Shown here: one piece after another, positions 1-64,000 of the stretch
Numbering within the stretch: position 1 is the first letter of the stretch
How the letters are laid out: every line of letters starts with the position of its first letter
Assembly (NCBI GenBank): GCA_049322655.1
Contig: JBMORP010000006.1
Location: 576,410-640,409, forward strand
From: Patescibacteria group bacterium
Lineage (GTDB): Bacteria; Patescibacteriota; Microgenomatia; UBA1400; PJMF01
Direction of reading: 5' to 3'
Length of the DNA: 64,000 nt
The notes under the pieces: model-generated
The model's database searches: none
What the model saw: the letters and a program-made list of their open reading frames with translations, nothing else
Told to the model about the DNA's origin: nothing
Translations under genes and position numbers: made by a program

Positions 1-90
1 AATGCCGTGATTGGTTTTGTAGTAATGTTTGCTGCCTACTGGGCCGTTCAAGCTGTCAAAATTATTACTGGCGCTGATATACCTATCTAA
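1..90 (+). CDS. C-terminal fragment of a TrbC/VirB2-like pilin-family small membrane protein (partial; start lies outside the window)
   Basis: Frame-1 translation NAVIGFVVMFAAYWAVQAVKIITGADIPI* matches the conserved C-terminal helix (AIVGxxILxASYxxxxI) of the paralogs at 134-2681 and 35353-35775. Confidence 0.4.
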   Translation, partial: NAVIGFVVMFAAYWAVQAVKIITGADIPI

Positions 91-133
91 AACTAGCTAA
101 AAATAAAAAAAAGTAATAGAATAACCAGATAAA

Positions 134-541
134 ATGAAAAAACTTAACCAATTATTTTTTAGTTTAGCTTTTTTCTTAGCTTCCACTCAAATAGTTAATG
201 CTCAAGGCTCTTCTATTTTCGGTACAATTAAACCTCCAGCCGGGGTTGATAAATATGGCGATATTCAAAGCGGTGGTTTACTCCTTTTTGCCTCAAATGG
301 CATTAGATTGGCCACAACTGTAGCCGGTGTTTGGGTGATGCTTAACTTTATTTTGGCTGGCTGGAAATACATTACTTCTTCTGGTGATAGTAAAGCCGCG
401 AGTGAAGCTTCGACAATGATGACCAATAGTATTATTGGTTTGGCGATTATTGTTGGTTCCTATACCTTAGCAGCGATCGCTGGTTTGGTTTTCTTTGGTG
501 ATGCTACTTATATCTTGAATCCAAAAATTACAGGAGTTTAA
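134..541 (+). CDS. small secreted membrane protein, TrbC/VirB2-like (T4SS pilin-like) family, paralog 1
   Basis: Signal peptide ending VNA-QG, two hydrophobic helices, and a conserved core ITSSGDSKAASEA...IIGLAIIVGSYTLAAIAG shared with the downstream paralogs. Confidence 0.5.
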   Translation: MKKLNQLFFSLAFFLASTQIVNAQGSSIFGTIKPPAGVDKYGDIQSGGLLLFASNGIRLATTVAGVWVMLNFILAGWKYITSSGDSKAASEASTMMTNSIIGLAIIVGSYTLAAIAGLVFFGDATYILNPKITGV

Positions 542-546
542 AAAAC

Positions 547-918
547 ATGCAATTAGCACAAAAAACAACTAATATCGGCGGCTTCACTCCTCCCACTAAT
601 GCTTATAGTCAGGGCTCTAACTCGGCTGCAGGCGCACTGTCAAATCTTGAATTATTTATCTCAAACATTATTGGTTTTATGACTGCTATTGGCAGCGTTT
701 TCTTTGTCATTTACTTTGTTTTGGGAGCTTTTGAATGGATCACTAGTGGTGGAGATAAAGGCAAAGTGGAAAAAGCCAGAAATAGAATGATGAATGGAGC
801 TATTGGCCTAGTTATCTTGGTGGCTTCATATGCCATTATTGGTTTACTTGGTAGCTTTATTGGTCTTGATCTACTTAATCCAGCAGAACAAATTAGACAA
901 ATCTACGGCACAATCTAA
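547..918 (+). CDS. TrbC/VirB2-like pilin-family small membrane protein, paralog 2
   Basis: Conserved motif EWITSGGDKGKVEKARNRM-NGAIGLVILVASYAIIG, two TM helices, 5-nt spacing from the upstream paralog. Confidence 0.5.
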   Translation: MQLAQKTTNIGGFTPPTNAYSQGSNSAAGALSNLELFISNIIGFMTAIGSVFFVIYFVLGAFEWITSGGDKGKVEKARNRMMNGAIGLVILVASYAIIGLLGSFIGLDLLNPAEQIRQIYGTI

Positions 919-922
919 ACTT

Positions 923-1330
923 ATGAAGAAAAAACTCAACACCTTAATCACTACTCTAGCCCTCAGTCTAATGATGGCTTCTCCTGTTGAAGCAGAAATC
1001 ACTAATCCAGTGGTAGAGGGTGGCTTTGGGAGAGGCTCTGATCGAGCGGCTGCCGGCACAACCTTTGCTGAGTATTTTATCTTTTTTTGGAATGCACTCA
1101 TCAGTTTGGGGGCAATCACTGTGATTATCTTTTTTATTTGGGGCAGTATGGAATGGATTACTAGTGGCGGTGATAAAGGTAAAGTGGAAAATGCTAGAAA
1201 TAGAATTACTCAAGCAGTCATTGGCTTAGTAGTCTTAGTTGGTTCTTATGCCATTATTGGTTTCATTGGAGAAATTTTCTTTGGAGAAACCTTTAGTGTC
1301 TTACAAATTAATATTCCAGATCCAAAATAA
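923..1330 (+). CDS. TrbC/VirB2-like pilin-family small membrane protein, paralog 3
   Basis: Start re-assigned to the ATG at 923 (MKKKLNTLITTLALSLMMASPVEA signal peptide); the ORF-track start at 830 overlaps paralog 2. Motif MEWITSGGDKGKVENARNRITQAVIGLVVLVGSYAIIG. Confidence 0.5.
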   Translation: MKKKLNTLITTLALSLMMASPVEAEITNPVVEGGFGRGSDRAAAGTTFAEYFIFFWNALISLGAITVIIFFIWGSMEWITSGGDKGKVENARNRITQAVIGLVVLVGSYAIIGFIGEIFFGETFSVLQINIPDPK

Positions 1331-1332
1331 TT

Positions 1333-1674
1333 ATGTCAAAACTAATCGCAGCCACCGTCGATCTAGCAGGAAAAGCCCAAGGAAATTTACCTGGAGCGGT
1401 TAGTGCCGATCCCCAAAAAAACTTTGGCTCTCTACTTGGCGGTCTAATGGGTGGCATCATGATTATCGCGGCCATTGCGGTATTAATTTATTTACTCTGG
1501 GGAGGCCTAGAGTGGATCAGTAGTGGTGGAGATAAAGGTAAAACCGAAGCCGCAAGAAATAAAATCACACAAGCCGTGATTGGTTTGATTGTTTTGGCTG
1601 CCACCACCGCCATTTTTATGTTACTACAGAACTTTTTGGGTATTTGTGTCTTGAGTTTCGGAGGGAGTTGTTAA
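1333..1674 (+). CDS. TrbC/VirB2-like pilin-family small membrane protein, paralog 4
   Basis: Motif LEWISSGGDKGKTEAARNKITQAVIGLIVLAATTAIF; begins 3 nt after the stop of paralog 3. Confidence 0.5.
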   Translation: MSKLIAATVDLAGKAQGNLPGAVSADPQKNFGSLLGGLMGGIMIIAAIAVLIYLLWGGLEWISSGGDKGKTEAARNKITQAVIGLIVLAATTAIFMLLQNFLGICVLSFGGSC

Positions 1675-1757
1675 AGTTTTTTTGACTATTCTGCCAAATT
1701 CTTGATACAATTAGCAAACAGTTACTTAATAAGGAATAAAAAAATAAAAAGGATCAT

Positions 1758-2162
1758 ATGACAAAAGCCAGAAAATTAGTTATCTCTACAGGAGTTGCTC
1801 TAAGCGGTTTGGCTTCTAGTGTTTTACCAGTGACTGCTGCTACAAGAATCACTGATACCAATGTTGACCCTGGTAAGGGTTTTGCCACTGATTTTGGTGG
1901 GTTGATCAATGGTGTCTTGAGTTTTGTGATGGTGTTAGCTGCTCTCTTGGTCTTTTTGTACCTTATTTGGGGTGGTATTGAATGGATTACTAGTGGCGGC
2001 GATAAAGGTAAAACCGAATCTGCTAGAAACAAAATTACTTCTGCTATTATTGGTTTGATTGTGGTGGCAGCTTCATATGCTATCTTAACTTTAGCTTTGA
2101 ACTTCCTCGGCTTTTCAGATCTTAATGAGGTCTTTAATACCAGAACTATTCAAGGTAAGTAA
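1758..2162 (+). CDS. TrbC/VirB2-like pilin-family small membrane protein, paralog 5
   Basis: Motif IEWITSGGDKGKTESARNKITSAIIGLIVVAASYAIL; N-terminal signal and TM segment. Confidence 0.5.
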   Translation: MTKARKLVISTGVALSGLASSVLPVTAATRITDTNVDPGKGFATDFGGLINGVLSFVMVLAALLVFLYLIWGGIEWITSGGDKGKTESARNKITSAIIGLIVVAASYAILTLALNFLGFSDLNEVFNTRTIQGK

Positions 2163-2184
2163 AAGTACTTGTAAATTGATAAAT

Positions 2185-2215
2185 AAACCCCACATTTTTA
2201 ATGTGGGGTTTTTAG
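2185..2215 (+). terminator. intrinsic terminator after pilin paralog 5
   Basis: Perfect 11-bp stem AAACCCCACAT / ATGTGGGGTTT with a 5-nt loop, followed by a T-run. Confidence 0.6.
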
Positions 2216-2222
2216 TTTCTCA

Positions 2223-2230
2223 TGTATAAT
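2223..2230 (+). promoter_or_regulatory. extended -10 promoter element (TGTATAAT) for pilin paralog 6
   Basis: TGTATAAT lies 32 nt upstream of the ATG at 2262; an AGGAAAAG Shine-Dalgarno sits 6 nt before the ATG. Confidence 0.4.
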
Positions 2231-2261
2231 GCAATTGCCACTAAAAACAGGAAAAGCAGCT

Positions 2262-2681
2262 ATGTTTAAAAAAACTTTCAAGAGAATTTCTATCTTTGTT
2301 TACACAGCATTATTTTTTTTGTACTCAGCTATACCTGTTAAAGCCCAGGGCTCTAGTTGGAGTGGCGTGTGTGTTGACGATACCAACACCGATGTAGCTA
2401 CTCTTCAGGGTTTTCAATGTTTAATCGCCAGGCTATTGGGTAGCTTTTTAACCTTAGTTGGCATTGCGGCTTTTTTGATGTTAGTAGTTGCTGGAGTTAG
2501 AATTTTACTATCTGGAGGAAATTCTCAAGCAATAGAAAAATCAAAAAACTCAGTGACTTTTGCTATCGTCGGTCTAATTGTAGCCCTAAGTTCTTTTGTC
2601 ATTCTAAACTTACTTTCAGAATTTACTGGAGTAAAAAACATTCTTCAGTTTGTGATCCCTACTTCTGATACTCAGTGGTAA
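2262..2681 (+). CDS. divergent TrbC/VirB2-like pilin-family small membrane protein, paralog 6
   Basis: Start moved to 2262 (MFKKTFKRISIFVYTALFFLYSAIPVKA-QGSS signal peptide) because the 2229 ATG overlaps the -10 box. C-terminal core LSGGNSQAIEKSKNSVTFAIVGLIVALSSFVILNLL follows the family pattern. Confidence 0.45.
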   Translation: MFKKTFKRISIFVYTALFFLYSAIPVKAQGSSWSGVCVDDTNTDVATLQGFQCLIARLLGSFLTLVGIAAFLMLVVAGVRILLSGGNSQAIEKSKNSVTFAIVGLIVALSSFVILNLLSEFTGVKNILQFVIPTSDTQW

Positions 2682-2687
2682 TAAAGG

Positions 2688-3386
2688 CTATTTACCAAAT
2701 CTTCTTTTTCTCGAGTTTAACTCTTTAATGGCTTTTTCTAGTTCTGTTTGATCAAAATCTGGCATTAGTACATCCGTAAAATAAAACTCAGAGTAGTTGC
2801 TTTGCCAAAGTAAAAATCCAGACATTCTTTGTTCACCACTAGTCCTAATAATTAACTCCGGATCTGGCATATCAGCTGTATCTAAGTAGGTTGAAAACTG
2901 TGCGGTAGTTAATTTTTCGGCGGCTAACTTACCAGCCTTTACTTCTCTAGTTATTTTTTCGACTGCTCGTAGAATTTCATCTCTACCACCATAATTAAGT
3001 GCAATATTTAAAGTTAAGTTGGTATTATGCTTGGTTTTTTCTTGCCATAAGCTAATGTTGTCTTGAATATCTTGGTCAAATTTCGTTAGGTCACCCAAAG
3101 TATTAACCCTTACTCCCTCTTTGGCTAGTTTTTCTGCTTGGTGTTTAAAGATGTTTCTAAAAATATCCATCAAGGCTTTAATTTCTCTGGGCTCACGATC
3201 CCAATTTTCTGTACTAAAAGCCCACAAAGTTAGATACTTAATTTTCAAATCAAGAGCTGCTTTAACCACTCGTTCAATACCTTCATTAGCCATTTTTTGA
3301 TGACCAACAATCACATCAAGGCCTCTTTTTTTAGCCCATCGTCTGTTGCCATCCATAATAATTGCGACATGCTGTGGTATTTGCAT
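2688..3386 (-). CDS. uppS: undecaprenyl-diphosphate synthase (isoprenyl transferase)
   Basis: N-terminal HVAIIMDGNRRWAKKRGL and C-terminal RFG motifs typical of cis-prenyltransferases (UppS). Confidence 0.85.
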   Translation of the reverse strand: MQIPQHVAIIMDGNRRWAKKRGLDVIVGHQKMANEGIERVVKAALDLKIKYLTLWAFSTENWDREPREIKALMDIFRNIFKHQAEKLAKEGVRVNTLGDLTKFDQDIQDNISLWQEKTKHNTNLTLNIALNYGGRDEILRAVEKITREVKAGKLAAEKLTTAQFSTYLDTADMPDPELIIRTSGEQRMSGFLLWQSNYSEFYFTDVLMPDFDQTELEKAIKELNSRKRRFGK

Positions 3387-3476
3387 AAACTTCCCTTTTT
3401 AAACTATTGAATATTAGTCGTAAAAAAACTTAAAAACCTACAACCAGTTTTTTTATTTTATTACCAGAGGTAAATC

Positions 3477-5720
3477 ATGATACAATGCAGTTTATCTATG
3501 GATAGTCGTTACGATCATCAACACCAAGAAAAAAAACTCTATGAAGCTTGGGAAAAAGCTGGCGTTTTCAGTCCTAAAGAGAACTCAAGTAGTAAAACTT
3601 TTACTATTATGATGCCTCCTCCCAATGCTAATGACCCATTACACATTGGCCACGCAATGTTTTTGGCTATAGAGGACATTTTGATTCGTTATCATCGCAT
3701 GCTTGGAGATGAAACCCTTTGGCTGCCAGGTACAGATCATGCTGGTATAGAGACTCAATTTGTTTTCGAAAAAAAACTTAAGAAAAAGGGTCAAAGTCGT
3801 TTTCAATTTGACCGAGATACTCTTTACCAAATGATTTGGGACTATGTTCAAGAGAACTCTGATGTAGCTGTTGACCAGATGAAAAAAATTGGTGCCAGTG
3901 CAGATTGGTCGCGCTTCACTTTTATGCTTGATAAACAAGTGGTCAAACAAGTTTTAGAAACTTTTATTAAGCTGCATCAAGATGAATTACTTTATCGTGA
4001 TGAACAACTCGTTAATTACTGCACCCACTGTGGTACTAGTTTTTCAGAGTTAGAAGTTGTTTATCAAGATCAAGTTTCACCCCTCTACTACGTCAGATAT
4101 CCCCTAGTTAAAAATCCTAATGAGTTTCTTACTGTCGCTACAGTTAGGCCAGAACCAATTTTTGCTGACACTCACTTGGCTGTTAACCCCACAGATAAAA
4201 AACACCAACATTTAATCGGCGAAAAAGTTTTAAACCCACTAACCAATGAAGAAATGGAAATTATTGGGGATGAGTTTGTCGATCCAGAGTTTGGTACCGG
4301 AATTGTTAAACTTACTCCAGCTCATGATGCTAACGACTTTCAAGTTGCTCAAAAAAATAATTTACCAATGTACCATGCCATCAACCTTGAAGGAAAAATC
4401 ACTGCTAATGGGGGTAAATATGCTGGTATGAAAGTTAAAGCTGCTAGGGATGAAGTGGTTAAAGATTTACAAACAAAAGATCTGATCGAAAAAATTAACG
4501 AAAAATATACCAATAGAGTTGGCACTTGTTATAGATGTAAAAGACCGCTTGAACCACTCCTTCTTCCCCAGTTTTTTATCAGAGTTAAACAATTAACCAC
4601 CCCAATTTTGGAGGACTTAAAAAACAAAAAGTTCACTGTTCATGGTGCTGGCTTCGATAAAATCTTAAAACACTGGCTAGAAAACCTCAAAGACTGGAAT
4701 ATCTCCCGCCAAATAGTCTGGGGAATCAGAATTCCTGTTTGGTATGATGTTGAAAAAAATCCAGACATTATTGTTAGTTTTTTAAATGAAAATCAAGAAA
4801 AAGTTACAGGAAAACTAGCTGAGTTTTTAACCAAAGGAATAAGCCTAGAAACAATTAACCAAGGTTTACAAGAATTGAGAGCACCTATTGGTGCAAAATT
4901 CACTGTTAGTATTGATTCTCCAGGAAAAAACTTTATTCAAGAAACAGATACTTTTGATACTTGGTTTAGCTCTGCTCAATGGCCTGTAACAACGCTAAGA
5001 AAAAATCCCCAAGATTTTACCAAATTCTACCCTACTCAAGTCATGGAAACTGGTTATGACATTTTACCCTTTTGGGTGATGAGAATGTTAATGATGGGTA
5101 AATATATTACCGGCAAATTACCCTTTAATGACATTTATCTCCACGGCCTAGTTAGAGATCAAAAAGGCCAAAAAATGAGTAAAAGTAAGGGCAATGTAGT
5201 CAATCCACTGGACATAGCCGAAAAATACGGATCTGACGCTCTTAGGATGGCTTTAGTTATCAGATCATCTGCCGGTTTAGATAAATCTGTAGGCGAACCA
5301 GACTTTAAAGCAATGAGAAACTTTTCCAATAAAATCTGGAATGCTTCTAGATTCATTCTTGAATACTTAGATTTATCTCAAGAAGGAAATCCAAAAAACA
5401 ACCAAGAATTTATTGACAAATTAAACCAAGCAACTAAACAAATCACTGCTAATTTAGAAAAATTTCAGCTTGGACTTGCAGCAGAGACAGTTTATAACGA
5501 GTTTTGGCATTGGTTTTGTGACGAACAAATTGAACTAGCTAAGACTGGTAAGGTTGGTGGCAAACAGTTGATTACTGGACTGAAAACATTTTTAGGTCTT
5601 CTCCACCCGTTTGTCCCTTTTGTCACTGAAGCAGTCTGGCAAGAGTTGAAAAATAAGCAACTAAGCACAACAAAGTTGCTAATTACCTCTTCCTGGCCAA
5701 CTAAAAACTTGGCAGAATAA
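3477..5720 (+). CDS. valS: valyl-tRNA synthetase (short form lacking the C-terminal coiled coil)
   Basis: Class I aaRS signature PPPNANDPLHIGHA (HIGH) and KMSKSKGN (KMSKS). N-terminal region is collinear with ValS (TLWLPGTDHAGIETQ). Confidence 0.75.
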   Translation: MIQCSLSMDSRYDHQHQEKKLYEAWEKAGVFSPKENSSSKTFTIMMPPPNANDPLHIGHAMFLAIEDILIRYHRMLGDETLWLPGTDHAGIETQFVFEKKLKKKGQSRFQFDRDTLYQMIWDYVQENSDVAVDQMKKIGASADWSRFTFMLDKQVVKQVLETFIKLHQDELLYRDEQLVNYCTHCGTSFSELEVVYQDQVSPLYYVRYPLVKNPNEFLTVATVRPEPIFADTHLAVNPTDKKHQHLIGEKVLNPLTNEEMEIIGDEFVDPEFGTGIVKLTPAHDANDFQVAQKNNLPMYHAINLEGKITANGGKYAGMKVKAARDEVVKDLQTKDLIEKINEKYTNRVGTCYRCKRPLEPLLLPQFFIRVKQLTTPILEDLKNKKFTVHGAGFDKILKHWLENLKDWNISRQIVWGIRIPVWYDVEKNPDIIVSFLNENQEKVTGKLAEFLTKGISLETINQGLQELRAPIGAKFTVSIDSPGKNFIQETDTFDTWFSSAQWPVTTLRKNPQDFTKFYPTQVMETGYDILPFWVMRMLMMGKYITGKLPFNDIYLHGLVRDQKGQKMSKSKGNVVNPLDIAEKYGSDALRMALVIRSSAGLDKSVGEPDFKAMRNFSNKIWNASRFILEYLDLSQEGNPKNNQEFIDKLNQATKQITANLEKFQLGLAAETVYNEFWHWFCDEQIELAKTGKVGGKQLITGLKTFLGLLHPFVPFVTEAVWQELKNKQLSTTKLLITSSWPTKNLAE

Positions 5721-5725
5721 TAATC

Positions 5726-6151
5726 ATGAGATTACTCTCTTATTTCAGTTTAGTGGGCAAGCTATTTTTTTCTTTAGTTTATTACTTGTGTTTGTTTTTT
5801 TTAGAGAAAATTTTTGCTAATAAATTTTTTTTGATAACTAATAGTTTGCTCACTGGACTGGCTTTGCTGCTTTTATTAGTTATTTTTCAAACACCAGACT
5901 TTATTCCCCCTCCTGAACCAAAAATCTTACCCATTAATAAAACTGACCAAGTAAAAACAGTTAAGCTTTCCCAACAAGAAGCCCACCTACTTTTACAAGC
6001 CAATTTAATTCCCAGCATTGAAGAAAATGTTTCTCAAAAATACTATTTAAACTTAGCCAACTTAAATCTCATTGCTAGTGATAAACAAAAAGCGGACTAC
6101 TTTTTAAAAATAGCCCGCTATATAAATCCAAATACTAGTTTTATTGAATAA
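5726..6151 (+). CDS. hypothetical membrane protein
   Basis: ORF with two predicted hydrophobic helices and no recognizable motif. Confidence 0.3.
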   Translation: MRLLSYFSLVGKLFFSLVYYLCLFFLEKIFANKFFLITNSLLTGLALLLLLVIFQTPDFIPPPEPKILPINKTDQVKTVKLSQQEAHLLLQANLIPSIEENVSQKYYLNLANLNLIASDKQKADYFLKIARYINPNTSFIE

Positions 6152-6154
6152 AAA

Positions 6155-6820
6155 TTATTCTCCAGCCTCTTTATTACCTTCTGTAGAAGCTGTTTCACCA
6201 CCTTCAGTTTTATTTTCAGGAGTCTCTTCTCCAGTAGTTTCGGTAGCTGGTTCTTCTTCAACTTCAGCTCTTTGCTCTTGAACAATAATTAGCGGTTCGT
6301 CCTCTCCTTCTTCTCCAAGCACCAGGGTAACTTTTTCTCGATCAATTTTTAAATCTTTATAGGTGATAGTTTGACCTATTTCAGTTAAATCTTCAGCCGA
6401 AAAAACAAAGTTTTCTGGCAGATCTGTTGGTAGAGCTTCAACTTCGACAGCATTCTTGACCATTACTAGTACCCCACCTGGGACATTAAACTCACCTTCA
6501 ATTTCAACTGGAATCTCAGCAGAAATTTTCTCTTTCAAACTAACTTGTTGAAAAGCTACATGAGAAACCTTAGCAGAAATTGGATCTAGTTGTACTTCGG
6601 CAATCAACACCGGTCTGGGTTTCTTTTCTCCCTCAACCGTCAAATAAACCAAACTACTTTCACCAGCCTCATCATAAAGCTTGACAAAGCTTTGGTAGTT
6701 CATCTCGACTGCTTTTGATTCTTTTTCACCATAAACGTTAGCTGGAATCAACCCCATTTTTCTAATTTGTTTGGGTTTTTTAGTTGATCTCTCAGTAACT
6801 GAGAATTTCATTTGTGTCAT
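6155..6820 (-). CDS. rplY: 50S ribosomal protein bL25 / general stress protein Ctc with acidic low-complexity C-terminal tail
   Basis: MTQMKFSVTERSTKKPKQIRKMGLIPANVYG is the bL25 N-terminal signature. Start trimmed to the internal ATG at 6820. The tail is rich in E/T/G. Confidence 0.7.
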   Translation of the reverse strand: MTQMKFSVTERSTKKPKQIRKMGLIPANVYGEKESKAVEMNYQSFVKLYDEAGESSLVYLTVEGEKKPRPVLIAEVQLDPISAKVSHVAFQQVSLKEKISAEIPVEIEGEFNVPGGVLVMVKNAVEVEALPTDLPENFVFSAEDLTEIGQTITYKDLKIDREKVTLVLGEEGEDEPLIIVQEQRAEVEEEPATETTGEETPENKTEGGETASTEGNKEAGE

Positions 6821-7211
6821 TTTACCTTTCAACGTTGTTGTTTTTAGTTTTCTTTTAAACCAGGCGTACATTGTACCACACCCAAGTCGAGTTATCTTTG
6901 CTATCAAAAGATATCAAACTAGTTTTTTAATAGCCATATATTTTTTAATTGAATTATCAATCTAAAGTATCTTTTTTATCTTTAAAACACGTGAAAATAA
7001 TCTGACATTTAAATGACACGAAACTGACATAAAACTGACAAACAATCAGTTTACTTGAGAAAAAAAGTTTTTCACAGCCAGACCTCAATTCCTCTAACAA
7101 TAAAAAACTAATTAATGAACTTAAAATTGTAGTTTTTTTTAAAAATAAAGATAAGTAAAAAATTAATTATTTTTTTATAAAGTTGTGAATAAAATGTGGA
7201 TAAATAAAAAA

Positions 7212-10091
7212 TTATTTAGTTTGCAACCCAACACCCACAAAAGAATGTTCGCCTGTCTGAGCAGTAAACTCGATAGTATCTCCCACCAAATTTCCCTGAG
7301 GAGCGATTAAAGTTGGCTTTCTACCAGGGAAATAGAGGGTTATCACCAAGTCATCTCGATTAACACCTGGTTGTTTTTGATCAAATAATAGATAAGAAAA
7401 TGGTTCATCTAATAGCTTGGCTGTTTCATAAGTATATTGAACAGTCACTGTTGATTCTTTGGGTATTTCTAGTGGAAAACCAACAACTTTATTTTCACGT
7501 TCAGAATAGACATTGGCCAAATTACCATTTAGTTTTTTTCCATTAATTAATACTTCTCTTGGTTGAGTATCTTTAGCGGTGATAAATCTCAAATAAAGCT
7601 TATAACTCCCTAATGGCCAGCCATCTGTCTTGGCTGAGTTGGTATAAGTCACGGTTCTAATATGCTTAATTTTTTTATCAACAAATTCTACTCTCTCCTC
7701 TATTTTTCGATCAATGTATTCATTAACTCTATTTAAACCAATATTGGCTTCAACTTGATAAATCTGCTGAACCAAACAATTAGTTTGAGGAAAACTTTGA
7801 GGACAGGACGGGTTAATTATTTCTCCACTCCACCCCATTTTTTGTAAAAATTCTTGATATTTTTCATCAGAAAGACTAACTAAAACATCTTTATTTTCTA
7901 AGCCAGTTTTAAAAGCTGTGGTTAAAACTAAAGCCTGATTTTTATCAAGAGTTTTCAAGTCTTGAAAAAGTTGTTTATAAATTATTCCTGCATAGTCTTT
8001 TTGTTGGGAATTTTGTTGATTCACAAACTCATCATCAGAGTGGAACTCTACTCTTTCAAGTAAATTATCTTTTGTGAGTACTTCTTGATAATCTGGTATT
8101 TCTAAAGAATCAATCGCTGCTAAAACATCTTGCAACACATAATAATTAATCGCGATTACTCCATCAACTCGTTTTTTTAGTGCTTCTTGAATAAACCAAA
8201 TAACCCGTTTGGCTGTGGTTGGAAAATCAGGATCCCAATTGCTATCTCTAATAAACCAGGTTTTCTCTCCTAGATATCTTTTAATTTCTTCGGGAGAAGT
8301 AACGGCCCCAGGCAAACGAGTATCTATTTCATTGGTGTTGAATATCTGAGAATCAATTAACAATCCTTGGTCAAAAGTTAATAAGGCTATTCCCTGAACA
8401 AAACCTCCTGTAGGACGAATCTCTAGGTTATTTTGTAATAAAACTGCATAAGTTTTTTTACCTTCTCCTCCAAAAAAATTGGTAAAAAAGCCTTGATATT
8501 CTTTAATCTTGGCAATTTCATTTTTATACTCTGCCAAGTACTTAGTCCATTTTTGTTGTTCTGCTGTTTCTTCATGGTTTAAGTAAAAAATAGCTTCTTC
8601 AACTTCATTAATTTTAGTTTCTATTATTACTGCTAAATCAACAATTTCTTGAGAAAAAACGGTTTGAGCTTCCCCAGTGCCTAAAATTCCTAAAATATAG
8701 CTTCCAGTTTTGTCAGCTAACTCTAGTTGTAAGCTTTGCAGCTCATTAAAATCTTGAAATAAACCGGCAATCATTACTTTTTCCAAAATTAATTCACCAA
8801 GAATTTTTTGGTAAAAGCTAGTTTGTTTTTCTAAAAACTGTGGCCAAAAACCAAGTTGATACTGTTGATTGTTTTGAGGAGTGTTTTGGTAAAGATATTG
8901 GTAAAAATCTTGTTTAGCAAACAGAATACTTATTTCCAAAACCAACCATAAAGCCAGGGAGATTCCACCAAAAATCATTATTCCAATGCCAGCCGTAAAT
9001 AAAACCTTATTTTTCTTTGATTTATTAGAAACCTTTTTTAAAATTTTCACCTTCTCATCAAGCCTTTTTTCTTTTCTAACCGTTCTTTTTTCTTTAAAAA
9101 GCCGAGTTAACTCCCCTTCAATCTTTTCTTCTTTGGCCTCATTTGTATTTTTAGATTGATATATGGGTTCTTTTTTTATTTTTATAGTTTCAGCAACAGC
9201 AACTACATCACTTTTACTTTCTTGAACCGTTTTTTCTGCCTCTAACGAGGTTGTGGATGGTGTTTTGGTTAGCTCAGCTAGTTTTTGTTTGTTCAAAGAG
9301 GAAAGAGTGGTTAGTTGGTTTTTTAACTGTTCTGTTTTTTCAACTAAATTGCTAATTAGTGGTTTTTCATCTGTTTCTAGATTAACAACTAACAAATCAT
9401 CTATTTTTAATGTTTCTCTAACAGCTTCACTCTGAATAATTTCTAATTCTCTGCCATAAACTCTAGAAAAAATCTCGGCAAAAAAACTCAGTGCTTTAGT
9501 ACTAGAGATTTTTTTACCTTGAAGAACAATTTTTTGAGGTGTATGAGGCTTAAATAAAGCTGTTTTCAAATTTTCTATAACTGTTTTTAATCCAATAAAA
9601 AAGCAAGCTTGTTGTGGATCTAATAAAACATCTTTTTCTAAACCTAGAAGAGAAAATCTAAATAGAGAGGGTAAATAGTTTTGATCAAAAAAATCACGAA
9701 TAAAGAAAAACAAACTATTGGGCAAATCAACAGTTAAATCTTGAATAAACTTAAACTGTTCAAGTTTTTCTATCGGCTCGGTCAAACTGACAAAACTATC
9801 AGGTAAAGCAGTGACAATAATGACTGGAATTTCTAAATTTTTTTCAACAAATTTTTTTATTTTTTCTAGAGAATCTCTATTTTCCAGATCTAACCACCAA
9901 ATTATTTTATAGACATTATTTTTATCTAAAGTATCAACATCAATATGGGAAATTTCTTGATCACTCAGAATCCAAGTTTTAAGTTGAAACTCACTAAAAA
10001 CACTCTCCATACTTTGTAAAAAGGGGAGATAGTTACCAAGCAATAAAACTCGAGGACTTTCCTCAATAATTTGGGTGGTTAATACAGACAT
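7212..10091 (-). CDS. large hypothetical protein with a central TM segment (959 aa)
   Basis: Long ORF with a Lys/Glu-rich linker and a TM helix (VLFTAGIGIMIFGGISLALWLV) near residue 350; no confident domain assignment. Confidence 0.4.
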   Translation of the reverse strand: MSVLTTQIIEESPRVLLLGNYLPFLQSMESVFSEFQLKTWILSDQEISHIDVDTLDKNNVYKIIWWLDLENRDSLEKIKKFVEKNLEIPVIIVTALPDSFVSLTEPIEKLEQFKFIQDLTVDLPNSLFFFIRDFFDQNYLPSLFRFSLLGLEKDVLLDPQQACFFIGLKTVIENLKTALFKPHTPQKIVLQGKKISSTKALSFFAEIFSRVYGRELEIIQSEAVRETLKIDDLLVVNLETDEKPLISNLVEKTEQLKNQLTTLSSLNKQKLAELTKTPSTTSLEAEKTVQESKSDVVAVAETIKIKKEPIYQSKNTNEAKEEKIEGELTRLFKEKRTVRKEKRLDEKVKILKKVSNKSKKNKVLFTAGIGIMIFGGISLALWLVLEISILFAKQDFYQYLYQNTPQNNQQYQLGFWPQFLEKQTSFYQKILGELILEKVMIAGLFQDFNELQSLQLELADKTGSYILGILGTGEAQTVFSQEIVDLAVIIETKINEVEEAIFYLNHEETAEQQKWTKYLAEYKNEIAKIKEYQGFFTNFFGGEGKKTYAVLLQNNLEIRPTGGFVQGIALLTFDQGLLIDSQIFNTNEIDTRLPGAVTSPEEIKRYLGEKTWFIRDSNWDPDFPTTAKRVIWFIQEALKKRVDGVIAINYYVLQDVLAAIDSLEIPDYQEVLTKDNLLERVEFHSDDEFVNQQNSQQKDYAGIIYKQLFQDLKTLDKNQALVLTTAFKTGLENKDVLVSLSDEKYQEFLQKMGWSGEIINPSCPQSFPQTNCLVQQIYQVEANIGLNRVNEYIDRKIEERVEFVDKKIKHIRTVTYTNSAKTDGWPLGSYKLYLRFITAKDTQPREVLINGKKLNGNLANVYSERENKVVGFPLEIPKESTVTVQYTYETAKLLDEPFSYLLFDQKQPGVNRDDLVITLYFPGRKPTLIAPQGNLVGDTIEFTAQTGEHSFVGVGLQTK

Positions 10092-10154
10092 AGACAGGTA
10101 GGTCTATTGTATGGATTTAACTAGATCTTGGAAAGGAGAAGTCTTAAAAACTGT

Positions 10155-10574
10155 TTAAACTTCAGAATAAGAATCCATTGCTTGATTAGCTAAGGCATCA
10201 GCCACAGTATTTTTATTTCTCAGAACATGAGTAATTTTAATCGGGTAGGGGAGAGTCGCTAACTTTGTCCAAGCTTCATTGACAAGCTTTTTTAATCTGT
10301 CTTCTTTAATTTTCCAGTTTTTGTTAATTTGTTCAACAACTAACTTAGAATCTAGAAAAAAATCAACTTTGCCAATTTGATTTTTAGCAGAAAAATCAAC
10401 TAACCATTCTAGAGCTGTTAAAAAAGCCAAATATTCAGCCTCATTGTTGGTTTTTTGTCCAAAAAAAACTGATTTTTCAAAGACTATTTCACCTTTGTTC
10501 TCAACAACCACTCCACCACCAGCTATTCCTGGATTACCTCTAGAACCACCATCTGTGTAAATTTTTAACTCCAT
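10155..10574 (-). CDS. rnhA: ribonuclease HI
   Basis: MELKIYTDGGSRGNPGIAGGGVVV ... EAEYLAFLTALEWL match RNase H catalytic motifs. Confidence 0.85.
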   Translation of the reverse strand: MELKIYTDGGSRGNPGIAGGGVVVENKGEIVFEKSVFFGQKTNNEAEYLAFLTALEWLVDFSAKNQIGKVDFFLDSKLVVEQINKNWKIKEDRLKKLVNEAWTKLATLPYPIKITHVLRNKNTVADALANQAMDSYSEV

Positions 10575-10602
10575 TATCTTTATTAACCTTTTTGACTAAG
10601 CT

Positions 10603-11070
10603 TTAGGCTTGTTTTTTACGAACCACTAACACTCTACCAAAAGTATCATCTTCAGAGAAAGTCTCAATATCAGCGAAGTCTTTATTATTACCGATTGCTG
10701 AGTGGACTAAAAATCTCTCATAGGAATTAAGATCATTAAAGACATACTCTCGACCTGATTCTCTAACTTTTTCAGCAACCGCTAAAGCTCTTTCTTGTAG
10801 TCTGGCTTCTCGTTCTTTTCGGTAACCATTAATATCAATAAGGAGGCGTTCTTCTTCAGTAATTTCATCTTGGTGGGCCAAACGAACTAACATTTCAATG
10901 GCTTCCAAAGTCTCACCTTTGGCTCCAATAAAGTGTTTCGCCTTTTCTTCTGGAAGAATGACGTTTAAATAAATTTTGTCATCTTCGCGAGTTTCTTCAA
11001 ACCCAATCTCTGCTTCTTCAATTCCATAAAAATCAAAAATACGAGTGATTCTGCTTTTAATTTTTTGCAT
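10603..11070 (-). CDS. jag: Jag/KhpB-like RNA-binding protein (KH + R3H domains)
   Basis: KH-like IGAKGETLEAIE and R3H-like YERFLVHSAI; sits immediately downstream of yidC as in canonical origin regions. Confidence 0.7.
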   Translation of the reverse strand: MQKIKSRITRIFDFYGIEEAEIGFEETREDDKIYLNVILPEEKAKHFIGAKGETLEAIEMLVRLAHQDEITEEERLLIDINGYRKEREARLQERALAVAEKVRESGREYVFNDLNSYERFLVHSAIGNNKDFADIETFSEDDTFGRVLVVRKKQA

Positions 11071-11809
11071 ATTTTCCTATAAATCTTTGGTAATAAGTTT
11101 TTAACCCACCCCAGCCAGAAATAAAATATTGTTGACCAATGGTGAAAATATTACTTACTACCCAATAAAGAGCTAAGCCTGCTGGAAACTGGGCAGCAAC
11201 TACTCCCATAATAACCGGCATCACAAACAACATTTGTTGTTGCATGGTGGCAGCCATTTCAGCTGTATCTTCTTCCTTTGCGTTAGCTTCTTTTACTTTT
11301 TTACTACTACTCTTATTTGGCACGATATCTCTAATTTCAGCACCTGGTGCAATCATTAAAGATAAAATTAATTGGGTTAAACCAGCTAAAATTGGTAAAA
11401 TAAAGGTTGAGTCTGTTTGGGTAACGTTAAACCATAAAAAATTAAGATCCAGACTTTCTGGTAAACCACCATTTAAAAACTTAAGCATTGCTTGGTAAAG
11501 AATAATAATTACGACAAACTGTAAAATTTGGGGAATACAACCAGCAATTGGATTAGCATTGTATTTTTGGTAAAGTTCGAGTTGAGCTTTTTGGAGTTGT
11601 TGTTTGTTTTTGCCATATTTTTTACTCAACTTTTTTAGTTCTGGCTGAAGTTGTTGGAGTTGTTTTTGGGCTTTAAGTGAAGAATTTGCTAGAGGAAAAA
11701 CAGCAAACTTAGTCAATAAAGTAAAAACAATAATTGACCAGCCCAAACTACCAAAAGTTTCACTAAGAAAAATTAAAAAATTAACGCTTTGTTCAATTAA
11801 ATATCCCAT
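11057..11809 (-). CDS. yidC: membrane protein insertase YidC/Oxa1 family (short form)
   Basis: Polytopic membrane protein with a conserved GCIPxLLQ-like segment (GCIPQILQFVVIIILYQ); synteny with yidD and rnpA. Confidence 0.8.
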   Translation of the reverse strand: MGYLIEQSVNFLIFLSETFGSLGWSIIVFTLLTKFAVFPLANSSLKAQKQLQQLQPELKKLSKKYGKNKQQLQKAQLELYQKYNANPIAGCIPQILQFVVIIILYQAMLKFLNGGLPESLDLNFLWFNVTQTDSTFILPILAGLTQLILSLMIAPGAEIRDIVPNKSSSKKVKEANAKEEDTAEMAATMQQQMLFVMPVIMGVVAAQFPAGLALYWVVSNIFTIGQQYFISGWGGLKTYYQRFIGKYAKN

Positions 11810-11818
11810 TTGTTCCTT

Positions 11819-12025
11819 TTACCAACAAGTTAATAGACGAATTAACCCTTTTATCGATCCAACGATTGTACCATGTCTTTCGATTTCTGCTTGAGTATAT
11901 CGGCTGCAGGTGGGGGTGTGTTTACACCGACTACTAAAACCAAAAACAGAGTAAAGAAGTTGGTGTTTAAAACTACCAATGCCTTGATAAAGACTAAAAA
12001 TTAAATATCTAAGTTTTTTTGCCAT
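11819..12025 (-). CDS. yidD: membrane protein insertion efficiency factor YidD
   Basis: CKHTPTCSRYTQAEIERHG matches the YidD family signature. Confidence 0.8.
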   Translation of the reverse strand: MAKKLRYLIFSLYQGIGSFKHQLLYSVFGFSSRCKHTPTCSRYTQAEIERHGTIVGSIKGLIRLLTCW

Positions 12026-12368
12026 GCTGTTGAATAAATGTAAAAAGACTTTTTAGATCTTTACTAAGCATAGTCTCATGGTTAATAAAATCTAAGTTAT
12101 GCCTTAACCGAATTACCAATCTTAAGTTGGTTGGTTTATAAATGACTAGTTCTTGAGGAAAATTATTAAAAATAAGTCTTTTTAACTTGTTTCTAGCTGA
12201 AGCTAAACTAACAATTTTTTTAGGAATAACAACGGCAAATTGATTTTTTTCACCACCCAAAAAATCAAAGTTAGCTATAATTAATTTTCCCTTCCAAAAA
12301 AAGCCATTAAGAAAAATACTTTTAGTCGATAATAACTTTAGATTTAAACGGTGTGTTTTGGCTAGCAT
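12009..12368 (-). CDS. rnpA: ribonuclease P protein component
   Basis: Small basic protein (MLAKTHRLNLK...) between rpmH and yidD; 17-nt overlap with yidD. Confidence 0.7.
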   Translation of the reverse strand: MLAKTHRLNLKLLSTKSIFLNGFFWKGKLIIANFDFLGGEKNQFAVVIPKKIVSLASARNKLKRLIFNNFPQELVIYKPTNLRLVIRLRHNLDFINHETMLSKDLKSLFTFIQQHGKKT

Positions 12369-12448
12369 AAAAAGATAAAGTAAAACTTACTATCAACCCA
12401 ATATTATTACTTTTTCAGTAGAGAAAATAAAGCGAAACGCAAAAAAAA

Positions 12449-12604
12449 TTAAACTTTTTTAATTACAGTTAATTTTTTGCGACCTTTTTGTCTTCTTCTT
12501 TTAAGAACTAACTTGCCAGCATGAGAAGCCATTCTTTTCAAAAAGCCGTGAGTTCTTAATCTTTTTTTCTTTTTAGGATTCCAAGTTCGTTTTGTCTTTG
12601 CCAT
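12449..12604 (-). CDS. rpmH: 50S ribosomal protein L34 (51 aa; absent from the ORF track because it is under 60 aa)
   Basis: Minus-strand translation [51 protein letters not shown] is a near-canonical L34 sequence. Confidence 0.9.
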
Positions 12605-12632
12605 AGGCGAGGATTATATCACAACTTAGCTT

Positions 12633-13736
12633 TTAATTGGTTCTAAAAGGCATCACGATATATAAAATATCTCGTTCTTCAGGAAAACTAAACGCTACTG
12701 GTTTCAAACTTTCATTGAGTTGAAAAATAATCTCACCTTCTTTTTGGGTATTTAAGAAATCTAATAAATACATTGCATTAAAAGCCACTTCTTGTTCTTC
12801 ACCAGTAAAGTCGATCTCGATCTCGCCAATATATTCTCCGGCAGCAGGAGAAACCGCTTTAACTATTAATTTATTTGGAGATAAAAATAATTTGACGATG
12901 TTTGAAGCGTCTTTCGAAAATAAATAAGCTCTTTTGACTTGAGTAGCTAACTCTGAAAGATCTAGTTTTATGGTATGAACAAACTCAGCTGGAATAATTT
13001 TTTCATAAGGTGGGTATTCTCCTTCAATTAATCTGACATAAATCTCAATCCCATCAACCACAAATAAGACTTGTTTAAGCTCTTCAGAGACTCTAAAAAC
13101 AACTTTGTCTGACTCTGTTTGGGCTATCATTCTAAATACTTCATTAAGGGCTTTTACAGGGATTAACAATTCTTTCTCAAAACCTAGTTTTTGACTGTGA
13201 GCTTTCATCGTTGCTAATCTATAACCATCTGTGGCAGCAATTTCTAAACCTTGTTCTTTAAAACTAAAAAGCAGTGAAGTTAAAACTGGTCTCGTTAAGT
13301 CTTGAGCTGCAGCAAAAGTAATATATTTATCAATTTTAGCCAATAAATTTTTATCCAAAGAAAAATCTTCACCAGTTACTTCAGGAAATTGAGGATATTC
13401 TTCTGCTGATTGATAGGGGAGAGAACTTTTGCTTTTTTCATAACTAATGACTAAAGATTTATCTTTTTGTTCAAAAATAATTTCTCCTGCTGAAAAAGAA
13501 AAAACCAGATTTTTAAAAATATCACCAGGTATAACACAACTACCTGATTGTTCTATCTGAGCTGGAATAACGTTTTTTATTCCCAGAAACAAATCTGTTG
13601 CTGCCAAAACCAATTGATTATTTTCTGCTTTTAAATAAATAGATGACAAAATTGGTAATTGAGGTTTGCTCGGAATTGCTTTTTGCAAATTGGTTAAAGC
13701 TGTTTTTAGATTTTCTTGTAAAACTCTAATTTTCAT
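12633..13736 (-). CDS. dnaN: DNA polymerase III beta subunit (sliding clamp)
   Basis: MKIRVLQENLKTALTNLQKAIPSKPQLPILSSIYLKAENNQLVLAATD is the typical DnaN N-terminus; ~367 aa; directly downstream of dnaA. Confidence 0.9.
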   Translation of the reverse strand: MKIRVLQENLKTALTNLQKAIPSKPQLPILSSIYLKAENNQLVLAATDLFLGIKNVIPAQIEQSGSCVIPGDIFKNLVFSFSAGEIIFEQKDKSLVISYEKSKSSLPYQSAEEYPQFPEVTGEDFSLDKNLLAKIDKYITFAAAQDLTRPVLTSLLFSFKEQGLEIAATDGYRLATMKAHSQKLGFEKELLIPVKALNEVFRMIAQTESDKVVFRVSEELKQVLFVVDGIEIYVRLIEGEYPPYEKIIPAEFVHTIKLDLSELATQVKRAYLFSKDASNIVKLFLSPNKLIVKAVSPAAGEYIGEIEIDFTGEEQEVAFNAMYLLDFLNTQKEGEIIFQLNESLKPVAFSFPEERDILYIVMPFRTN

Positions 13737-13739
13737 AAA

Positions 13740-14005
13740 AGATCTTTTCTAACTATCTATATAAATATAATTGTTGTAGTAATAATAGAGGCTGTTGATA
13801 AGTGGAAAAAACCTCATAAATTACTCTAGTTAATTGATAAAAAACGATGTGTATTCATCAGTTTTACAATTCTGAAAAACTTTGTGTATTGTGCAGGAAA
13901 ACTCTGTGAAAATCGAGAGCTTTTTCACAAAATTAAAAAGTTATTCAAAGTTTTCCAACACCTTTCCACTTAGTTATCCCCAAAGTTTTCCACAATTGTT
14001 GAAAA
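13740..14005. promoter_or_regulatory. candidate oriC: AT-rich dnaA-dnaN spacer with a DnaA-box cluster
   Basis: Same-orientation 9-mers matching TTATNCACA with at most 1-2 mismatches: TTTTTCACA 13921-13929, TTTTCCAAC 13951-13959, CTTTCCACT 13962-13970, TTATCCCCA 13974-13982, TTTTCCACA 13986-13994. Confidence 0.5.
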
Positions 14006-15496
14006 CTATTGTTTAGAGACTGCTGTTAAAGACATTCTCAAAGCAGAAATATCTTGTTTTATCAATCCTTCTTCGTCTTTTTCCTTTTCTATTTTTTTAA
14101 TGGCATGTAACACACTTGTATGATCTCTACCAGAGAACCACTTACCAATTTCTTCCAAAGGCATATTTAACTCAGTCCTAAGTAAATACATGGCCAAATG
14201 TCTAGCGTTAACAATCTCTTTAGTTCTCCTTTTACCTTTTAAAGCACTTTGTTTAATGCGGTAATGGTTGGCTACAGTCTTAATTACGTCTTGAGGTTTT
14301 GCTCTAATAATCAATCTATTAGCAGGGGCTTCTGTTTTAAGTAAGCTTTGAATTAATTCTTCATTGATAGTTTTTTGTTTCAGTTCTACCTCTGAACGAA
14401 GTAGTTTAACAATACCTTCAATTCTTCTAGCTCCATCTACTTTGGAAGAAATTAATTGGGCTAACTCCATTGGTAAATCAAGATTATTTGCTTGGGCTTT
14501 AATTAATAAAATGGCCGTTCTTAACTCGAATGAAGGTTGTTGGATATCAATCATTAAACCAGCCTCAAATCTGGATCTTAATCTGGATTCAAGCAAATTA
14601 ATTTCGTGAGGAGGCCGATCTGAAGTGAGAATAATTTGAGAAGCTTGTTTGGTCAAAGCGTTAAAGGTATGAAAAAACTCTTCTTGGACGGCATTCTTTC
14701 CAGCAATAAACTGAACATCGTCAATCAATAAAACCTGAGTATTACGGTATTTTCTTTTAAAATCAAAGGCTTTTTTCTTTTGAATAGCGTTAACAATCTC
14801 GTTAGTGAATTCTTCACCAGTACAGTAGATGATGTTTGTTTCTGGATTTTGTTTGAGAATGTTATGACCAATAGCTTGCATTAAATGAGTTTTACCAACC
14901 CCAACCCCACCATAAAGAAAAAGAGGGTTATAAGCTACACCTGGGTTGTTGGAGACAGCAGTGGCCGCAGCATGAGCCATCTCATTAGTAGTCGAAACAG
15001 CAAAAGTTTTGAAAGTGTAATCTTCTCTGAGTCCGACTCTTCTAGCTGCAACTTTTGCTCGATCTTGAAAACTAGCTTGAAGAGTATGAGCTGAGAACAG
15101 CTCGTCAACGGTTGGGGAGCCAGTCTCTCTGGAATATGATAAAAGATTAGTTTTTGTTGAAGTTTTTTTGTCTGAACTTATTGTTTGTTCATTACTTCTA
15201 GCAAGCTCTATTGGGTTGCCGACAATAAATTCAAGTTCGACAGCTTTATTTAATTCTTTTTCCAAAGTTTCTTTGATTTGAACATAAAGATTTTTTTTTA
15301 AGTTAGTGGCATGAAAAGCGGTCGGACAAGTAATTGTCGCTAAGGCTTGATTTTGTTGATCAACCTCTACCTTGGTTAATGGATTAGAAACAATCCAAGT
15401 ATTAAACACGGCTGGTGTTAATTGGGTTTTAAGACTTTCTTGGCTGGCTTTCCAGACTTTAATCACTTCACTTGAATCAAGTGCTTTAGTAAACAT
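14006..15496 (-). CDS. dnaA: chromosomal replication initiator protein DnaA
   Basis: AAA+ Walker A GGVGVGKTHLMQAIGH and C-terminal DNA-binding helix region; dnaA-dnaN synteny. Confidence 0.95.
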   Translation of the reverse strand: MFTKALDSSEVIKVWKASQESLKTQLTPAVFNTWIVSNPLTKVEVDQQNQALATITCPTAFHATNLKKNLYVQIKETLEKELNKAVELEFIVGNPIELARSNEQTISSDKKTSTKTNLLSYSRETGSPTVDELFSAHTLQASFQDRAKVAARRVGLREDYTFKTFAVSTTNEMAHAAATAVSNNPGVAYNPLFLYGGVGVGKTHLMQAIGHNILKQNPETNIIYCTGEEFTNEIVNAIQKKKAFDFKRKYRNTQVLLIDDVQFIAGKNAVQEEFFHTFNALTKQASQIILTSDRPPHEINLLESRLRSRFEAGLMIDIQQPSFELRTAILLIKAQANNLDLPMELAQLISSKVDGARRIEGIVKLLRSEVELKQKTINEELIQSLLKTEAPANRLIIRAKPQDVIKTVANHYRIKQSALKGKRRTKEIVNARHLAMYLLRTELNMPLEEIGKWFSGRDHTSVLHAIKKIEKEKDEEGLIKQDISALRMSLTAVSKQ

Positions 15497-15611
15497 TTTC
15501 TCCTTAATAGGACAGGTTTTGACAATAAAATCTAAGAGGGCAGTTCCGATTTGATTGCTTAGTTATACACCTAGTTTTCCACAATTTGTCAAGTGGAATT
15601 TTAATTAAAAA
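15497..15611. promoter_or_regulatory. dnaA upstream region with DnaA-box-like sites (autoregulatory promoter region; alternative oriC position)
   Basis: TTATACACC (15562-15570), TTTTCCACA (15576-15584) and an inverted AAGTGGAAT (15591-15599). Confidence 0.35.
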
Positions 15612-17681
15612 CTAATTTTTTGGGGGAGAATAGTCATCAATAGTGTAATATCCAGCGTAAGATTGTTTGTTTGCTGCGACTTGTTGCTGAGAAGTTGTCT
15701 GAGTTGAAGGAAGGATTTGTTCTTCAACAGAACTCTCTTCAGCCTCTGTTTCTGAATTAATAGAAACTTGGTTTTCTAGTGGTGATTGTTGTTTATTAGG
15801 AATACCAAATGAAAACTTTGGTTTTTCCTTTGGTTGTTTTTGGGCTTCAAGTTGAGCTATTTTTAATTTTTTTTCTTCTTCTTTTCTCTTTAAGACTTCT
15901 TCTGGATTGGTAGTGATGACTTCATGTTCCTCATCGCTGGCTACCACTCTGAGGGCTACATGGTTTTGCCCAGCAAAAAAGATGCCCTCACCAACATCTG
16001 AAGATACTAATAACTGTCTTTCTCCTTCAGAAAGATAGAAAGTCTCTGCTAAAACTGGGATTGAAGCGGTAGATTGTTTCATTAAAAACTGAATCGAAGC
16101 ATTACTCACAATTGCTTTACCATAATCATTATGAATAAAATCTTCAACGTCTTGAGTGATAGTTGTAATTCCTAAATAATATTTTCTAGCCCGCTTAACC
16201 ATGGAGTGAATAAATGAAGCACTATCTTTATGCTTCATAAAGTACCAAGCTTCATCAATTACCAGGATTCTTCTTTTAAGATCTTTTTTAACTCTTGTCC
16301 AAATAAAATCAAGAATAATGAACATGGCAATTGGTCTAAGCTCTTCTTCCATTTCCTTAACAGAAAAAACAGTAAATGGATTAGTAATATCTAGGTTGGA
16401 TGGTTTATCAAAAATACCTCGAAAAGAACCAGTAATAAATTTTTCTAGTCTAGCCGCAATATCATTTGCTTCATCGTTTTCCATACCAATTAGAGCTTTA
16501 TAAAGATCTTCCATTAACGGTGGTTCATTGGTTTGAGTGACTGGGTCTGGAGTAATTCCTTTGGCCTTATAAGCCGAGATTAACGCCCTATCTAATAAAG
16601 CCTCTTGTTGAGAAGTCATGTTTCCCAGCATTACTTTTAGTAGGCCGTGAAGGGTAAGAATCTTTTGGCCAAGTTCATTTTCACCTTCTTCATACATGGC
16701 TGATAAATCAAATGGATTGATTTTAGTTTTTGAACCAAAAGTAAAGTTAATATATTCTCCGCCTACTTTTTTAGCCAACTCTTCATATTCATGTTCTGGA
16801 TCAAGAACAATTACTTCAGCATCAAACATTAATTGACGAATAACTTCTAATTTAACCGTGTAAGATTTACCAGCACCTGATTTAGCAAAAATCACCATAT
16901 TGGCATTTTCCATTTTAAATCTGTCAAAAATAACTAAAGAATCATTGTGCTCATTAATGCCATAGAGGATACCTGTTTCCATGGTAAGCTCTGAAGAAGT
17001 AAAAGGAAAAGTTGTCGCCAATGAAGTTGTATCCATATTGCGGGTAACCATTAACTTGTCTCTTCCCATTGGCAAGGTTGTTTTGAAGCCCTCATCCATT
17101 TGTAAAGTAGCCTTTTTAGAGACAATTAGTAATGAACCCAACATTGATTGAATGTTTTTGGTTACTTTATTTAAGCTGTCCAAACTGGGGGAAGTAAGGG
17201 TTACATAAAGCCCAAATTGAAAAAATCTTTCAGCGCCAGCTGCTAGTTGTTCTCTAATGGTTCTGGCATCGCCCAACTTAATTTCAGTATTAATATTACT
17301 AATTTTTCCTGACCTAATATCTGATTGGATTTCAGCCTCCATTTCAGTAATTTTTCTTTTCAAGTTATCTAAGACCTCAGCAGAGTCAACAGGATAAATA
17401 AACATCGAGATATTGGCTTGATTTGGATAATTAATCAAAGGAGATAACCAGTTGGCTGGAACTGTTCTTGGATAGCCAGCCACAAATAATGTTCTGGTGT
17501 AAGTCGAGTTGATTTGTTGATAAGTAAAATCAACTTCAATTGCTTCTGGCGCAATGATATCTTGAATTGTTACCAAACCTTGAGAAAACTCTTTGATTTT
17601 CTCCATTTGTTTTTGTTCAGGAGTTATTTCTGGCTGATTATCTGTTTTTTTTGGGTTTAAAAATGGTAACTGAAAGGGCAT
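15612..17681 (-). CDS. VirB4/TrbE-like type IV secretion ATPase
   Basis: Walker A FAKSGAGKSYTV, Walker B LVIDEAWYFM, and overall VirB4/CagE-like organisation (689 aa). Confidence 0.7.
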   Translation of the reverse strand: MPFQLPFLNPKKTDNQPEITPEQKQMEKIKEFSQGLVTIQDIIAPEAIEVDFTYQQINSTYTRTLFVAGYPRTVPANWLSPLINYPNQANISMFIYPVDSAEVLDNLKRKITEMEAEIQSDIRSGKISNINTEIKLGDARTIREQLAAGAERFFQFGLYVTLTSPSLDSLNKVTKNIQSMLGSLLIVSKKATLQMDEGFKTTLPMGRDKLMVTRNMDTTSLATTFPFTSSELTMETGILYGINEHNDSLVIFDRFKMENANMVIFAKSGAGKSYTVKLEVIRQLMFDAEVIVLDPEHEYEELAKKVGGEYINFTFGSKTKINPFDLSAMYEEGENELGQKILTLHGLLKVMLGNMTSQQEALLDRALISAYKAKGITPDPVTQTNEPPLMEDLYKALIGMENDEANDIAARLEKFITGSFRGIFDKPSNLDITNPFTVFSVKEMEEELRPIAMFIILDFIWTRVKKDLKRRILVIDEAWYFMKHKDSASFIHSMVKRARKYYLGITTITQDVEDFIHNDYGKAIVSNASIQFLMKQSTASIPVLAETFYLSEGERQLLVSSDVGEGIFFAGQNHVALRVVASDEEHEVITTNPEEVLKRKEEEKKLKIAQLEAQKQPKEKPKFSFGIPNKQQSPLENQVSINSETEAEESSVEEQILPSTQTTSQQQVAANKQSYAGYYTIDDYSPPKN

Positions 17682-17715
17682 TGGTTTTTATTTTAACACT
17701 CCATAACTATTTCTA

Positions 17716-18801
17716 TTAAAGCTCAGCGACCGGAGGCATGGTTTTCTCTACCTTTGGTTGTTGCGCTATTTTTAATTCTGGAACAATTGGCTGTGTTTTT
17801 TCAACTCCTGGTTGAGCTGGCTGAGGCTTAGTTATTGGAACAGAAGATGGGACTTCAGCTTGAAAAACAGTTTGTTGTGTTGGCAGTTGTGGTTTAGGTA
17901 ATTCTTTTTCTGGAATTGGTTGTTGAGCTGAAGTTTGTTCAATGTTCACATTGTTGGCTGGAGGAGTATTCTGTGGCATATCAGGAATTTCTTTTGGAAC
18001 AACAGCAGATTCAGTTATTTCGGCAATTCCAGCTGGAGGAATATCAGTCAAAGAATTAACTTGTTCTTGTGAAGAATTATTATCTGTTGTGAGCGCTTTG
18101 AGAGAATCGGCGTCTGGAATTGTTTTGGCCTGCACAACCATGGTGGTGTAGTCTTTACTATCAGTAATTTGTTGGCCCTCATAAGCTTCAGGATTATAGC
18201 TATTATAGAAAATCTCAATAATTTCTTGGGTATCTAATTGTCTAGCATAAAGCCCAATTCTATTAAATTGGGCAATTAAATGATCTCTTCTTGGTTCTAA
18301 AACACCCAAGCCTTTTTCGATAACGGCAGCCTTTTGTTCTCTAGTTAAAACAGGCTCATTTTTACCGGGAAGAACGGTTTGTGGAGTAATCATACCAACT
18401 TCAGCGGGTGCTGCTGGCACTACCACATAAAATTTCTTATCTAAAACATTTCTTTCTTTAATTAGTTGACCGACAAATTGTTGATAGCGACCAATTAAGT
18501 CTTTTTTTTCTAAAGTAGAAGCTTTGGCTGCTTGTTCATCTAATAACCTCAAATAGGCAGTCGCATCTTTTGTTTTTGAACTAATAATAATTTGAATCGG
18601 AAAATTTAATGAATTGAGTAAAGCAGCATAAGCATAAATAATGGCATCTTGTTCTTGCTCGGCTAGCAAACCAAAGTTCATTGCACTGATTACCATCACC
18701 AAAGATATTGTGCCATCTTTTAAAACGACAACATTATTAGTGATATCAAAAATATCAAGGAACTTTTGGGTTGTAGAAGAAATTTCACCAGCATCAGACA
18801 T
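17716..18801 (-). CDS. hypothetical protein with Pro/Gln-rich C-terminal half (T4SS-cluster associated)
   Basis: ORF co-directional with and upstream of the VirB4-like gene; the C-terminal third is low-complexity P/Q/T-rich. Confidence 0.4.
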   Translation of the reverse strand: MSDAGEISSTTQKFLDIFDITNNVVVLKDGTISLVMVISAMNFGLLAEQEQDAIIYAYAALLNSLNFPIQIIISSKTKDATAYLRLLDEQAAKASTLEKKDLIGRYQQFVGQLIKERNVLDKKFYVVVPAAPAEVGMITPQTVLPGKNEPVLTREQKAAVIEKGLGVLEPRRDHLIAQFNRIGLYARQLDTQEIIEIFYNSYNPEAYEGQQITDSKDYTTMVVQAKTIPDADSLKALTTDNNSSQEQVNSLTDIPPAGIAEITESAVVPKEIPDMPQNTPPANNVNIEQTSAQQPIPEKELPKPQLPTQQTVFQAEVPSSVPITKPQPAQPGVEKTQPIVPELKIAQQPKVEKTMPPVAEL

Positions 18802-18852
18802 ACTTGTTTACTATGGTACTAGAAATCAAGGCTAAATCGCAATGAGAAAACT

Positions 18853-19896
18853 CTAACTTGAACGAATTTCTAGCGGGGGAACCAGATTTCCACTTAAAGC
18901 AATAGTTTGTTCAGGAAAAGTCAAGCCAACTTTTTTTACTCCCACAACATAAGTGCCGTTGGGTAGTGCAGTACTTAAAGAAAATTGACCCAACAAGTTT
19001 GTTTTTAAGGCATTAATTACTTGTCCTTGGTTATTTTTTATTTCCACTACAGCCTGATCAACCAGTTTGTTATCTGGAGTTAAGACCATGCCAACTAAAG
19101 CATTGGGTTTATTGGGTTGTTTGGGAAAAGGAAGAGTGTTGTTAGTGACGACTTCTTTGGTTGGCAGTGAAAAAGATTGTGTTGGCAAATCAAACTTCGT
19201 TGATTCAACAGCAGGGGTATCTAGCTGTGGAGCTTGACTTAATGATTCATTTTGCGCAATGATTTCTTGCTTTTGGTTTTTTTGTTGTTGCTGAAAAATC
19301 ACGTTTTCTGAGCTAGCTACAGGAATAGTTTTTTGTTTGGCAAGATTTCTTGGTTTAGTAGTTAGTTTCGGTTTTATTTTTTGTGGTTTAGCGATCACTT
19401 CGTCGACTTTGACATCATTGTATTGAGCCAAAATATTAGCCATTCTTTGTTGGTCATCATCGTCTAATTGGTTTTTTTCAGTGTTAGAGCTAACAGAGTT
19501 TAAGTATTCTCTAATTCTCTGTCTTCTAGCTGGGGTTAAGTCAATTTCAAATTCTTCCTCTTCTTTGGTTTTTTCTCTTTTAATATGTGTAAAGGCAAAC
19601 GGAACTTCAGTCTCTTTTTTCCAATAAAACTTAGTAGGACTATACAATCTTCTAAAAAAAGTAGTGATCCAATGATCTAGGGGTCTTTCTTCAATGGGTA
19701 CAAAAGCCACCATTGCCCCAAAGCCTGCCGATAAAATAATTAATGGCCACTTAATAAAAGCAATTAAATTGGTATTGTAAATAATTACGCCAATTACTAC
19801 CCCAACAGCAATCTCTGCAAATTGTTTCAGGGTCATGTTTCCAACAATGTGGAATTTGTAACCAACGACGTCCTGTGGAATTGGATGTTCTCGCAT
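18853..19896 (-). CDS. membrane protein with PrgI/VirB3-like N-terminal TM hairpin and a C-terminal beta-rich domain
   Basis: N-terminal ~100 aa carry two TM helices (IAVGVVIGVIIY...LIILSAGFGAMVAFVPI), as in Gram-positive T4SS PrgI-like proteins. The call rests on position and topology only. Confidence 0.35.
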   Translation of the reverse strand: MREHPIPQDVVGYKFHIVGNMTLKQFAEIAVGVVIGVIIYNTNLIAFIKWPLIILSAGFGAMVAFVPIEERPLDHWITTFFRRLYSPTKFYWKKETEVPFAFTHIKREKTKEEEEFEIDLTPARRQRIREYLNSVSSNTEKNQLDDDDQQRMANILAQYNDVKVDEVIAKPQKIKPKLTTKPRNLAKQKTIPVASSENVIFQQQQKNQKQEIIAQNESLSQAPQLDTPAVESTKFDLPTQSFSLPTKEVVTNNTLPFPKQPNKPNALVGMVLTPDNKLVDQAVVEIKNNQGQVINALKTNLLGQFSLSTALPNGTYVVGVKKVGLTFPEQTIALSGNLVPPLEIRSS

Positions 19897-19936
19897 GCGA
19901 CTCTATCTTAGCGTGTCTATAAAATCGTTGCTAGGG

Positions 19937-20917
19937 TTACTCTGCTACTTTGACAGCTGGAGCAATTATTTCTGCCTGGATTTTTTGATTATCTTGGTTA
20001 ATTATTTCTCCTGAAAAATGATAAAAAGGATAAGCTAAATTGTTTTTTAAATCGGCTCGGTATTCCAATTGAACAGCGGTTAGATCTCCAGCCACAATCT
20101 CTTCTAAACTGAACACGCCGGTATTTGGCTCATAGGCAGAAATAATAGAGGCATATTGTTTGTTATTAATGTTTTCCAAAACTTCTCCCAAAGAAAGGAT
20201 TTTAAATTGTTGTTCAGTAGGCAGCGGGTAGAAAAAATTAGGTTGAAAAACTATTTTTTGAACTTGATATTCACTATTAACCAGAATCGTTAAAGGAAAT
20301 TTTTCTCTATGTTCTATTAACAGCGGAACACCATCAACACTATAAGTAAAAGGAATCTCCAAAGCAGCAATCTGCCCAGTTTTGACTTCTTCCATTTCTT
20401 GTAAACCAGAAAACTTTTTAATTTTATCTAACTGAATAGTAAATGGGATTTGATCAAAAACTTCGTTAACATAGTTTTGAGCAACAGTGATGGCCCTATC
20501 TCTGCTTGTCAAGACAACATCTTTGGGTAAATAGTTAGAGTAAAAAAGGTATTCATCATCTTGATTATTATAAGAAAGAGTATAATTTTCTCCTTTCCAC
20601 AAACCATCAATATTCTCAACTGGTTTTAAGTTATGAGTTTCAATAAATCGTTTTTTTAGATATTCAACATTAGTGTTGCTGGGTTGAATCTTTACTAGAG
20701 GAAGATTGTTTTTGAGTGTGGGCAAATCGCCAGAAAACTTAATATTATTGAAGTGAGATTTATTACCATCGCTATTGACTTTGATAAATTCATTTTCTGG
20801 GATGACAACATTTTTTGGTGTAATAAACCTAAAAACCACAGTTATAAAGATTCCGACACAACTCACAATGAACAACATGACATACCATTTTTTATTTTCA
20901 AATAAGTTTTTATTCAT
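19937..20917 (-). CDS. bitopic membrane protein (possible VirB8-like T4SS component)
   Basis: Single N-terminal TM (WYVMLFIVSCVGIFITVVFRFI) followed by a ~290-aa extracytoplasmic domain. The assignment is by topology and position only. Confidence 0.3.
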   Translation of the reverse strand: MNKNLFENKKWYVMLFIVSCVGIFITVVFRFITPKNVVIPENEFIKVNSDGNKSHFNNIKFSGDLPTLKNNLPLVKIQPSNTNVEYLKKRFIETHNLKPVENIDGLWKGENYTLSYNNQDDEYLFYSNYLPKDVVLTSRDRAITVAQNYVNEVFDQIPFTIQLDKIKKFSGLQEMEEVKTGQIAALEIPFTYSVDGVPLLIEHREKFPLTILVNSEYQVQKIVFQPNFFYPLPTEQQFKILSLGEVLENINNKQYASIISAYEPNTGVFSLEEIVAGDLTAVQLEYRADLKNNLAYPFYHFSGEIINQDNQKIQAEIIAPAVKVAE

Positions 20918-23900
20918 AACAAGTCCTCACTGGATCGTTAACCTTAACACTAGCTCCATCAGGCATTAAAGCGGGAAGTGTCCCAGAATTTGGGGCACTA
21001 CCTCTGAGCTCAAAGTGAAGATGCGAGCCAGAAGAGTTGCCTGTGTTTCCCATTTGACCAAGTACTTCTCCAGCCACAACATCTTTACAAGACTGAATAT
21101 TGCTAGATCTAAAGTGCCCAAAAACAAAGGTACCAACTTCAGTTTCAGATAAAACAACATGAATACCATAACCAGGATCTAGATTTCCTGGACAGGCTTT
21201 ACCAGAAAAAGGCGCAAAAATAGTAGTGCCTTCACTGTTAGCAATATCAAAAGCATCAACTCTGCCATGAGAATAACTACCGCCTGGTAGCTGGGTGATG
21301 GTTCCACTCGCTGGCCAACAGCCAGCCCCCTGAGAATAATCACCAATATAAATAACCTCTCCAGTAATGGCATTATCAGTGCCTTCAACTCCTGTTTGAG
21401 AATCTTTGGCAAAGACCTTGAGGTCAAAAGTATTCAGTACAGAAGAATGATTGTAGTTGCTATCGAGAGATTCTGAGTAAGTTAAAACAACCGACTCTCC
21501 AGGTTCAATAATCATTTCTTCATATAGTTCTGGGAAATCAGCTAGTTTTTTGATTCGTTCTGGGACGGTAGGTGGTTTTTTCCCTTCATGTTCTTCCCAA
21601 GCTTTTTCACTATGATTAACTTTCATGGTGTCAGTAGCATCAAGGACTTGAACAGTGTAATTACCTTTTGGGGTAATGGTGATAGTGTATTCAACCTTAA
21701 TCGGAAAGGCTGGATTTTCACATTTATTTTCTGGACAGCCAGCAATAAAGGCTCTTTTTTCAATAGTGACATATTCTGATTCTTTACCTGGAATAGAACC
21801 AGAAACAGTACTTAAAGGATCAACAATTGGGAAGTCAGCAACTAAAGCACTAGAAATTGTAGATTGTACTAACAGTCCAGTGCCAGCAACCGTGGCAATT
21901 GTACCGAGAACTGCTTGACCACCAATATGAACGATTGATTGACCAATAAAACTGGTTGGCTGTAGGGTGGTTGCCTCAGCAAGACCCTGAGTTGTTGTTT
22001 GGGCTGCTGCCACAGTATTGCCAGTAGCCCCATTTTGAAACGAATAATAATTCTGGCCTTTTTTTCCAGTAAAGATCTCTTCTAAAAGTTTACCAATTCC
22101 GAAACCTCCTCCAGCTCCAATTCCAACGCCAATTGCAGCCCCAACCGGCCCACCAATAAAGAAACCGGCAATTCCGCCCCCAATAGCCCCCAAAACTGTT
22201 GGGATTAAAGTTAATAATGATTGAGCAGCATTAATTAAAAAGTAAGCTAGAGATCCCAAACCCAATCCACCCAACGCCATAAGAGTTTGTCGACCTCTTT
22301 TGGTGGTAGCTAGTTTAGTTAAAAAACCCAGTGCTGGGTGAATAGCTGTTGTTGCTGTAGCTGCAGCTTTACTAAGGCCAGCTTCAGCTGCTTTGTCGGC
22401 AGCCTTGCTAGCTGCTTTTTTGCTAAGTCGAGATCTTAGTCCTTTGACCCCTCTTTTTAATCTACCACTAAGCCCTCTGCTCCTTCTAGTAAATTGATTG
22501 ACATTAGCTAGCGGACTTTGTAAAACACCATTGTCTGGAATATAACTAGAATTAAAGTTGTTTATCTCTTCGGTGTTATAAAAGGCCGCTCCGCCAAGTA
22601 GGGGAGCCATGTCATGGAGACCAATTTCTTTGGGATAAAAATCTGGGGTTTCAGCAATATTTTGGATTGTTTTACTACCAGCTTCGCCATAACCAAGCAC
22701 CACAAGAATTTCTTTTTTGGTTTCAGTGTCTTTAGCAGCCCAAACTTGTTTTAAGAAAACCTCTCTTTTTTCAGCATTGGTAACACCTTTTTTATCATTA
22801 AAAAACTCGATTACTTCCTGAGGATTTTTAACAGGAGCCTCTTTACTACCAACGAGGATTTGTTTAGTTGGAGTAGCGATGGCTCTTTCAAAAACTTGAT
22901 CTGCTTCTTTTTTATTTAAAACTTGCTTGTTTTCATCCAGCAAAGCTAAAGCTTCTTGGGTGGCGAATTTAGCTTCGTTGTGGAGTAAAAGTTGACCAGT
23001 TCTTTTGCCAATAATTGAACGTCGAGCAATCCAAATTTCACCAATTGTTGACAAAAACTCTTGATTAAAAGGAATTTCTTCACCAAAAATTAGTTTAAAT
23101 CTGCCTTCATCAACATATTGAAGTAAATCTAGTGGTAGCCCTTGCAAAATCCAAGAATCAACTACATTAACTACATTTTTTTCAGCTAGAGTTAGTTTAT
23201 CTGCCTGAACCCCAATTCTTTGTAGTTCACCTTGCAGTAGCTTGGTAGCTTCTTTGGCTAAATAGTCATCTTTATCTTCAACCAGTTCCTCTTTTTTTAG
23301 TTCCCCAAAAACTTGTTCTAGAGCTGGATGTTGAGCTAGGTTTGTCACCAGCTCAGAAACGGCTGGCCCAGTGCCAGCCTCAGCTTCTTGAAGAGCAGTC
23401 TCGATTTTTTCTCTAAGTTCTGGATTTTTATTGTTGCTTAAGGTTTCGGTTAGATGAGTAGAAATAAGGGCAGTAGTTCTAAAGTCATTTTGCACCAACC
23501 AGACATATTCTCGAATTAAAGTGAGTCTAGTCTCAGGATTAACCAAATCATCTAAGCGACCATTTCCCAAGGTAGTTAAAAAGAAGCCCAAAGTTTTATC
23601 TGATAGGACTCTTTGTAGATCTTTGGAGTTGGCAAGAGTTCCTGGTGGTAAACCATGTTGTTGTTCCAATTGAGCTAAGGCAATTCCAGTAAAATTGGCG
23701 GCTTGTTCTCTTAGTTCTTTGCTAAAAAGAATGTTTTTAGTAACGAGTGGATCATTTTGTTCTTCTTGTAATTTGTCAGGAGGTTGGGTTTGAACTTCCT
23801 CTTCACTAGTAGTTCCACCAGAATCACTATCAGTTGCTGCAGTTTGTGGGGCCCCTGCTGAAAGAGGTTTATTTTCTTCTACGACTTGTTCTTCTGGTTT

Positions 23901-24479
23901 TGCTTCTTCTTCGCTTTCTGGCTCTGCTTGAGCGTTGAGATCTTTATCTTCTTTGATTTTAATAAGATCTAAGAGTAGTTTGGCAGTACTACCAATGTAG
24001 TCTGTCAACAAAACATTTAACTCATGATCATCTTTACCAGTAATCTCTAATTGATTGTAGGCGTGTTTTTCACAGGAAATGATAATTACAAATAAAATTT
24101 GTAAGGTATCTTTATCTAGTTCCAATTTGCCAGCATCAACTTCTTTTTGATACCAGTTATTAATGTCACCCAGGAAGTTATTTGCTATATCTGTAAACAA
24201 AAAAGCTAAATCACTTTTATAAAGGAAAAAATTCAATTGATCAGCCAAATGATCTCTAGAAATGATGTAGCTTCTATCTTTAGTGGTTAGTTTGAGGCTA
24301 CTAGTATTAACTTCTTTGAATAAACTTTGAAAAGAAAAATTTAATTCTGGTTCACTAGCAATATTAGACCTAGTTAAAAGTTCTAAGAAACCTTTGATTG
24401 TGTCCAAATTAACATCATCCCTTAATCTCTTTAAGAAATACCTCTCTTGGCCAGTTAATTTAGGCTTTGCATCGGACAT
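20910..24479 (-). CDS. giant multi-domain protein (1189 aa): N-terminal acidic domain, Gly-rich TM region, C-terminal M23 (LytM) peptidase domain; putative T4SS cell-wall hydrolase
   Basis: C-terminus DVVAGEVLGQMGNTGNSSGSHLHFELR is the M23 HxH catalytic motif. The central segment LGGLGLGSLAYFL...GGGFGIGK is a Gly-rich membrane region. Confidence 0.6.
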   Translation of the reverse strand: MSDAKPKLTGQERYFLKRLRDDVNLDTIKGFLELLTRSNIASEPELNFSFQSLFKEVNTSSLKLTTKDRSYIISRDHLADQLNFFLYKSDLAFLFTDIANNFLGDINNWYQKEVDAGKLELDKDTLQILFVIIISCEKHAYNQLEITGKDDHELNVLLTDYIGSTAKLLLDLIKIKEDKDLNAQAEPESEEEAKPEEQVVEENKPLSAGAPQTAATDSDSGGTTSEEEVQTQPPDKLQEEQNDPLVTKNILFSKELREQAANFTGIALAQLEQQHGLPPGTLANSKDLQRVLSDKTLGFFLTTLGNGRLDDLVNPETRLTLIREYVWLVQNDFRTTALISTHLTETLSNNKNPELREKIETALQEAEAGTGPAVSELVTNLAQHPALEQVFGELKKEELVEDKDDYLAKEATKLLQGELQRIGVQADKLTLAEKNVVNVVDSWILQGLPLDLLQYVDEGRFKLIFGEEIPFNQEFLSTIGEIWIARRSIIGKRTGQLLLHNEAKFATQEALALLDENKQVLNKKEADQVFERAIATPTKQILVGSKEAPVKNPQEVIEFFNDKKGVTNAEKREVFLKQVWAAKDTETKKEILVVLGYGEAGSKTIQNIAETPDFYPKEIGLHDMAPLLGGAAFYNTEEINNFNSSYIPDNGVLQSPLANVNQFTRRSRGLSGRLKRGVKGLRSRLSKKAASKAADKAAEAGLSKAAATATTAIHPALGFLTKLATTKRGRQTLMALGGLGLGSLAYFLINAAQSLLTLIPTVLGAIGGGIAGFFIGGPVGAAIGVGIGAGGGFGIGKLLEEIFTGKKGQNYYSFQNGATGNTVAAAQTTTQGLAEATTLQPTSFIGQSIVHIGGQAVLGTIATVAGTGLLVQSTISSALVADFPIVDPLSTVSGSIPGKESEYVTIEKRAFIAGCPENKCENPAFPIKVEYTITITPKGNYTVQVLDATDTMKVNHSEKAWEEHEGKKPPTVPERIKKLADFPELYEEMIIEPGESVVLTYSESLDSNYNHSSVLNTFDLKVFAKDSQTGVEGTDNAITGEVIYIGDYSQGAGCWPASGTITQLPGGSYSHGRVDAFDIANSEGTTIFAPFSGKACPGNLDPGYGIHVVLSETEVGTFVFGHFRSSNIQSCKDVVAGEVLGQMGNTGNSSGSHLHFELRGSAPNSGTLPALMPDGASVKVNDPVRTCYE

Positions 24480-24538
24480 CTACTTTTTATTATATCCTTT
24501 GCCAGATAGAAACGCACGTCTGTCTTCATCAATGAAAT

Positions 24539-26254
24539 CTAGATTAAATTGGCCACAAATGAGCCCAAGCTTTCTGAATCAATTATTGGTTTGTGAGTTT
24601 TATTTTTGTTAATAGCGGACTTAAAGATGGGGCTACTGTCCAAAGAAGTAACTTTTGGTAGGTTGTAGTTCATTTCACAGTTTAGGCACCAATCACATTC
24701 TCCGACCCAAGTATTATTAGCGCCACATTTCAGACAAGAGCCAATTTTCCATTCTTTTGCCCGTTGGTTACCCACAAACTTAGCCAAATCTACTCTAGAT
24801 AGCGAAGCTGGGGTTAGTCCTTGTAATTGTAAGTTGGCCAGTTGCTGAACACTGCTAATTGGACTTAAAGCAACACATTCCAACAACGAAGTATCAAAGG
24901 CTTTGACGGCAGAAGAAAAACCAATCCCTTTGAGAGATAGGGCAAAATCATTTTCGGTTAAGTTACCGAATTTTTTGAAGTGATCAAATAAAGCCGTTCT
25001 TTTTTGGGCTGAAATTTTTTTAGTATCAAGAATGCCGGCAAAAACCACTCTTTTCATAAAATTACTTAACTTAGTGACCGTATTGGGCGAGAGAGAAGGA
25101 TCTCTTTTAACTTCAGTGGTAACGACATCGATTAATAATTGAGAATATTGTTCCAAAGCTGGTTCCATTTGTTTGATTTTCATCCGAGTGATTTTTTGCC
25201 TAAGCCTCTGGAAAAACTTTTGTTTGGGAAATAGTTCCAGAAAAGTTTCATCAGCCGGAGTGACTTGAAACTTGGTGGGTAGGGAAATTAATTTTTCCAT
25301 GACTAACTGTTCTTTTTCAGCAAAAGGCAGCTCAGTAAAATTTTGAGGTAAGTGAGCACCAATAATGTTGAAAAGTTTTTGGTGATCTTCCCAATTTTTG
25401 GGAGCCAAATGTTGATCATGAAGCAAGATAAATCGGTTTAGGGTTGGAATGAAAACTGGTTGGGCAATGACAATGACACTCAAATTGCCTTCATGGACCT
25501 CAGATTGAGGCATAACATAAAGATATTTAGGCCCAAGGGTGATTTCTCCAGCTAATTTTTCTAGTTTCATTTTTTCTTTAACTTCTGGTTGGATGAAAGT
25601 AAAAGCTTGTTGAGGTGAAAGGGTTACCCAACCAGTATTTTCAAGTTTTTCTCTAGTGATATTTGCATCAGGCTGAATAACTTTATCTTCAGTTTCATAA
25701 GTTTGCTTAGCTAGTAAAGACAACATGGCATGAGGGCTTAGAGCAAAAAGCTGGTTCAAGCTTGTCAGTAAGTTTTCAACTTGGCTTTTTTCTAGTTGAT
25801 AACGGTTTTTTTCGGCTTGATTAATAGCTAAAGATTCAACCGCATCTTGGCAAATTTGTAGTAAATCTGGTCTGAGTAGGTAAATATCATCATGGAGAGC
25901 CAACCCGTTGTCTTTTGAGGTGATTTCATAAGCCAAATGAGTAACTGGTAGTTTTTGGGTTTCTGTCAGAATCGAGCGAAAAAAGTAGACCAGCAAAGCT
26001 TTTTGTTTTTCTGGGTCTTGAATAGGCAAAACTTCTTTGAGGATAAAATTTAAAATAACGATGAGTTTATCTTTTTCTGGATTAGGAATTTCTTTAAGTG
26101 GGTGATGATCAGGTTGGTGAGTGGTTTCTTCTCTTGGTGCTGCTTTTTGGTCAATTAAGTTAGGAATAAAATCAGCCAGCGAAAAAGGAAAAACTCCTTT
26201 TGAGTCTTGAGTCGGTGAGAGTGATTGATGAGTAAAAGTTTGTTCTGGTAACAC
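24539..26254 (-). CDS. hypothetical protein with C-terminal Cys-rich zinc-ribbon-like motif
   Basis: 571-aa ORF ending CLKCGANNTWVGECDWCLNCEM (CxxC ... CxxC); first gene of the co-directional cluster that runs into dnaA. Confidence 0.4.
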   Translation of the reverse strand: MLPEQTFTHQSLSPTQDSKGVFPFSLADFIPNLIDQKAAPREETTHQPDHHPLKEIPNPEKDKLIVILNFILKEVLPIQDPEKQKALLVYFFRSILTETQKLPVTHLAYEITSKDNGLALHDDIYLLRPDLLQICQDAVESLAINQAEKNRYQLEKSQVENLLTSLNQLFALSPHAMLSLLAKQTYETEDKVIQPDANITREKLENTGWVTLSPQQAFTFIQPEVKEKMKLEKLAGEITLGPKYLYVMPQSEVHEGNLSVIVIAQPVFIPTLNRFILLHDQHLAPKNWEDHQKLFNIIGAHLPQNFTELPFAEKEQLVMEKLISLPTKFQVTPADETFLELFPKQKFFQRLRQKITRMKIKQMEPALEQYSQLLIDVVTTEVKRDPSLSPNTVTKLSNFMKRVVFAGILDTKKISAQKRTALFDHFKKFGNLTENDFALSLKGIGFSSAVKAFDTSLLECVALSPISSVQQLANLQLQGLTPASLSRVDLAKFVGNQRAKEWKIGSCLKCGANNTWVGECDWCLNCEMNYNLPKVTSLDSSPIFKSAINKNKTHKPIIDSESLGSFVANLI

Positions 26255-26566
26255 AAAAGCTCCTCTGTTAGAGGAGCATCGGGAGGCAAAGTTGTTTATT
26301 CATGCCCGATGCTCGTCGGAAGAAATAATAAATTTCTTCTTCATTCCAGACTTGGAATGGTTTACTCCGACCGGACTTGTCTCAAGCGAGCATCACCGTT
26401 GCGGCACAGTCTCCGAATCTGACGGAACTTCCGAGTAACAAGGCTTGTTATAGCATAGTTGGGGGTGAAATGTCTATCTTTTCTTGGTGGTTTGTAGTAA
26501 AAACTATGAGGCTGATTATTGGAGGATTTTTTTTAGAGAAAATGGTAGAATACATGGTAGTTAGTT

Positions 26567-29500
26567 ATGTCTGAAAAATATCAAAATTTAGAGCAGGCTT
26601 TACAAGCCAAAGTCAAAACAGAAAAAGGCAGAGAATTGCTAGTTTCTAAGATTATTGATATTGATCAAATTGCCTTAGCTGTTGAAGAAAAAGCTGGTGC
26701 TAAAAACTTGCGAGTAGTACTTGCAAATATAGAGAAAAATATTTTCTCTGGTGGAGAAGTTTCTGACAAAATTAAAGAACCCAATAAAGCTAAACTTAGA
26801 CAAGGAATTGCTAAGGCTTTAGAAACAGTTTTTAACTCCTTAGAGTTTTTTGAAGAGCAAGTCATCGAAGGTAGTTTAATGGGTGAATTTCCAGAAGGTG
26901 TGAAGGGTAAAAATCCCAGTGCTGAAGATGTGTCCAATGCTGTTGAAGTGATTAGAAATTTAATTATTTCCTATATTGAAGCTATCAAAGAATTTTATCA
27001 ACCAGGAGAATTAACCGCTGAACAACAGCAACTTTTTGGTGTGGCTGAAGAAAATGCTGGAGCAAAAGATCAAGATCCTAAAGACCTGGTTGAGTTTTCT
27101 GGTGAGGTCGCTGAAATAGATAAAAGACTTGTAGAAGAAGATGACTTAAACGGTGACTTTTTCGATCCTAGAGAAGATTATAAAGAAACTGAGATGTCTG
27201 CAATAAAGTTTGTCAGAGATAAAGTTGCTTATTTTGATGTAATTTATGATTTAAGTGCACAGGGGGATCCAGAAAAAAGACTTAAAATAGTAAGTTTAAT
27301 TGATAATTATATAAAACCGGCGAGAGAATTGATTCTAAGGTTAGAAAGAAGAGTTGAAATCATTGAGGAGAAAGAACTAAAAGATTGGAAAGCTTCTATT
27401 CCACAATTTTCAACACTGGAAACCCAACTAAAAGGTTTTGAAGAATCTACTAATGGAATTTCTTTAGATGGTAGTGTCGATGTATCAACAAGCCTATCAA
27501 CATTAAGTAAGACAGCTGAGAAATTATCTGAAGCCATAGAATCTTCTATTTATGCAGCAAAAGGGGAGCTTTTTAGAGGACTTTTTGCTAGATATCATGA
27601 GGTTTTGGGACTTTTACAGGTAGCTCAATACCGATTTTTATTAAAAGATTTGTTGAAAAATATAGCTGATATTGAAGCAATTAGTACTCAAGATTTAAAA
27701 AAGAAAAAAAGCAAAGAAAAATTAGGTTTGTTGGAAAAATTAGATGAAAGTAGACATACAAATGAAGGGGATCTCCTTGGATATTCATTTTTTGCAACAC
27801 AAATATCAGATCTGTATGGAGTTCAGCAAGCCGCTCAAGAAAGAGCTCAAAAAGTTGCAGATGAGATAAGAACAAGATTTGATCGGGCTCACCAAAGACT
27901 AGATGAAGAAAAAGTGACTAGTGTTGTTTTGGAAAAATTTAGAGGAATGAGTCTTCAATCTTTAATAAAAGATTGGCATACGAAAGATATTGCTCCTGAT
28001 GATGAACCAAGAATTGCTTTAGAAATAGCTTTTGCTGAAAAACTAGATGAAATGGAAGTTGGCTTTATTGAACATGCAACGAACAATGGAGATTCTCCTG
28101 CTGAAGCAAAGCAGAGATATGAAAACTTTAAGAAGATGTATGAACAACTATATGGGTTAGTTTTCTTTGGAATAATGAGGGGTGATGCAATGAATTCTTT
28201 GCAAGGCACAGCTAAGCATGAAGAAATTTTAAAATTTGCCAATACCCCTGGAGCTATGGCTACAAATGTGGAGTTCAACAAAAATCCCTTAGTCGGCTCT
28301 GTGGGAGAAACTTTACATCAAGGTGAAATGTATGGGCCCAATATGGGTATTCTCCAGATGATTACTTTTGCTGCTTTTCAAGAAATGAAGGGCTTAAGGT
28401 CTAAATTTTCTAGAAACCAAGGATATACAGCTGGAATGATTGAAGAACTAATTGATACTGTTTGTAATAGAGAAGATGTTGTGATGTGGAATTCATATGA
28501 ACCAAATGCTACAACGGTTTTAGCAGCAGATCACCCAGAAATTGGTGAGCAAGTAAACATTAAATCAGAACTAGCAAAGTATCCTCCAGAAGTTATTGAG
28601 ATGATTAAAATGTTTGCTAAGTGGAAAATTTCAAGAGATGATCTTGGTTCAAAAGCAGCAATTTGGCATTGGGGAAGAAACAAAGGTGCTTTTAAGAAAA
28701 ATGACGGAGTGAGTGACAAACAGGCAGATGGTTGGCTGGCCGCTCAATGTTATCAAGTTGGTAAAAATGGTAAAAAGCAAGGTCATTTGGCAGCGTTAGG
28801 TTTTGTGACTCCAGAAAAAACTGACTTTATGGCAGCCAATCATGAGAATGATGGCAATATTGAGTTGGGAATAGAAAGAGTTGATCAATATTTATTATAT
28901 AGATTCCCACAATTAAGAGGCGTGATGTATCGAGACGCAGCTCCGGGTGGAAGTAGACTGGAAGGCTTACATAAATATACTCCAGAAAACTGGTGGGAAG
29001 ATTTTCCAGGTCTTGAACACTTCTTTAATAAAACAGACACCGTCTTTACCGGTAATGACTATGTAAAATCAAGAGATGCTGTCTTTAAAATTATTGAAAT
29101 GGCTACAGAATCGGTATATATCGAAGTTCCAAACGACACAGAGGACTTAGAAACATTTTTAAATGCAGTAATAACTTCTTTTGATACCCAAATAGGAATG
29201 GCTTTGGCATATATTGGCAAATTTAATGATCATAGTGAAGGTTATTCTTCAAGCTATCCTATAAATGAACTAAATTATGTTCATGAGCTAATTTTAGCTG
29301 CTATGAAATTCTACTTAATGAACATTTTAGTAAGAATTCCAGTTCATATTAAACTTGAGAAACCAATTCCAGATTTAATTTCTAGAGGAAAAAATATTTT
29401 ACCTATTTTAGAAATAGCTGATATGGATTATCACTCAAATTATAGAATTGCTGTGGAAACACTGGTTGATTTGATATCTAGAAACTCTACTTTGGCAACT

Positions 29501-29818
29501 TTTTACCAAAAAGAGTTAACAGGAATTATCAAAAGAACCCCCCTCTCAGGACGTGATGGATTTAATATTGTTAAAAGGTCAGATGGAGTTACTCCATTTT
29601 TAGACCTTGATTTTAGGGCTGTGTATAGGGATGAAAATGTCTTGGCTGGTAAGTATAGAAAGTGGTTAGTGAAAAAGAAAGATGAAGAACTAGTTGCTTC
29701 TGGTCACCATAAAATGAGATGGCAAGAAAGAGACAAACTTAGATTGGGCAAACCAGAAGCTCCGTATCATTTTAAAACTGGGGCATTTTTATCTGCTGAA
29801 AAAGGGCAACTTCATTAA
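26567..29818 (+). CDS. large acidic hypothetical protein (1083 aa), no TM segments
   Basis: Long uninterrupted ORF with AT-rich codon usage typical of the host genome; no recognizable catalytic motif. Confidence 0.45.
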   Translation: MSEKYQNLEQALQAKVKTEKGRELLVSKIIDIDQIALAVEEKAGAKNLRVVLANIEKNIFSGGEVSDKIKEPNKAKLRQGIAKALETVFNSLEFFEEQVIEGSLMGEFPEGVKGKNPSAEDVSNAVEVIRNLIISYIEAIKEFYQPGELTAEQQQLFGVAEENAGAKDQDPKDLVEFSGEVAEIDKRLVEEDDLNGDFFDPREDYKETEMSAIKFVRDKVAYFDVIYDLSAQGDPEKRLKIVSLIDNYIKPARELILRLERRVEIIEEKELKDWKASIPQFSTLETQLKGFEESTNGISLDGSVDVSTSLSTLSKTAEKLSEAIESSIYAAKGELFRGLFARYHEVLGLLQVAQYRFLLKDLLKNIADIEAISTQDLKKKKSKEKLGLLEKLDESRHTNEGDLLGYSFFATQISDLYGVQQAAQERAQKVADEIRTRFDRAHQRLDEEKVTSVVLEKFRGMSLQSLIKDWHTKDIAPDDEPRIALEIAFAEKLDEMEVGFIEHATNNGDSPAEAKQRYENFKKMYEQLYGLVFFGIMRGDAMNSLQGTAKHEEILKFANTPGAMATNVEFNKNPLVGSVGETLHQGEMYGPNMGILQMITFAAFQEMKGLRSKFSRNQGYTAGMIEELIDTVCNREDVVMWNSYEPNATTVLAADHPEIGEQVNIKSELAKYPPEVIEMIKMFAKWKISRDDLGSKAAIWHWGRNKGAFKKNDGVSDKQADGWLAAQCYQVGKNGKKQGHLAALGFVTPEKTDFMAANHENDGNIELGIERVDQYLLYRFPQLRGVMYRDAAPGGSRLEGLHKYTPENWWEDFPGLEHFFNKTDTVFTGNDYVKSRDAVFKIIEMATESVYIEVPNDTEDLETFLNAVITSFDTQIGMALAYIGKFNDHSEGYSSSYPINELNYVHELILAAMKFYLMNILVRIPVHIKLEKPIPDLISRGKNILPILEIADMDYHSNYRIAVETLVDLISRNSTLATFYQKELTGIIKRTPLSGRDGFNIVKRSDGVTPFLDLDFRAVYRDENVLAGKYRKWLVKKKDEELVASGHHKMRWQERDKLRLGKPEAPYHFKTGAFLSAEKGQLH

Positions 29819-29845
29819 TTCTTTATAGAGATTTTTTACTAAATA

Positions 29846-29875
29846 AAAAGCCGAGTTTTTAGCTCGGCTTTCTGT
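29846..29875. terminator. bidirectional intrinsic terminator between convergent genes
   Basis: Hairpin GCCGAG-tttttag-CTCGGC flanked by A-runs and T-runs. Confidence 0.6.
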
Positions 29876-29895
29876 TTTATTTTTTTATTAAAAAA

Positions 29896-31644
29896 CTAGT
29901 GTTTATCATCTTCCCCGTAAGTTTCAGCTCTCATTCTATCTCGTTTTCTCTTTGCCATCTTTTCTTTTTCTTCATAAGAACCTCTTTGGGTGGCGTCTCT
30001 ACCCATCCAATCTTGATCACCAGCTATTCTCTTAAGTCTCTCTGCATCGCTAAAGTGCTGACCACCTCGGTCAACAATTGTTTCAACTCCAGATAGTGCT
30101 GCTGGTGTCTTAGCGCCAACTTTATCTGCCAACCATCCACCCGCTTGAGTTCCTTTGGCCATAGTGTTTCCAGCACCCCTACCAGCACCTTTAAGAATAT
30201 CTCTACCAAGATCCATACCTCTATTTCCAGCTCTCCAGCTTTGCACTGTAGCTCCAAGACCACCACCAATTGCTCCAGCTCCGGCTCCAAATGTAGCCCC
30301 CGCAATTCTAGAACCAATTGGAGCCCCTTCTTTCATCTGATCAACAGCCTTGAATGCCAAGGTTTCCCAAATACCACCATCGATTTTCATGGCCTTTTTC
30401 ATTTCTTTAATCAACTCTGGAATGATTAAAATAATACCAATCCCAACTAAAGTCATCATGACACTACCAGAACCACGACCGATTAAGAATGGAGGCATAA
30501 AACCACCAACACTGAGGTCTCCTTTGGTAAACATTTCATAGAGAATAAGAGAAAAAAGCACCATGGGGAAAGCTAGTAAATTGCCAAAAACAATTTTAAT
30601 CCAGTAGCCAAAGTTGCTTTTTCCTGGCACAGCACCCATCATTAATAAAAGTGGGCTCACGACAATAGCCACAATAATCGTGATATAGATTTTGAGTAAT
30701 TCAAAGAAAAGTTTAAACACACCAATCAAGATAGCAATCGAAACAATTAAGCCCATTGTTAGACCACCTAACCAGCCAAGCACCTCACCAACAGCACTAG
30801 TATCAATACTAGCAGCAAAGGTCTTAACAGCTTCATTCATACTAGAGAAAGCACCATTAGTGTTAACTCCTGTGACGACATCCCAACCAATTTGTAGGAA
30901 AGTCTTGCTAATTAATTCAGTTCCACCTTCAGGGCTAAATAAACCGATCATTAAGTACATTAGTAGATACATTAAATCAATCAAAAAGCCAGCAATAGCA
31001 TAAGAAAAAGTGACAAAAACCAAAGAAATAATAATGCCTGGAATGGCCTGTTGAGCTGTGATCACTGTTTGACCATTTAGTTTTTGGCGGAACATGATCA
31101 TAAAACCAATCATTAAGAAGATCACCACAAAAAAGAAATAGGCAATATTTCTAAAAACTTTCCAGGTTTCTAAAACTGGATCGAGAGAGGAGAATCCCAA
31201 ACCTTGAGCTTGAGCCTGAGGAATGACGTGGGCATCTTCTAATAATTGGGCGACATAAGTTGTTCCAGAAGCTGGAGGAGTGTAAAGCATAGCCAAAGCT
31301 TGAGTGGTATCACCAATTACTCCTCGGCCATAATGCTCATAAACAATGGCTTTTTCTTCATCAGACATGTTTTGGACAGCGACACTGTCAGCGGGAACGC
31401 CATTAAGTTTTAAAAACCAGTCAGCTTCACCCACTTTAGAAACCGAAGGAACTAAGGAATGCAAAGACATCTTGCCTTTGTCAGCTTCTATTTGACCTGT
31501 TAGGGTTTCCTCGACATTTTTATCAACACCAAAAGTTTCTCTAAACCAATCAAACAAGCCAGCGGCCTGAATTGGTTTGGCCATAGTAAACGAACCTATT
31601 AGCAAAAAAAAGAAGAAAATAGCAATCCGAGTGAGCTGCTTCAT
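29896..31644 (-). CDS. polytopic membrane protein, VirB6/TrbL-like (putative T4SS channel component)
   Basis: Signal peptide, a ~150-aa periplasmic domain, at least 6 TM helices and a Gly-rich C-terminal tail (GATFGAGAGAIGGGLG), the architecture typical of TrbL/VirB6. Confidence 0.45.
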   Translation of the reverse strand: MKQLTRIAIFFFFLLIGSFTMAKPIQAAGLFDWFRETFGVDKNVEETLTGQIEADKGKMSLHSLVPSVSKVGEADWFLKLNGVPADSVAVQNMSDEEKAIVYEHYGRGVIGDTTQALAMLYTPPASGTTYVAQLLEDAHVIPQAQAQGLGFSSLDPVLETWKVFRNIAYFFFVVIFLMIGFMIMFRQKLNGQTVITAQQAIPGIIISLVFVTFSYAIAGFLIDLMYLLMYLMIGLFSPEGGTELISKTFLQIGWDVVTGVNTNGAFSSMNEAVKTFAASIDTSAVGEVLGWLGGLTMGLIVSIAILIGVFKLFFELLKIYITIIVAIVVSPLLLMMGAVPGKSNFGYWIKIVFGNLLAFPMVLFSLILYEMFTKGDLSVGGFMPPFLIGRGSGSVMMTLVGIGIILIIPELIKEMKKAMKIDGGIWETLAFKAVDQMKEGAPIGSRIAGATFGAGAGAIGGGLGATVQSWRAGNRGMDLGRDILKGAGRGAGNTMAKGTQAGGWLADKVGAKTPAALSGVETIVDRGGQHFSDAERLKRIAGDQDWMGRDATQRGSYEEKEKMAKRKRDRMRAETYGEDDKH

Positions 31645-31722
31645 TGCTTAAATATTGTACGTCAAGAAATAGAAAAGCAAAACCCCAAAAACTCCTTTTG
31701 AATACTACAAAAGTAATCAAAA

Positions 31723-32598
31723 GTGTACTATACTACTCATATCATAATGATAGCGCTAGAACAAGTTAATTCTCTCAAAGAATATTTTCAGTCGGCTGAA
31801 TCAGTGGCTGTTATTTTGGGTCAAAAACCAACGGTTGACCAGCTCGCTTTAGCTAGTGCTTTATTTATTGGTTGCCAAAATCTTAACAAAGAAGTTGGCC
31901 TATACGCTCCTAAAAAAATTAGCGATGACCATTTCGATGTTTTGGCTAAACTGCAAACTGAATTAGGTAAGCAAAACTTGGTTGTTTCTTTTGATTATAA
32001 TGAACAAGCAGTTGATAAAGTGAGTTACCACATTGGCGAAGAAACTAAAAAATTTCACCTAACCATTAAACCAAAAAAAGGCGCTAAACCTCTTAATCCA
32101 GAATCGGTAGAGTTCTCTTATGCTGGGGCCGATGTTGATTTAATTTTTTTAATTGGTGTTCATGATCTAGAAACTTTGGATCAGTTATATTTTGGTTACG
32201 AATCGCTTTATGAAAATAGTTATGTAGTGACTTTGCATAACTTCAAACCAGAAATTGGAGCCACTCAGTTTGATTTGTCCGGGACAAGCAGTATGAGTGA
32301 AACCATGGTTGATTTACTGCAAAGCTTGGGAGTCGAACTCAATGACACCATTGCTACTTCACTGCTAATGGGGATTGAACAGACAACGAATCATTTGCAG
32401 TCGCTTACGACTAGTGCCGAGACTTTTGAAAAAGTTGCCCAGTTACTAAGAGCTGGTGCCAGAAGAATCAAAAGACAAGAAGCTCCAACTGTTGCTTTGG
32501 AGGTTAAAAAACTTAAACCAGTTAGGAAAAAAAGAGTTACTACGAAGAAAGTGATCTCAACCACTTCTTTATCAACCAAAACCAAAGTTGGTAAGTAA
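31723..32598 (+). CDS. hypothetical protein
   Basis: 291-aa ORF. A weak resemblance to NrnA/DHH N-termini was considered but the DHH motifs are absent. Confidence 0.35.
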   Translation: MYYTTHIIMIALEQVNSLKEYFQSAESVAVILGQKPTVDQLALASALFIGCQNLNKEVGLYAPKKISDDHFDVLAKLQTELGKQNLVVSFDYNEQAVDKVSYHIGEETKKFHLTIKPKKGAKPLNPESVEFSYAGADVDLIFLIGVHDLETLDQLYFGYESLYENSYVVTLHNFKPEIGATQFDLSGTSSMSETMVDLLQSLGVELNDTIATSLLMGIEQTTNHLQSLTTSAETFEKVAQLLRAGARRIKRQEAPTVALEVKKLKPVRKKRVTTKKVISTTSLSTKTKVGK

Positions 32599-32614
32599 AA
32601 GCAATTTATCTAGT

Positions 32615-35236
32615 TTATCTAATATTGCCACAGTCTAAAGTGAAAGTATCCATCGTACAGACACAATAGTTAGCTCCGCCACAGCCTTGAACTTCTTCAT
32701 AACTACCACAGGCTGGTTGAACTAGGTACTCAGTGGGTACACCATAGTTTCTACCTGCCATCATGTAGTAAAGCTGTTCGGTGGATGGAGTAGAGCCGTT
32801 AGCGGCTTTGTATTGTTCTACCAACCAACTTCTTTCAGATAATCTTTTTCTGAGGACATATTCCATTGAAGTCTCAATATCACAAGCAATGTCTGGATTT
32901 TCTCTAGCTTCTTTGATCCACGGGTCACTAGTGTCGTCAGCAATGTAAGCTGCTTGTGGACAGCCCTCTTTATCGATGCATTGAGGAATTAAAACACCAA
33001 CAATTCCAGAAGCTCCACAAGCGTTAGTAACAATTTCACCACAACTCATCTCTGTTTCACCAGCTCTGATTTTTCTCAGCATGGGGCTGGCTTCTATTTG
33101 TAAGAAGCCCCACAGCATTTGGGCATTATTAGGATCATTACCCGCAATACTACAAGTCATCTTCATTAGTTCGTTCATGGTGGGAAGTTTGGTGGTGCGA
33201 CTTTTAATTTCTTCACAAGATTTTTCTTCACCATCATCTGGGTCTGTGTCAACATAGCCCTTGCAACGACCTAAGAAGAGATCTTCAGTCCGTTTACAAC
33301 TACTAATGTATTCATAAGCTTTAGAGCCATAATCTCTCAAATTTTCTTGAATTTTCCTAATCATCCAGCCCAATTCACCACCCAAAATTCTCATTGGTTC
33401 TTCTGGCCACTCAACCACAATTCCAGCCATTTTCTTTTTTTCACACTCGATACAATATTTATCATCTTCTGGACATTTTTCTACACAGCCAGGTGGTTGA
33501 TGATAAATAAATTGAAAAACGTCTGGTTTGGTTTTGAGCAGGGCACTAGTGTTAACAAAAGTTAAGTTTTCAGGAATAATGCCACATTTACCATCAAAAT
33601 CTTCGACACAGTTATTTTCAACGATGGTTTGAAACTGTTCGGTGGTAAACATTTGTTTTAAAACAGCATTAATATAGTTCATATCACTACCATAAGGAGT
33701 AATTAAGTGGGCTCTAATAACAATCGGGTCTCCATCTAAATCTCCATTAACCACTTCATCTTTGACAATAATATTCCAATCAAAAGTGTAGGATGCGTCT
33801 GAAGGGAAAACTTTAGAGAAATAAGGATCTCTGAGTTCTCTTTTATTATCTGGGGTATTGGCATTAGAACCAAGTTCTCTTACTAGTTCATATGAACCTT
33901 CAAACCCCCCGCAATCAAGTCCACTACCATTAATTTGATCAATAAGGGAATTTAAAAGAATTTTTTCTGGGTCAGAGCCAATACATTGGGGTAGAGCACC
34001 ACAATCAATAATTTTTTCTGTGCCAGGAAGACCTTGTTTAACTGCCAAAATATCACCAATATATTTTTTGCGCTGATCTTTCATTTCTTCTAAATGCTTG
34101 GCAATAATATCTGGATCACTCAAAATATAGGAAGTTAATCGAGCGGAATCGGTGAGGTTGGGAAGGGAAAAAATCATGTTTGTGGCAGTAACGGGGACTT
34201 TGAAACCAATTACAATTGGAGCTTCTTTTTTGATTGGCATTCTTTCAAAAGTTCCTCCCCAGACTGGTTCTGGAGTTTGAATTTCTAGAAAGTCAAAAAT
34301 ATCCTCATTACTCTCAAAGAGAGCTGGGTTAACTTCTTCGTTACCCTCCATCACATTTTGTCTGATTGAGACAACTAGAAAAGCCAAGCGGTACAAAGCT
34401 TCAAGATTGAGTGGTGCTAGGTTAATATCTTCAGCAAAGGGTTGAATATTATTTCTAAATTTTGATTCACTGATACCAAACTCTTCTTCTATCTCTGGAG
34501 TCCAAGCATTCATTAACTCTTTACAACTAAAATTTTTGTTTGGATCTTTTTTACTTTTAATATCGAAAATATCTCTGAGCGCTTCAAAAAGAATCCAGCC
34601 ACCATAATCACGGCCAGGAATATCAATTTGGTTGAGTTTACAAGGATTACCTTCTTTAAATTTGTCACAAAAAAGTTTGTTGTAGACTTCATAAAGGTTG
34701 TTGTACTTCACCACACATTGTTGTTCTTTATCTAGGAGTGCTGTTGCTACGCCACCAGAGTTTAGTTCAGCTGGTTGTTTTTTTAGGTTTTGCGCACCGA
34801 AGTAACCTTCGTATGAAGAAATCTTGGTGGTGTCAGAAAAATCTTCATCTCCTTGGAAAAGAGGAATTTTACCTTCGGCAAAATTACCTTCATAAACAGA
34901 GGTTGAAGTCAATCTAACTGGTTTTTCATATTCTTCAAAATATTCTTTAATATCACCGTGAACTTGACCATTAATCCACCATTTTGGTCTGGCACATTGC
35001 ACTTCATAACCCTGGTTGTAAGCCATTTGGTAAGTAATAATGTCTCTAAGCTCTCCAGTATTACCCAGAGAATATTCATCCTCAATCACTAAGGGTAAAT
35101 AGTTATACATTTCTGGGTCACGACGGGTGTAGTTAACGTAGTCATCACTAGAGGCTGCTTGAATTTGAAAAATTCTCCCAGCCAACAAAAAAACAAAAAA
35201 AGACAAAACAAATAGACTACTGAATCTAGTTTTCAC
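32615..35236 (-). CDS. large secreted Cys-rich hypothetical protein (~874 aa), probably translated from a leaderless or short-leader mRNA
   Basis: Start re-assigned to the GTG at 35236, giving a canonical signal peptide (M)KTRFSSLFVLSFFVFLLAGRIFQIQA. A TATAAT -10 box lies only 6 nt upstream. Many Cys pairs. Confidence 0.5.
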   Translation of the reverse strand: MKTRFSSLFVLSFFVFLLAGRIFQIQAASSDDYVNYTRRDPEMYNYLPLVIEDEYSLGNTGELRDIITYQMAYNQGYEVQCARPKWWINGQVHGDIKEYFEEYEKPVRLTSTSVYEGNFAEGKIPLFQGDEDFSDTTKISSYEGYFGAQNLKKQPAELNSGGVATALLDKEQQCVVKYNNLYEVYNKLFCDKFKEGNPCKLNQIDIPGRDYGGWILFEALRDIFDIKSKKDPNKNFSCKELMNAWTPEIEEEFGISESKFRNNIQPFAEDINLAPLNLEALYRLAFLVVSIRQNVMEGNEEVNPALFESNEDIFDFLEIQTPEPVWGGTFERMPIKKEAPIVIGFKVPVTATNMIFSLPNLTDSARLTSYILSDPDIIAKHLEEMKDQRKKYIGDILAVKQGLPGTEKIIDCGALPQCIGSDPEKILLNSLIDQINGSGLDCGGFEGSYELVRELGSNANTPDNKRELRDPYFSKVFPSDASYTFDWNIIVKDEVVNGDLDGDPIVIRAHLITPYGSDMNYINAVLKQMFTTEQFQTIVENNCVEDFDGKCGIIPENLTFVNTSALLKTKPDVFQFIYHQPPGCVEKCPEDDKYCIECEKKKMAGIVVEWPEEPMRILGGELGWMIRKIQENLRDYGSKAYEYISSCKRTEDLFLGRCKGYVDTDPDDGEEKSCEEIKSRTTKLPTMNELMKMTCSIAGNDPNNAQMLWGFLQIEASPMLRKIRAGETEMSCGEIVTNACGASGIVGVLIPQCIDKEGCPQAAYIADDTSDPWIKEARENPDIACDIETSMEYVLRKRLSERSWLVEQYKAANGSTPSTEQLYYMMAGRNYGVPTEYLVQPACGSYEEVQGCGGANYCVCTMDTFTLDCGNIR

Positions 35237-35292
35237 AAGTTTATTATACCTTGAATTAAATGGATGTCCCAAAGCAAAGGTAGTCAAGTTGT

Positions 35293-35345
35293 GGTCAGGT
35301 TGTGGTGAGACACTTACCCACGGGGGAAAGGGGGTGTGGTGTTAT
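35293..35345 (+). repeat. copy 1 of the conserved G-rich intergenic motif (TTGTCAG-N9-TGAGAYRCTYACCCACGGGGKRAAGGGG)
   Basis: GTGGTCAGGTTGTGGTGAGACACTTACCCACGGGGGAAAGGGGGTGTGG. Confidence 0.6.
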
Positions 35346-35352
35346 TGAGTTT

Positions 35353-35775
35353 TTAAAGAATTTTTACCCCAAAGATAATCTCTAGGATTTGGGCTACCCA
35401 ATAAGAAGCAAACAAAATCAAAAAACCAACAATAGCCATGGTGACTCGTTTTTTACCTTCTTCTAAGCTTTTAGCATTAGTCGCTCCAGCTAGAATTTGT
35501 AACCCACCGGCTACAATCATGACAAATAAAGCTAAACCAGCAATTGGAAAAGCAAAAGTTAGTGCTCGGCTAATGATTCCTCCTGGGGTAGAGAGTTCAG
35601 CTGCATGGGGGGAGTTAGCTACTTTTAGTGGATCAAATGAGTCTAAAACATCAGATGTAACTTCATAAGAGTTTTCTTCAGCTGGTAAATCGGCAGCATT
35701 AACTAGAGTTGGAGAAACTAAACTTAGCCAAACTAGACTGGTTAAAACTAGCATTTGTTTGATTTTATTATTCAT
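35353..35775 (-). CDS. TrbC/VirB2-like pilin-family small membrane protein (paralog 8)
   Basis: Start set to the ATG at 35775 (MNNKIKQMLVLTSLVWLSLVSPTLVNA signal peptide; GGAGG SD 8 nt upstream). C-terminal LAGATNAKSLEEGKKRVTMAIVGFLILFASYWVAQIL matches the family core. Confidence 0.5.
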   Translation of the reverse strand: MNNKIKQMLVLTSLVWLSLVSPTLVNAADLPAEENSYEVTSDVLDSFDPLKVANSPHAAELSTPGGIISRALTFAFPIAGLALFVMIVAGGLQILAGATNAKSLEEGKKRVTMAIVGFLILFASYWVAQILEIIFGVKIL

Positions 35776-35779
35776 GTTT

Positions 35780-37006
35780 TTAGCCTCCAAAACCAGGGAT
35801 CTGGAATAGGTTGACACCAATAAATCTTAGCATGGTAATAGAGAAGATGATAAAGACCATGCCGATAATAGCTGAAGTAATCTGCTCTTTAGCATCTTTG
35901 GTTGCTTGTGGGTCTCCTTGAGAAACAGATAATCTAAATGCTCCAGCCAGAATTAGTAAGAAGGTGGCACCCCCTCCAACGCTTAAACCAACGGTAATAA
36001 AGGTTTTGATAATGCTATCAGGTTTAGCTGGAATACAGCCAATCGCAGTCCACACGCCAGCATTGCCATTGAAAGTTTCTCCACCGAAACAAGCTTGGCA
36101 TTTATCCCGGTCTTCAGCTGTAGCCTGTTCACACAGTTCAAAGTTTTTCACCATCACGTTCTCAGAAACATCAGTTCTAATGTCATCACACATTTCGTCT
36201 TCACAGTAGTCAATGGTGTTAAAACTAGTTGAACAGCCAGGAAAAATATATTTGGGACCTTCAGCAGTCTCTACATGAATTTTATAGGTAGTTTGATTGT
36301 CAGCTTCAAAACTAGCAGAGGCTTTACCTCCTGTAGCTTTGGTTTTTTCGTCAGCAGTGCTCCCACCCTTAATGACAAATTTTACTTCACCAGAGAAGGG
36401 TTTGCCTTGTGAATCTTCCAAACCCTCGACTTCTATTTTGGTGGTAGAAGAAGTTGTGTCCATGCAGCCAGATGAATAACAGGTTTGCCCATCCCTACTT
36501 TGTGAAACATACAAAGCACATTTGCCACCAGTGTTGTTGTTGCTAGTTTTATAAGTACCAGCATCACAGATTTTTGAACCATTTTTATAGATAGAAATAT
36601 AATGTTCTGCTTCTTCGCCACTGATTCCCCAGTGAGTTAATGCACCTTCTTCTTTAATTGTCCAAGTAACCTTACCATTTTTTAAGTTAAGAGTATTGCT
36701 ACCATTGGTCAGAGTACCACTTTTGGTAGTTTTAAATTTGGCTGAAGTTGCTTGAGCGTCTCCCCACCAGCCACTAACAACTATTTCGTATTCACCATTT
36801 GGATCATAACCACTACTCATATCGATTTCGATAGTGTGAGAGGTGGTGCCAGCAGGCAAAGTGCCTCTTGCTCCACTCAGTACGCCACTACATGAGCCAA
36901 CAGCTTCCACATTAGTGACACTAATTGCCAAGAAAGATAATCCCAAAAAGATAGTAAGGAAAATTTTTTTAACCAAAACAAAAAATGATTGATAAGTCTT
37001 AATCAT
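35780..37006 (-). CDS. secreted Cys-rich ectodomain fused to a C-terminal TrbC/VirB2-like pilin module (candidate minor pilin/adhesin)
   Basis: Signal peptide, a ~300-aa Cys/Thr/Gly-rich domain, then IGCIPAKPDS...GDPQATKDAKEQITSAIIGMVFIIFSITMLRFIG, which matches the pilin-family core. Confidence 0.5.
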   Translation of the reverse strand: MIKTYQSFFVLVKKIFLTIFLGLSFLAISVTNVEAVGSCSGVLSGARGTLPAGTTSHTIEIDMSSGYDPNGEYEIVVSGWWGDAQATSAKFKTTKSGTLTNGSNTLNLKNGKVTWTIKEEGALTHWGISGEEAEHYISIYKNGSKICDAGTYKTSNNNTGGKCALYVSQSRDGQTCYSSGCMDTTSSTTKIEVEGLEDSQGKPFSGEVKFVIKGGSTADEKTKATGGKASASFEADNQTTYKIHVETAEGPKYIFPGCSTSFNTIDYCEDEMCDDIRTDVSENVMVKNFELCEQATAEDRDKCQACFGGETFNGNAGVWTAIGCIPAKPDSIIKTFITVGLSVGGGATFLLILAGAFRLSVSQGDPQATKDAKEQITSAIIGMVFIIFSITMLRFIGVNLFQIPGFGG

Positions 37007-37109
37007 GTTAAATACTTTAAATCTGGTTTTTATGGAGTTTATTTTATCATGAGCTGAGTTTGTTCAGCTAGTCGTAGCTTCAAACTATTTTCGTCTATAT
37101 AATAAAGAT

Positions 37110-38804
37110 GTGTTTAGAGAAAAAAGACTACGATCTTTTGTGTTTTTGTTTCTATTTTTAGTCGTTGGGGTTTTTGTTTTTAAATCAGAATCAATCCAAG
37201 TTTTTGCTGAAGATCCAGTGTCTACTTTACAAAGACAGATTGATGAGCTCGAACAATTAAAAAAACTTTCAGAAGACGCGACCAAGCCATTAGAAGCAGA
37301 ATTAAATTCTTTAGAGAAAAAAATTGCTAATGCCAGACAAAGTATCATTAATGCTCAGCGACAAGCCAAAGAGTTAGAAAAAACTATTGAAAAAAGAGAG
37401 GAAGATGTTGCTGTTCAGTATGTTATTTTTTCTAACAGAATTGCTCAACAATATAAAAGATCACGAACTTTTTCACCTTTGCTGCTGTTTTTTAACAGTA
37501 GTAATGCCAGTAAGTTGACCAAAAACTTAGCTTACAGTTCTTCTGTTCAGGCTCAAGACAACCGATTAATTAGGTCTTTGACCGAAGAAATAATGAAACT
37601 AGAAACAGATAAAAACAAGCTAGAAACAGATCAAGTTACTCTGGCTTCTTTGGAAAAACAACTTGATAGTCAAGCTAGTTTTTTTAAAGTGGAAATCGAC
37701 AAAGCCAAAGACTACCAGTCTGAGCTAGCTGGTCAAATTGCTACTTTATCTGCTAGACAACAAGAAATTATTAATGCTAGGTCTGGGACTTTTACGGCTT
37801 CGATCGGTAATAGTGAGCTAGCTGATGACTACAATGCCTCAATTAAAGGTTTTAGAGAAGCTGCTCCAACTGGTAGCTTTGCAGTTTTTTCTTTTGGTGC
37901 TTACACTCATCGCAAGGGGATGAGTCAATATGGAGCTAGGGGCAGAGCTCAAGCTGGCCAAAACTTTAAACAAATTCTTCAAGCTTACTATGGTAAGGAA
38001 CCAGTTAATAAAGACACTGGAGGAAATATTAGTGTGGCTGGCTATGGTTCAATCGAGTTCGAAACGACCTACTTATATGGGATCGCCGAGATGCCATCTA
38101 GCTGGAGTTTAGAAGCATTAAAGGCCCAAGCGGTAGCAGCTAGAACTTATGCTTATCGCTATAAACAAGAGGGCAAAGAAATCTGTACGACGGAAGCTTG
38201 CCAGGTTTTTAATAAAGCAAAATCAGATAGTCCACCAAGCGCCTGGAAGCAAGCTGTTGATGAAACCAAAGGTCAAGTTTTGGAAGATGTCGTAACTTAT
38301 TATGCTTCTACTCATGGAGGTTATGCTTCACCGATTGGTTGGGATACTACAGATGGTTCTGGTGGGAGTGATTTTATTGATAAATCTTATGACAAGCTGG
38401 GGGGCTCTCCCTGGTTATATAAAGCTTGGTACACCAAAGGGTATAGTCCTTCATCTGATAAGTGTGGCAGGGCGAATCCTTGGTTAACTGGGGCCGAGCT
38501 TGCTGACATTATTAATGCCGCTAAATACCGTGATGATCGAGTAACACCAATCACCACGGCCTGTTGGGGTGGCAACCCTTATTCTCATGAAGAGCTTAGA
38601 GCTAAAGCAAATGGACCTGCCAATGTAACAGGAGTGACAGTTAAACAAGGTAATGGAAGTACTTCTGAGGTTGTGTTCCAAACAGACAAAGGAACGATTA
38701 CTTTATCTGGCTCAGATTTTAAAACAGCTTTTAATCTGCGTGCTCCTGGTCATTTATCAATCCCTCAGAGCGGTTTTGCTTTTTTCAATATTGAACACAA
38801 ATAA
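37110..38804 (+). CDS. secreted coiled-coil protein with C-terminal SpoIID/LytB-like domain
   Basis: GTG start, signal peptide, ~200-aa coiled coil, then ALKAQAVAARTYAYRY, characteristic of SpoIID/LytB. Confidence 0.6.
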   Translation: MFREKRLRSFVFLFLFLVVGVFVFKSESIQVFAEDPVSTLQRQIDELEQLKKLSEDATKPLEAELNSLEKKIANARQSIINAQRQAKELEKTIEKREEDVAVQYVIFSNRIAQQYKRSRTFSPLLLFFNSSNASKLTKNLAYSSSVQAQDNRLIRSLTEEIMKLETDKNKLETDQVTLASLEKQLDSQASFFKVEIDKAKDYQSELAGQIATLSARQQEIINARSGTFTASIGNSELADDYNASIKGFREAAPTGSFAVFSFGAYTHRKGMSQYGARGRAQAGQNFKQILQAYYGKEPVNKDTGGNISVAGYGSIEFETTYLYGIAEMPSSWSLEALKAQAVAARTYAYRYKQEGKEICTTEACQVFNKAKSDSPPSAWKQAVDETKGQVLEDVVTYYASTHGGYASPIGWDTTDGSGGSDFIDKSYDKLGGSPWLYKAWYTKGYSPSSDKCGRANPWLTGAELADIINAAKYRDDRVTPITTACWGGNPYSHEELRAKANGPANVTGVTVKQGNGSTSEVVFQTDKGTITLSGSDFKTAFNLRAPGHLSIPQSGFAFFNIEHK

Positions 38805-38838
38805 CTAAATTTAGTGAGATAAAGTTGGCAATGGATTT

Positions 38839-39165
38839 TTAGACAAAAGCTCTTTTTAGGCCAAATTTATTGAGAGGATTGTTGGTTGTGACTTGATTAT
38901 TTTTGGTTAAAGATGGTAGTTGAGGGATTTTACTAGGTTCAATGGCAATTTTTTTTGGTTCAGGTAAGGTCTTAAGTTGTTGTTGATCTAGCTTAGGGGC
39001 TTCTTTTTGTGGAGATAGTAGGTGAATATCTTTACTATTATCATAAGGTCTGATGATGGCAATTGGTTTTGAACGATACATTAATAGGAAACTCTCTCCT
39101 TTGTTCAATGCTCGATGAATGGGAGAAAAACTTTGTCTGAACTGTTTCATTGACACAATTTTCAT
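38839..39165 (-). CDS. hypothetical protein
   Basis: 108-aa ORF, no recognizable motif. Confidence 0.3.
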   Translation of the reverse strand: MKIVSMKQFRQSFSPIHRALNKGESFLLMYRSKPIAIIRPYDNSKDIHLLSPQKEAPKLDQQQLKTLPEPKKIAIEPSKIPQLPSLTKNNQVTTNNPLNKFGLKRAFV

Positions 39166-39245
39166 GCTACCTACCAGTGTACTGAAAAAACTAGAGTCTC
39201 GTCAAACCAATCTTTAAAGTTCAAATTAGTCCATTGTTAGTAGTT

Positions 39246-39293
39246 TTGTCAGGTTGAAGTGAGACACTTACCCACGGGGGAAGAGGGGAGGGC
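39246..39293 (+). repeat. copy 2 of the conserved G-rich intergenic motif
   Basis: TTGTCAGGTTGAAGTGAGACACTTACCCACGGGGGAAGAGGGGAGGG. Confidence 0.6.
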
Positions 39294-39306
39294 AAAAAAT
39301 TATTTT

Positions 39307-41253
39307 TTAAACTCCTTGTAAATACTTAGCTGCCCAAGGTCGGTAATTAGAATAGTAGGTTTTTTGTCTGATTATTTCGCCATTTTTATCTTTAACGGTG
39401 TGGGTAAATTGAGCCTTAATGCCGCTAGCAGCCCAATCAATTTGTTTAGTTTGACCGGTGGGCAAGGATGGATCTGGTACATAAACAGGAGGAAGCGGTT
39501 CTCGAAAATCCCAAGATTTATAGTTTGTTATCTCGGTTGTTCTGCCATCGCTAGTGCCATAAAGCTCCACTTTCATATAAAGATTTTGGCTGTCTGCTTC
39601 TGTGTAAATGAGGACATAGTTATTGGTATCGTTAATGAATCTGAGATCGACATTACCATCATAGACAGTGGCATCAAAACCAGGATTATTATCTAGCTCA
39701 TAGTAACTAACGCGGTAACTATGAGGCAGCCTTAAGGTAATATTGAGACCAGCATCCAACAAAGATCTAAAGAGAGTGGTGCTGACTTGACAAACCCCGC
39801 CACCGTCTCCCAAGACAGTTTGACCATCTTTAATTACATAGGCTGGTTTGTAACCGGTTAGAGCCGAGACCTCTCCAAGAGCTTTGTTAAAAGAGAACTC
39901 TTTTCCTGGTGGAACTATTGAGTAATTAATTTTTTGAGCAGTTAAAGCTACATTATGAATTCTACTAGGAATACTGTGGGCATAATAACTATCTCCAAAA
40001 CCAATTCTTTCAGCTATACCGAGATTATTTGTGTCAGCCAAACTAACATCAGGAGGAGAGGCAGTGATTGGAAACTCTTGTGTGATTGAGGTGGTAGTTG
40101 TAGTTTCTGAAGTTTGACTGAGTAAATCAGTAATTGTTTGTTTGATCATAGCGACTGTCTTAGCCTGATCCAGAACAAGCCCTTCTTTATGAGGTTTAAA
40201 TTTTGTGACTTTGAAGGTTTGTTTGTCAAACTCAAACTCAGCATTTTGGGCTGGTCTATCTAATTTTTGTTTCCAAACATCAATTTTTTTTTGGATTTTT
40301 TCATCGATAAAACCGCTAGGAAAAGTCAAAAAAGATACTAGGTCTTGATCAGTGAGTTTTTCTTTTGTTTTGTCATAAGTGAAGATTAGTTCTTGACCAA
40401 CTAATTTTTGAGCTGTTTTCAAAGCAGTGGTGGTTTGAGAACTATCGAGAGTTTTACTTAGCCAGTGAGTAATGGGTTTAAAGGTTAGAGTGGGTTGCTT
40501 TTTTATATTTGTTAAAGAACTGTTTGTTTCTAAAAATTTGTTCAATTCTTTGATTGTTTGTTCAACATCAATGCCTAAAACGTTTTCACCTGGATTTAAA
40601 ACCAATGATTGAGGGTTGTTAGATTGTTCTAGCGTAATTTGAGGAAGGCTTGGCTCCTGGTTAAATTGATTTTTAACTATAGTTATAAATTCAGCTAGTT
40701 TTTGTTGATCATATTTAATTGGCAATGAATGTGATTTTGGTTGATAGGGAGAAAAAAAGAGTTTTCCTAACCAATGAAGTGGTTGTTGCTGCTGGTCTTT
40801 TAAGATTTTGGTTAAAGTAGCTTCGTAATCGTAGTAAGCGGACAGAGTTGTTGAAGCTGTCGCAACTGAAAAGTCTTTTTTTTCAAAGTTATCCAAATCA
40901 AGGTTGTTTGCTATTTGAAATTCTTCAGTATTTAAAGCAATTATTAAATTGTGTTCTAGGGGAATGGGGTATTGTTGGCTAATTTTTTGGAGAGTTTCTT
41001 GTTTGTTTAAACCGCCAATTCTGACTTCCTCGAGGTATGTTTCCGGAAGAAATTTGGAAGAAGAATAGGCAACAAACAAACCCATGGTGGTAATGACTAA
41101 AACAAGAGAAAAAAGACTTATTACTTGAAAATTCTTGGATTGTTTTTTTTCGAATGGATTGAGTTTTTCCTCAAGAATGATCGGTGCTTTCTTTTTACTT
41201 AAAAAGAACCAATTGCCCAACTTGAACTTGATAGGGTGACCAAAACGCTCCAT
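39307..41253 (-). CDS. VanW-domain membrane-anchored protein
   Basis: N-terminal TM; C-terminal GDGGGVCQVSTTLFRSLLDAGLNITLRLPHSYRVSYY matches the VanW domain signature. Confidence 0.65.
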   Translation of the reverse strand: MERFGHPIKFKLGNWFFLSKKKAPIILEEKLNPFEKKQSKNFQVISLFSLVLVITTMGLFVAYSSSKFLPETYLEEVRIGGLNKQETLQKISQQYPIPLEHNLIIALNTEEFQIANNLDLDNFEKKDFSVATASTTLSAYYDYEATLTKILKDQQQQPLHWLGKLFFSPYQPKSHSLPIKYDQQKLAEFITIVKNQFNQEPSLPQITLEQSNNPQSLVLNPGENVLGIDVEQTIKELNKFLETNSSLTNIKKQPTLTFKPITHWLSKTLDSSQTTTALKTAQKLVGQELIFTYDKTKEKLTDQDLVSFLTFPSGFIDEKIQKKIDVWKQKLDRPAQNAEFEFDKQTFKVTKFKPHKEGLVLDQAKTVAMIKQTITDLLSQTSETTTTTSITQEFPITASPPDVSLADTNNLGIAERIGFGDSYYAHSIPSRIHNVALTAQKINYSIVPPGKEFSFNKALGEVSALTGYKPAYVIKDGQTVLGDGGGVCQVSTTLFRSLLDAGLNITLRLPHSYRVSYYELDNNPGFDATVYDGNVDLRFINDTNNYVLIYTEADSQNLYMKVELYGTSDGRTTEITNYKSWDFREPLPPVYVPDPSLPTGQTKQIDWAASGIKAQFTHTVKDKNGEIIRQKTYYSNYRPWAAKYLQGV

Positions 41254-41279
41254 AATAGATAGTTAATTGTAACTGATTT

Positions 41280-43049
41280 ATGAATACACCACTACCTAAA
41301 CCTTCTGAGCCAACCTCAAACCAATCTACTAGTAACAGTGGGGGGAGTGTTGGCTCGCCAACTCCTAATAATAATCAACCTGTTTTTCCTGATCCAGCCA
41401 AGATTGGACGCTCTGTTGCTCCAACTGGAGTGCCTAAAATGGAAGGGGTTAATCCTAATTTAGCTCCCAAGACTGAAGAACCAAGTGAAAAAGTTACTAG
41501 TAATCAACCACCAGCCAAATCAGAAACTGGTGGCCCTATGGTTACACCTCCGCCAAAATTAGGTGTCGATAAGCCAATTCAACCGTCAGCTCCTGTTAAA
41601 CCGTTAGTGGTTCCTCCTGGAGGAATTAAACCACCCACTCAGACTAATCAACCAGTGGTGGGTGCCAATCAACCCAAGATTGCCGTGGCAAAAAGCGATC
41701 CTAAAAAAATGATCTTGATTATTGCTGCTGTTCTGATTGGACTTGGGGTGATTGGATCTCTTTTGGCGAATGTCTTTGGTAGTAGAAAAACTACTTCGGT
41801 TGGTACTGGTAATACCCAGAATAATCAGGTTAATCAAGAAGTTGTGCCACCAGAAAAACAAACGGTTTTGACTTATTGGGGCTTATGGGAGCCAAATGCT
41901 GTTCTTGATGAGGTGATCCAAGAGTACCAAAAACAAAATCCAGCGATCAAGATTGATTACAGAATTCAATCTCATAAAGATTATCGGGAGAGATTACAAA
42001 CAGCGATTGCTTCTGGTAATGGTCCAGATATTTTTCGCTACCATGCTTCTTGGGTGAGAATGTTAAGTTCTGAATTAGCTGTTCTTCCGGCTAGTGTCAT
42101 GAGTGCGGCCGAATTTAAAGAAACTTTTTATCCAACAGCAGCCCAAATGTTACAGATAGAAGGCAAGATCGTTGGTTTACCAATTATGTATGAAGGTCTA
42201 GGTCTTTACTATAATAAGGATATTCTACAGACAGCTGGAGTTCAGCCCCCAACTACTTGGGCAGAACTAAAAAAACTAGCGGCTGAACTAAGTGTCCCTG
42301 CTGATAAAAATGCTCGGAAAAGCGGGGGTATTACCAGAGGTGGTTTGGCTATTGGTAATACAGAAAATGTTGATCATTTTGCAGATATTTTGGCTTTATT
42401 AATTTTGCAAAACGGGGGTACTCCTGGTGAACCAGCTTTTACCGAAGTTAGGGATGCCTTGGTTTTTTATAGCAATTTTGTCACTGAGGATGCTATTTGG
42501 AATAGTTCTTTACCCAGCTCTACAGTGGCTTTTGCTAAGGGTGATGCAGCCATGATGTTTGCTCCTACCTGGCGGGCTCATGAAGTGAAAGATCTTAATC
42601 CTAATTTAAACTTTGGCATTGCTCCAGTACCACAGCTTTCTGATGAGCCAATCGCTTGGGCTAATTATTGGGCAGAAGGAGTTAATGACAAAAGTTCTAA
42701 CAAGGAAGAAGCTTGGAAATTTTTGAAATATATGACTAGTGCAGAGGTAATGAAAAAACTTTATTCTGCTCAAAGTAATATTAGAACTTTTGGGGAACCT
42801 TACTCTAGAGTAGATCTGGCTAGCGAATTGGCTAGTGACCCTTATGTAGCTGGTGTTCTCAAAGATGCACCAGTTGCTGTGGGTTGGTATATGAGTTCTG
42901 CTACCCACGATAACGGTATGAATGACCAAATTATTGAATATTACAAAACAGCAATCAATCAGTTGGTTGCTGGTGAAGACGAAGAAGAAGTTTTATTGAA
43001 TTTGGAAAAGGGAGTTAAACAAGTTCTTCGACAATATGGCATAGAGTAG
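41280..43049 (+). CDS. ABC transporter substrate-binding protein (family 1, sugar-type) with Pro-rich N-terminal linker and TM anchor
   Basis: LTYWGLWEPN...KIDYRIQSHKDYRERLQTAIASGNGPDIFRYHASW is typical of extracellular solute-binding protein family 1; ~140-aa P/T-rich N-terminus and a TM helix. Confidence 0.6.
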   Translation: MNTPLPKPSEPTSNQSTSNSGGSVGSPTPNNNQPVFPDPAKIGRSVAPTGVPKMEGVNPNLAPKTEEPSEKVTSNQPPAKSETGGPMVTPPPKLGVDKPIQPSAPVKPLVVPPGGIKPPTQTNQPVVGANQPKIAVAKSDPKKMILIIAAVLIGLGVIGSLLANVFGSRKTTSVGTGNTQNNQVNQEVVPPEKQTVLTYWGLWEPNAVLDEVIQEYQKQNPAIKIDYRIQSHKDYRERLQTAIASGNGPDIFRYHASWVRMLSSELAVLPASVMSAAEFKETFYPTAAQMLQIEGKIVGLPIMYEGLGLYYNKDILQTAGVQPPTTWAELKKLAAELSVPADKNARKSGGITRGGLAIGNTENVDHFADILALLILQNGGTPGEPAFTEVRDALVFYSNFVTEDAIWNSSLPSSTVAFAKGDAAMMFAPTWRAHEVKDLNPNLNFGIAPVPQLSDEPIAWANYWAEGVNDKSSNKEEAWKFLKYMTSAEVMKKLYSAQSNIRTFGEPYSRVDLASELASDPYVAGVLKDAPVAVGWYMSSATHDNGMNDQIIEYYKTAINQLVAGEDEEEVLLNLEKGVKQVLRQYGIE

Positions 43050-43054
43050 CATAT

Positions 43055-44023
43055 TTAGATTTTTTGAAGAATTGCTTTTAGTTTTTCTGGATCATGTCTT
43101 AGTAAGCTTCGAGAGATAGAGTCGTTATGTTGTTGCTTAACTGTCACTTTCGAAACTAAAGCTGCTCTTTTGATATATGTTTCTTGGGGTAGATCATCGA
43201 CAACAGGATACTCTTTTTCTTTTTCATAGGCTTTTAAGATTTTGGGAGGAATTTTTTCTGAGTTAACAATAATAAAGTCTGGGTATTTACCAAAGTATTG
43301 TTCAATAGTGGCGACATGATCTGTGGCAGAGAGGTTATGAGTTTGAGAAAAATGGGTCATTAAATTGATTATAAAAATAAAAGTACCTTGGGCTTGTTTG
43401 AAAACATCTTTAAAGTCTTCTACTAAAGTATGTGGTAATAAGCTGCCATAAACATCTCCTGGTCCGACAATAATAGTATCTGCTTCTAGAATGGCTTTTT
43501 TGGCTTTGTGATAGAGCCGAGCAGGTTTGCTTAACTCTATTTTGCTAATTTTTTTACCACCTTTGTCGTGATCATCCAAAAAATGTTCGCCGACTAGCTT
43601 TTTACCATCTTCATAAGTAATAACAAGATTGGTTGAATTTTCTGTAATAGGAAAGACTTTGCCTTTGATTCTGAAGATTTTACTGGCGGCTTCAATTGCC
43701 TTACCTGGTTTTTTTTCTAGATCTTCTAAGGCGGTTAAAATTAAGTTGCCTAAATTATGACCTTGTAGTCCATTGCCTTTTGAAAATCTATAAAGTAGCA
43801 GTTCCTTGATGTCTTGTTGAGTTTGGTCATCAGCTAAAGCAGCCAAACATTGTCTGATATCACCAACGGGTAAAAAACCGAACTCATCTCTGAGCCGACC
43901 AGTTGAACCACCAGAATCAGTTACCACAGGGAGAGCAGTTAACTCGATTTGGGGGATATTTTTTAGACTAGTTAAAACAACTGAAGAGCCAGTTCCACCT
44001 CCAATGACAACAACCTTTTTCAT
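43055..44023 (-). CDS. YvcK/CofD-like (UPF0052) gluconeogenesis factor family protein
   Basis: KKVVVIGGGTGSSVVLTSLK ... VVTDSGGSTGRLRDEFGFLPVGDIRQCL are family signatures. Start placed at the MKKVVVIGGGTG ATG (44023); the ORF-track start is 44059. Confidence 0.7.
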   Translation of the reverse strand: MKKVVVIGGGTGSSVVLTSLKNIPQIELTALPVVTDSGGSTGRLRDEFGFLPVGDIRQCLAALADDQTQQDIKELLLYRFSKGNGLQGHNLGNLILTALEDLEKKPGKAIEAASKIFRIKGKVFPITENSTNLVITYEDGKKLVGEHFLDDHDKGGKKISKIELSKPARLYHKAKKAILEADTIIVGPGDVYGSLLPHTLVEDFKDVFKQAQGTFIFIINLMTHFSQTHNLSATDHVATIEQYFGKYPDFIIVNSEKIPPKILKAYEKEKEYPVVDDLPQETYIKRAALVSKVTVKQQHNDSISRSLLRHDPEKLKAILQKI

Positions 44024-44093
44024 GATAACAAGGGTAACCTGATTGTGTTTGTTTGACAAGCTATCTTTTAATTGAGGCTATATAATAACCACT

Positions 44094-45425
44094 ATGGCTT
44101 TTTCTGTGGCAGAAAGAATTACTTTGGCGGTTTTGGCTTACAGTACTAAGTTTGGTTATCCTTTGACAGAAACAGAAATTATTACCAGAGCTTTTAAGCC
44201 TCACGTTTTATTTGCTTTAGAAAATAATAAAGACTCAATAGAGCCAAAACTTTCTCAACAAGCTTTATCCTTGGCATTGAAGTCACTCTTGAAGAAGAAA
44301 AAAGTAGTGAAAAAACAAGGGTTTTATTTGCTAAATGGAGAAAAAATCAAAGCGAGAAAGCCTAACCACCAGATTAAAAAATTTAAAGAAGCAGTAGTTA
44401 ATGAGTTGATTTCTGTGGCTGAAAAAATCCCTTGGGTTTTGGGGGTAGTGATTACTGGTTCATATGCAGCAGGAGTAGTAGAAGAAAAAGATGATTTGGA
44501 TTTTTTAATTATTACTAAGAAAAATCGGTTGTGGTTAACTAGGCTTGTTTTTTTACTGTTAGCTTGGGGAAGAGGTAGAAGGCCTCAACTACCCAAAGGA
44601 GATTTGAGTCACAGTTGGGATTTTAATTTTTGGTTGGATGAGTCAACTTTGAGTTTGCCAGCAGAAAAAACTGGTATTTATGAAGCTTACGAAATTCTTC
44701 AAACTAGATGGGTAGTTAATAAAGACCAAGTTAAAGAACGTTTTTTTAAAGCCAATCAATGGGTTTATAATTATTTTTTGTTTGCAGTTTTTCCAGATTT
44801 AAAGGCCATTAAGCCATCAACCCAGAAAAAAATAGACTGGTTTTGGCCAATCGAATTTTGGTTGTATAAATTTCAAGTTAGTTACCGGCAACTGCGACAC
44901 GGCCAACAAAATGCTTTTTTACACAGTGCTTTTTTTCATTCTAACTCGACTAAAGGAGAGATTTTGGCAGAATGGCAACGGCGATATTTTCAGGCTATTG
45001 GCATAGAAAAAAAAGTTTTAGTTACAGGTGTGTTTGATGTTTTACACCAAGAACACATTAATTTTTTATTAGCGGCTAAAAAATACGGAACTAAATTAGT
45101 CATTGGTCTGGAAAGTGATCACAGGGTTAGGCAACTAAAGGGTAAAAATCGACCCATTTTCAATCAACAACAACGAAAGAAAAACCTTGAGAAACTTGCG
45201 ATAGCTGATAAGGTTTTTATTCTTCCGGAAAAATTTAATACTAAAGCTGATCACTTGCGCTTAATTAAAAAATTAAAACCGGCTGTTTTAGCTGTTTCTT
45301 CTCATACTGCTCATCTCAAAGAAAAACAGGCCATTATGAAAGAAGTAGGGGGAGAGCTAAAAATTGTTTATCAACACAATCCAGCGGTATCTTCAAGTAA
45401 GTTGATTAACAACTCAGCAGGTTAA
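44094..45425 (+). CDS. fusion protein: Pol-beta-type nucleotidyltransferase domain + C-terminal cytidylyltransferase-like (HxGH) domain
   Basis: ITGSYAAGVVEEKDDLDFLII (GS...DxD NTase motif); C-terminal VLVTGVFDVLHQEHINFL resembles the HxGH motif of CTP-transferases. Confidence 0.5.
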   Translation: MAFSVAERITLAVLAYSTKFGYPLTETEIITRAFKPHVLFALENNKDSIEPKLSQQALSLALKSLLKKKKVVKKQGFYLLNGEKIKARKPNHQIKKFKEAVVNELISVAEKIPWVLGVVITGSYAAGVVEEKDDLDFLIITKKNRLWLTRLVFLLLAWGRGRRPQLPKGDLSHSWDFNFWLDESTLSLPAEKTGIYEAYEILQTRWVVNKDQVKERFFKANQWVYNYFLFAVFPDLKAIKPSTQKKIDWFWPIEFWLYKFQVSYRQLRHGQQNAFLHSAFFHSNSTKGEILAEWQRRYFQAIGIEKKVLVTGVFDVLHQEHINFLLAAKKYGTKLVIGLESDHRVRQLKGKNRPIFNQQQRKKNLEKLAIADKVFILPEKFNTKADHLRLIKKLKPAVLAVSSHTAHLKEKQAIMKEVGGELKIVYQHNPAVSSSKLINNSAG

Positions 45426-45488
45426 AGCTTTAAAGTTTACAGCTTTATCTTTATACTTTTAATAACTAGTAAGTATTTAAAGGGAATC

Positions 45489-45785
45489 ATGAAAAAACTA
45501 CTTTTACTCTCTTTTGTTTTATTTTCTGGAGTTATTTTTGCTGGATGTATTCAACAACAACCTAAAACAACTAACACTCCAGCCCAAACAACAGAAAAAG
45601 TAGGAGATACTACCAAAACAGGCACAATTAGTTTTTCTGATGGGCGTTATTTTCTAGCTGAGACAGGTCAAACACCCAAAGAGATTGATAGTTATGCTGT
45701 TGATTTGTCAGCTTATGTTGGTCAAAGAGTTACGGTGACTGGCCAATACAGTGGTGATACTTTGTTTGTTGGCAGCATAGAGTAA
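45489..45785 (+). CDS. small lipoprotein
   Basis: Signal peptide with lipobox FAGC (cleavage between G and C), 98 aa. Confidence 0.5.
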   Translation: MKKLLLLSFVLFSGVIFAGCIQQQPKTTNTPAQTTEKVGDTTKTGTISFSDGRYFLAETGQTPKEIDSYAVDLSAYVGQRVTVTGQYSGDTLFVGSIE

Positions 45786-45795
45786 GATATCACTA

Positions 45796-47196
45796 GTGGT
45801 AAAAAAACATTCTCGATTTATTTGTCAGCAGTGTGAAGCAGACTTTCCCAAGTGGCAAGGCCAGTGTAGTAGTTGTGGAGCTTGGAATACTTTAGTCGAA
45901 GAGTTGATTGAGTCAAAAACCAGTGTTAACAAAACTGTTTTTAAAGATCCAGAAGAAATTATCACCTATTTTCCAGATGTAGAGTTAGTAGAAACTACCA
46001 AAAACAGGTTTTCTACCACCATGGTGGAGTTAGATCGGGTGTTGGGCGGTGGTTTGGTTCCTGGAATGGTAACTTTGGTGGGAGGAGAACCCGGAATTGG
46101 TAAATCAACTTTGTTGACCCAAGTAGTAGTCGGTCTTCTCCTAACTCCCGAAAGAAATGACTTTTCTGATAAAGAAATAATCTATGTTTCTGGAGAAGAA
46201 AGCCCAGCACAAATATCAATTAGAATCAATCGTTTTTTGGAAAAAGAACAAAAAAATAGCTCAGTTAAAAAATCAACTAGTGACCCGAAACAAAAATTAG
46301 CTAAATTGCTTTTTGTGGGTAGTACTCAAGCCGAAGAGATTGTTAATTTAATTGTGAAAAGAAAACCTAGATTGGTAATTATTGATAGTATCCAGACTAT
46401 TACCAGTGGTGAGTTAACTGGAGCTGGAGGTAGCATTGGTCAACTTAGAGAATCAACCGAGAAAATAACCCAAATCGCGAAGGCTTTTCATATTCCTGTT
46501 TTTTTTATCGGTCATGTAACTAAAGATGGGGTAATTGCCGGACCAAAAGTTCTTGAGCATATTGTTGATGCAGTTTTAGAAATTAGTGGTGAAAGATCAA
46601 GCCAATTGAGATTAGTTAGAGCGCTTAAAAATAGATTCGGGGCAACAGATGAAGTCGGCGTATTTCAGCATGACGAATATGGTTTATCAGAGGTAACTAA
46701 TCCTAGTGAGTTGTTTTTGGAACAGGTTGAAGTGGATGTGCCTGGAAGTGCTACCATTTGTGTGATGGAAGGGACAAGGCCATTATTGGTTGAAGTTCAA
46801 GCTTTGGTTAATTACTCTCAACTAGCTATGCCACGAAGAGTGGGGCGAGGGATAGAACTCTCCAGAATTCAAGTTTTGGCTGCAGTTTTGCAGAAACACG
46901 CCAAATTACCTCTAGACTCTAATGATATTTTTCTTAATGCCGCTGGTGGGTTTACCATCAAAGAACCTGCAGTAGATCTGGGTTTGGCGGTGGCAATTGC
47001 TAGCTCTTTGAAGAATAAAAAAGTACCTCAAAAAACCATTTTTATTGGTGAGATAGGTCTTTTGGGAGAGATAAGAAAAGTGCCTTTTTTGGATAAAAGA
47101 AAAAAAGAAGCCAAGAGATTAGGTTTTACTAAGATATTTTCTAGGGAAACTCATGCTTCTGTAAGAGAAGTTTTGGCAGAGTTGAATTTAATTTAA
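45796..47196 (+). CDS. radA: DNA repair protein RadA (Sms)
   Basis: N-terminal C4 zinc finger CQQCEADFPKWQGQCSSCGAW, Walker A GGEPGIGKSTLL, C-terminal Lon-like domain. Confidence 0.9.
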   Translation: MVKKHSRFICQQCEADFPKWQGQCSSCGAWNTLVEELIESKTSVNKTVFKDPEEIITYFPDVELVETTKNRFSTTMVELDRVLGGGLVPGMVTLVGGEPGIGKSTLLTQVVVGLLLTPERNDFSDKEIIYVSGEESPAQISIRINRFLEKEQKNSSVKKSTSDPKQKLAKLLFVGSTQAEEIVNLIVKRKPRLVIIDSIQTITSGELTGAGGSIGQLRESTEKITQIAKAFHIPVFFIGHVTKDGVIAGPKVLEHIVDAVLEISGERSSQLRLVRALKNRFGATDEVGVFQHDEYGLSEVTNPSELFLEQVEVDVPGSATICVMEGTRPLLVEVQALVNYSQLAMPRRVGRGIELSRIQVLAAVLQKHAKLPLDSNDIFLNAAGGFTIKEPAVDLGLAVAIASSLKNKKVPQKTIFIGEIGLLGEIRKVPFLDKRKKEAKRLGFTKIFSRETHASVREVLAELNLI

Positions 47197-47206
47197 ATAC
47201 CTCAAT

Positions 47207-47253
47207 TTGTCAGTTTAACCTGAGACGCTCACCCACGGGGTGAAGGGGCGGAG
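47207..47253 (+). repeat. copy 3 of the conserved G-rich intergenic motif
   Basis: TTGTCAGTTTAACCTGAGACGCTCACCCACGGGGTGAAGGGGCGGAG. Confidence 0.6.
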
Positions 47254-47260
47254 TAGATTT

Positions 47261-49474
47261 TTATTGTCTTTTTTTGGAGTATCTCTCTCGGCTAACTTTA
47301 ATTACTTTATCTTTATTTTGGTTGCTGCTTTTGGCTAAGCCCAAAGTTCTAGCTGGGAAAGGTTTACTAATTACGTTATCAATAGAGATGCGGTTAATAA
47401 TTTGGTATTTTTCTAGGGAAACTAGTTCCTCTGGGGTGTAGTGTTCACCAAACTCTCGGCTAAAAACTTGGGCGTCTTCTGAACCCATGACAAAACTAGC
47501 CGTACTTCCACAGTTACCAAAAATAGCTTTTTGTACTTCTTCTGGTATTTGGGCAATGTATTGGTTGGCCAAAGTAAGGTTGAGTCTATATTTTCTAGCC
47601 TCTGACAAAATCTTGATAAAAGCTTCAGTGGCAAAATTTTGAAACTCATCAACATAAAGGTAAAAATCTCGACGCTGTTCTTCTTGAATTTGAACTCTAG
47701 TCATGGCTGCTAGTTGAATCTTGGTAATCATCATCGCACCCAAGAGAGTAGCATTATCTTCACCCAATTTTCCTTGAGAAAGATTGACCAATAAAATCTT
47801 GCCTTCATTCATAATGTCTTCAATACTAAAAGAGCTTTTATGAGCATTGACCACGTTACGAATCAACGGAGAAGAAGTAAACTGACCAACTTTATTGAGA
47901 ATTGAGGCAATTGATTCGGTTCTCAATCTATCTTGCATCTTGTTATATTCATCCACCCAGTAACTTTTCAGAATTGGATCTTCTAGGTTTTCAACGTATC
48001 TATCTCTAAATTTTTTATTAGTTAACAGTTCCAAAATGTCAGATAGTCTGGCATTTTCACTAGTCAATAGTGTAAGCAAGGCATTTCTTAAGATATATTC
48101 AAGACGAGGACCCCAAGAATAGCCATAAAGTTTTTGAAAAATCGAGATAATACCAGAAGCGATTAGCTCTCGATGGACGACGTTTTTACCTTCAAAAAGA
48201 TTGATTTGCACTGTTCTTTCTGGATCACTTGGGTCAAAATAGATAACATCGTTAATTCTTCTAGATGGAATGTAGTTAAGTAAGGTCTCGACTAGGTCTC
48301 CATGAGGATCAATAACACACATTCCCTCATTGTTTTTTAAGTCATTAATAGCCATGTTGGCCAGCAGGGTGGATTTACCAGTTCCGGTTTTACCAATCAC
48401 ATACATGTGTCTGCGACGATCTGCTCGTTTGAGGCCATATTTAACAGCCTTATTTTTATAAGTAGTTTCAGCAAACACATTAGTGCTGTTTTTAAGTTCT
48501 GGGTCAGTGTCTCTGGTAATAATTGGTAAATTTTCTGGTGGCTCACCAAGTAGATTTTTACCCCAGGCAATATTAGGAATAACCTCCAAGTTTTTGTTGG
48601 GGAGGTGATAGAGGGTGGCTAGTTCATCAAGAGTTAAATGAACTTTTTTAGATCTAAAAAATGAGCGGGCTTGCATCATTTTCAAGAAATGCTCTTTGAA
48701 AAAATAGTTTTTGCGTAAAACTAAAGTATTACCTTCACTTTTTGAAATCGAGTTATACGTGGCAGCCAGTGTTTCTAAAATCAAGTCGCTTCTTTGGGCG
48801 GAGTCTGTTCTAACTGCCAGTTTAATACCTACTTTTAAGGCTTCTTTTTTTAGCTTTTCTTCAATCAAAGCTTTTTGTCGGTGATAACCACTGGTCGCAT
48901 CATCGATAGATTTACCCTGAATTTCTCGCCAACCTTTGTTTTTCCAGTTATCTGTATCTGGTGAAACTAAGTACTGAAGGTGAACAATGTCACTTGGTTG
49001 GCTTTTTGATAGACTGGCCAAGAGAGAAGCAAGTGGATCAACATTTTTAAAATCCAAGTAGGTTTTCATTGGTAAATATTCTGCATTAGTCAAACCAAGA
49101 CTACCAGTTTTGACAAAGGAAGGGGTAATTAACTTGCCGTTTAGGTCGAAAAAATCGACAATGGGGTCTTCTGGATTCTCTGTAATTAAAGCTTCTGGGT
49201 AGCTGGCAATAATTGCTCCTCTGACATATTCCATTAATCTAACGGGCAAATACATTAGAAACTTAATTGTTTGATCCCTGACAAATATTTCTAGACTAAA
49301 TGACTCATTTTTACTAATTAGTTGGTAAAAAATATTATTATGTAGTTTGGGTAGAGTAGAAAGAAATTGAACCGCTGTCTCTGGGGTGTGTTCGGCATCT
49401 CTACCTGTTCTAATTTCTAAAATAGTATGTGGAGTCATAATGATAATTTCCATTATATACAGATATCTGTTCAA
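47261..49474 (-). CDS. TraD/VirD4-like (FtsK/HerA superfamily) ATPase, candidate type IV coupling protein; exact start uncertain (ATGs at 49474, 49453, 49438)
   Basis: Walker A YVIGKTGTGKSTLLANMAIND followed by VIDPHGDL, and Walker B YLYVDEFQNFAT ~190 aa downstream, as in conjugative coupling proteins. Confidence 0.5.
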   Translation of the reverse strand: MNRYLYIMEIIIMTPHTILEIRTGRDAEHTPETAVQFLSTLPKLHNNIFYQLISKNESFSLEIFVRDQTIKFLMYLPVRLMEYVRGAIIASYPEALITENPEDPIVDFFDLNGKLITPSFVKTGSLGLTNAEYLPMKTYLDFKNVDPLASLLASLSKSQPSDIVHLQYLVSPDTDNWKNKGWREIQGKSIDDATSGYHRQKALIEEKLKKEALKVGIKLAVRTDSAQRSDLILETLAATYNSISKSEGNTLVLRKNYFFKEHFLKMMQARSFFRSKKVHLTLDELATLYHLPNKNLEVIPNIAWGKNLLGEPPENLPIITRDTDPELKNSTNVFAETTYKNKAVKYGLKRADRRRHMYVIGKTGTGKSTLLANMAINDLKNNEGMCVIDPHGDLVETLLNYIPSRRINDVIYFDPSDPERTVQINLFEGKNVVHRELIASGIISIFQKLYGYSWGPRLEYILRNALLTLLTSENARLSDILELLTNKKFRDRYVENLEDPILKSYWVDEYNKMQDRLRTESIASILNKVGQFTSSPLIRNVVNAHKSSFSIEDIMNEGKILLVNLSQGKLGEDNATLLGAMMITKIQLAAMTRVQIQEEQRRDFYLYVDEFQNFATEAFIKILSEARKYRLNLTLANQYIAQIPEEVQKAIFGNCGSTASFVMGSEDAQVFSREFGEHYTPEELVSLEKYQIINRISIDNVISKPFPARTLGLAKSSNQNKDKVIKVSRERYSKKRQ

Positions 49475-49494
49475 GGTGGAGAGAGAAGACTTGA

Positions 49495-49785
49495 CTAAAA
49501 TTCTTCTAATGGAACAACTGTTGTGCCAGCAACATGGTGAATTTCATTCATGATTTTGGCAAACATGATAGCTCTCAAACTGTTTGCTCCGGCAAATAAA
49601 CCAATAGTAGTGGCCTGGTCAAACATTTTTTCAGCAGTTGCCTTGTTTTCGTTAAGGGTGATAGGAGCTAATTCATTTTCTCCCAGCAGATCAATCACTA
49701 GTAAAGAAAAAACTCCATTTTCTAATAGTAGTTGTAGTTGAGTAGTTTCATTAGCATTTTCAGTTTTGATGATTTCTTTAGTCAT
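49495..49785 (-). CDS. hypothetical small protein
   Basis: 96-aa ORF; a TATAAT box lies ~14 nt upstream of its ATG on the minus strand. Confidence 0.35.
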   Translation of the reverse strand: MTKEIIKTENANETTQLQLLLENGVFSLLVIDLLGENELAPITLNENKATAEKMFDQATTIGLFAGANSLRAIMFAKIMNEIHHVAGTTVVPLEEF

Positions 49786-50385
49786 ATTAAAGAAGATTAT
49801 AGCTTATTTTAGTTTTTACACCAGTTTCCCCCAATCATGTTTTTAATGTAGATAACTTTTTAAATTAGTCTGGTTTTGTTTTAAAAAATATTATATAAGA
49901 TATCTAAAAAAATAAGTATTTATTATTATAAGATGCAAAAATTTGACAAAATGGTCCCAAAAGAGTTATAGTAAATTTGTTTTAAAAATAATAAGTAAAA
50001 GAAGCCGGTTTTTCACTGAAGGACTGAATAATTTAGTGATTCACAGGTTGGAAGATTCTTTGAAAAGTTGTTTTTAAGGCATTAAAAATGGAAGAATAAA
50101 TTCTCTAACAATTTTCCTCAAGATGGAAAACTAGAGATAAAAAAATCCACCGCAATTTGTAGATTCCAGAACATGGCAGGCAGAACTACAAACACGGTGG
50201 ATAAGGGTGCAAGATTACCGCTGGAAGACCACGAATAATATTGCTCTTTGATTCTCACTTGCCATTACGGTTTGTGAGAGTTGATCTGAACATAGCATTT
50301 TCGTCGGGTGGGGTAAACTAGATATTAATAATTGTTAATGTTCATTACTATATATTAATGTTCAGTCTTGCTGTATAATACGGGT

Positions 50386-50463
50386 TAGATTCGTGAAAGC
50401 GTTAAGTTGAAGTTCGGTTGGTTGGGCAGGCTACCGAACTTCAGCTTAGCGCTTTTTTTATTT
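50386..50463 (+). ncRNA. candidate small RNA: extended -10 promoter (TGcTGTATAAT 50369-50379) followed ~25 nt later by a 20-bp hairpin and a T-tract
   Basis: Stem GCGTTAAGTTGAAGTTCGGT (50399-50418) / ACCGAACTTCAGCTTAGCGC (50433-50452) with 2 mismatches, then TTTTTTTATTT. No ORF. A TTAATGTTCA direct repeat sits upstream (50355-50364 and 50347-50356 region). Confidence 0.3.
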
Positions 50464-50587
50464 GCCAAATAATTCCCAAAACGTCCTTATAACTTGTATA
50501 TTTTGATGCTTTTTGCTATAATTTGTAGGATTTGAGTCGTTTTCAAAGATTTTTGCAATCTCTAGAAAAAACTCAAGTTTTAGTTCT

Positions 50588-51010
50588 TTAACATGGGGAA
50601 AAACTTATTTTCTTAAGATTTTATTTTTTGGTTTTCTAGTGGATAACCCAGATTTAGAGATGGTGTCTTTAGATCTGGGTTATTCTGACTCTAGCAATGG
50701 AGGAGGAAGCCTAAATTTAATGTTCGTAAGGAGATAAGCATGGATTACGACAAAAAGTTTGAACGATGGTTGACGAGCGGAGTGAACTCAATTCCTCAGC
50801 TCAGGCGCAAAATTAAGCGACACCTCAGAAACACTCGCAATTCTGACTATCGGGCAATCATGAAACGATTGACCTGGGATGAGGAATATGCTGAGGACTT
50901 TCTTGGTTTAGCAAAATAGCGCCACCAACAAAATGAAGTATCTCCAAAGATGGAGGTGCGGGTTTGCCCGCACCTCCAATCTCCTGGCTAAAAACCAGGC
51001 CCCATGTTAA
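50588..51010 (+). mobile_element. inverted-repeat-bounded cassette-like unit 1 (423 bp) carrying a 59-aa basic ORF
   Basis: Perfect 11-bp terminal inverted repeats TTAACATGGGG (50588-50598) / CCCCATGTTAA (51000-51010); internal 13-bp-arm palindrome 50641-50685; GC-rich hairpin GGAGGTGCGGG-ttt-GCCCGCACCTCC 50951-50978. Confidence 0.45.
50740..50919 (+). CDS. small basic protein (59 aa) inside cassette unit 1
   Basis: AAGGAG SD 5 nt upstream of the ATG. Translation is MDYDKKFERWLTSGVNSIPQLRRKIKRHLRNTRNSDYRAIMKRLTWDEEYAEDFLGLAK. Just under the ORF-track size cutoff. Confidence 0.4.
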   Translation: MDYDKKFERWLTSGVNSIPQLRRKIKRHLRNTRNSDYRAIMKRLTWDEEYAEDFLGLAK

Positions 51011-51150
51011 TTTTTAAACCTGAATTAAACTAATTTTAGGCTCATATATTTTCTTATTTGACATATTGTGATATAATATGAATCTGTTAAATTTCTTCAA
51101 TTTGTATTTGCTACAAATTAACAAGATTTTTAACAACTAATTTTTGCTCG

Positions 51151-51728
51151 TTAACATGGGAAAATAGTTTTTAGGATACTTTTTGAATTGTTGTTAATAT
51201 TTGTATTTTTTAGATAGTCCCGGTTTGAAGAACTAAGTTCTTTTGACCGGGATTATCTATGAGCCTCTGCGTCAGCAGGGGAATATAGATGTCTACACTA
51301 TTTCAAGGAGTTCCCTGTGAACAATAAAGTTGATTACCGCTCTTTCATGAGCAACCTGCTCGATGGCGTCGAAACCGTCGAAGGACTGCGCGCCAAGGTC
51401 CGCCCGATGCTCGAAGACCGCAAGTCGGCTGACTACGTCAAGCCCGGCACCGAATGCACCTGTGATTGTGGTCGCGACCTCCGCGCCCACCTTCAGGACA
51501 TCCTGGACAATGATGACTTCGCTCAGCATCTGGTCGTCGGCCTGTCGTTGGCTGACCTTCTCGGCATGCTGGGGCTGTCCGCCTCTGGGCCTGGCCCGGA
51601 GACCATCATGACCGGCGTCATCATCATCGGCGACGAAGAAGACTAACCAACAACGCAGGCACAACCAACATGGCGCACGGGCTTGCCCGTGCGCCATCCT
51701 TGATGTTCACTAACTATTCCCATGTTAA
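51151..51728 (+). mobile_element. inverted-repeat-bounded cassette-like unit 2 (578 bp) carrying a high-GC 109-aa ORF
   Basis: Terminal inverted repeats (CG)TTAACATGGG 51151-51160 / CCCATGTTAA(CG) 51719-51728; internal palindrome TAGATAGTCCCGGT...ACCGGGATTATCTA 51211-51259; hairpin ATGGCGCACGGGC..GCCCGTGCGCCAT 51670-51697. The layout is collinear with unit 1. Confidence 0.45.
51317..51646 (+). CDS. hypothetical acidic protein (109 aa) with high-GC, GC3-biased codon usage, probably horizontally acquired
   Basis: GTG start with AAGGAG SD 6 nt upstream. Third codon positions are almost all G/C (GTC GAA ACC GTC GAA GGA CTG CGC GCC AAG GTC CGC CCG ...), unlike every other gene in the window. The overlapping ORFs 51293-51697(-) and 51363-51611(+) are high-GC artefacts. 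Confidence 0.5.
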   Translation: MNNKVDYRSFMSNLLDGVETVEGLRAKVRPMLEDRKSADYVKPGTECTCDCGRDLRAHLQDILDNDDFAQHLVVGLSLADLLGMLGLSASGPGPETIMTGVIIIGDEED

Positions 51729-51782
51729 CGACATCTACATATTTTGTAGTTTAAATTTCCCATTTTTTTATCCTATAACATT

Positions 51783-51817
51783 GACAAAACTGATGTTTTT
51801 TGTTATAATAACAGATC
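51783..51817 (+). promoter_or_regulatory. sigma70-like promoter for the sortase gene (near-leaderless transcript)
   Basis: TTGACA - 17 nt - TATAAT with a perfect consensus; the ATG at 51821 lies only 11 nt after the -10 box and there is no SD. Confidence 0.5.
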
Positions 51818-51820
51818 ATT

Positions 51821-52669
51821 ATGCAAGCTAATAACCAGACTAAATCAGCCAATTTTAGCCTTAAATCACTCAAAAGAGTGTTGGTTGGTGATGCTGGTTG
51901 GACTGATGGGCAAAAAGCTCAGCGCTTGCTTCAGCAAAAACAAAATAAAAGCCAAAAGAGACAAGCTCCTCAACGAGTAAATATTTTCAAGGCTTTTCTC
52001 AAAGCTGTGTTAAATTTATTGATTATTTTAAGTTTTGGTGGCTTAGTTTTTTGGCAAGGGCCAAAGCTCTTTTATACTATTTTTCCTCAAGAATCAGCCA
52101 ACCAACTAGTTCAAGCTGAGGAACTAACTGGTAACTTTGCCTTAGATTTTAGTATCTTGGACGAAGAAGCTACCAAAAGAAAAGTTTTACCTTCTCAAAG
52201 AAGCTACAAACCTGCTTATAATCCTGATTTGCCAGCTGGCAATTGGTTGATTATTCCTCGAATTGGAGTGAGATCAGAATTACAAAGAACCGAAAACTAT
52301 GAAGAGGCTTTACAGGTTGGTCTCTGGTGGGTACCAGATTTTGGTGAAGTAGGTGATCGATCTAAACCAATGATTGTCGCTGGCCATCGTTATGGTTTTG
52401 ACTGGTGGTGGAAAGATGATTATTGGAAATACCACTCTTTTTACTCTTTGCCAGACTTAGAACCAGGGGATAGAATTGAGATAATTGCTGATCAACGTAA
52501 ATGGATTTATGAGATTTATGCTGGTGAAGAAGGTGAGCAAATCACTGATTACCAGGCAGATTTAATTCTTTATACCTGCAAACATTTGGATTCACCAATT
52601 AGAATCTTTCGTTATGCTAAGTTGGTTGAGATCAAAGAAGAAAGTGCCCTGGGTATTTTGAGTAAATAA
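51821..52669 (+). CDS. sortase-family transpeptidase (membrane-anchored)
   Basis: N-terminal TM anchor; catalytic-core motifs LIIPRIGV, AGHRYG (His), LILYTCK (TLxTC Cys) and a downstream Arg (RIFRYAK). Confidence 0.65.
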   Translation: MQANNQTKSANFSLKSLKRVLVGDAGWTDGQKAQRLLQQKQNKSQKRQAPQRVNIFKAFLKAVLNLLIILSFGGLVFWQGPKLFYTIFPQESANQLVQAEELTGNFALDFSILDEEATKRKVLPSQRSYKPAYNPDLPAGNWLIIPRIGVRSELQRTENYEEALQVGLWWVPDFGEVGDRSKPMIVAGHRYGFDWWWKDDYWKYHSFYSLPDLEPGDRIEIIADQRKWIYEIYAGEEGEQITDYQADLILYTCKHLDSPIRIFRYAKLVEIKEESALGILSK

Positions 52670-52808
52670 ACCAATCTTAGCTTGGAAACAACAATTTTTG
52701 GTTTATTTAATGTAAATGTAAGAAGGTTAAATTTTATACAGCTTTGCTCTGTTTTTGTAAGGTATAATACTAAGCTTCTTTCTTATTTTAAAAAGGTAGA
52801 AAAAACTT

Positions 52809-53543
52809 ATGAAAAATCAAGTAAAACTAGCTGCATTTGATGTTGATGGAACACTGAGTACTGGGGTTTTATCGTTGGCTTTTCTTGAAGAACTAGTTAA
52901 AAGAGGTTTGTTTAGTAAACAATTTTTTAACAAACTTCATGGCCTTGAAGTTGATTATGCTCAAGGAAAACTAGAGAGAGAAGAAATGTCTGAGTTATGG
53001 CTACAAAACTATTTGCAAGCCATGAAAGGCAATGATCCAGAGCAATATATCAAAACAGCGGCAGAGGTTTGGGAAAGAGCGAAAGATAATACTTTTGCCT
53101 TTGTCCAACCAATGTTGACTCAGTTAACCGAAAAAGGTTACACCACCCTAGTGATTAGTGCTAGCCCAGATGAAATTGTGAGGTTTTTTTGTGCAGCGCA
53201 TAACTTTACGCCAGACAGATTTAGAGCTACTAAGGTTAAGGTTGATGAATTTGGTAGGTATACTGATCAAACAGAGATTATCTTGGCTTTGGCTAAGCAC
53301 AAGCTAGACCAACTTCACGGTTTGGCGGAAAACTTATATCCTGAACAAACCATTGATTGGCAAAGCTCATTGGCGATGGGAGACTCTTATTCTGATTTGG
53401 AAATGTTAAGAGCGATTGGTAAACCAGTAGTGATGAAGGAATCAACTAGGGAACCAAATGAACTAGTGAAAATCGCTGAAGAGAACAACTGGACAGTGGT
53501 TGATGAAAACACTGCACTTGAGAAAATTCTGGCTTTAGTCTAA
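52809..53543 (+). CDS. HAD-superfamily hydrolase (HAD-IB / phosphoserine-phosphatase-like)
   Basis: Motif I AAFDVDGTL at the N-terminus and a C-terminal GDSYSDLEM (motif IV-like). Confidence 0.6.
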   Translation: MKNQVKLAAFDVDGTLSTGVLSLAFLEELVKRGLFSKQFFNKLHGLEVDYAQGKLEREEMSELWLQNYLQAMKGNDPEQYIKTAAEVWERAKDNTFAFVQPMLTQLTEKGYTTLVISASPDEIVRFFCAAHNFTPDRFRATKVKVDEFGRYTDQTEIILALAKHKLDQLHGLAENLYPEQTIDWQSSLAMGDSYSDLEMLRAIGKPVVMKESTREPNELVKIAEENNWTVVDENTALEKILALV

Positions 53544-53550
53544 AGCTTTT

Positions 53551-53579
53551 TTGACAAAAAAGAGCTTCTTTGCCATAAT
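53551..53579 (+). promoter_or_regulatory. sigma70-like promoter upstream of rho, giving a long (~130 nt) leader
   Basis: TTGACA (53551-53556) - 17 nt - CATAAT (53574-53579). Confidence 0.45.
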
Positions 53580-53712
53580 ACCGTAATTCTCATTTGGTTT
53601 TATCTATTTTTAGATAGCTAAGGCAGAAAGAACTTCCCAAATTTTTTGAAGTTATCATGATCCAGTTATTATTTTTTGTCATAAGTAAATAAAGAAAGGA
53701 AACAGACGCTGT

Positions 53713-55092
53713 ATGCCAGCTAAATCTGATATTTCTACAGAAGAGCTTGTTGGACAAGCTCCTAAAAAAGAAACTGAAGCTAAAGAGGTAAGTAAAACCT
53801 TGGTGGCTAAAACAGTTGACAAACCTTCAACCGAAAAAGTTGAAGAAAAACCCATTCCCACCAAAGAAGTTGGTCGGGTAGTGGTTTCTACTAAATCAAG
53901 AGTTAACCCTCATGGTCGAATTAAGGCTGGTTTTTCTAAAACCATGGCTACGCCCAAAGACGATGATGTCGAGGTAATCACTGGAATTCTTGATAATTCT
54001 CGTGACGGTCATGGCATTTTACGAGTTTCTTTCTCTGAGGACGACCACGATACCTATATCTCTAATTCTCAGGTAAGAAGATTTAAACTCAGGCCAGGTG
54101 ATGTTATCACTGGTCCCGCTAGAAGGCCTAAGGATAACGAAAGATATTGGGGCTTACTCCAAGTGGATAGAATTAATGATCAAGAAGTTGACGAGTTTTT
54201 GAGAAATTCACGAACTGTTTTTAAAAACTTAACTCCAGTTTATCCCGATGAACAAATTAAGTTAGAAACTGGGGCCGAGCCACTATCTCTTAGAATGATT
54301 GACATGATCGCGCCGATTGGTAAAGGCCAAAGAAGTTTGATTGTCTCTCCTCCCAAAGCAGGTAAAACAACTTTGCTGAAAAATATTGCTACTGGTGTGG
54401 CAGCCAACAATCCAGAAATTCATTTGATGGCGGTATTAGTTGGGGAAAGACCAGAAGAAGTGACTGATATTAAACGTCACATTGAAGCTTTGACTAAAGG
54501 TAAAGGTGAAGTAGCTGCGAGTAATTTTGATGAATCAGCCCAGGACCAAGTTAGAGTGGCTGAGTTGGCTCTGGAAAGAGCTAAAAGATTAGTTGAATCT
54601 GGTAGAGATGTTTTAATTCTTTTAGATTCGATCACTAGATTAGCTCGAGCTTATAACCTAGCGATGCCAACTTCAGGGAGAACCCTGTCTGGTGGCTTTG
54701 ATCCAGCTGCCTTGTTTCCTCCCAAAAAGTTCTTTGGGGCAGCAAGAAACTTTGAGATTCCTGGTTCATTAACGATTGTTGGTACGGCTTTAGTCGATAC
54801 TGGTTCTAGAATGGATGATCTTGTTTATGAAGAGTTCAAAGGCACTGGTAATCAGGAGGTTCATCTTGATAGAACTTTGGCTGAAAGAAGAATTCATCCA
54901 GCAATTGATGTTCAGCGATCTGGGACTCGAAGAGATGATTTAATGATGGATCCAATGGTTTATCAATCAGTGATTACGCTTCACAGAATGTTGGATATGT
55001 TAAACAAAGAAGAACGTACCACTACTTTGATCGAAAAACTCAAACGAACTAAGTCTAATAAAGACTTTTTAGCCTCTTTAAAGGCTGGTTAA
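53713..55092 (+). CDS. rho: transcription termination factor Rho with Lys/Glu-rich N-terminal extension
   Basis: RNA-binding domain RRFKLRPGDVITG, Walker A GKGQRSLIVSPPKAGKTTLL, and the C-terminal R-loop/Q-loop region. Confidence 0.9.
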   Translation: MPAKSDISTEELVGQAPKKETEAKEVSKTLVAKTVDKPSTEKVEEKPIPTKEVGRVVVSTKSRVNPHGRIKAGFSKTMATPKDDDVEVITGILDNSRDGHGILRVSFSEDDHDTYISNSQVRRFKLRPGDVITGPARRPKDNERYWGLLQVDRINDQEVDEFLRNSRTVFKNLTPVYPDEQIKLETGAEPLSLRMIDMIAPIGKGQRSLIVSPPKAGKTTLLKNIATGVAANNPEIHLMAVLVGERPEEVTDIKRHIEALTKGKGEVAASNFDESAQDQVRVAELALERAKRLVESGRDVLILLDSITRLARAYNLAMPTSGRTLSGGFDPAALFPPKKFFGAARNFEIPGSLTIVGTALVDTGSRMDDLVYEEFKGTGNQEVHLDRTLAERRIHPAIDVQRSGTRRDDLMMDPMVYQSVITLHRMLDMLNKEERTTTLIEKLKRTKSNKDFLASLKAG

Positions 55093-55162
55093 TTTGTTAC
55101 TGAAACCCTGTACTAGCAATAGTGCAGGGTTTAGAATGTTCTTTTAAGAATTATTACTGTCT

Positions 55163-56287
55163 ATGCAAGAAAGAAAGTTTAGTTTGCAAGGCTCTGAGCT
55201 AGTTCAAGATCTCGGTAGCTATTTTGTTTTCTTGCGTTCCTACCTAAAATTCAGAGGTTATGGCTGGTTTTCAAGGTTTGAAGTAGGTAAAGACTTTATT
55301 GTTGATTTGCTTTACAAAAAACGTGGCCGTTATGCTCGGCCATTTTTACATTTTGGCACGATTGGGTTGGTTTTTTTGCTGATTACTCTTGGTCCAGTTA
55401 TTTTTAACGATAATGAAGAGCAACAAGCAGGTGGCATTGGGCCAATTTTAAATAGTGCTACTGCTTATGCTCCTGATTTTTATACCCTTCAAGCTGAGGA
55501 GGTCCGTCAATATCGGGGTGGAGAGATCCTTATGCATATTGTGACAGAAGGGGAAACTCTTTCCTCAATTGCACAGCGATATGGCTTACAAATAGAAACT
55601 ATTCTTTGGGAAAATAACTTAACAGAAACCTCTAAAATCAAGCCTGGGGATGAATTAAGAATCTTACCTCTTGATGGCATTAGGCATAAGGTGGCTCGTG
55701 GTGAAACAATCTTTTCGATTGGGAAGAAATATGGTCTAGAAGGCTCTCAAGTTCAGGTAATAGTTGACTACCCGTTCAATGAGTTTTTAAATGACGAAAC
55801 TTTTGATGTGGTTGCCGGCCAATACTTAATGATTCCAGATGGAGTTAAACCTTCCGCTGTTACAACCACTACCACGGCTGCTAGATTTGGTACTTTGACT
55901 CCAGATGCGGGCAGTGTTTCTGCTTCTGGCTCATTTATTTGGCCAGCTTCTGGTCGAATTACTCAGGGTTATCGTTTTTACCACAAGGCTATTGATATTG
56001 CCAACAAATCTGGTGGTTCTATTTTAGCTGCTGATGCTGGTGTGGTGACTGTCGCTGGTTGGCCAGATAGCTCTGGTTATGGCAATAGAGTGATCGTTGA
56101 TCATGGCAATGGCTTTGTGACGCTATATGCACATATGAGCGTCATTCAAGTTAAAGCAGGCCAAAGAGTTAAAAGAGGTGACGTACTAGGCCAAATGGGT
56201 AATACGGGCAGATCTACTGGGACTCACTTACATTTTGAGATTAGACAGGGTGGGGCGTTGTTGAATCCTCAATCATATTTGAAATAA
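55163..56287 (+). CDS. membrane-anchored peptidoglycan hydrolase: 2x LysM + M23 peptidase
   Basis: Two LysM repeats (HIVTEGETLSSIAQRYGL; HKVARGETIFSIGKKYGL) and C-terminal GDVLGQMGNTGRSTGTHLHFEIR. Confidence 0.8.
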   Translation: MQERKFSLQGSELVQDLGSYFVFLRSYLKFRGYGWFSRFEVGKDFIVDLLYKKRGRYARPFLHFGTIGLVFLLITLGPVIFNDNEEQQAGGIGPILNSATAYAPDFYTLQAEEVRQYRGGEILMHIVTEGETLSSIAQRYGLQIETILWENNLTETSKIKPGDELRILPLDGIRHKVARGETIFSIGKKYGLEGSQVQVIVDYPFNEFLNDETFDVVAGQYLMIPDGVKPSAVTTTTTAARFGTLTPDAGSVSASGSFIWPASGRITQGYRFYHKAIDIANKSGGSILAADAGVVTVAGWPDSSGYGNRVIVDHGNGFVTLYAHMSVIQVKAGQRVKRGDVLGQMGNTGRSTGTHLHFEIRQGGALLNPQSYLK

Positions 56288-56336
56288 GTTTCTTTTCCCA
56301 ATAAAAAACCAAATTACCAGGTATAATATTAAGCTA

Positions 56337-57506
56337 ATGATTGATTTAGTCAAACTAAAACTAATAGCTGGTGATGGTGGGCATGGCAGAGTGTCTTTCC
56401 GTCGGGAAAAATATGTGCCCAAAGGTGGCCCAGATGGTGGCTATGGTGGTGATGGTGGTCATGTGATTATTGAATCTACTAAACACATTAATACCTTGAA
56501 ACATTTAACCGGTAAAAAAGAAATCACAGCTTTTGCCGGAGAGATTGGTGGCAGAAGGAAAAAGACTGGTGAAAGAGGTGAAGATATCGTTGTAAAGGTC
56601 CCAGTGGGGACAGTGATTTGGGTAGAGAAGGAGAATCAACCTTCTTTTTTCAGAAGAAAAAAATATGGAGTTGAGTATTTAGTTAATAAGAGTGAGGTGG
56701 AATTGGATAAATATTCTGTTGAAAAAGAGGGTCAAGGTATCCCTTTCAGAGAATCAAGTGAGTGGCTGGAGATTGAAAGAGTCCCGGTTTTCACTTTTGA
56801 TCAACCAGATCAACGAGTAATCATTTGTCAGGGTGGTTTTGGTGGTAGAGGTAATGTGGCTTTTAAAAGTGGTAGCAATACTACGCCATTAGAGGCTGAA
56901 TATGGCTCTTTTGCTGAGAAGAAGTTAGTAACTTTGGAACTTAAATTATTGGCGGATATAGGGTTAGTGGGTTACCCAAATGCAGGGAAAAGTACGTTGC
57001 TGTCCAAAATTACTAAAGCTAATCCTAAAACAGCCAACTATCCATTTACTACGATTGAACCCAACTTGGGTGTTTTAAGTTTTGGAGCAGAAAAAGATGT
57101 AGTGGTGGCTGATATTCCTGGTTTAATTGAAGGTGCCAGTGAAGGCAAAGGCTTAGGATTAGATTTTTTGAGGCATGTGGAAAATAGCAGAGTTTTACTT
57201 TATGTTTTGTTTTTGGAAGAAGAACAACTGAGTGATAAAAACTTAACGGTTGCTGAAAAAACAGCATTAATTTGGCAGCAATACCAATTATTGCAAAAAG
57301 AATTAAAAAACTATCATCCATCGTTAATTAAAAAACCTTTTGTGGTGTCGGTTAATAAAATTGATCTTTATGATCAAGAACTACAACAAGCCATTAAAGA
57401 AAAATTTGAACAAGCCAGAGTAAAGGTCTTACTATTTAGTGGTTTTACTGGCGATGGCTTGACAAAACTAGTTAAGAAATTAGAACAAGTTTTAGCAAAA
57501 AATTAG
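56337..57506 (+). CDS. obg: GTPase Obg/CgtA
   Basis: Gly-rich Obg fold MIDLVKLKLIAGDGGHGRVSFRREKYVPKGGPDGGYGGDGG and a G-domain GYPNAGKSTLL. Confidence 0.9.
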   Translation: MIDLVKLKLIAGDGGHGRVSFRREKYVPKGGPDGGYGGDGGHVIIESTKHINTLKHLTGKKEITAFAGEIGGRRKKTGERGEDIVVKVPVGTVIWVEKENQPSFFRRKKYGVEYLVNKSEVELDKYSVEKEGQGIPFRESSEWLEIERVPVFTFDQPDQRVIICQGGFGGRGNVAFKSGSNTTPLEAEYGSFAEKKLVTLELKLLADIGLVGYPNAGKSTLLSKITKANPKTANYPFTTIEPNLGVLSFGAEKDVVVADIPGLIEGASEGKGLGLDFLRHVENSRVLLYVLFLEEEQLSDKNLTVAEKTALIWQQYQLLQKELKNYHPSLIKKPFVVSVNKIDLYDQELQQAIKEKFEQARVKVLLFSGFTGDGLTKLVKKLEQVLAKN

Positions 57507-57529
57507 TTATAAGTTTTCAAAATTTGATA

Positions 57530-57580
57530 TTTTTTACACCCCTTTCCCCCGTGGGTAAGTATCTCATCTTTAGCTGACAA
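57530..57580 (-). repeat. copy 4 of the conserved G-rich intergenic motif (reverse orientation)
   Basis: Reverse complement reads TTGTCAGCTAAAGATGAGATACTTACCCACGGGGGAAAGGGGTGTAAAAAA. Confidence 0.6.
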
Positions 57581-57581
57581 A

Positions 57582-57612
57582 TAAAAAACCCGATCTTGCG
57601 ACCGGGTTTTAT
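57582..57612. terminator. bidirectional terminator between obg and the convergent minus-strand gene
   Basis: AAAAAACCCG-atcttgcgac-CGGGTTTTAT hairpin with flanking A-run and T-run. Confidence 0.45.
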
Positions 57613-57632
57613 TTATTCAATAAACTAAGAGT

Positions 57633-59696
57633 TTAGAAACTCTCTGGATTAAGTGAAGGATCTCCAGCTGGGTTTAAAATATCAGCTTCTTGTTGTTGAA
57701 CATTCTGTTCAGTAATTCCAGGAGCTTGATTTTCTTCTGGGAGAACATCTTCAACATTGAGCTCTTCATTAGCATCTGGTGAAAGATCTACTCCTTGAAT
57801 AGCATCTTCTAGTTCTGCTAATTGTTGGCTGAGTGCGAGGTAGTCTTGAGAGTCGTTCTCTAAGAGTAACAAAGCTCTTTGCCAAGCTTTTTTGGTATCT
57901 TCCAACTGATCTAGTTGCTGAAAAGCTAAACCAAGGTGATAGTAAGCAGCAGCCATATCAGGTTTAAGTTCAGCAGCTTGAGCAAAGAAGGTTAAAGCAT
58001 CTTCAGCTTTGCCATCTGCTAATGCTAGTCTACCAATTTCTAAACGAAGATTGGGGTTAATGGGGTTAACTTGTACAGCACTGACCAAACTGCTGACCGC
58101 CCAGTTACTAGCTTCTTCTGAAGTTCCAATTAAGTTGCGGTAAATTTCAGCCAAGACCAACCAATTTTCTACGTCAGCTGGATCTAAAAGAGTAGCAGCC
58201 TTACCATCTCTGATTGCTTGACTGACCAATTGAATGACTTGTTGTTGCTCTTCTTCAGTAATGTCAGCATTGTTTGATAGGGCAATGGCTACTTGAAGAT
58301 TTGTTAATGCGTATTCTCTGCGCAAAGAATCAAGATAGCGATTAGCAGCAACAGCCTTTCTTTGGTTCTCGTAGACATTAACGATGTCTCTTTTGATCAG
58401 TGCTGTATTTGCTCGGTACATATAGTTATGAGCCAGGTAAGCTCTTCCTAGTAGATAAAAACCACCAGCTACAGCTACCATCATGGTGAAAGAAACTAGG
58501 CTAATTGCCCAATCTTTTTTACCAAAGACTTTTTTCAAGAACATCAATTTCTTTGGAAAAGTATTGATTCTCCAGTTTCTGAATTGAAGCAAGGAAAAAT
58601 GATTCTGGTTGGCAGCAATCCAGAAAACAAACAACACGGTTTGGATTGCAATGAGCACAATATTGGCGGGAGCTAACAGTTGAATAGCAAAGATAGTCAA
58701 AATCATCCATAGCAATGATTTGCTTTCTTTGTTGGTGGTTTTGGTTTGCATGGCTGTTTTGACAACTAAGAACAACCAGGTTAGCAGACCAAATAAACCA
58801 ACGGTTACAACTAGAGTAAGAGGTACATTAGTTCCAGTTGAAAAATTAACCTGCCAGTATTGTTGACCATTAGTCCAAAGTGGTTTGAAACGAGCATATA
58901 GGTTGGCATATGAGGCTGGGCCATGACCAATAATGGCACTTTGCAATGACTCCAAACTTCTCAACATTACAGTCCAACTGGCGTTGAAAGGAGTAAAAGC
59001 AACAGCGGCTTCTCTGCTAGGTAAAACTGACCAGGCTCCTAGGCCAAAGCCAGCTAAATTGGTTACTCCCAGAATTAAATCTTTGACTGTAACTTTCTTT
59101 TTAGCCATGATTGAAGTAATTAAACCAACCGTAGCAACCGCAATAACTTGAATAGCCACAAAAGATGAGCCACTTACATTAAAAAGCAAAGAGTGTGGCA
59201 ACTCAAAGGAAGAGATGGCATTAATTAAGTAGGATGGTCCGGCACCAAGCTTTTCCAAAATCATGGTGAGTCCCAAAATTCCACCAGTGATTGACAGTAA
59301 GTCGACTATTTTTTGAGTATGGTTACCTTTAATTAAAGAGCTACCCAACACACTGATTAGTGACATAGCAATGTAAGCTCCACCAAGACTGAGCAAGTTC
59401 TCTACAGGATATTTCTGGGAGAGAAAACTAGAGATTAAGACCGAGCCACCAAATAAAGCTAGTGGTAAGGTGAGTGGAGAAACAGCCACTTCCCATTTCT
59501 TTTTAGCAAAGGTTTTGATCGCAAAACCTAAAGTTGTTAATAAAGCAGCTGCCAAGAATATAAACAACTTAGTATCAACAATTAAGTTTCTGGTATAAGG
59601 AATGACCAGCAAGGGTGCAGCAACTAATAAAACTTTGAGCGCAACTGTGGTAACAGTTTGAGCAAGTGAGAGGGCAGAATTGTTTTTCATATTCAC
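57633..59696 (-). CDS. polytopic membrane protein with C-terminal TPR repeats (O-antigen ligase/Wzy-like + TPR architecture)
   Basis: ~12 TM helices over the first ~430 aa, then ~250 aa of TPR-like repeats (AEDALTFFAQAAELKPDMAAAYYHLGLAF). Confidence 0.45.
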   Translation of the reverse strand: MNMKNNSALSLAQTVTTVALKVLLVAAPLLVIPYTRNLIVDTKLFIFLAAALLTTLGFAIKTFAKKKWEVAVSPLTLPLALFGGSVLISSFLSQKYPVENLLSLGGAYIAMSLISVLGSSLIKGNHTQKIVDLLSITGGILGLTMILEKLGAGPSYLINAISSFELPHSLLFNVSGSSFVAIQVIAVATVGLITSIMAKKKVTVKDLILGVTNLAGFGLGAWSVLPSREAAVAFTPFNASWTVMLRSLESLQSAIIGHGPASYANLYARFKPLWTNGQQYWQVNFSTGTNVPLTLVVTVGLFGLLTWLFLVVKTAMQTKTTNKESKSLLWMILTIFAIQLLAPANIVLIAIQTVLFVFWIAANQNHFSLLQFRNWRINTFPKKLMFLKKVFGKKDWAISLVSFTMMVAVAGGFYLLGRAYLAHNYMYRANTALIKRDIVNVYENQRKAVAANRYLDSLRREYALTNLQVAIALSNNADITEEEQQQVIQLVSQAIRDGKAATLLDPADVENWLVLAEIYRNLIGTSEEASNWAVSSLVSAVQVNPINPNLRLEIGRLALADGKAEDALTFFAQAAELKPDMAAAYYHLGLAFQQLDQLEDTKKAWQRALLLLENDSQDYLALSQQLAELEDAIQGVDLSPDANEELNVEDVLPEENQAPGITEQNVQQQEADILNPAGDPSLNPESF

Positions 59697-59746
59697 TTCC
59701 AGTATAGTTATTTCTTGATAGTAAGAGTAGTAGAAATTTTGTTTCT

Positions 59747-60520
59747 ATGAAAGGGGAAATTTACCCGAAACAAATGTCATTTTCCTGGCTAAAAAGTACA
59801 AAAAAATCCTTTTCGCATCGCTTTGATACACAAGGTATGTCAATGATCGAAATACTGATAGTGGTAGCAATCATTGGTCTTTTGGCAGTAATGGCTTTGT
59901 TGGGTTTGAATAGACAAATCTCCAAAGCTCAAGATGCTCAACGTAAAGATGACTTGGAAGATCTAAGAGTAGCTTTCGAAGACTATTTTAATGATTATGA
60001 GTGCTATCCAGATCTCACTATGTTGAATAATTGTGGCGGCGATGATCTTCAACCATACCTTAATGAGATTCCTTGTGATCCTAAAGATAACTTGCCTTAT
60101 GTTGGTTCTACTTTGGGTGGAGATGGTTGCGATGGTTATCGAGTTTTAACTCAACTAGAGAATGTTAGTGACCCGAATATTGAAAGTATGGGTTGTGATG
60201 CAGTTAATGGTTGTTTTTATGATGACCCCACTTATAACTATGGAATTGCAATGGGGGCGCCAATTACTGCTACTAACTGGGAGCAAGAAGCTGGTCCCAC
60301 TCCAGAGCCAACAGCCACGGCAGCTCCAACTCCCACCCTTGGTCCTGGCCATTGGGTAATTGCTCCAGATGGTACTTGTAGTCACTATACAATTGATTAC
60401 TATCCAACCGCCGGTTGTCCAGGAGACTATCCAGATTATGACACCTGTTTTGCTGTCAGTGGTTGTACTGCTAGTTGTACAGAAGATGATGTGCCTATGG
60501 AACTGCGTTGCTTGAGGTAA
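59747..60520 (+). CDS. type IV pilin / pseudopilin with prepilin-type N-terminal cleavage-methylation domain and Pro/Thr-rich, Cys-rich C-terminal region
   Basis: Leader ...RFDTQG | MSMIEILIVVAIIGLLAV with Glu at +5; start codon uncertain (59747 or the downstream ATG). Confidence 0.7.
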   Translation: MKGEIYPKQMSFSWLKSTKKSFSHRFDTQGMSMIEILIVVAIIGLLAVMALLGLNRQISKAQDAQRKDDLEDLRVAFEDYFNDYECYPDLTMLNNCGGDDLQPYLNEIPCDPKDNLPYVGSTLGGDGCDGYRVLTQLENVSDPNIESMGCDAVNGCFYDDPTYNYGIAMGAPITATNWEQEAGPTPEPTATAAPTPTLGPGHWVIAPDGTCSHYTIDYYPTAGCPGDYPDYDTCFAVSGCTASCTEDDVPMELRCLR

Positions 60521-60536
60521 AAAAGAAAAAGGAAAA

Positions 60537-61067
60537 ATGAAAAAACGTTTAAATATCAACCAGCACGGTTTCACCATGATTGAGTTATTGATTGTGATGG
60601 TAATTTTATCTTTACTTTTGGTGGTTGGGATTGGTAGCTTTGTTTCTTCACAAATTAAATCCAGAGATTCTGCTAGAAAAACTGACTTGCAAAACATTGT
60701 TCGAGCTTTGGAACTTTATTACAATGACAAGGGTGAATATCCTATTGATACAGGCAAGGTTGGTATCTTGGGCCAAGAATGGGGTGAGCCTTTTGTTGAC
60801 CCCAACAATACTGAAACCTTGTATATGAACTTACTGCCATCTGATCCAGGTGGTTATACTTACTACTACACTTCTGTTACTGGAGATCGTTATCAGCTTT
60901 ATGCTTATCTTGAAAATGAAAATGATATTGATTTGAACAAAGATGGAGCAAATATTCAGGTTTATACCGGGACAGATTGTGGGGTGAGTGGGATTGTAAC
61001 TTGTAATTATGGTATCTCTAGTCCTAACATCTACCCAGAAACTGGGCATGCGCTAACGGTAGAGTAG
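60537..61067 (+). CDS. type IV pilin / pseudopilin
   Basis: MKKRLNINQHG | FTMIELLIVMVILSLL is a canonical prepilin leader with the G-F cleavage site and Glu+5. Confidence 0.8.
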   Translation: MKKRLNINQHGFTMIELLIVMVILSLLLVVGIGSFVSSQIKSRDSARKTDLQNIVRALELYYNDKGEYPIDTGKVGILGQEWGEPFVDPNNTETLYMNLLPSDPGGYTYYYTSVTGDRYQLYAYLENENDIDLNKDGANIQVYTGTDCGVSGIVTCNYGISSPNIYPETGHALTVE

Positions 61068-61091
61068 GAGGAAGGAAGGGGAGGCAACAAT

Positions 61092-61316
61092 TTGGAAAGA
61101 AAACTGTCTCCATGGAGTCGGCCAGTCAATATCTTGGACAAAGATGTTGATCAGCAAATAGCCGAAAATGGAAGACAAGCAAAGTTGCTCCATGATTATG
61201 GCTACCATCGATGGGATCAAGCAGCTTACCAGTTTTTAATTTTAGCTAAATGGGGAATGCCAGGAATAGTTTTAGCAAAATTAATTAGCAAACTTAAGGA
61301 ATTAGATGAAAAATAA
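61092..61316 (+). CDS. hypothetical small protein between pilin genes
   Basis: 74-aa ORF whose 3' end overlaps the downstream pilin start by 11 nt; no motif. Confidence 0.25.
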   Translation: MERKLSPWSRPVNILDKDVDQQIAENGRQAKLLHDYGYHRWDQAAYQFLILAKWGMPGIVLAKLISKLKELDEK

Positions 61317-61776
61317 TTTTAAAAATTTTGGCTTTACTTTGGTTGAGTTATTAGTGGTGATTGCTATTATTGGTGTTCTGGCTGCTGTAGCTTTGCCCAA
61401 CTTACTTGGTGCTCGTGAACGTGCTCGTGATTCTAGAAATAAGAATGCTTTAATTCAACTTAGAAATGCTCTCAGACTTTATTATAACGATTACCAGACC
61501 TATCCAACTGATTCAAGCGGCAACATCTTGGGTTGTGGCCCATCAACTGCTCCAGAAACAGTTGTTTGTACTGATAGTTTTGAAACTTCTGGAGCTAATG
61601 GAGTTACCTATATGAAAACCCTGCCAGAGAGTTTTGTTTATACACAGACTGAAAGTGGCGATAACTATGAACTCTATGTGGTTCTAGAGAACAAATCAGA
61701 TGCTGAAATAACTGATAGTGCCACTAGATGTGGAATAACAACCCCAGTGGAGGGTGCTTACTATACTTGTGAGTAA
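61306..61776 (+). CDS. type IV pilin / pseudopilin
   Basis: MKNNFKNFG | FTLVELLVVIAIIGVLAAVALP is a canonical prepilin leader. Confidence 0.8.
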   Translation: MKNNFKNFGFTLVELLVVIAIIGVLAAVALPNLLGARERARDSRNKNALIQLRNALRLYYNDYQTYPTDSSGNILGCGPSTAPETVVCTDSFETSGANGVTYMKTLPESFVYTQTESGDNYELYVVLENKSDAEITDSATRCGITTPVEGAYYTCE

Positions 61777-61876
61777 TTTTTAAAACTAAGTATAAAAATT
61801 CAACTTTTTTGTTTTTCTCTAATAGCCAATTGGTTTAAAGTTGTCATATAAAAATTTTAGTTTAAGATATTTGTCC

Positions 61877-64000
61877 TTAATCGATTTTTACACCCTCCAT
61901 TTTTAGTCCTTCAAATCTAAAACTACCCGTACCAAGATCAACTACTGAAGTTGCACACCAGTCACCAGTACTACCATCATCAGCAAAACTGCGAACTCTG
62001 TATTGATAAGTATTGTCAGCACTAATATTTTCATCGCTATATGAGTTGACATTAGCTGAAGTCCGATCGACCAGCGTCCAGGTTGTCCCATTAATTCTTT
62101 TTTCGATTTCAAAACCCAACTCCCCAGTGGCTTTGTCAGTCCAATGCAAGGTAATTTGGTCATCATGAGGAGATTCTTCTAAGTAACAATTGCCAGTACT
62201 GGTGGTTGAGCCATCAAAACCGTCAGCGGTAACTGAGGATAAAGATCCAGAAATAAGAGTGTCGGTAGCGGTAAAAATAGTGCGATATTGGACGTAACGA
62301 TTGCCAGTGGTAGAAGTAATCGCAGAACTCAAAGGAGTAGTTAGATAATCAGTGGCAGCTTTAATATCATCCAGCCAAATAGTTCTACCTTCGTGGCCAT
62401 TGGTTAATCTAAAGGTTAATAATGAAGCAGTATTACGGTGTTCTGGTTTACTACCAGTTAGGTCAAAAAACTCTCGTTGCCACTTAAAGACTTCAGCATT
62501 AGCCGTGAAGCCACCTGCAGGGAAAGTGCCACCACTATCCCAGGCTGAAACAGTTACAGCGCCAGTTGAAGCATTCACAGAGTCAACTGTGCCTTGAGCA
62601 ATATATTCTGTGCCATCATAGTTTTCCCGAACAATAATTTTGTCACCCAAATAAAGGTTGCTACCTTTGTTACTCAGACCGTAAACAGTAGCATCAACAA
62701 TAAAGGAAGTATCGCCAGCACCAGTGATTAAGTTACCACTATCTAGCGAGGCGCCAAAATCAATCGTGACAGAGTGAGTGCGTTTACCGATGTCATAAGC
62801 TTGACGAATTTCTTCGGCAGATCTTGCTACATTAGAGATTCTTAGCTCATCGATAAAACCCTGCCAAGAAGCAACCTGAAGGGATAGAGTTTTGCTTTCT
62901 TTAGTAAAAGTTCCAGCTGTGTTGTCTGCAGCAATTAGCACTCCATTTCGGTATATTTTTTGGCCAACCCCATTCTCTGAAACAAACGCCCAGTGAGCCC
63001 ACTGCTGATACCAGCCAGCATCGAAAGGTGTAGAAAGTCGACCAACATTGTTTATATCACCATAGTCCCAATATAAATAACCATTACTCCATGGTAAATG
63101 AATATTCAGACGGTTGGTTGTTACATCTGGAGTAGCATACATGAGAGTGGTATTGACGGGGGTGCTAAAGTTTAGATAAGCCCAAAAATCAACTGTAATA
63201 CTAGCTCCATCTAATCCATTTAAAGTGGCACCAGTGTTGTATTGAGAAGTAGTGTAGCCATTAGCTTTACCAACGACACCTTCTACTGTGCTGTTAATTG
63301 TTCCTCCGGTAAAGTTATTACTATTTCCAGAAGAATCTCTTGGAACGACCCCAGAACCATTAATTTCTTCGAAGCGATAAAGACTGATAGTATTTTTATC
63401 TGGCTGGTAATTAGCAAAAGCCGACTCACCAATTGTTGCTGCCAAATAAGTGCCCGGTCGATCAGCCGCCACATAAAAAGGTAAGGTAGATTTATTGGCT
63501 AAATCCTGAGGAGTGGCTAGTTGGTAGTTGAGATAATGATCACGGCCATTTCTATAGTTTTCGGCAATTTCTGCAGCAGAGCGGGCAACATTAGAGATGC
63601 GAACCTCATCGATAGCGCCACCAAAAAATGAGTTTCCACCGCTAGCTGTAGCCCCTATATTTAAAAGATTAGTTTGAATTGAAGCCGTTCCTACTGATAA
63701 AGTGACGGCTGAGCCGCCATCGAAGTAGCCCCTAGCTACACTCCCATTCCAGGTCACTGCTACATGGTGCCATTTGTTATCAGTAGCGCCGTTGGTTTGC
63801 AGGGTAGAGTTAGTTCCTCGTAAGACTGTGCTAATTCCTCCGGTGGTATTGACGAAAACAGCAAAAGTTGCAGCACCACCTGTGCCACCACCACGACCCA
63901 CAATCATCTGATTTGCCGCAGTACTAGCTGAATTTTTGTACCAAGCCTCCACCGTCCATGATTGAGTGTTGTCGGCAAACAGAGGAATAACAGTATGATC
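61877..64000 (-). CDS. large surface protein with two LamG-like (concanavalin-A-like lectin) domains and a C-terminal FN3-like domain; N-terminus lies beyond the window
   Basis: Repeated GGAIDEVRISNVARSAAEIAENY / GFIDELRISNVARSAEEIRQAY motifs typical of LamG/Laminin_G_3; C-terminal YQYRVRSFADDGSTGDWC is FN3-like. The reading frame is open to position 64000. Confidence 0.55.
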   Translation of the reverse strand, partial: DHTVIPLFADNTQSWTVEAWYKNSASTAANQMIVGRGGGTGGAATFAVFVNTTGGISTVLRGTNSTLQTNGATDNKWHHVAVTWNGSVARGYFDGGSAVTLSVGTASIQTNLLNIGATASGGNSFFGGAIDEVRISNVARSAAEIAENYRNGRDHYLNYQLATPQDLANKSTLPFYVAADRPGTYLAATIGESAFANYQPDKNTISLYRFEEINGSGVVPRDSSGNSNNFTGGTINSTVEGVVGKANGYTTSQYNTGATLNGLDGASITVDFWAYLNFSTPVNTTLMYATPDVTTNRLNIHLPWSNGYLYWDYGDINNVGRLSTPFDAGWYQQWAHWAFVSENGVGQKIYRNGVLIAADNTAGTFTKESKTLSLQVASWQGFIDELRISNVARSAEEIRQAYDIGKRTHSVTIDFGASLDSGNLITGAGDTSFIVDATVYGLSNKGSNLYLGDKIIVRENYDGTEYIAQGTVDSVNASTGAVTVSAWDSGGTFPAGGFTANAEVFKWQREFFDLTGSKPEHRNTASLLTFRLTNGHEGRTIWLDDIKAATDYLTTPLSSAITSTTGNRYVQYRTIFTATDTLISGSLSSVTADGFDGSTTSTGNCYLEESPHDDQITLHWTDKATGELGFEIEKRINGTTWTLVDRTSANVNSYSDENISADNTYQYRVRSFADDGSTGDWCATSVVDLGTGSFRFEGLKMEGVKID

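Follow-up and report, generated by a model that had tools for sequence, protein, structure and literature searches.

We consider it likely that the region at the start of the window (the whole 64,000-nucleotide stretch of DNA analyzed here) belongs to a seven-gene array of VirB2-like pilins of a chromosomal, monoderm-type type IV secretion system (T4SS) in a Pacebacteria-like patescibacterium (CPR), and that its products are seven differentiated, non-interchangeable subunits. As a kind of system such an array is already known, and nothing in it is new in kind. Positions 1–2681 contain the 3′ end of one PF18895 gene followed by six complete PF18895-type genes. The earlier note on this DNA had described a tandem array of pilin paralogs with a partial first copy, which was confirmed by gene calls, by HMM searches and by L002, a sequence 100% identical to the window that extends further upstream and was the source of the full-length pil0. 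With this upstream contig sequence the array was found to comprise exactly seven consecutive pilin genes on the + strand (pil0–pil6), and not “at least” seven as first described, because it is flanked by a divergent sigma factor gene upstream and by uppS downstream. The features are summarized in Table 1. The mechanical open reading frame start of pil3 at 830 is an over-extension, and an alternative ATG of pil6 at 2229 falls within the −10 box.

Table 1. Features of the pilin array and of its T4SS and origin context in the window (signal peptides and their cleavage positions, marked by a slash, are predicted).
Feature	Position	Strand	Description
pil0, 3′ end (last 29 codons and stop)	1..90	+	Full gene from L002, 111 aa, without signal peptide; first of the array
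pil1	134..541	+	135 aa; signal peptide (..IVNA/QG) and two-helix hairpin; divergent member
pil2	547..918	+	123 aa, without signal peptide; core EWITSGGDKGKVEKARN; two hydrophobic segments
pil3	923..1330	+	135 aa (L001 gene call also 135 aa); signal peptide (..PVEA/EI)
pil4	1333..1674	+	113 aa, without signal peptide; closes the tightly packed pil0–pil4 block
Sigma-70-type promoter-like site	1682..1711	+	TTGACT-18-TACAAT, with TG; in the 83-nt gap, 5′ of pil5
pil5	1758..2162	+	134 aa; signal peptide (..PVTA/AT); most conserved type
Intrinsic terminator	2185..2216 (stem 2185-2211)	+	12-bp stem AAACCCCACATT/AATGTGGGGTTT, then T run; 3′ of pil5
Extended −10 element	2222..2229	+	TGTATAAT; 5′ of pil6
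pil6	2262..2681	+	139 aa; signal peptide (..PVKA/QG); divergent type
dnaN	12633-13736		Pfam
dnaA	14006..15496	-	Pfam; origin region, 11.3 kb from the array
VirB4-like T4SS ATPase	15612..17681	-	P-loop_TraG, AAA_10, DUF87
PrgI (VirB3-like) family protein	18853..19896	-	PF12666
1189-aa protein	20910..24479	-	C-terminal M23 peptidase domain, PF01551
Two further PF18895 genes	35353..37006	-	Adjoining the T4SS block; 155 aa, and 408 aa with C-terminal pilin domain
VirD4-like coupling protein	47261..49474	-	TrwB_AAD_bind, TraG-D_C

The Pfam search proposed in the earlier note was passed by six of the seven paralogs for T4SS_pilin (PF18895, gathering score 26.6 bits), with 27.5 bits for full-length pil0, 42.6 for pil2, 33.0 for pil3, 31.3 for pil4, 41.2 for pil5 and 34.9 for pil6. 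pil1 scored below this cut-off (17.2 bits) and was detected at 30–46 bits by HMMs of other paralog types; in general, type-specific HMMs, each representing the orthologs of one paralog, picked up the remaining paralogs at 12–115 bits. The cut-off of TrbC/VirB2 (PF04956, 27.9 bits) was reached by none of the window paralogs, the best being pil5 (15.8 bits, E 0.016). Among 40 relatives (alignment A2), PF18895 was matched by all 40, CagC by 7, and PF04956 by 24 at E≤0.05, with a best E of 2.8e-8. Judged from their sequences, the window proteins are TrbC/VirB2 relatives at the superfamily level, as had been suggested, and not members by the Pfam cut-off; on the same grounds a VirB2-like assignment of the array proteins is supported. 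When the family profile was compared with all PDB sequences, no pilin was matched, and in NCBIfam only sub-threshold matches were obtained, to the Mycoplasma ICE “pilin-like conjugal transfer protein” NF045849 (17–33 bits vs. a cut-off of 40).

Hydropathy analysis and AlphaFold2 both showed the topology typical of VirB2, two hydrophobic α-helices separated by a short positively charged loop, here DKGK.E.ARN(K/R). The AlphaFold2 model of pil5 is a hairpin (H46-78/H83-116) with pLDDT above 90; the mature form was modeled at about 80. In fold searches, two models returned no significant match, the best pilin being the Aeropyrum pernix conjugative pilus 8dfu at an E of about 2. By hydropathy, a signal-peptide-like N-terminal segment ending in V-x-A is present only in pil1, pil3, pil5 and pil6, and pil1 has three hydrophobic segments; pil0, pil2 and pil4 consist of the two hydrophobic helices alone, with no room for an upstream start. 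The earlier note had called all seven secreted proteins; a segment of this kind is seen in the former four only. The conservation profile of pil6 shows two conserved cysteines in its mature N-terminus. A prepilin-peptidase motif is absent from all seven sequences.

The intergenic gaps from pil0 to pil5 are, in order, 43, 5, 4, 2, and 83 nt, so that five nearly abutting genes, as originally described, are a fair account of the gaps of 5, 4, and 2 nt and not of those of 43 and 83 nt. The tightly packed pil0–pil4 would be transcribed as one unit, pil5 would have its own promoter and terminator, and pil6 its own promoter. The terminator–promoter pair noted before the divergent last gene is present, as a stem followed by a T run and the extended −10 element; it is not the only such signal, as a second promoter-like site, before pil5, had been overlooked. 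An equivalent of the latter is present in 52 of 55 related loci, and promoter-like sites at the pil1/pil2, pil2/pil3, and pil3/pil4 junctions occur in 8–20%. Terminator-like hairpins were found 3′ of pil5-type genes at 36 of 73 and 25 of 51 junctions, with stem sequences that vary from species to species, and at the five junctions from pil0/pil1 to pil4/pil5 in 0–2 of 49–69. Upstream of pil6-type genes, 36 of 73 loci have a promoter-like site. Since an Rfam search of positions 1–3500 gave no RNA family match, the hairpin at 2185–2211 is taken to be just a terminator. The neighboring ECF-like sigma factor was considered as a driver of the array and rejected: the element before pil0 is an ordinary TATAAT box, conserved 7–12 nt before the ATG, and not an ECF-type promoter. 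The relation between this sigma factor and the array is one of synteny, with no evidence of control.

The cumulative GC skew has its minimum at about 12–24 kb. Quinonero-Coronel et al. (2025, PMC12102498) define an array as at least two tandem (or one-gene-separated) VirB2/PF18895 genes in a genome with a Patescibacteria-clade VirB4; here, seven tandem genes occur together with a VirB4-like ATPase (placed by its Pfam domains), a PrgI protein, and an M23 hydrolase beside dnaA. The M23 protein is a candidate T4SS cell-wall hydrolase. Patescibacterial pilin arrays have been published in PMC12102498, PMC10633639, and PMC12857230, and the first of these counts 441 arrays of 2–11 VirB2-like genes, which abound in Microgenomatia and go with a T4SS close to dnaA. 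The tandem PF18895/VirB2-like genes of Microgenomatia and Saccharimonadia described there, with low within-array identity, match the window, and the layout is likewise one of a T4SS near dnaA with a VirD4-like gene distant from virB4. The window array lies ~13 kb from virB4, whereas the published arrays stand beside it; otherwise nothing essential differs. In its searchable text, that article does not describe a fixed type order, internal promoters or terminators, or a neighboring sigma factor. The array is thus unusual, as the earlier note held, when set against classical T4SSs, but not within Patescibacteria, where such arrays are published and were present in all 80 of the related genomes fetched.

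An experimental counterpart is SEML1_0014-0019 of Southlakia epibionticum ML1 (Wang et al. 2023, PMC10633639), six tandem same-strand PF18895 genes of a monoderm-type T4SS, as here, some of which match TrbC (PF04956) as well. All six array pilins scored as essential for epibiotic growth by Tn-seq (PMC10633639, Table S1), a result to which polar effects and small gene size could partly contribute. S. epibionticum belongs to another class (Saccharimonadia), has six genes as opposed to seven, and carries the array inside the T4SS cluster; the likeness is at the level of the array. The classical VirB2, TrbC, and TraA pilins (T pilus, RP4, F pilus) are small proteins with two hydrophobic helices and a short basic loop, with a VirB4 ATPase encoded alongside, which is also the case here, and their N-terminal leader has a counterpart in four of the seven window paralogs. 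However, the classical systems are diderm, each with a single pilin gene whose product forms a homopolymeric pilus, whereas the present system is monoderm and has seven differentiated genes, and no pilus has been reported for it. In addition, the array loop is ~8 residues longer than that of Agrobacterium tumefaciens VirB2, and direct profile-to-sequence similarity to this protein (sequence verified against 8cue) was not significant (hhalign, E 0.047, probability 1%). To our knowledge, all conjugative pili solved so far are homopolymers, each of a single VirB2-type pilin. In logic only, the array resembles the major and minor pilin operons of type IV pili and T2SS pseudopili, which share with it differentiated small-pilin paralogs in a fixed order and one separate gene that is presumably more strongly expressed, as supposed for the array; fold and machinery are unrelated.

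The N-terminal mature parts of the paralogs are wholly different from one another beside a common loop, as the earlier note had observed, and this had been read as a sign of variable or exchangeable variants. The paralogs would then be interchangeable versions of one exposed pilus subunit, used singly or mixed, giving surface variation for different hosts or for defence evasion, a role that has been proposed for virB2 paralogs in Bartonella and Anaplasma. The idea is raised in PMC12102498 too, where host-range versatility is proposed. It would also agree with an array length that ranges from 6 to 12 among related species, the additional copies sitting at the pil1 and pil5 positions, and with within-genome pil5-type duplicates that are 65% identical in the core and only 32% in the N-terminal part. 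We nevertheless find it improbable, and the conservation data of the window array do not favor it. The seven types occur in identical order in 72 of 73 species-level genomes (0.1 expected by chance), and each has a distinct N-terminal motif that is kept across 55–111 orthologs; for pil5, orthologs are 50–88% identical across species. All seven copies are intact and under purifying selection in comparison with a 93.5%-identical strain (dN/dS 0–0.17), with none of the disabling mutations that the earlier note had allowed for. The core EWITSGGDKGKxExARN, quoted as common to all seven paralogs, is found only in pil2–pil5, with diverged versions in pil0, pil1, and pil6, and the cores of pil2–pil5, described as near-identical, share 57–74% identity over 42 residues. 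Recent gene conversion keeping these cores alike was rejected because their synonymous sites are close to saturation (pS 0.44–0.74) and the DNA repeats are only 64–78% identical; long identical tracts or a low-dS core, as expected from cassette exchange, are absent. Furthermore, pil1–pil4 are translationally packed in one unit with gaps of 2–5 nt and are therefore co-expressed and not alternatives, and every one of the six S. epibionticum array genes scored as essential. The virB2 clusters of Bartonella and Anaplasma phagocytophilum also have several tandem virB2-like genes per T4SS, and they are thought to be strain-variable for antigenic variation (PMC12102498; PMC3556328), whereas here each position is conserved under purifying selection. 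Strain variability, conversion tracts, and silent or partial copies, the marks of an antigenic-variation cassette, were not seen in the array.

The hairpins might instead never leave the cytoplasmic membrane, where they would belong to the T4SS translocon, or they might form an envelope-spanning stalk, with no extracellular filament in either case. In the accessible text of PMC12102498 and PMC12857230, a T4SS pilus is reported for no Patescibacterium or other monoderm, and the filaments solved by cryo-EM from a Saccharimonadia species are Ig-like Pam pili and not VirB2 pili (bioRxiv 10.64898/2026.03.03.709456). This preprint, whose subject is a “novel pilus system in CPR”, was set aside as a precedent for the array, its Pam pilins being unrelated. 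The weak NF045849 matches also point toward membrane components, and seven fixed types would suit a defined complex better than a homopolymer. The family is, however, related to the TrbC/VirB2/CagC pilins, exposure outside the cytoplasm is suggested by the signal peptides and by type-specific ends that face outward, and a pil5 with a promoter and terminator to itself suggests one subunit in excess, as in a polymer; we give a role without an extracellular filament only a minor chance, though a better one than surface variation. Far less credible still are unrelated small membrane proteins (holin-like, bacteriocin immunity, or generic two-TM) that resemble pilins through hydrophobic composition only. 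Hairpins of this kind do match many unrelated membrane families weakly (TctB, DctQ, WLS-like_TM), and the fold searches do not discriminate. Against this stand the curated PF18895 cut-off exceeded by all but pil1, the TrbC match in orthologs, a PHROGs search for holin-like families without a match at E≤0.01, the T4SS genes linked on the same chromosome segment, and the homologous S. epibionticum array inside an essential T4SS cluster.

For the preferred reading, a VirB2-like array of differentiated subunits, we propose the following mechanism. Each product would enter the cell membrane as a small helical hairpin, four of them by way of a predicted cleavable Sec signal peptide and three without one, so placed that the basic inter-helix loop (the EWITSGGDKGKxExARN of four paralogs) would be cytoplasmic and both termini would point outward. 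The VirB4-powered machine encoded next to dnaA would assemble the pilins into an envelope-spanning or extracellular tube, in which, by analogy with the F and T pilus, the lumen would be lined by the conserved loop and the surface would carry the ends that set the paralogs apart. The seven paralogs would be old, differentiated subunits, none able to stand in for another, and pil5 may be the abundant (major) one. We also put forward, more tentatively and at somewhat less than even chance, that a heteromeric VirB2-type assembly requires each of the seven types, none of them redundant, with pil5 as its bulk and pil0–pil4 and pil6 as low-copy base, tip or adaptor components, in a monoderm T4SS needed for the epibiotic lifestyle.

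Few systems have been shown to be essential to a cultivated Patescibacterium in its host-dependent life, and the T4SS with its pilin series is one of them (PMC10633639, PMC11665869). For this locus, the comparative picture narrows the hypotheses worth testing in cultivable species: the fixed order of seven types, the one type with its own promoter and terminator, and the mixed signal-peptide status point to a defined multi-subunit structure over surface variation, and the pil5-type protein is the candidate major subunit to seek in filaments or tomograms. If true, a VirB2 structure of seven fixed components, conserved across a CPR class, would give type IV secretion a new architecture.

The tandem pilin-paralog array described in the earlier note is real and comprises exactly seven genes (pil0 to pil6) rather than at least seven, because in L002, an identical contig reaching further upstream, a complete pil0 (111 aa) lies beside a divergent sigma-factor gene, while uppS ends the array on the other side. 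A Logan assembly contig was 100% identical to the window and a contig of GCA_964433225.1 93.5% identical. The nearest named relatives are Candidatus Pacebacteria MAGs (NCBI phylum Minisyncoccota, CPR), and the database entry for one array protein gives its source as 'Patescibacteria group bacterium'. The chromosome has a low GC content (~36%).

Features of the pilin array and its surroundings (window positions)
Feature	Position	Strand
pil0, last 29 codons	1-90	+
pil1	134-541	+
pil2	547-918	+
pil3	923-1330	+
pil4	1333-1674	+
TTGACT-18-TACAAT site	1682-1711	
pil5	1758-2162	+
Terminator, then T run	2185-2211	
TGTATAAT	2222-2229	
pil6	2262-2681	+
Mature pil6	2346-2681	
dnaN + dnaA	12633-15496	
ORFs between VirB4 and extra pilins	17716-18801, 19937-20917, 24539-26254, 26567-29818, 29896-31644, 31723-32598, 32615-35287	
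Two further PF18895 genes, far end of T4SS block	35353-37006	-
Small ORF	38839-39165	-
VirD4-like protein	47261-49474	

In a Pfam search, six of the seven array genes scored at or above the curated cut-off of PF18895 (T4SS_pilin) and pil1 fell under it (17.2 bits), while the cut-off of PF04956 (TrbC/VirB2) was reached by no protein of the window. HMMs built from the orthologs of a single window paralog, hereafter a type, found the remaining types at 12-115 bits, and all seven genes are therefore homologous. In an alignment that joined pil5 to orthologs in other genomes and to its paralogs in the window, PF18895 matched 40/40 sequences, PF04956 24/40 (best E 2.8e-8) and CagC 7/40; the proposed TrbC/VirB2-like assignment was right. 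The AlphaFold2 model of pil5 is a confident two-helix hairpin (pLDDT >90). Fold searches, a method that cannot separate such hairpins, had their top pilin match in the conjugative pilus of A. pernix, with an E of ~2. Sequence and profile comparison of solved VirB2 with the pilin family showed no significant similarity. A PHROGs search returned no holin-like match.

The core EWITSGGDKGKxExARN, previously ascribed to the whole array, is common to pil2-pil5 only (57-74% pairwise identity over 42 core residues) and has diverged in pil0, pil1 and pil6. An N-terminal signal-peptide-like segment (SP) ending in V-x-A is found in pil1, pil3, pil5 and pil6; in pil0, pil2 and pil4 the two hydrophobic helices stand alone, with no space for an upstream start. 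From pil0 to pil6 the two kinds alternate (none, SP, none, SP, none, SP, SP). In the three proteins lacking the segment, an 'AQ' close to the N-terminus is still conserved; it resembles the A|Q site for cleavage in pil1 and pil6 and may be left over from a leader since lost. In pil6-type proteins the mature N-terminal part carries two conserved cysteines (C..TLQGF.C) absent from all other types, suggesting a disulfide-stabilised exposed loop.

Scanning one genome per species yielded at least 545 core-motif loci, and pilin-like genes were present in 80/80 of the loci kept, nearly all of which have 6-12 array genes where the array does not meet a contig end. With each array gene of the 80 loci labelled by its best-matching window paralog, the order 0-1-2-3-4-5-6 was non-decreasing in 72/73 loci (chance expectation 0.1); all seven types occur together in 38 loci, and additional copies are found chiefly at positions 1 and 5. 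The mature N-terminus bears a conserved motif distinctive of each type (55-111 orthologs per type), and whether a signal peptide is present depends largely on the type, less clearly for pil0. Relative to the 93.5%-identical strain, none of the seven genes is disrupted, and their dN/dS values lie at 0-0.17. Recent gene conversion is ruled out, since the shared core approaches saturation at its synonymous sites and the DNA repeat is only 64-78% identical. Together, these sequence comparisons speak against the variable, exchangeable or phase-variable subunits envisaged earlier and argue for seven differentiated parts. The pattern envisaged earlier is seen only in lineage-specific pil5-type duplicates (65% identity in the core vs 32% in the N-terminal part).

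Both members of the internal terminator-promoter pair, the terminator and TGTATAAT, were confirmed, and a TTGACT-18-TACAAT site overlooked before lies in the 83-nt gap preceding pil5. In 52/55 loci a sequence scan placed a sigma-70-type promoter no more than 110 nt ahead of the pil5-type gene, compared with 8-20% at the 1>2, 2>3 and 3>4 junctions. Terminator-like hairpins, whose stem sequences vary from species to species, follow pil5-type genes at 36/73 and 25/51 junctions and occur at 0-2 of 49-69 at each junction from 0>1 to 4>5. Spacing within pil1-pil4 is only 2-5 nt. Promoters, terminators and spacing together make pil0-pil4, pil5 alone and pil6 the likely transcription units. pil5 is the most conserved type, and we infer that it would be the abundant subunit.

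The divergent gene upstream (L002 9020-9595, - strand; L002 position 9868 is window position 1) ends 26 nt before pil0 and encodes a 191-aa ECF-like sigma factor (Sigma70_r2 + r4_2), followed by a 60-aa ORF with a hydrophobic tail. Among 81 related loci, at least 60 have such a sigma factor ahead of the array, including some that have lost the downstream uppS/valS synteny; the word 'sigma' is absent from the accessible portion of PMC12102498. A TATAAT box conserved in many species 7-12 nt before the pil0 ATG (L002 9596-9621; equivalents in L006-L052, related loci) implies a leaderless or nearly leaderless pil0 mRNA from a housekeeping-type promoter with its -35 region inside the sigma factor gene.

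The array lies ~11 kb from dnaA. The dnaN/dnaA pair is immediately adjoined by genes for a VirB4-like ATPase, a VirB3-like PrgI protein and an M23 peptidase protein of 1189 aa. On the - strand, genes run in the order dnaA, dnaN, rnpA, yidC, jag. Cumulative GC skew dips to its minimum at ~12-14 kb and once more at 22-24 kb, consistent with an origin in the dnaN-dnaA-virB4 region. The two further PF18895 genes encode 155 aa and 408 aa; in the latter the pilin hairpin is confined to the C-terminus (residues ~329-397), the N-terminal 320 residues have no Pfam match, and the protein may represent a fusion of a pilin with an exposed domain. Between VirB4 and these genes, seven ORFs (291-1083 aa) match no Pfam family above threshold; the sole hit among them is weak and Bacteriocin_IIc-like, over a stretch of the 582-aa ORF (E 0.0057). 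The seven are candidates for unrecognised VirB6/VirB8-like T4SS parts. The small ORF, flanked by SpoIID-domain and VanW-domain genes, has a weak, below-cut-off Phd/YefM antitoxin match (E 6.7e-4).

In the proposed mechanism, the hairpins would be membrane-inserted, their basic loop pointing inward and both ends outward, four paralogs entering via Sec signal peptides and three without. The VirB4-driven T4SS would then assemble them into an envelope-spanning or extracellular tube; judged from F and T pili, the lumen of this tube would be lined by the conserved loop, with the type-specific ends exposed on its surface. Pilus formation itself we infer: no VirB2 filament has been seen in any Patescibacterium so far, and the filaments that have been solved from one species are Pam pili, built of Ig-like pilins unrelated to VirB2. 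The main rival is that the array proteins are membrane or stalk components and a pilus is never made.

The array was thought unusual, yet such arrays are published for Patescibacteria. Quinonero-Coronel et al. (2025; PMC12102498) used PF18895 and PF04956 to search 3,035 Patescibacteria genomes and reported 441 arrays of 2-11 VirB2-like genes, notably in Microgenomatia and Saccharimonadia, with an average identity of 25% inside arrays and the T4SS often near dnaA. In Southlakia epibionticum, predicted pilins that are essential form a series within the T4SS cluster (Wang et al. 2023; PMC10633639), 6/6 being scored essential in Table S1 (SEML1_0014-0019), as a 2025 review restates for the series. 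With the 80/80 related loci, the kind of feature, family and near-origin position are therefore published and lineage-typical, and the pilin array belongs to a kind already known. Modest leads, not found in the published text open to searching, are the fixed arrangement of seven types and the separate transcription unit of pil5.

Follow-up and report, generated by a model that had tools for sequence, protein, structure and literature searches.

The gene run that ends beside dnaA in this Patescibacteria contig is very probably part of a chromosomal T4SS of a kind known from earlier work on Patescibacteria; the genome is of Microgenomatia type, related to Pacebacteria/Woesebacteria. The T4SS itself is no novelty, as Wang 2023 and Quinonero-Coronel 2025 cover the system with its pilin arrays, its lack of a relaxase and its dnaA neighbourhood. 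A possible new element is B12 regulation of the T4SS gene run, which is preceded by a cobalamin riboswitch; no report of such a riboswitch ahead of a T4SS gene run was found in the literature searched.

We analysed 64 kb (64,000 nucleotides, hereafter the window) of a ~652-kb contig. Six co-directional minus-strand ORFs, described in an earlier sequence-only reading, are all present at 15612-26254, and the run ends exactly 115 nt before dnaA. The intergenic gaps inside it are 59, -8 (an overlap), 40, 51 and 34 nt. That reading was right about these genes, overlooked the riboswitch before the first of them, and drew the limits of the T4SS too narrowly, as the T4SS neighbourhood reaches ~37006.

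Table 1. Features of the window, in order of position.
Feature	Position	Strand	Basis
Six VirB2-like T4SS pilin genes	134-2681	+	Pfam T4SS_pilin PF18895
dnaA-dnaN intergenic region, candidate oriC	13737-14005	-	DnaA-box-like 9-mers and AT-rich stretch adjoining dnaN
dnaA	14006-15496	-	Bac_DnaA 4.6e-66, Bac_DnaA_C 2.8e-26
VirB4-dnaA gap	15497-15611	-	TTGACA, then TGTGGAAAA and GGTGTATAA, a tandem DnaA-box-like pair
VirB4 ATPase, MPF_FATA-like, 689 aa	15612-17681	-	NF045971 conju_CD1110, Pfam P-loop_TraG
TrsD-like protein, 361 aa, P/Q-rich C-terminal tail	17716-18801	-	VirB4_plasma and TrsD profiles
PrgI/VirB3-like 2-TM protein, 347 aa, Q/P-rich linker, CarboxypepD_reg-like domain	18853-19896	-	Pfam PrgI
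Bitopic protein with YycH-like external domain, 326 aa	19937-20917	-	AF2 model, Foldseek
1189-aa membrane protein with C-terminal M23 peptidase	20910-24479	-	Pfam M23, AF2
571-aa protein, first gene of run, C-terminal zinc-ribbon-like Cys motif	24539-26254	-	Sequence features
Cobalamin riboswitch	26255-26460 (aptamer ~26293-26460)	-	Rfam AdoCbl homology
1083-aa protein, function unknown	26567-29818	+	Divergent from riboswitch, neighbourhood-conserved
8-TM Gly-rich membrane protein, candidate VirB6 analogue	29896-31644	-	TM prediction, sub-threshold matches
890-aa Cys-rich (28 Cys) protein, N-terminal hydrophobic segment	32615-35287	-	Adjoins pilin genes
Two VirB2-like pilin genes	35353-35820, 35780-37006	-	T4SS_pilin 1.2e-7, 7.9e-6
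VirD4-like P-loop protein	47261-49474	-	TrwB_AAD_bind 4.7e-12, TraG-D_C 3.5e-8

Gene content of the T4SS

Profile annotation places both VirB4 and PrgI above curated cutoffs (NCBIfam and Pfam, respectively). VirB4 scores 387 bits against conju_CD1110 (cutoff 325), which settles its identity as VirB4, with profile positions 174-734 of 752 aligned, and matches Pfam P-loop_TraG at 5.9e-26. This 689-aa protein is without the usual N-terminal ~170 profile positions. Directly upstream in nearly all of 80 loci lies the gene for the 361-aa protein, whose residues 11-128 match VirB4_plasma profile positions 104-233 (2.2e-8), with a TrsD match (NF041427, 1.4e-6) below the NCBIfam cutoff and a weak TraC-like Pfam match in the homologue at locus L201. 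These alignments indicate that its first ~130 residues are TrsD-like and correspond to the N-terminal portion of full-length VirB4, which the 689-aa protein lacks. The protein, earlier described as P/Q-rich, does have such a tail, and its identity can now be refined to that of a TrsD-like equivalent of the VirB4 N-terminus. The 347-aa protein, as had been proposed, is PrgI/VirB3-like (Pfam PrgI 1.8e-7, 32 bits vs cutoff 27), with TM segments predicted at residues 21-39 and 45-63 and a CarboxypepD_reg match below cutoff (2.9e-6, 28 bits vs 32.3). Staphylococcal plasmids carry the order trsC-trsD-trsE, the same order as PrgI, TrsD-like protein and VirB4 here. Together, the three proteins would form a membrane-docked motor.

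The T4SS set in the window is made complete by eight VirB2-like pilin genes, a candidate channel protein with 8 TM segments and a VirD4-like ATPase encoded at a distance. Both predicted pilin arrays gave T4SS_pilin matches, the second at 35353-37006. Members of the six-gene array (134-541, 547-918, 830-1330, 1333-1674, 1758-2162 and 2229-2681) match at E 6.6e-11 to 5e-3, and a 137-nt repeat family spans four of them; the 408-aa pilin of the second array also weakly matches the Mbov_0395 pilin-like family. These pilins would build a tube toward the host cell. The protein previously called VirB6/TrbL-like is indeed an 8-TM membrane protein, while its VirB6 assignment depends on sub-threshold matches (Mbov_0396 ICE TM protein, 4.9e-7; MMCAP2_0566 conjugal transfer protein, 1e-5), with no TrbL/VirB6 match in Pfam. 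The proposed VirD4/TraD-like ATPase, encoded 21 kb away from the rest of the T4SS genes, does match TrwB_AAD_bind, but its VirD4 assignment falls below the NCBIfam curated cutoff (conju_CD1115, only 55 bits vs 250) and it has no predicted TM segment.

Two further proteins have no family match in Pfam or NCBIfam. The 1083-aa gene has a counterpart of similar size, position and orientation in L201 and partial tblastn matches in L001 and L005. The 890-aa protein, also with a similar-size gene at the same position in L201, is likely secreted, judging from its sequence.

A cobalamin riboswitch ahead of the gene run

The riboswitch consists, in order, of the aptamer, a CCGACGAGCAUCGG hairpin, a GCUCCUCU-AAC-AGAGGAGC hairpin (26259-26277), UUUU and the GTG start of the 571-aa gene. 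In the window it scores 27.8 bits against Rfam AdoCbl, below the threshold of 50. We call it a cobalamin riboswitch because it is homologous (nhmmer E 6e-32) to copies that pass the Rfam gathering threshold (51.4 vs 50 in L009, 40.4 vs 36.5 in L007 and 32.7 vs 31.5 in L042). It also occurs at eight related T4SS loci, and four of the five pairs in the hairpin before the conserved core show compensatory changes. The 571-aa protein it precedes has the C-terminal motif C-x2-C-x9-C-x2-C-x2-C, in keeping with the zinc ribbon earlier ascribed to it, and no Pfam or NCBIfam match; its 16 homologues are all without names and keep the same gene order in every case.

The last hairpin buries the AGAGGAG ribosome-binding site of the 571-aa gene and is terminator-like, so B12 should switch off at least this gene and possibly the genes behind it. 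Alternatively, the riboswitch and the 571-aa gene may be a separate B12 module, with the T4SS core starting at the M23 gene from its own promoter, independent of B12; we give this a substantial chance, somewhat short of even. With the ribosome-binding site buried in the hairpin, control may act on translation alone and only locally, and yet a U-run follows the hairpin, as in transcription terminators, in the window, L001, L042 and L065 (expression-platform comparison). A perfect TATAAT stands 9 nt before the M23 gene start, but between the first and M23 genes of the window there is no terminator-like and no full promoter-like site, and over the related loci only 3-87 nt separate the first gene from the M23 gene (3 nt in L016, 8 nt in L053). 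The 571-aa family has no detectable relationship to the family that holds the same position elsewhere, and at a ninth locus (L065) the riboswitch is on the opposite strand, facing a 238-aa gene. In related metagenomic contigs, moreover, most copies of this riboswitch type precede not T4SS genes but DUF4430 proteins, whose domain we take to be a transcobalamin-like B12-binding domain. Against these points, the succession of riboswitch, 550-710-aa gene and giant M23 gene recurs in eight other loci, down to 34% protein identity.

A membrane-anchored hydrolase and a YycH-like protein

The 1189-aa protein is the fusion of TM region and M23 peptidase that had been read from its sequence. A helical N-domain of ~700 aa, without signal peptide, leads through a basic stretch into a Gly-zipper TM region (~730-880), a beta-sandwich (~900-1045) and the M23 peptidase (~1050-1165; Pfam M23 at residues 1076-1160, 6.9e-15). 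HxxxD and HxH are intact, and H1071, D1075, D1078, H1122, H1153 and six Cys are invariant in 12 homologues. The AF2 model has a pLDDT of 58 overall, 70-90 in ordered domains and low in the membrane region; its M23 part alone matches PDB structures. At 35 loci a giant M23 ORF with an M23 match stands in this position, and at 30 of these it is full length (828-1613 aa). The basic stretch before the TM region and the conserved Cys suggest that the M23 domain lies outside the cell. The layout is PrgK-type: PrgK of pCF10 has an intracellular N-domain, a TM helix and external hydrolase domains including LytM (PMC11323569), a direct precedent for the suggestion that a membrane-anchored M23 protein is the wall-breaching enzyme. 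Anchored like PrgK, the M23 protein would cut peptide cross-links locally, letting apparatus and pilus cross the wall.

The window also holds a second M23 protein and a SpoIID protein. A near-identical motif stretch does link the 1189-aa protein to the LysM-M23 protein at 55163-56287, as claimed, but it is the family-wide GxxGxTGxSxGxHLHFE signature and so indicates no special relationship; identity between these M23 domains is 39% over 113 aa.

The next gene starts 8 nt before the M23 gene stops. Its 326-aa product is bitopic, as described before, with a single TM segment predicted at residues 14-32. Its AF2 model (pLDDT 88.5) gave only two significant Foldseek matches in PDB, both YycH (9a5d_B, 5.2e-5; 2fgt, 3.0e-4), and none of VirB8, TcpC or TraM was among the top 50. 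The fold search thus points to YycH rather than VirB8/NTF2, and no VirB8-like fold was found. The YycH-like protein may be a partner or regulator of the M23 protein, as PrgL is for PrgK, which binds it (PMC11323569). No mention of a YycH-like partner was found in the Patescibacteria T4SS literature searched, and "YycH" is absent from the Wang 2023 supplement.

It is unlikely that the M23 and YycH-like proteins are general wall-remodelling or division factors beside the T4SS by chance. M23 and YycH-type proteins do serve division or wall homeostasis in other bacteria, the best NCBIfam matches of the 1189-aa protein are DipM, NlpD and EnvC types, and the SpoIID and second M23 proteins fit that role; but the place between first gene and PrgI is kept in dozens of genomes and the two genes overlap. 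PrgK, moreover, shows that in single-membrane bacteria a membrane-anchored LytM-domain protein belongs to the regular T4SS equipment (PMC11323569). A comparable giant protein, of 1113 aa with a C-terminal metallopeptidase-type fold, adjoins VirB4 in Southlakia epibionticum (PMC10633639, supplement), within the T4SS locus SEML1_0006-0019; that locus is essential, as shown in this one Saccharibacterium only (Wang et al. 2023, PMC10633639).

A fixed chromosomal place beside the origin

The order giant M23, ~330-aa protein, PrgI, TrsD-like protein, VirB4, dnaA, dnaN, continuing into yidC, recurs in ~50 species-level Pacebacteria/Woesebacteria/Microgenomates genomes, so that the same cluster does lie beside dnaA in other Patescibacteria. 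dnaA follows VirB4 by 9-191 nt in 52 of 80 loci, most of which have dnaN, yidC and a DUF4012 protein downstream.

The dnaA-dnaN intergenic region has DnaA-box-like 9-mers at 13793, 13974 and 13986, and over 37 related loci this region has 9.1 boxes/kb, against 0.27/kb elsewhere. The VirB4-dnaA gap holds no terminator-like site or hairpin, but transcription of the run straight into dnaA, as once suggested, is unproven, the gap carrying a conserved DnaA-box-like pair preceded by TTGACA. The motif recurs in 46 of the 52 related gaps, which makes it very likely that an autoregulated promoter or origin element of dnaA itself lies there. A 29-nt copy of the pair stands on the other side of dnaA; with DnaA-box clusters flanking dnaA on both sides, the T4SS abuts the replication origin. 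In the sections of PMC12102498 covered, no mention of a conserved pair between VirB4 and dnaA was found.

All tests are consistent with a chromosomal, vertically inherited and probably non-conjugative T4SS, the non-conjugative nature having been proposed earlier. A Pfam scan of non-nested ORFs of at least 100 aa in the window found no relaxase or integrase, as had been claimed, and neither flanking direct repeats in the window nor a base-composition anomaly was seen. That the cluster is instead part of a DNA-transferring integrative conjugative element, its relaxase, integrase and attachment sites outside the window, is highly improbable: VirB4 best matches conjugative-transposon/ICE families (CD1110, Mbov_0397), ICE membrane and pilin-like proteins are matched and a VirD4-like ATPase is present, but these 64 kb show none of the mobility marks just named, gene order is fixed between dnaA and the pilin/SpoIID genes in ~50 species-level genomes, and Patescibacteria relaxases, according to PMC12102498, occur in only 103 genomes, near virB4 in only 15 cases.

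Comparison with known systems

Cobalamin riboswitches of Rfam clan CL00101 (RF00174, RF01482, RF01689) share with this element the core GGAA-hairpin-CUGUGCCGCAACGGU and AAGUCCGGUC, and a regulatory hairpin followed by a terminator-like hairpin that buries the RBS. Known examples precede a transporter, biosynthesis or B12-independent isozyme gene, whereas here and in eight related genomes the riboswitch lies upstream of an uncharacterised cytoplasmic protein heading a T4SS gene run.

YycH and YycI (WalH/WalI), the WalK kinase regulators of Firmicutes, resemble the 326-aa protein in their N-terminal TM helix and multi-domain alpha/beta external part. Sequence similarity to YycH is undetectable, and a global TM-score of only 0.36-0.39 shows that the domains are arranged differently. 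The neighbourhood has no WalK-type kinase; within this T4SS cluster the protein is paired with an M23 hydrolase.

Homologous VirB4, PrgI/TrsC and TrsD are found in pCF10 (PrgH-L), pGO1/pSK41 (TrsC-D-E), the C. difficile CTn (CD1110/CD1115) and the Mycoplasma ICE, whose Mbov_0395-0397 trio is also resembled by the polytopic membrane protein and pilin-like protein here. The wall hydrolase resembles PrgK in being anchored in the membrane with its N-domain inside the cell, though this domain has ~700 aa rather than ~250 aa; M23 is its only hydrolase domain, active-site residues intact, while in PrgK the LytM domain is degenerate and the muramidase domain is the active one. Unlike conjugative T4SS of single-membrane bacteria, the locus has no relaxase, oriT partner genes or PrgB-type adhesin, and it has multiple VirB2-like pilins and a fixed place in the chromosome beside the origin.

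Gene order is different in Southlakia, where the peptidase is encoded downstream of VirB4 along with a lysozyme/CHAP protein; in the present run the M23 gene is upstream, and neither a lysozyme nor a CHAP protein is encoded. With the Patescibacteria T4SS of PMC12102498 and PMC10633639 the locus shares an MPF_FATA-type VirB4, an adjacent TrsD-like protein and PrgI, arrays of VirB2-like pilins, a coupling-protein homologue encoded at a distance from virB4, the absence of a relaxase, a chromosomal place adjoining dnaA/dnaN (reported for Microgenomatia in PMC12102498) and, beside VirB4, a giant protein that ends in a wall peptidase.

Gene run and chromosomal position

The T4SS gene run proposed by the sequence-only reading is reproduced by the ORF list, with all six minus-strand genes in place and 115 nt between the VirB4 stop and the dnaA start. 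Intergenic gaps within the run measure 59, 40, 51 and 34 nt; at the remaining junction the 1189-aa gene overlaps the 326-aa gene by 8 nt. Most of the proposed identities stood as well. VirB4 is an ATPase of the monoderm conjugation type, scoring 387 bits with NF045971 conju_CD1110 (curated cutoff 325) and 5.9e-26 with Pfam P-loop_TraG. The PrgI/VirB3-like protein exceeds its Pfam PrgI cutoff (32 bits against 27), and in the 1189-aa protein a domain scan places the M23 peptidase at residues 1076-1160. Simple sequence analysis gives the bitopic 326-aa protein a single predicted TM segment and the zinc-ribbon 571-aa protein a Cys cluster at its C-terminus.

Positions of the features discussed; L-numbered entries are related loci in other genomes
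Feature	Position	Strand	Basis
T4SS_pilin genes (six)	134-2681		domain scores
dnaN	12633-13736	minus	domain scan
DnaA-box-like pairs, dnaA-dnaN gap	13737-14005
dnaA	14006-15496	minus	domain scan
DnaA-box-like pairs, VirB4-dnaA gap	15497-15611
VirB4	15612-17681	minus	ORF list
361-aa (TrsD-like) protein	17716-18801	minus	ORF list
PrgI/VirB3-like protein	18853-19896	minus	ORF list
326-aa protein	19937-20917	minus	ORF list
1189-aa M23 protein	20910-24479	minus	ORF list
571-aa protein	24539-26254	minus	ORF list
Candidate riboswitch, window	26255-26460	minus	core/nhmmer
8-TM protein, 582 aa	29896-31644	minus	8 predicted TM segments
890-aa Cys-rich protein	32615-35287
64-nt repeat D2	35294-35357, 39248-39311, 47209-47272
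T4SS_pilin genes (two)	35353-37006		domain scores
VirD4-like P-loop protein	47261-49474	minus	55 bits vs cutoff 250; no TM segment
G+C-rich island	51250-51750
Genes with N-terminal methylation motifs	59747-61776
Riboswitch, L001	1215-1420
Riboswitch, L007	497-654
Riboswitch, L009	301-465
Riboswitch, L016	743-889
Riboswitch, L042	674-839
Riboswitch, L053	845-987
Riboswitch, L065	2568-2706	minus
Riboswitch, L201	9802-9931
Riboswitch, L202	2579-2697

A VirB4 scan with one genome per species yielded 80 loci, the nearest being MAGs labelled Pacebacteria, Woesebacteria or Microgenomates (VirB4 70-86% identical). Across the 80, tblastn recovered a kept order of giant M23 protein (the 1189-aa protein and its homologues), ~330-aa protein, PrgI, TrsD-like protein, VirB4, dnaA, dnaN, yidC and a DUF4012 protein. 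At 52 loci dnaA comes next after VirB4 in the same orientation, 9-191 nt away; the shortest of these distances probably reflect dnaA starts called too early. M23-bearing ORFs occupy the same slot at 35 loci, 30 of them full length (828-1613 aa) and 5 clipped by a contig end. A check of other Patescibacteria thus placed the cluster beside dnaA, always at this site, in about 50 species-level genomes. The T4SS locus has no base-composition shift, and the window contains no flanking direct repeats of at least 18 nt. Because slot and order are the same across related loci, comparison of these sequences indicates a locus inherited vertically at a fixed chromosomal site and not a recently integrated element.

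A mobile alternative, an integrative conjugative element or conjugative T4SS, was weighed against vertical inheritance. It calls for a relaxase and a coupling protein linked to the transfer genes. The VirD4-like protein is distant (21 kb from the closest other T4SS gene), has no TM segment and scores far under its cutoff. No relaxase or integrase domain occurs among the non-nested ORFs of at least 100 aa in the 64-kb window, as the sequence-only reading had claimed. Such an element is made very unlikely by a window free of relaxase, integrase and flanking repeats, together with the fixed position across species. The proposal of a chromosomal, relaxase-free T4SS beside dnaA was right and is already published (PMC12102498, PMC10633639). 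The locus is a further member of that system, and neither its existence nor its dnaA-adjacent position is new.

A split VirB4

The 689-aa VirB4 covers just positions 174-734 of the 752 in its best model. An N-terminal part of VirB4 is matched by the neighbouring 361-aa protein, for which the earlier description as P/Q-rich fits the tail, while the N-terminal portion turns out to be TrsD-like. Its first ~130 residues correspond to positions 104-233 of another, full-length VirB4 model (2.2e-8), and it matches TrsD NF041427 at 1.4e-6, under the curated cutoff. This protein adjoins VirB4 in nearly all 80 loci, and a distant homologue of it has a weak TraC-like Pfam match. Since the 361-aa protein matches an N-terminal part of VirB4 that the 689-aa protein lacks, VirB4 is effectively split.

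At about threefold the usual length, the PrgI/VirB3-like protein is extended by a linker rich in Q and P and, C-terminally, by a CarboxypepD_reg-like beta-sandwich. This extension is also found in the homologues at the related loci L201 and L202.

The predicted wall hydrolase and its neighbour

The 1189-aa protein lacks a signal peptide and carries a basic stretch followed by Gly-zipper TM segments. Its structural model is poor overall (pLDDT 58) but shows order in helical N-terminal domains, a beta-sandwich at ~900-1045 and the M23 fold. Neither Pfam and NCBIfam nor a PDB fold search matched the N-terminal domain, and only 10 representative relatives were found among 1.84 billion proteins, a scarcity that points to a fast-evolving domain.

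By analogy, and with a topology that we infer, the protein has the layout of a PrgK-type (DELTA class) T4SS wall hydrolase. PrgK of pCF10 has its N-domain inside the cell, a TM helix and, outside, hydrolase domains of which LytM is one; it binds the VirB8-like PrgL (PMC11323569). The shared layout makes the TM and M23 fusion, singled out earlier as a possible wall-breaching enzyme, the normal T4SS hydrolase type of single-membrane bacteria, and supports that putative role.

Six Cys residues and H1071, D1075, D1078, H1122 and H1153 are invariant across an alignment of 12 giant M23 homologues. In the window's protein both HxxxD (H1071-x3-D1075) and HxH (H1153-L-H1155) are intact, and its M23 domain is apparently active. 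In 4 of the 12 homologues HLD replaces HLH at the H1155 column (HLDW); with the second His of HxH changed to Asp, the metal site may be altered or inactive in some lineages. The catalytic motif said to be nearly identical in two M23 proteins of the window is indeed shared, as a family signature; the domains themselves are 39% identical.

The 326-aa protein has a confident AlphaFold model (pLDDT 88.5) whose only significant solved-structure matches are to YycH (E 5.2e-5 and 3.0e-4). VirB8, TcpC and TraM are absent from its top 50 structure matches, so as modelled the protein is no recognisable VirB8. On the structure search, an NTF2-like external domain of the VirB8/TcpC/PrgL type was rejected, and a profile search against PDB sequences returned chance-level matches only.

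Other components in the window

The pilin arrays were borne out by eight T4SS_pilin genes, five scoring over the gathering threshold, one (26.3 bits) just under it and two weak or sub-threshold. Two further assignments stood in part. The VirB6/TrbL-like candidate is predicted to be polytopic; it has no TrbL/VirB6 Pfam match and only sub-threshold similarity to Mycoplasma ICE membrane proteins. The VirD4/TraD-like ATPase retains a VirD4-like P-loop but neither a full family score nor TM segments. No paralogy was found among the window's large uncharacterised proteins.

Adjoining the pilin genes is the gene of a likely secreted 890-aa protein that contains 28 Cys and a hydrophobic N-terminal segment and for which no family match was obtained; L201 has a gene of similar size at the same position. 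A GFLQIEAS stretch in its C-terminal part recalls what we take to be lytic transglycosylase motifs. Elsewhere, N-terminal methylation motifs occur in three genes, two of which match T2SSG (type IV pilus/pseudopilin type) as well. The window thus appears, by these motifs, to hold two pilus systems, the type IV pilus/pseudopilin-type genes being separate from the VirB2-like pilins.

The three copies of the 64-nt direct-repeat family D2 (GTCAGGTTG..GAGACACTTACCCACGGGGG...) sit at the 3' ends of minus-strand genes, one for a pilin, one for VanW and one for the VirD4-like ATPase, and folding gave no significant structure. In a 500-bp island of 55% G+C, against ~36% for the genome, ORFs of 134 aa and 109 aa on opposite strands overlap, neither matching a family. 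Around it, 49.5-51.8 kb is gene-poor and gave no Rfam or tRNA match, and no RNA family was recognisable in 49.4-51.9 kb.

The dnaA end of the run

The 115-nt VirB4-dnaA gap reads TTGACA-AAT-TGTGGAAAA-CTA-GGTGTATAA and contains no terminator-like hairpin. A pair of DnaA-box-like 9-mers with the consensus TGTGGAAAAC-TT-TGTGTATAA occurs in 46 of 52 related VirB4-dnaA gaps, and the dnaA-dnaN gap holds a near copy (direct-repeat family D13). Across 37 loci, the 9-mers reach densities of 8.7/kb and 9.1/kb in the gaps flanking dnaA versus 0.27/kb elsewhere. This retention and enrichment make it very likely that dnaA is served by a promoter or origin element of its own under DnaA control.

Tandem pairs of the TGTGGAAAAC-nn-TGTGTATAA type lie in both gaps flanking dnaA, ~32-fold enriched in the 37 related loci. 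The box clusters suggest an origin in two parts, one on either side of dnaA; the T4SS run points to this putative origin region and ends at it. The earlier description of a cluster transcribed straight into dnaA is thereby softened: the genes are co-directional, but a 115-nt gap and a probable promoter or origin element intervene. Read-through from the T4SS run into dnaA is possible. If unwinding begins in the AT-rich dnaA-dnaN gap, the run would lie head-on to one fork. We infer this orientation from the DnaA-box clusters because the GC skew (cumulative minimum at 12-14 kb, profile noisy at 14-38 kb) is too noisy to decide.

A probable cobalamin riboswitch at the head of the run

In the 312-nt region 5' of the 571-aa gene, on the minus strand, nucleotides 26327-26459 match AdoCbl at 27.8 bits against a gathering threshold of 50. 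A hairpin, GCUCCUCU-AAC-AGAGGAGC, follows the match, then UUUU and the GTG start of the gene. This leader is strongly kept in the closest relative, where sequence further 5' is not, and its stems vary by compensatory changes.

Relatives of the element score higher. The core, GGAA-hairpin-CUGUGCCGCAACGGU ... AAGUCCGGUC, was found at 7 of the 80 loci, and three copies exceed Rfam gathering: AdoCbl at L009 (51.4/50), AdoCbl-II at L007 (40.4/36.5) and Cobalamin at L042 (32.7/31.5). An nhmmer profile recovered the window (E 6e-32), the seven core-bearing loci and two more distant loci reached via 571-aa homologues 34-37% identical. The hairpin before the core has changes on both sides in 4 of 5 pairs.

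The element lies directly 5' of a 550-710-aa gene preceding the giant M23 gene at 8 of 9 related loci, with gaps of 3-87 nt from that first gene to the M23 gene where ORFs were called; at L065 it is directed instead toward a divergent gene of 238 aa. The expression platform consists of a CCGACGAGCAUCGG hairpin followed by GAUGCUCCUCU-loop-AGAGGAG, a second, terminator-like hairpin in which the ribosome-binding site, 4-6 nt ahead of the start codon, is base-paired. The window, L001, L007, L016, L042 and L053 keep this RBS-burying hairpin and L065 has a related terminator-like one, with no equivalent evident in L009. A U-run follows in the window, L001, L042 and L065.

A metagenome scan by core pattern gave 120 contigs. 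Among 118 first downstream proteins compared, 83 fall into one cluster of small secreted proteins, and two tested representatives are DUF4430 (2.9e-20 and 1.1e-15), which we take to be a transcobalamin-like B12-binding domain. This predominance of DUF4430 genes fits a working B12 sensor. The remaining downstream genes encode uncharacterised cytoplasmic proteins.

The 571-aa protein, NCBI locus tag ACOZAK_04680, has no family match and is not detectably related to the same-position proteins in L009, L016, L042 and L053 or to other riboswitch-controlled proteins of 450-500 aa; some of these share, by eye, a similar C-terminal Cys motif. Class III ribonucleotide reductases have a C-terminal zinc site and are often under B12 riboswitches. 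That identity was rejected for the 571-aa protein, which has no glycyl-radical motif and no NrdD match.

A consensus scan for an internal promoter before the M23 gene gave nothing, and an isolated TATAAT is all that was seen there. We rate it as less likely than not that B12 control extends to downstream T4SS genes, and likewise that a cobalamin riboswitch governs the whole core run, from the 571-aa gene to VirB4, as a single transcript in this Microgenomatia lineage. Our literature search found no paper linking cobalamin riboswitches to Patescibacteria or their T4SS.

Proposed mechanism and implications

In the working model, VirB4, the TrsD-like protein and PrgI would form the motor at the membrane and the 8-TM protein the channel. 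The M23 protein would open the wall, with the YycH-like protein guiding or restraining it, and pilins would build a tube reaching the host. Tubular structures, possibly T4SS pili, are described at a patescibacterial host contact in a 2026 preprint. Binding of B12 would form the riboswitch hairpin and shut off at least the 571-aa gene.

If B12 does control the T4SS, the cell would build the secretion machine under B12 scarcity and shut it down once B12 is plentiful. The T4SS would then be tied to scavenging from the host, either of B12 or of deoxynucleotides no longer available from a B12-dependent ribonucleotide reductase. Such control would offer a simple chemical handle for switching the T4SS on and off, and a testable link between a secretion system and nutrient dependence on a host. 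The T4SS of Patescibacteria is widespread, its role has been called "completely unknown" (PMC11665869), and it is essential in the one species tested: SEML1_0006-0019 of Southlakia epibionticum are required for growth on the host by Tn-seq (Wang et al. 2023, PMC10633639). A 1113-aa Southlakia protein adjoining VirB4 has a C-terminal metallopeptidase-type fold (PMC10633639 supplement).

Comparison with known systems

Quinonero-Coronel et al. 2025 (PMC12102498) describe a distinct T4SS, related to the MPF_FATA class, in most Patescibacteria. Its VirB4 is most often partnered by TrsD, PrgI-type VirB3 homologues are common, and VirB2-like pilin arrays are common and abundant in Microgenomatia and Saccharimonadia. 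Coupling-protein homologues lie mostly distant from virB4, a relaxase is almost never found, and in Paceibacteria and Microgenomatia dnaA and dnaN are among the commonest virB4 neighbours.

To this picture our analysis adds, for the Microgenomatia version, a split VirB4 whose N-terminal part is matched by a separately encoded TrsD-like protein, a PrgK-type hydrolase layout with an intact M23 site, a predicted hydrolase partner that is YycH-like and not VirB8-like, and a dnaA bracketed by DnaA-box clusters. It also adds a regulatory lead, the probable cobalamin riboswitch heading the gene run in the window and 8 related genomes.

The window shares with the MPF_FATA-derived T4SS of the Patescibacteria clade its VirB4, adjacent TrsD-like protein, PrgI, VirB2-like pilins, dnaA/dnaN position and lack of a relaxase in the window. 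It resembles TrsD/TrsE systems in that VirB4 is effectively split. Unlike PrgK, its hydrolase has a ~700-aa N-domain and a single, apparently active M23 domain.

Follow-up and report, generated by a model that had tools for sequence, protein, structure and literature searches.

The 64,000-nucleotide stretch of DNA analysed here (the window) contains four copies of a discrete, non-palindromic element of ~48 bp. The element is restricted to one genus-level clade of Paceibacteria-related Patescibacteria and entered at least nine intergenic sites in the common ancestor of this clade. Our preferred reading is a tentative one, to which we give less than even weight, namely that an element of mobile origin may have been kept at the ends of transcription units, where it would serve as a sequence-specific recognition site.

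The consensus is TTGTCAG-N7-TGAGACACTTACCCACGGGG-(4-5 nt, A-rich)-GGGG(TGTGG). The N7 spacer is fixed in length and free in sequence, and the linker is of either G-type (GGGGGAAAGGGG) or T-type (GGGGTAGAAGGGG). Matches to the core, TGAGAYRCTYACCCACGGGGKRAAGGGG, are at 35306-35333(+), 39260-39287(+, with 2 mismatches), 47221-47248(+) and 57539-57566(-), and the element spans given below comprise the core plus the 5' box TTGTCAG plus the 3' G-run. A shuffled window is expected to contain no core match (0 matches in 100 shuffles), and the four motif copies reported in an earlier note, all of them intergenic as claimed there, thus belong to a genuine repeat family. The same note listed two degenerate copies, neither of which is a copy of the element. 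The sequence at 49813-49832 resembles only the tail of copy 4. In relatives without the element, the orthologous small gene has the same sequence (GAGGAAAACTGGTG...) upstream, which makes it a promoter-region sequence of greater age. The second, 61861-61880, falls within the C-terminal coding sequence of a 691-aa gene. An unfiltered search with a 15-copy profile (E<=10) found no extra copy in the window, and no sequence of >=10 nt complementary to the element was found there.

Copy 1 (35292..35339, G-rich strand +) has an orthologous copy in L016. Its C-rich strand is sense to a T4SS-pilin-like gene (35353-35820, minus strand), the stop codon of which is 13 nt away, and it precedes the probable GTG start (35236) of an 873-aa Cys-rich gene by 56 nt. 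The 5' box is tandemly duplicated at 35283..35293 (+), with GTCAAGTTGTG beside GTCAGGTTGTG, and doubled TCAG boxes resembling this one are also found in L001, L009 and L011. Copy 2 (39246..39292, +) has orthologous copies in L016 and L015/L038, and its site is empty in L033, L034 and L036. It is located 14 nt past the stop of the VanW gene (39307-41253, minus strand), to which its C-rich strand is sense, and 81 nt upstream of a 108-aa gene (start 39165). Promoter-like sites come after copies 1 and 2. Copy 3 (47207..47253, +), the sole carrier of core changes (CGC, CTC), lies where radA (stop 47196) and a T4SS coupling-protein gene (stop 47261) converge. An ortholog is present in L029/L038 and partial copies are found at the L039/L040 contig ends, and the genes abut or overlap at the empty site in L033, L036 and the P0005 contig. 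Copy 4 (57536..57580, G-rich strand -) lies 29 nt beyond the stop of obg (57506), to which its C-rich strand is sense, and before a hairpin terminator.

This terminator (57585..57610), which has a G+C stem with T/A runs on both sides, is common to obg and a 687-aa gene. It stands alone at the corresponding site in the relative L036, and is older than the element because element-free relatives have it. Hence, the proposal that two copies adjoin bidirectional terminators holds for copy 4 and was dropped for copy 3, where no terminator-like site was found. A terminator scan detected nothing at copies 1-3 and, at copy 4, just this separate neighbouring hairpin; the element itself lacks the G+C hairpin and U-tract of an intrinsic (Rho-independent) terminator and was rejected as one.

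Nine independent loci, all intergenic, carry the element across four or five related genomes, at about 8-12 copies per genome. A copy at the UvrA locus is on another contig (UvrA, MFZ5437497.1, on a 272-kb contig; RadA, MFZ5438332.1, on one of 652 kb), and the motif is therefore not confined to one contig region. Among 185,579 species genomes, true copies were found in two low-GC MAGs only, GCA_964412775.1 (CAYPPX01) and CAYSQA01, with 5 exact matches in one and 6-7 in the other, and every copy is a singleton. On CAYPPX contig 1 (363 kb), both exact matches fall within 18 kb syntenic with the window region. In a RadA tree, the element-bearing genomes group together, with the element-free P0004/P0005 as sister, and the RadA and UvrA of the host, itself a Patescibacteria MAG, are closest to those of Candidatus Pacebacteria or 'Patescibacteria group' MAGs; the host is not a member of the Saccharibacteria, the group named in the earlier note. 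Searches of plasmids, phages and viral contigs gave no matches, and no analogous repeat family was found in the element-free sister genome. A metagenome pattern scan recovered no true copy from a collection that does not include L041, a JGI contig carrying the element.

Filled and empty versions of the same loci record how the element was acquired. The UvrA site is filled in L020, L026, L041 and L043 and exactly empty in the sister L042, with conserved flanks, and sites 2-4 are empty in L033, L034 and L036/37; L033 and L042 derive from Logan contigs of SRR31802804. As the same loci are cleanly without the element in sister lineages, insertion must have occurred in the ancestor of the clade. 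Conservation ends at ~48 bp and filled and empty alleles differ by that block alone, which rules out a fragment of a larger decayed element. The ends, TTGTCAG... and ...GGGGTGTGG, are not complementary, so terminal inverted repeats are lacking, and no target duplication could be separated from the AT-rich background when the filled and empty UvrA sites were aligned. However the element spread originally, the mechanism would have been one that leaves no inverted repeats. At six of the nine sites, TA(A/G/C) or TTA directly precedes the C-rich end, and two short-read contigs (L039/L040) end inside the element.

At least four insertions are older than the split between the sub-lineages, and in these 20/20 or 18/20 core bases have been held while the internal spacer has been randomised. 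Orthologous copies compared across the clade split agree at 96-100 % in their 5' box, 20-nt core and G-run, and their internal spacer has diverged to random. Core identity is 0.97-0.98 in every class of pair, compared with 0.33-0.52 for the spacer and 0.38-0.73 for the tail. Copies that have hardly changed since insertion imply that something reads the sequence. Within each of the two sub-lineages, linker and initial spacer bases are constant; between the two they differ, in parallel at several loci; the contrast GAAGA versus TAGAA recurs at site 2 and site 9, and linker identity is 0.66 for paralogs within one lineage versus 0.41 for cross-lineage orthologs. With the core kept, the spacer neutral and the linker lineage-specific, each copy would be under selection as a recognition site. 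The reader would be a putative trans-acting factor, specific for the sequence and itself subject to drift between sub-lineages. A recognition site in two parts, separated by a neutral spacer of constant length and lacking secondary structure, suggests that this factor is a protein.

The C-rich strand is sense at eight of the nine loci (two-sided binomial p=0.039), starting 0-36 nt past the stop codon, and the element is found at the ends of transcription units, behind the stops of about ten unrelated genes. At site 9 (after the dUTPase gene; L001/L011), the orientation is reversed and the core equally intact. Three of the window copies are oriented one way and one the opposite way, in 22 kb near oriC. 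Position and orientation would best fit a signal that depends on a factor and marks the 3' boundary of transcription units, acting in termination or insulation. Such a signal might be read on the nascent C-rich RNA (Rho is encoded in the window at 53713-55092) or as a polar DNA roadblock. However, because the reversed site 9 is intact, a role dependent on the C-rich strand in mRNA cannot account for every copy. As relatives do without the element at the same loci and copy 4 lies beside a normal terminator, the need for a further terminator is not evident. The preferred reading is also limited to just nine independent loci, and the orientation bias could stem from an insertion preference for TAA and not from function.

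Parallels for such a signal are partial. Like rut sites, the element would give C-rich, G-poor, unstructured RNA right after the stop at operon ends, with Rho nearby, but rut sites are neither conserved in sequence nor repeated elements, and the most conserved part of the element, GUGGGUAAGUGUCUCA, is not C-rich. The C/G ratio of its sense strand is 1.3-3.2, and this rut-like C>G skew was set aside as unexceptional in the host genome. The sites of Tus-Ter and RTP-Ter and the eukaryotic Sal-box/TTF-I and mTERF sites are also asymmetric, about 20-50 bp long, orientation-dependent and highly conserved. Tus-Ter and RTP-Ter share the low copy number (about 10 per genome), but the orientations of the element form no replication-fork trap. 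We know of no bacterial protein-roadblock terminator family, and none came to light in this analysis.

Two other explanations retain the idea of a protein that acts on the DNA or do without host benefit altogether, and both seem unlikely to us. The element might be a double-stranded DNA site for a chromosome-level protein (in origin-domain organisation, segregation or condensin loading, or another non-transcriptional role), irrespective of the neighbouring genes. The window holds oriC (dnaA at 14006-15496, dnaN, and DnaA-box-like 9-mers at 13737-14005), and four of about nine known sites are clustered within 22 kb, 20-45 kb from dnaA, with both exact matches on CAYPPX contig 1 in the syntenic region. 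There is no canonical parS in the 64 kb around oriC, the bipartite structure, the neutral fixed spacer and the sub-lineage-specific parts fit a co-evolving DNA-binding protein, and the reversed site 9 is conserved. However, an asymmetric element of 48 bp has no counterpart among known parS, matS or Noc sites, five sites lie outside this region (one of them on a different contig), no ParB-like gene was seen in the window, clustering is equally compatible with local hopping, and the 8/9 orientation bias and proximity to stop codons are left unexplained. Alternatively, and with about the same low probability, a selfish miniature element, mobilised in trans by an enzyme whose gene lies elsewhere, could have been kept uniform by occasional re-copying or gene conversion, its position and orientation reflecting a target preference just 3' of TAA/TAG and tolerance at gene ends. 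The clean presence or absence of a 48 bp block, local clustering, the tandem 5' box, the TA(A/G/C) or TTA before the C-rich end and the contigs broken within the element are as expected of such an element, and for linkers at different loci to change in parallel, sequence must have passed between copies at least once. In being a discrete, non-coding block at gene ends, present or absent at orthologous loci and disruptive to assembly, it resembles MITEs and Correia-type elements, but it is at the extreme low end of their size range, and its old copies are conserved and not decaying. The lack of terminal inverted repeats, of a clear target duplication and of a hairpin, the absence of a transposase in the 64 kb and a copy number of only about 10 also weigh against selfishness, and neutral decay of inert copies would not yield a kept core with a randomised spacer. 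REP/BIME sequences (RAYT-associated; Proteobacteria) share a size of about 35-50 bp, an extragenic position, usually right behind genes, and restriction to a lineage, and are bound by host proteins in known cases. They differ in being imperfect palindromes that form a stable hairpin in single-stranded DNA or RNA; their copies number from tens to hundreds, many of them paired in inverted orientation or clustered, whereas the element has no fold beyond that of shuffles and about 10 copies, all singletons. No RAYT (Y1 HUH transposase) was found among the window ORFs scanned with Pfam.

A DNA uptake signal for a competence pilus machinery, homogenised by biased uptake and recombination, is very unlikely. 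Type IV pilin-like genes are present in the window at 59747-61776, and molecular drive would be expected to yield strongly conserved copies, sub-lineage 'dialects' and the indifference to orientation seen at site 9. Saccharibacteria are reported to be naturally competent (PMC10633639), which would also favour uptake. The DUS of Neisseria and the USS of Pasteurellaceae are similarly clade-specific, conserved in every copy, divided into dialects and often behind genes. However, the idea, which had been put forward previously, founders on density, length and location. Known DUS/USS occur about once per kb (Neisseria, Haemophilus), and the element, with 4 copies per 64 kb (about 1 per 16 kb in the window) and about 10 per genome (about 1 per 80-100 kb), is sparser by a factor of 50-100. 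It is also four times longer (a 20-nt core in a 48 bp unit, versus 9-12 nt), is exclusively intergenic and arrived as an inserted block, not via point mutation; it is missing from close relatives that possess these pilin and T4SS genes. Even less credit is due to a small RNA gene family or structured cis-regulatory RNA, which we regard as scarcely probable. The element is intergenic and strongly conserved, two paired changes in copy 3 preserve a 6-bp hairpin plus a 3-bp outer stem, and its C-runs resemble the C-rich seeds that occur in some Gram-positive small RNAs. However, folding of both strands as RNA and DNA gave z-scores of -1.8 to +0.5, mostly near 0 relative to shuffles, and RNAalifold on the aligned copies gave -3 kcal/mol and no compensatory pair. 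Among hairpins common to the copies, the best consists of 3 invariant G-C pairs and a mismatch; the hairpin preserved in copy 3 has one compensatory cell in 90, and a GTC/GAC mini-stem across the spacer was rejected, as it is broken without compensation in L001, L009, L011 and L015. Rfam gave 0 matches at gathering score in the window and, around copy 1, nothing above noise at E<=10. The element comes with no promoter or terminator that is conserved, and copy 4 begins 5 nt past the terminator of another gene. With neither strand folding better than shuffles and covariation essentially absent, both a small structured RNA and a REP-like element had to be abandoned, and of the four options in the earlier note a protein-binding site is the most likely.

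A broader version of the recognition-site reading would make the element the cis half of a previously undescribed two-part Paceibacteria system, in which a dedicated, co-evolving putative protein acts on about ten portable sites of ~48 bp that were inserted and then fixed by host selection. The sites might act as polar terminators or insulators at operon ends, as origin-domain organisers or as uptake-recognition sites; we consider this extension doubtful.

Several further candidates were rejected. The element is asymmetric and differs from the 16-bp palindrome TGTTNCACGTGAAACA of a parS/ParB centromere, and no parS-like site with <=3 mismatches was found in the window. An oriT/relaxase site was discarded, as no relaxase domain is encoded in the window; T4SS clusters of Patescibacteria are mostly without relaxases (PMC12102498). 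Likenesses that fall in a less conserved part or the wrong context were also set aside. The tail GGGGTGTGG, the least conserved part of the element, resembles the F-type oriT nick region (GGGGTGT/GGTG), and CACTTA resembles the CACTATA of a phage-type RNA polymerase promoter. Coding or read-through was dismissed, since the distances from the preceding stops share no common frame and the linker is variable in length; the UvrA copies owe their frame solely to lying directly against the stop. A SECIS-like element would call for TGA, whereas the preceding stops are TAA/TAG. As a DnaA box, CTTACCCAC matches TTATCCACA at 7/9 positions, whereas the real boxes in the dnaA-dnaN spacer are of the TTTTCCACA type. 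An anti-Shine-Dalgarno mimic, CACCCCCUUUC, resembles the 16S 3' end in copy 1 only, with its bases in the variable linker. TTGTCA or CTGACA as the -35 of a sigma-70 promoter has no conserved -10. The sole hint of a tRNA fragment is an E=4 match to a phage tRNA-Pro, and ARAGORN finds nothing.

The literature searched yielded no account of short interspersed repeats in Patescibacteria. Because these genomes are small and dense, an unchanged 48 bp non-coding block at about ten loci stands out, and its conservation persisted through speciation. If it is a boundary or recognition site, it would offer a starting point for learning how Patescibacteria mark the limits of their transcription units or chromosome domains, and a portable part for the genetic tools under development for them. 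The element also serves as a marker for the clade, and it breaks short-read assemblies.

Four copies of the element were confirmed in the window, at 35292-35339, 39246-39292 and 47207-47253 on the forward strand and at 57536-57580 on the reverse strand, by a core search allowing up to 3 mismatches and by reading each place. None is expected by chance, and a profile built from 15 copies and run with all filters off found precisely these four. This bears out the four-copy intergenic repeat of the earlier note, but not the two degenerate copies it listed. The first (49813-49832) is orthologous promoter-region sequence also present in relatives without the element, and the match at 61861-61880 falls within coding sequence. 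When copies were aligned with their flanks, the likeness ended at about 48 bp. The element consists of TTGTCAG, seven bases of free sequence, TGAGACACTTACCCACGGGG, a 4-5-base A-rich linker and GGGG, mostly followed by TGTGG.

In an exact-pattern scan of one genome from each of 185,579 species, 30 matches were found, of which 12 included the whole element. All 12 are in two MAGs of 37 % G+C, CAYSQA01 (~90 % identical to the window) and CAYPPX01 (~70-80 % identical, syntenic), and the remainder are single chance occurrences in high-G+C genomes. Both MAGs are titled 'uncultured Pseudomonadales bacterium', yet their low G+C content and their synteny with the window at 70-90 % identity show that this label is evidently wrong. 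The first 410 bp of L013 and L017, sequences from these MAGs, are 100 % identical, while the parent MAGs are otherwise ~76-78 % identical; the linker in L013 is of the type belonging to the other lineage, and cross-binning of a single contig is the probable cause. Further copies came from one contig each of JGI (L041) and Logan (L043). Two other Logan contigs, built from short reads and belonging to a relative whose RadA is 90 % identical, stop within the element (L039, 5688-5710; L040, 2651-2680), indicating that the repeat breaks assemblies of these genomes. The element was not found in the viral contigs, plasmids and phages searched. Counting orthologous copies once, the approximately 17 copies represent nine independent loci, namely those of a T4SS pilin, VanW, the T4SS coupling protein/RadA, Obg, UvrA, an M16-type peptidase, SmpB, a 367-aa surface-type protein and dUTPase. 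Exact-pattern matches in the fragmented MAGs correspond to about 8-12 copies per genome of roughly 1 Mb.

Gene order is conserved in relatives whose RadA is 75-85 % identical, but the element is missing from them. In these, the flanks of the VanW site align with about 70 nt missing, the two genes at the RadA site abut or overlap, and the Obg site has an ordinary hairpin terminator alone. The cleanest insertion case is the UvrA site. The empty allele, in a sister lineage (L042), reads ...AAATAA|CTATAT|ATAAATATATAG, whereas the filled alleles (L020, L026, L041 and L043) have CCACACCCC...CTGACAA immediately after the stop codon, and both flanks are 80-90 % identical. Neither inverted termini nor a clear target duplication is visible in the aligned copies or in this comparison. 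A neighbour-joining tree of RadA, which as a single gene is only indicative, groups the element-bearing genomes together, with the element-free P0004 and P0005 as sister. The parsimonious reading is a burst of insertions in the clade ancestor.

Every copy is intergenic and at the 3′ end of a gene. At eight of the nine loci, the C-rich strand has the same sense as the gene whose end lies 0-36 nt away (two-sided binomial P=0.039). Only the dUTPase locus departs from this pattern: there the G-rich strand is sense, yet both sub-lineages retain an intact core. In tandem pairs the element lies near the upstream stop codon and is followed by promoter-like sites; three loci are convergent pairs. We note that the ends of convergent genes frequently meet or overlap in these genomes (window 2681-2688 and 6151-6155; 11443-11446 and 11464-11467 in the element-free relatives L033 and L036), leaving no room for a terminator, so overlapping convergent transcription seems to be tolerated.

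Identity in the core was 0.97-0.98 in all four classes of pair, compared with 0.96-1.00 for the G-run, 0.70-0.96 for the 5′ box and 0.38-0.73 for the tail. The 7-nt spacer (0.52 between close orthologs, about 0.35 across lineages) thus provides a neutral reference within the element itself, against which strong purifying selection on the core is evident at each locus. This conservation is not an artefact of copy retrieval: orthologs of the VanW, RadA, UvrA and dUTPase sites were each retrieved independently, and all are intact. The copies were classified into two sub-lineages, 'G' (window, CAYSQA01 and L043) and 'T' (CAYPPX01 and L041). The base 3′ of ACGGGG is G in 9/10 'G' copies and T in 5/6 'T' copies, and the spacer-initial GTTG is kept only in 'G'. 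Linker identity is 0.93 between close orthologs, 0.66 between paralogs in one sub-lineage and 0.41 between cross-lineage orthologs; at both the VanW and dUTPase sites, one sub-lineage has the linker GAAGA where the other has TAGAA. This pattern may reflect inter-copy sequence transfer or, as seems likelier, evolution in step with a trans-acting reader.

Folds of RNA and DNA on both strands were no better than dinucleotide shuffles, RNAalifold gave -3 kcal/mol with no compensatory pair, and Rfam contained no match. Only one hairpin is plausible, TYACCC-ACG-GGGKRA; three of its pairs are invariant, 10/15 copies carry a mismatch, and it shows a single compensatory cell. A structured RNA or palindrome was rejected on these tests, which also go against the small structured RNA proposed in the earlier note; a small RNA, having neither structure nor promoter or terminator signals, is the least probable reading. 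Comparison of these sequences argues firmly for a discrete, clade-specific element of 48 bp that is of mobile origin and has been retained by selection as linear sequence. The bipartite site, neutral fixed-length spacer, lack of structure and lineage-specific sub-sites point to a sequence-specific protein as its reader.

Judged from position and orientation alone, the favoured though tentative reading is a factor-dependent signal marking the boundaries where transcription units end, which would act on the C-rich nascent RNA, perhaps with Rho, or as a polar block on the DNA. A transcription-independent DNA-site role is unlikely, though the dUTPase copy is reversed yet conserved, four copies are clustered 20-45 kb from oriC, and no parS was found around oriC in the 64-kb window. 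Similarly doubtful is a selfish element homogenised by re-copying, a reading hard to reconcile with old copies that are still intact. An uptake signal, also suggested earlier, is very improbable: the density, length and location of the element and the way it arose all go against it.

The origin lies near 13.7-14.0 kb of the window, as dnaA (14006-15496), dnaN (12633-13736), yidC and jag are present and the DnaA-box-like 9-mers TTTTCCACA and TTATCCCCA lie between dnaA and dnaN (13737-14005). The origin region also includes rpmH (within 11800-15600), and GC skew is positive to the right of oriC. A monoderm-type T4SS cluster (VirB4, 15612-17681, a PrgI-like protein and an M23 hydrolase) directly adjoins dnaA, an arrangement described for Patescibacteria (PMC12102498). 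The window RadA matches MFZ5438332.1 exactly; that protein comes from a MAG labelled 'Patescibacteria group bacterium' with a 652-kb contig, and the next named relatives are Candidatus Pacebacteria, not Saccharibacteria. Pfam confirmed Rho, Obg, VanW, the T4SS coupling protein and three type IV pilin-like genes.

T4SS-pilin-domain genes number six in the window, with a tandem array of four at its left end (547-2681) and a pair beside copy 1 (35353-37006), which fits the multiple VirB2-like paralogs noted for Patescibacteria. The gene for an 873-aa Cys-rich secreted protein has an apparent GTG start at 35236 (35236-35272), only 6 nt past a TATAAT (35248-35243) lying 18 nt downstream of a TTGGGA, so its mRNA would be leaderless-looking. 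Between a 96-aa gene and the sortase gene is a 2-kb gene-poor variable stretch (49786-51820), in which relatives have different small ORFs. It contains two homologous leaders of ~165 nt (50570-50745 and 51135-51320), each preceding a small ORF and comprising TTAACATGGGRAAA, a long hairpin that differs between them by paired changes, and AAGGAG. The second ORF (51317-51646; 109 aa) has no Pfam match and is 59 % G+C vs 37 % for the genome; a perfect 12-bp G+C hairpin follows (51670-51697). The stretch resembles a cassette-type site into which foreign genes are inserted.
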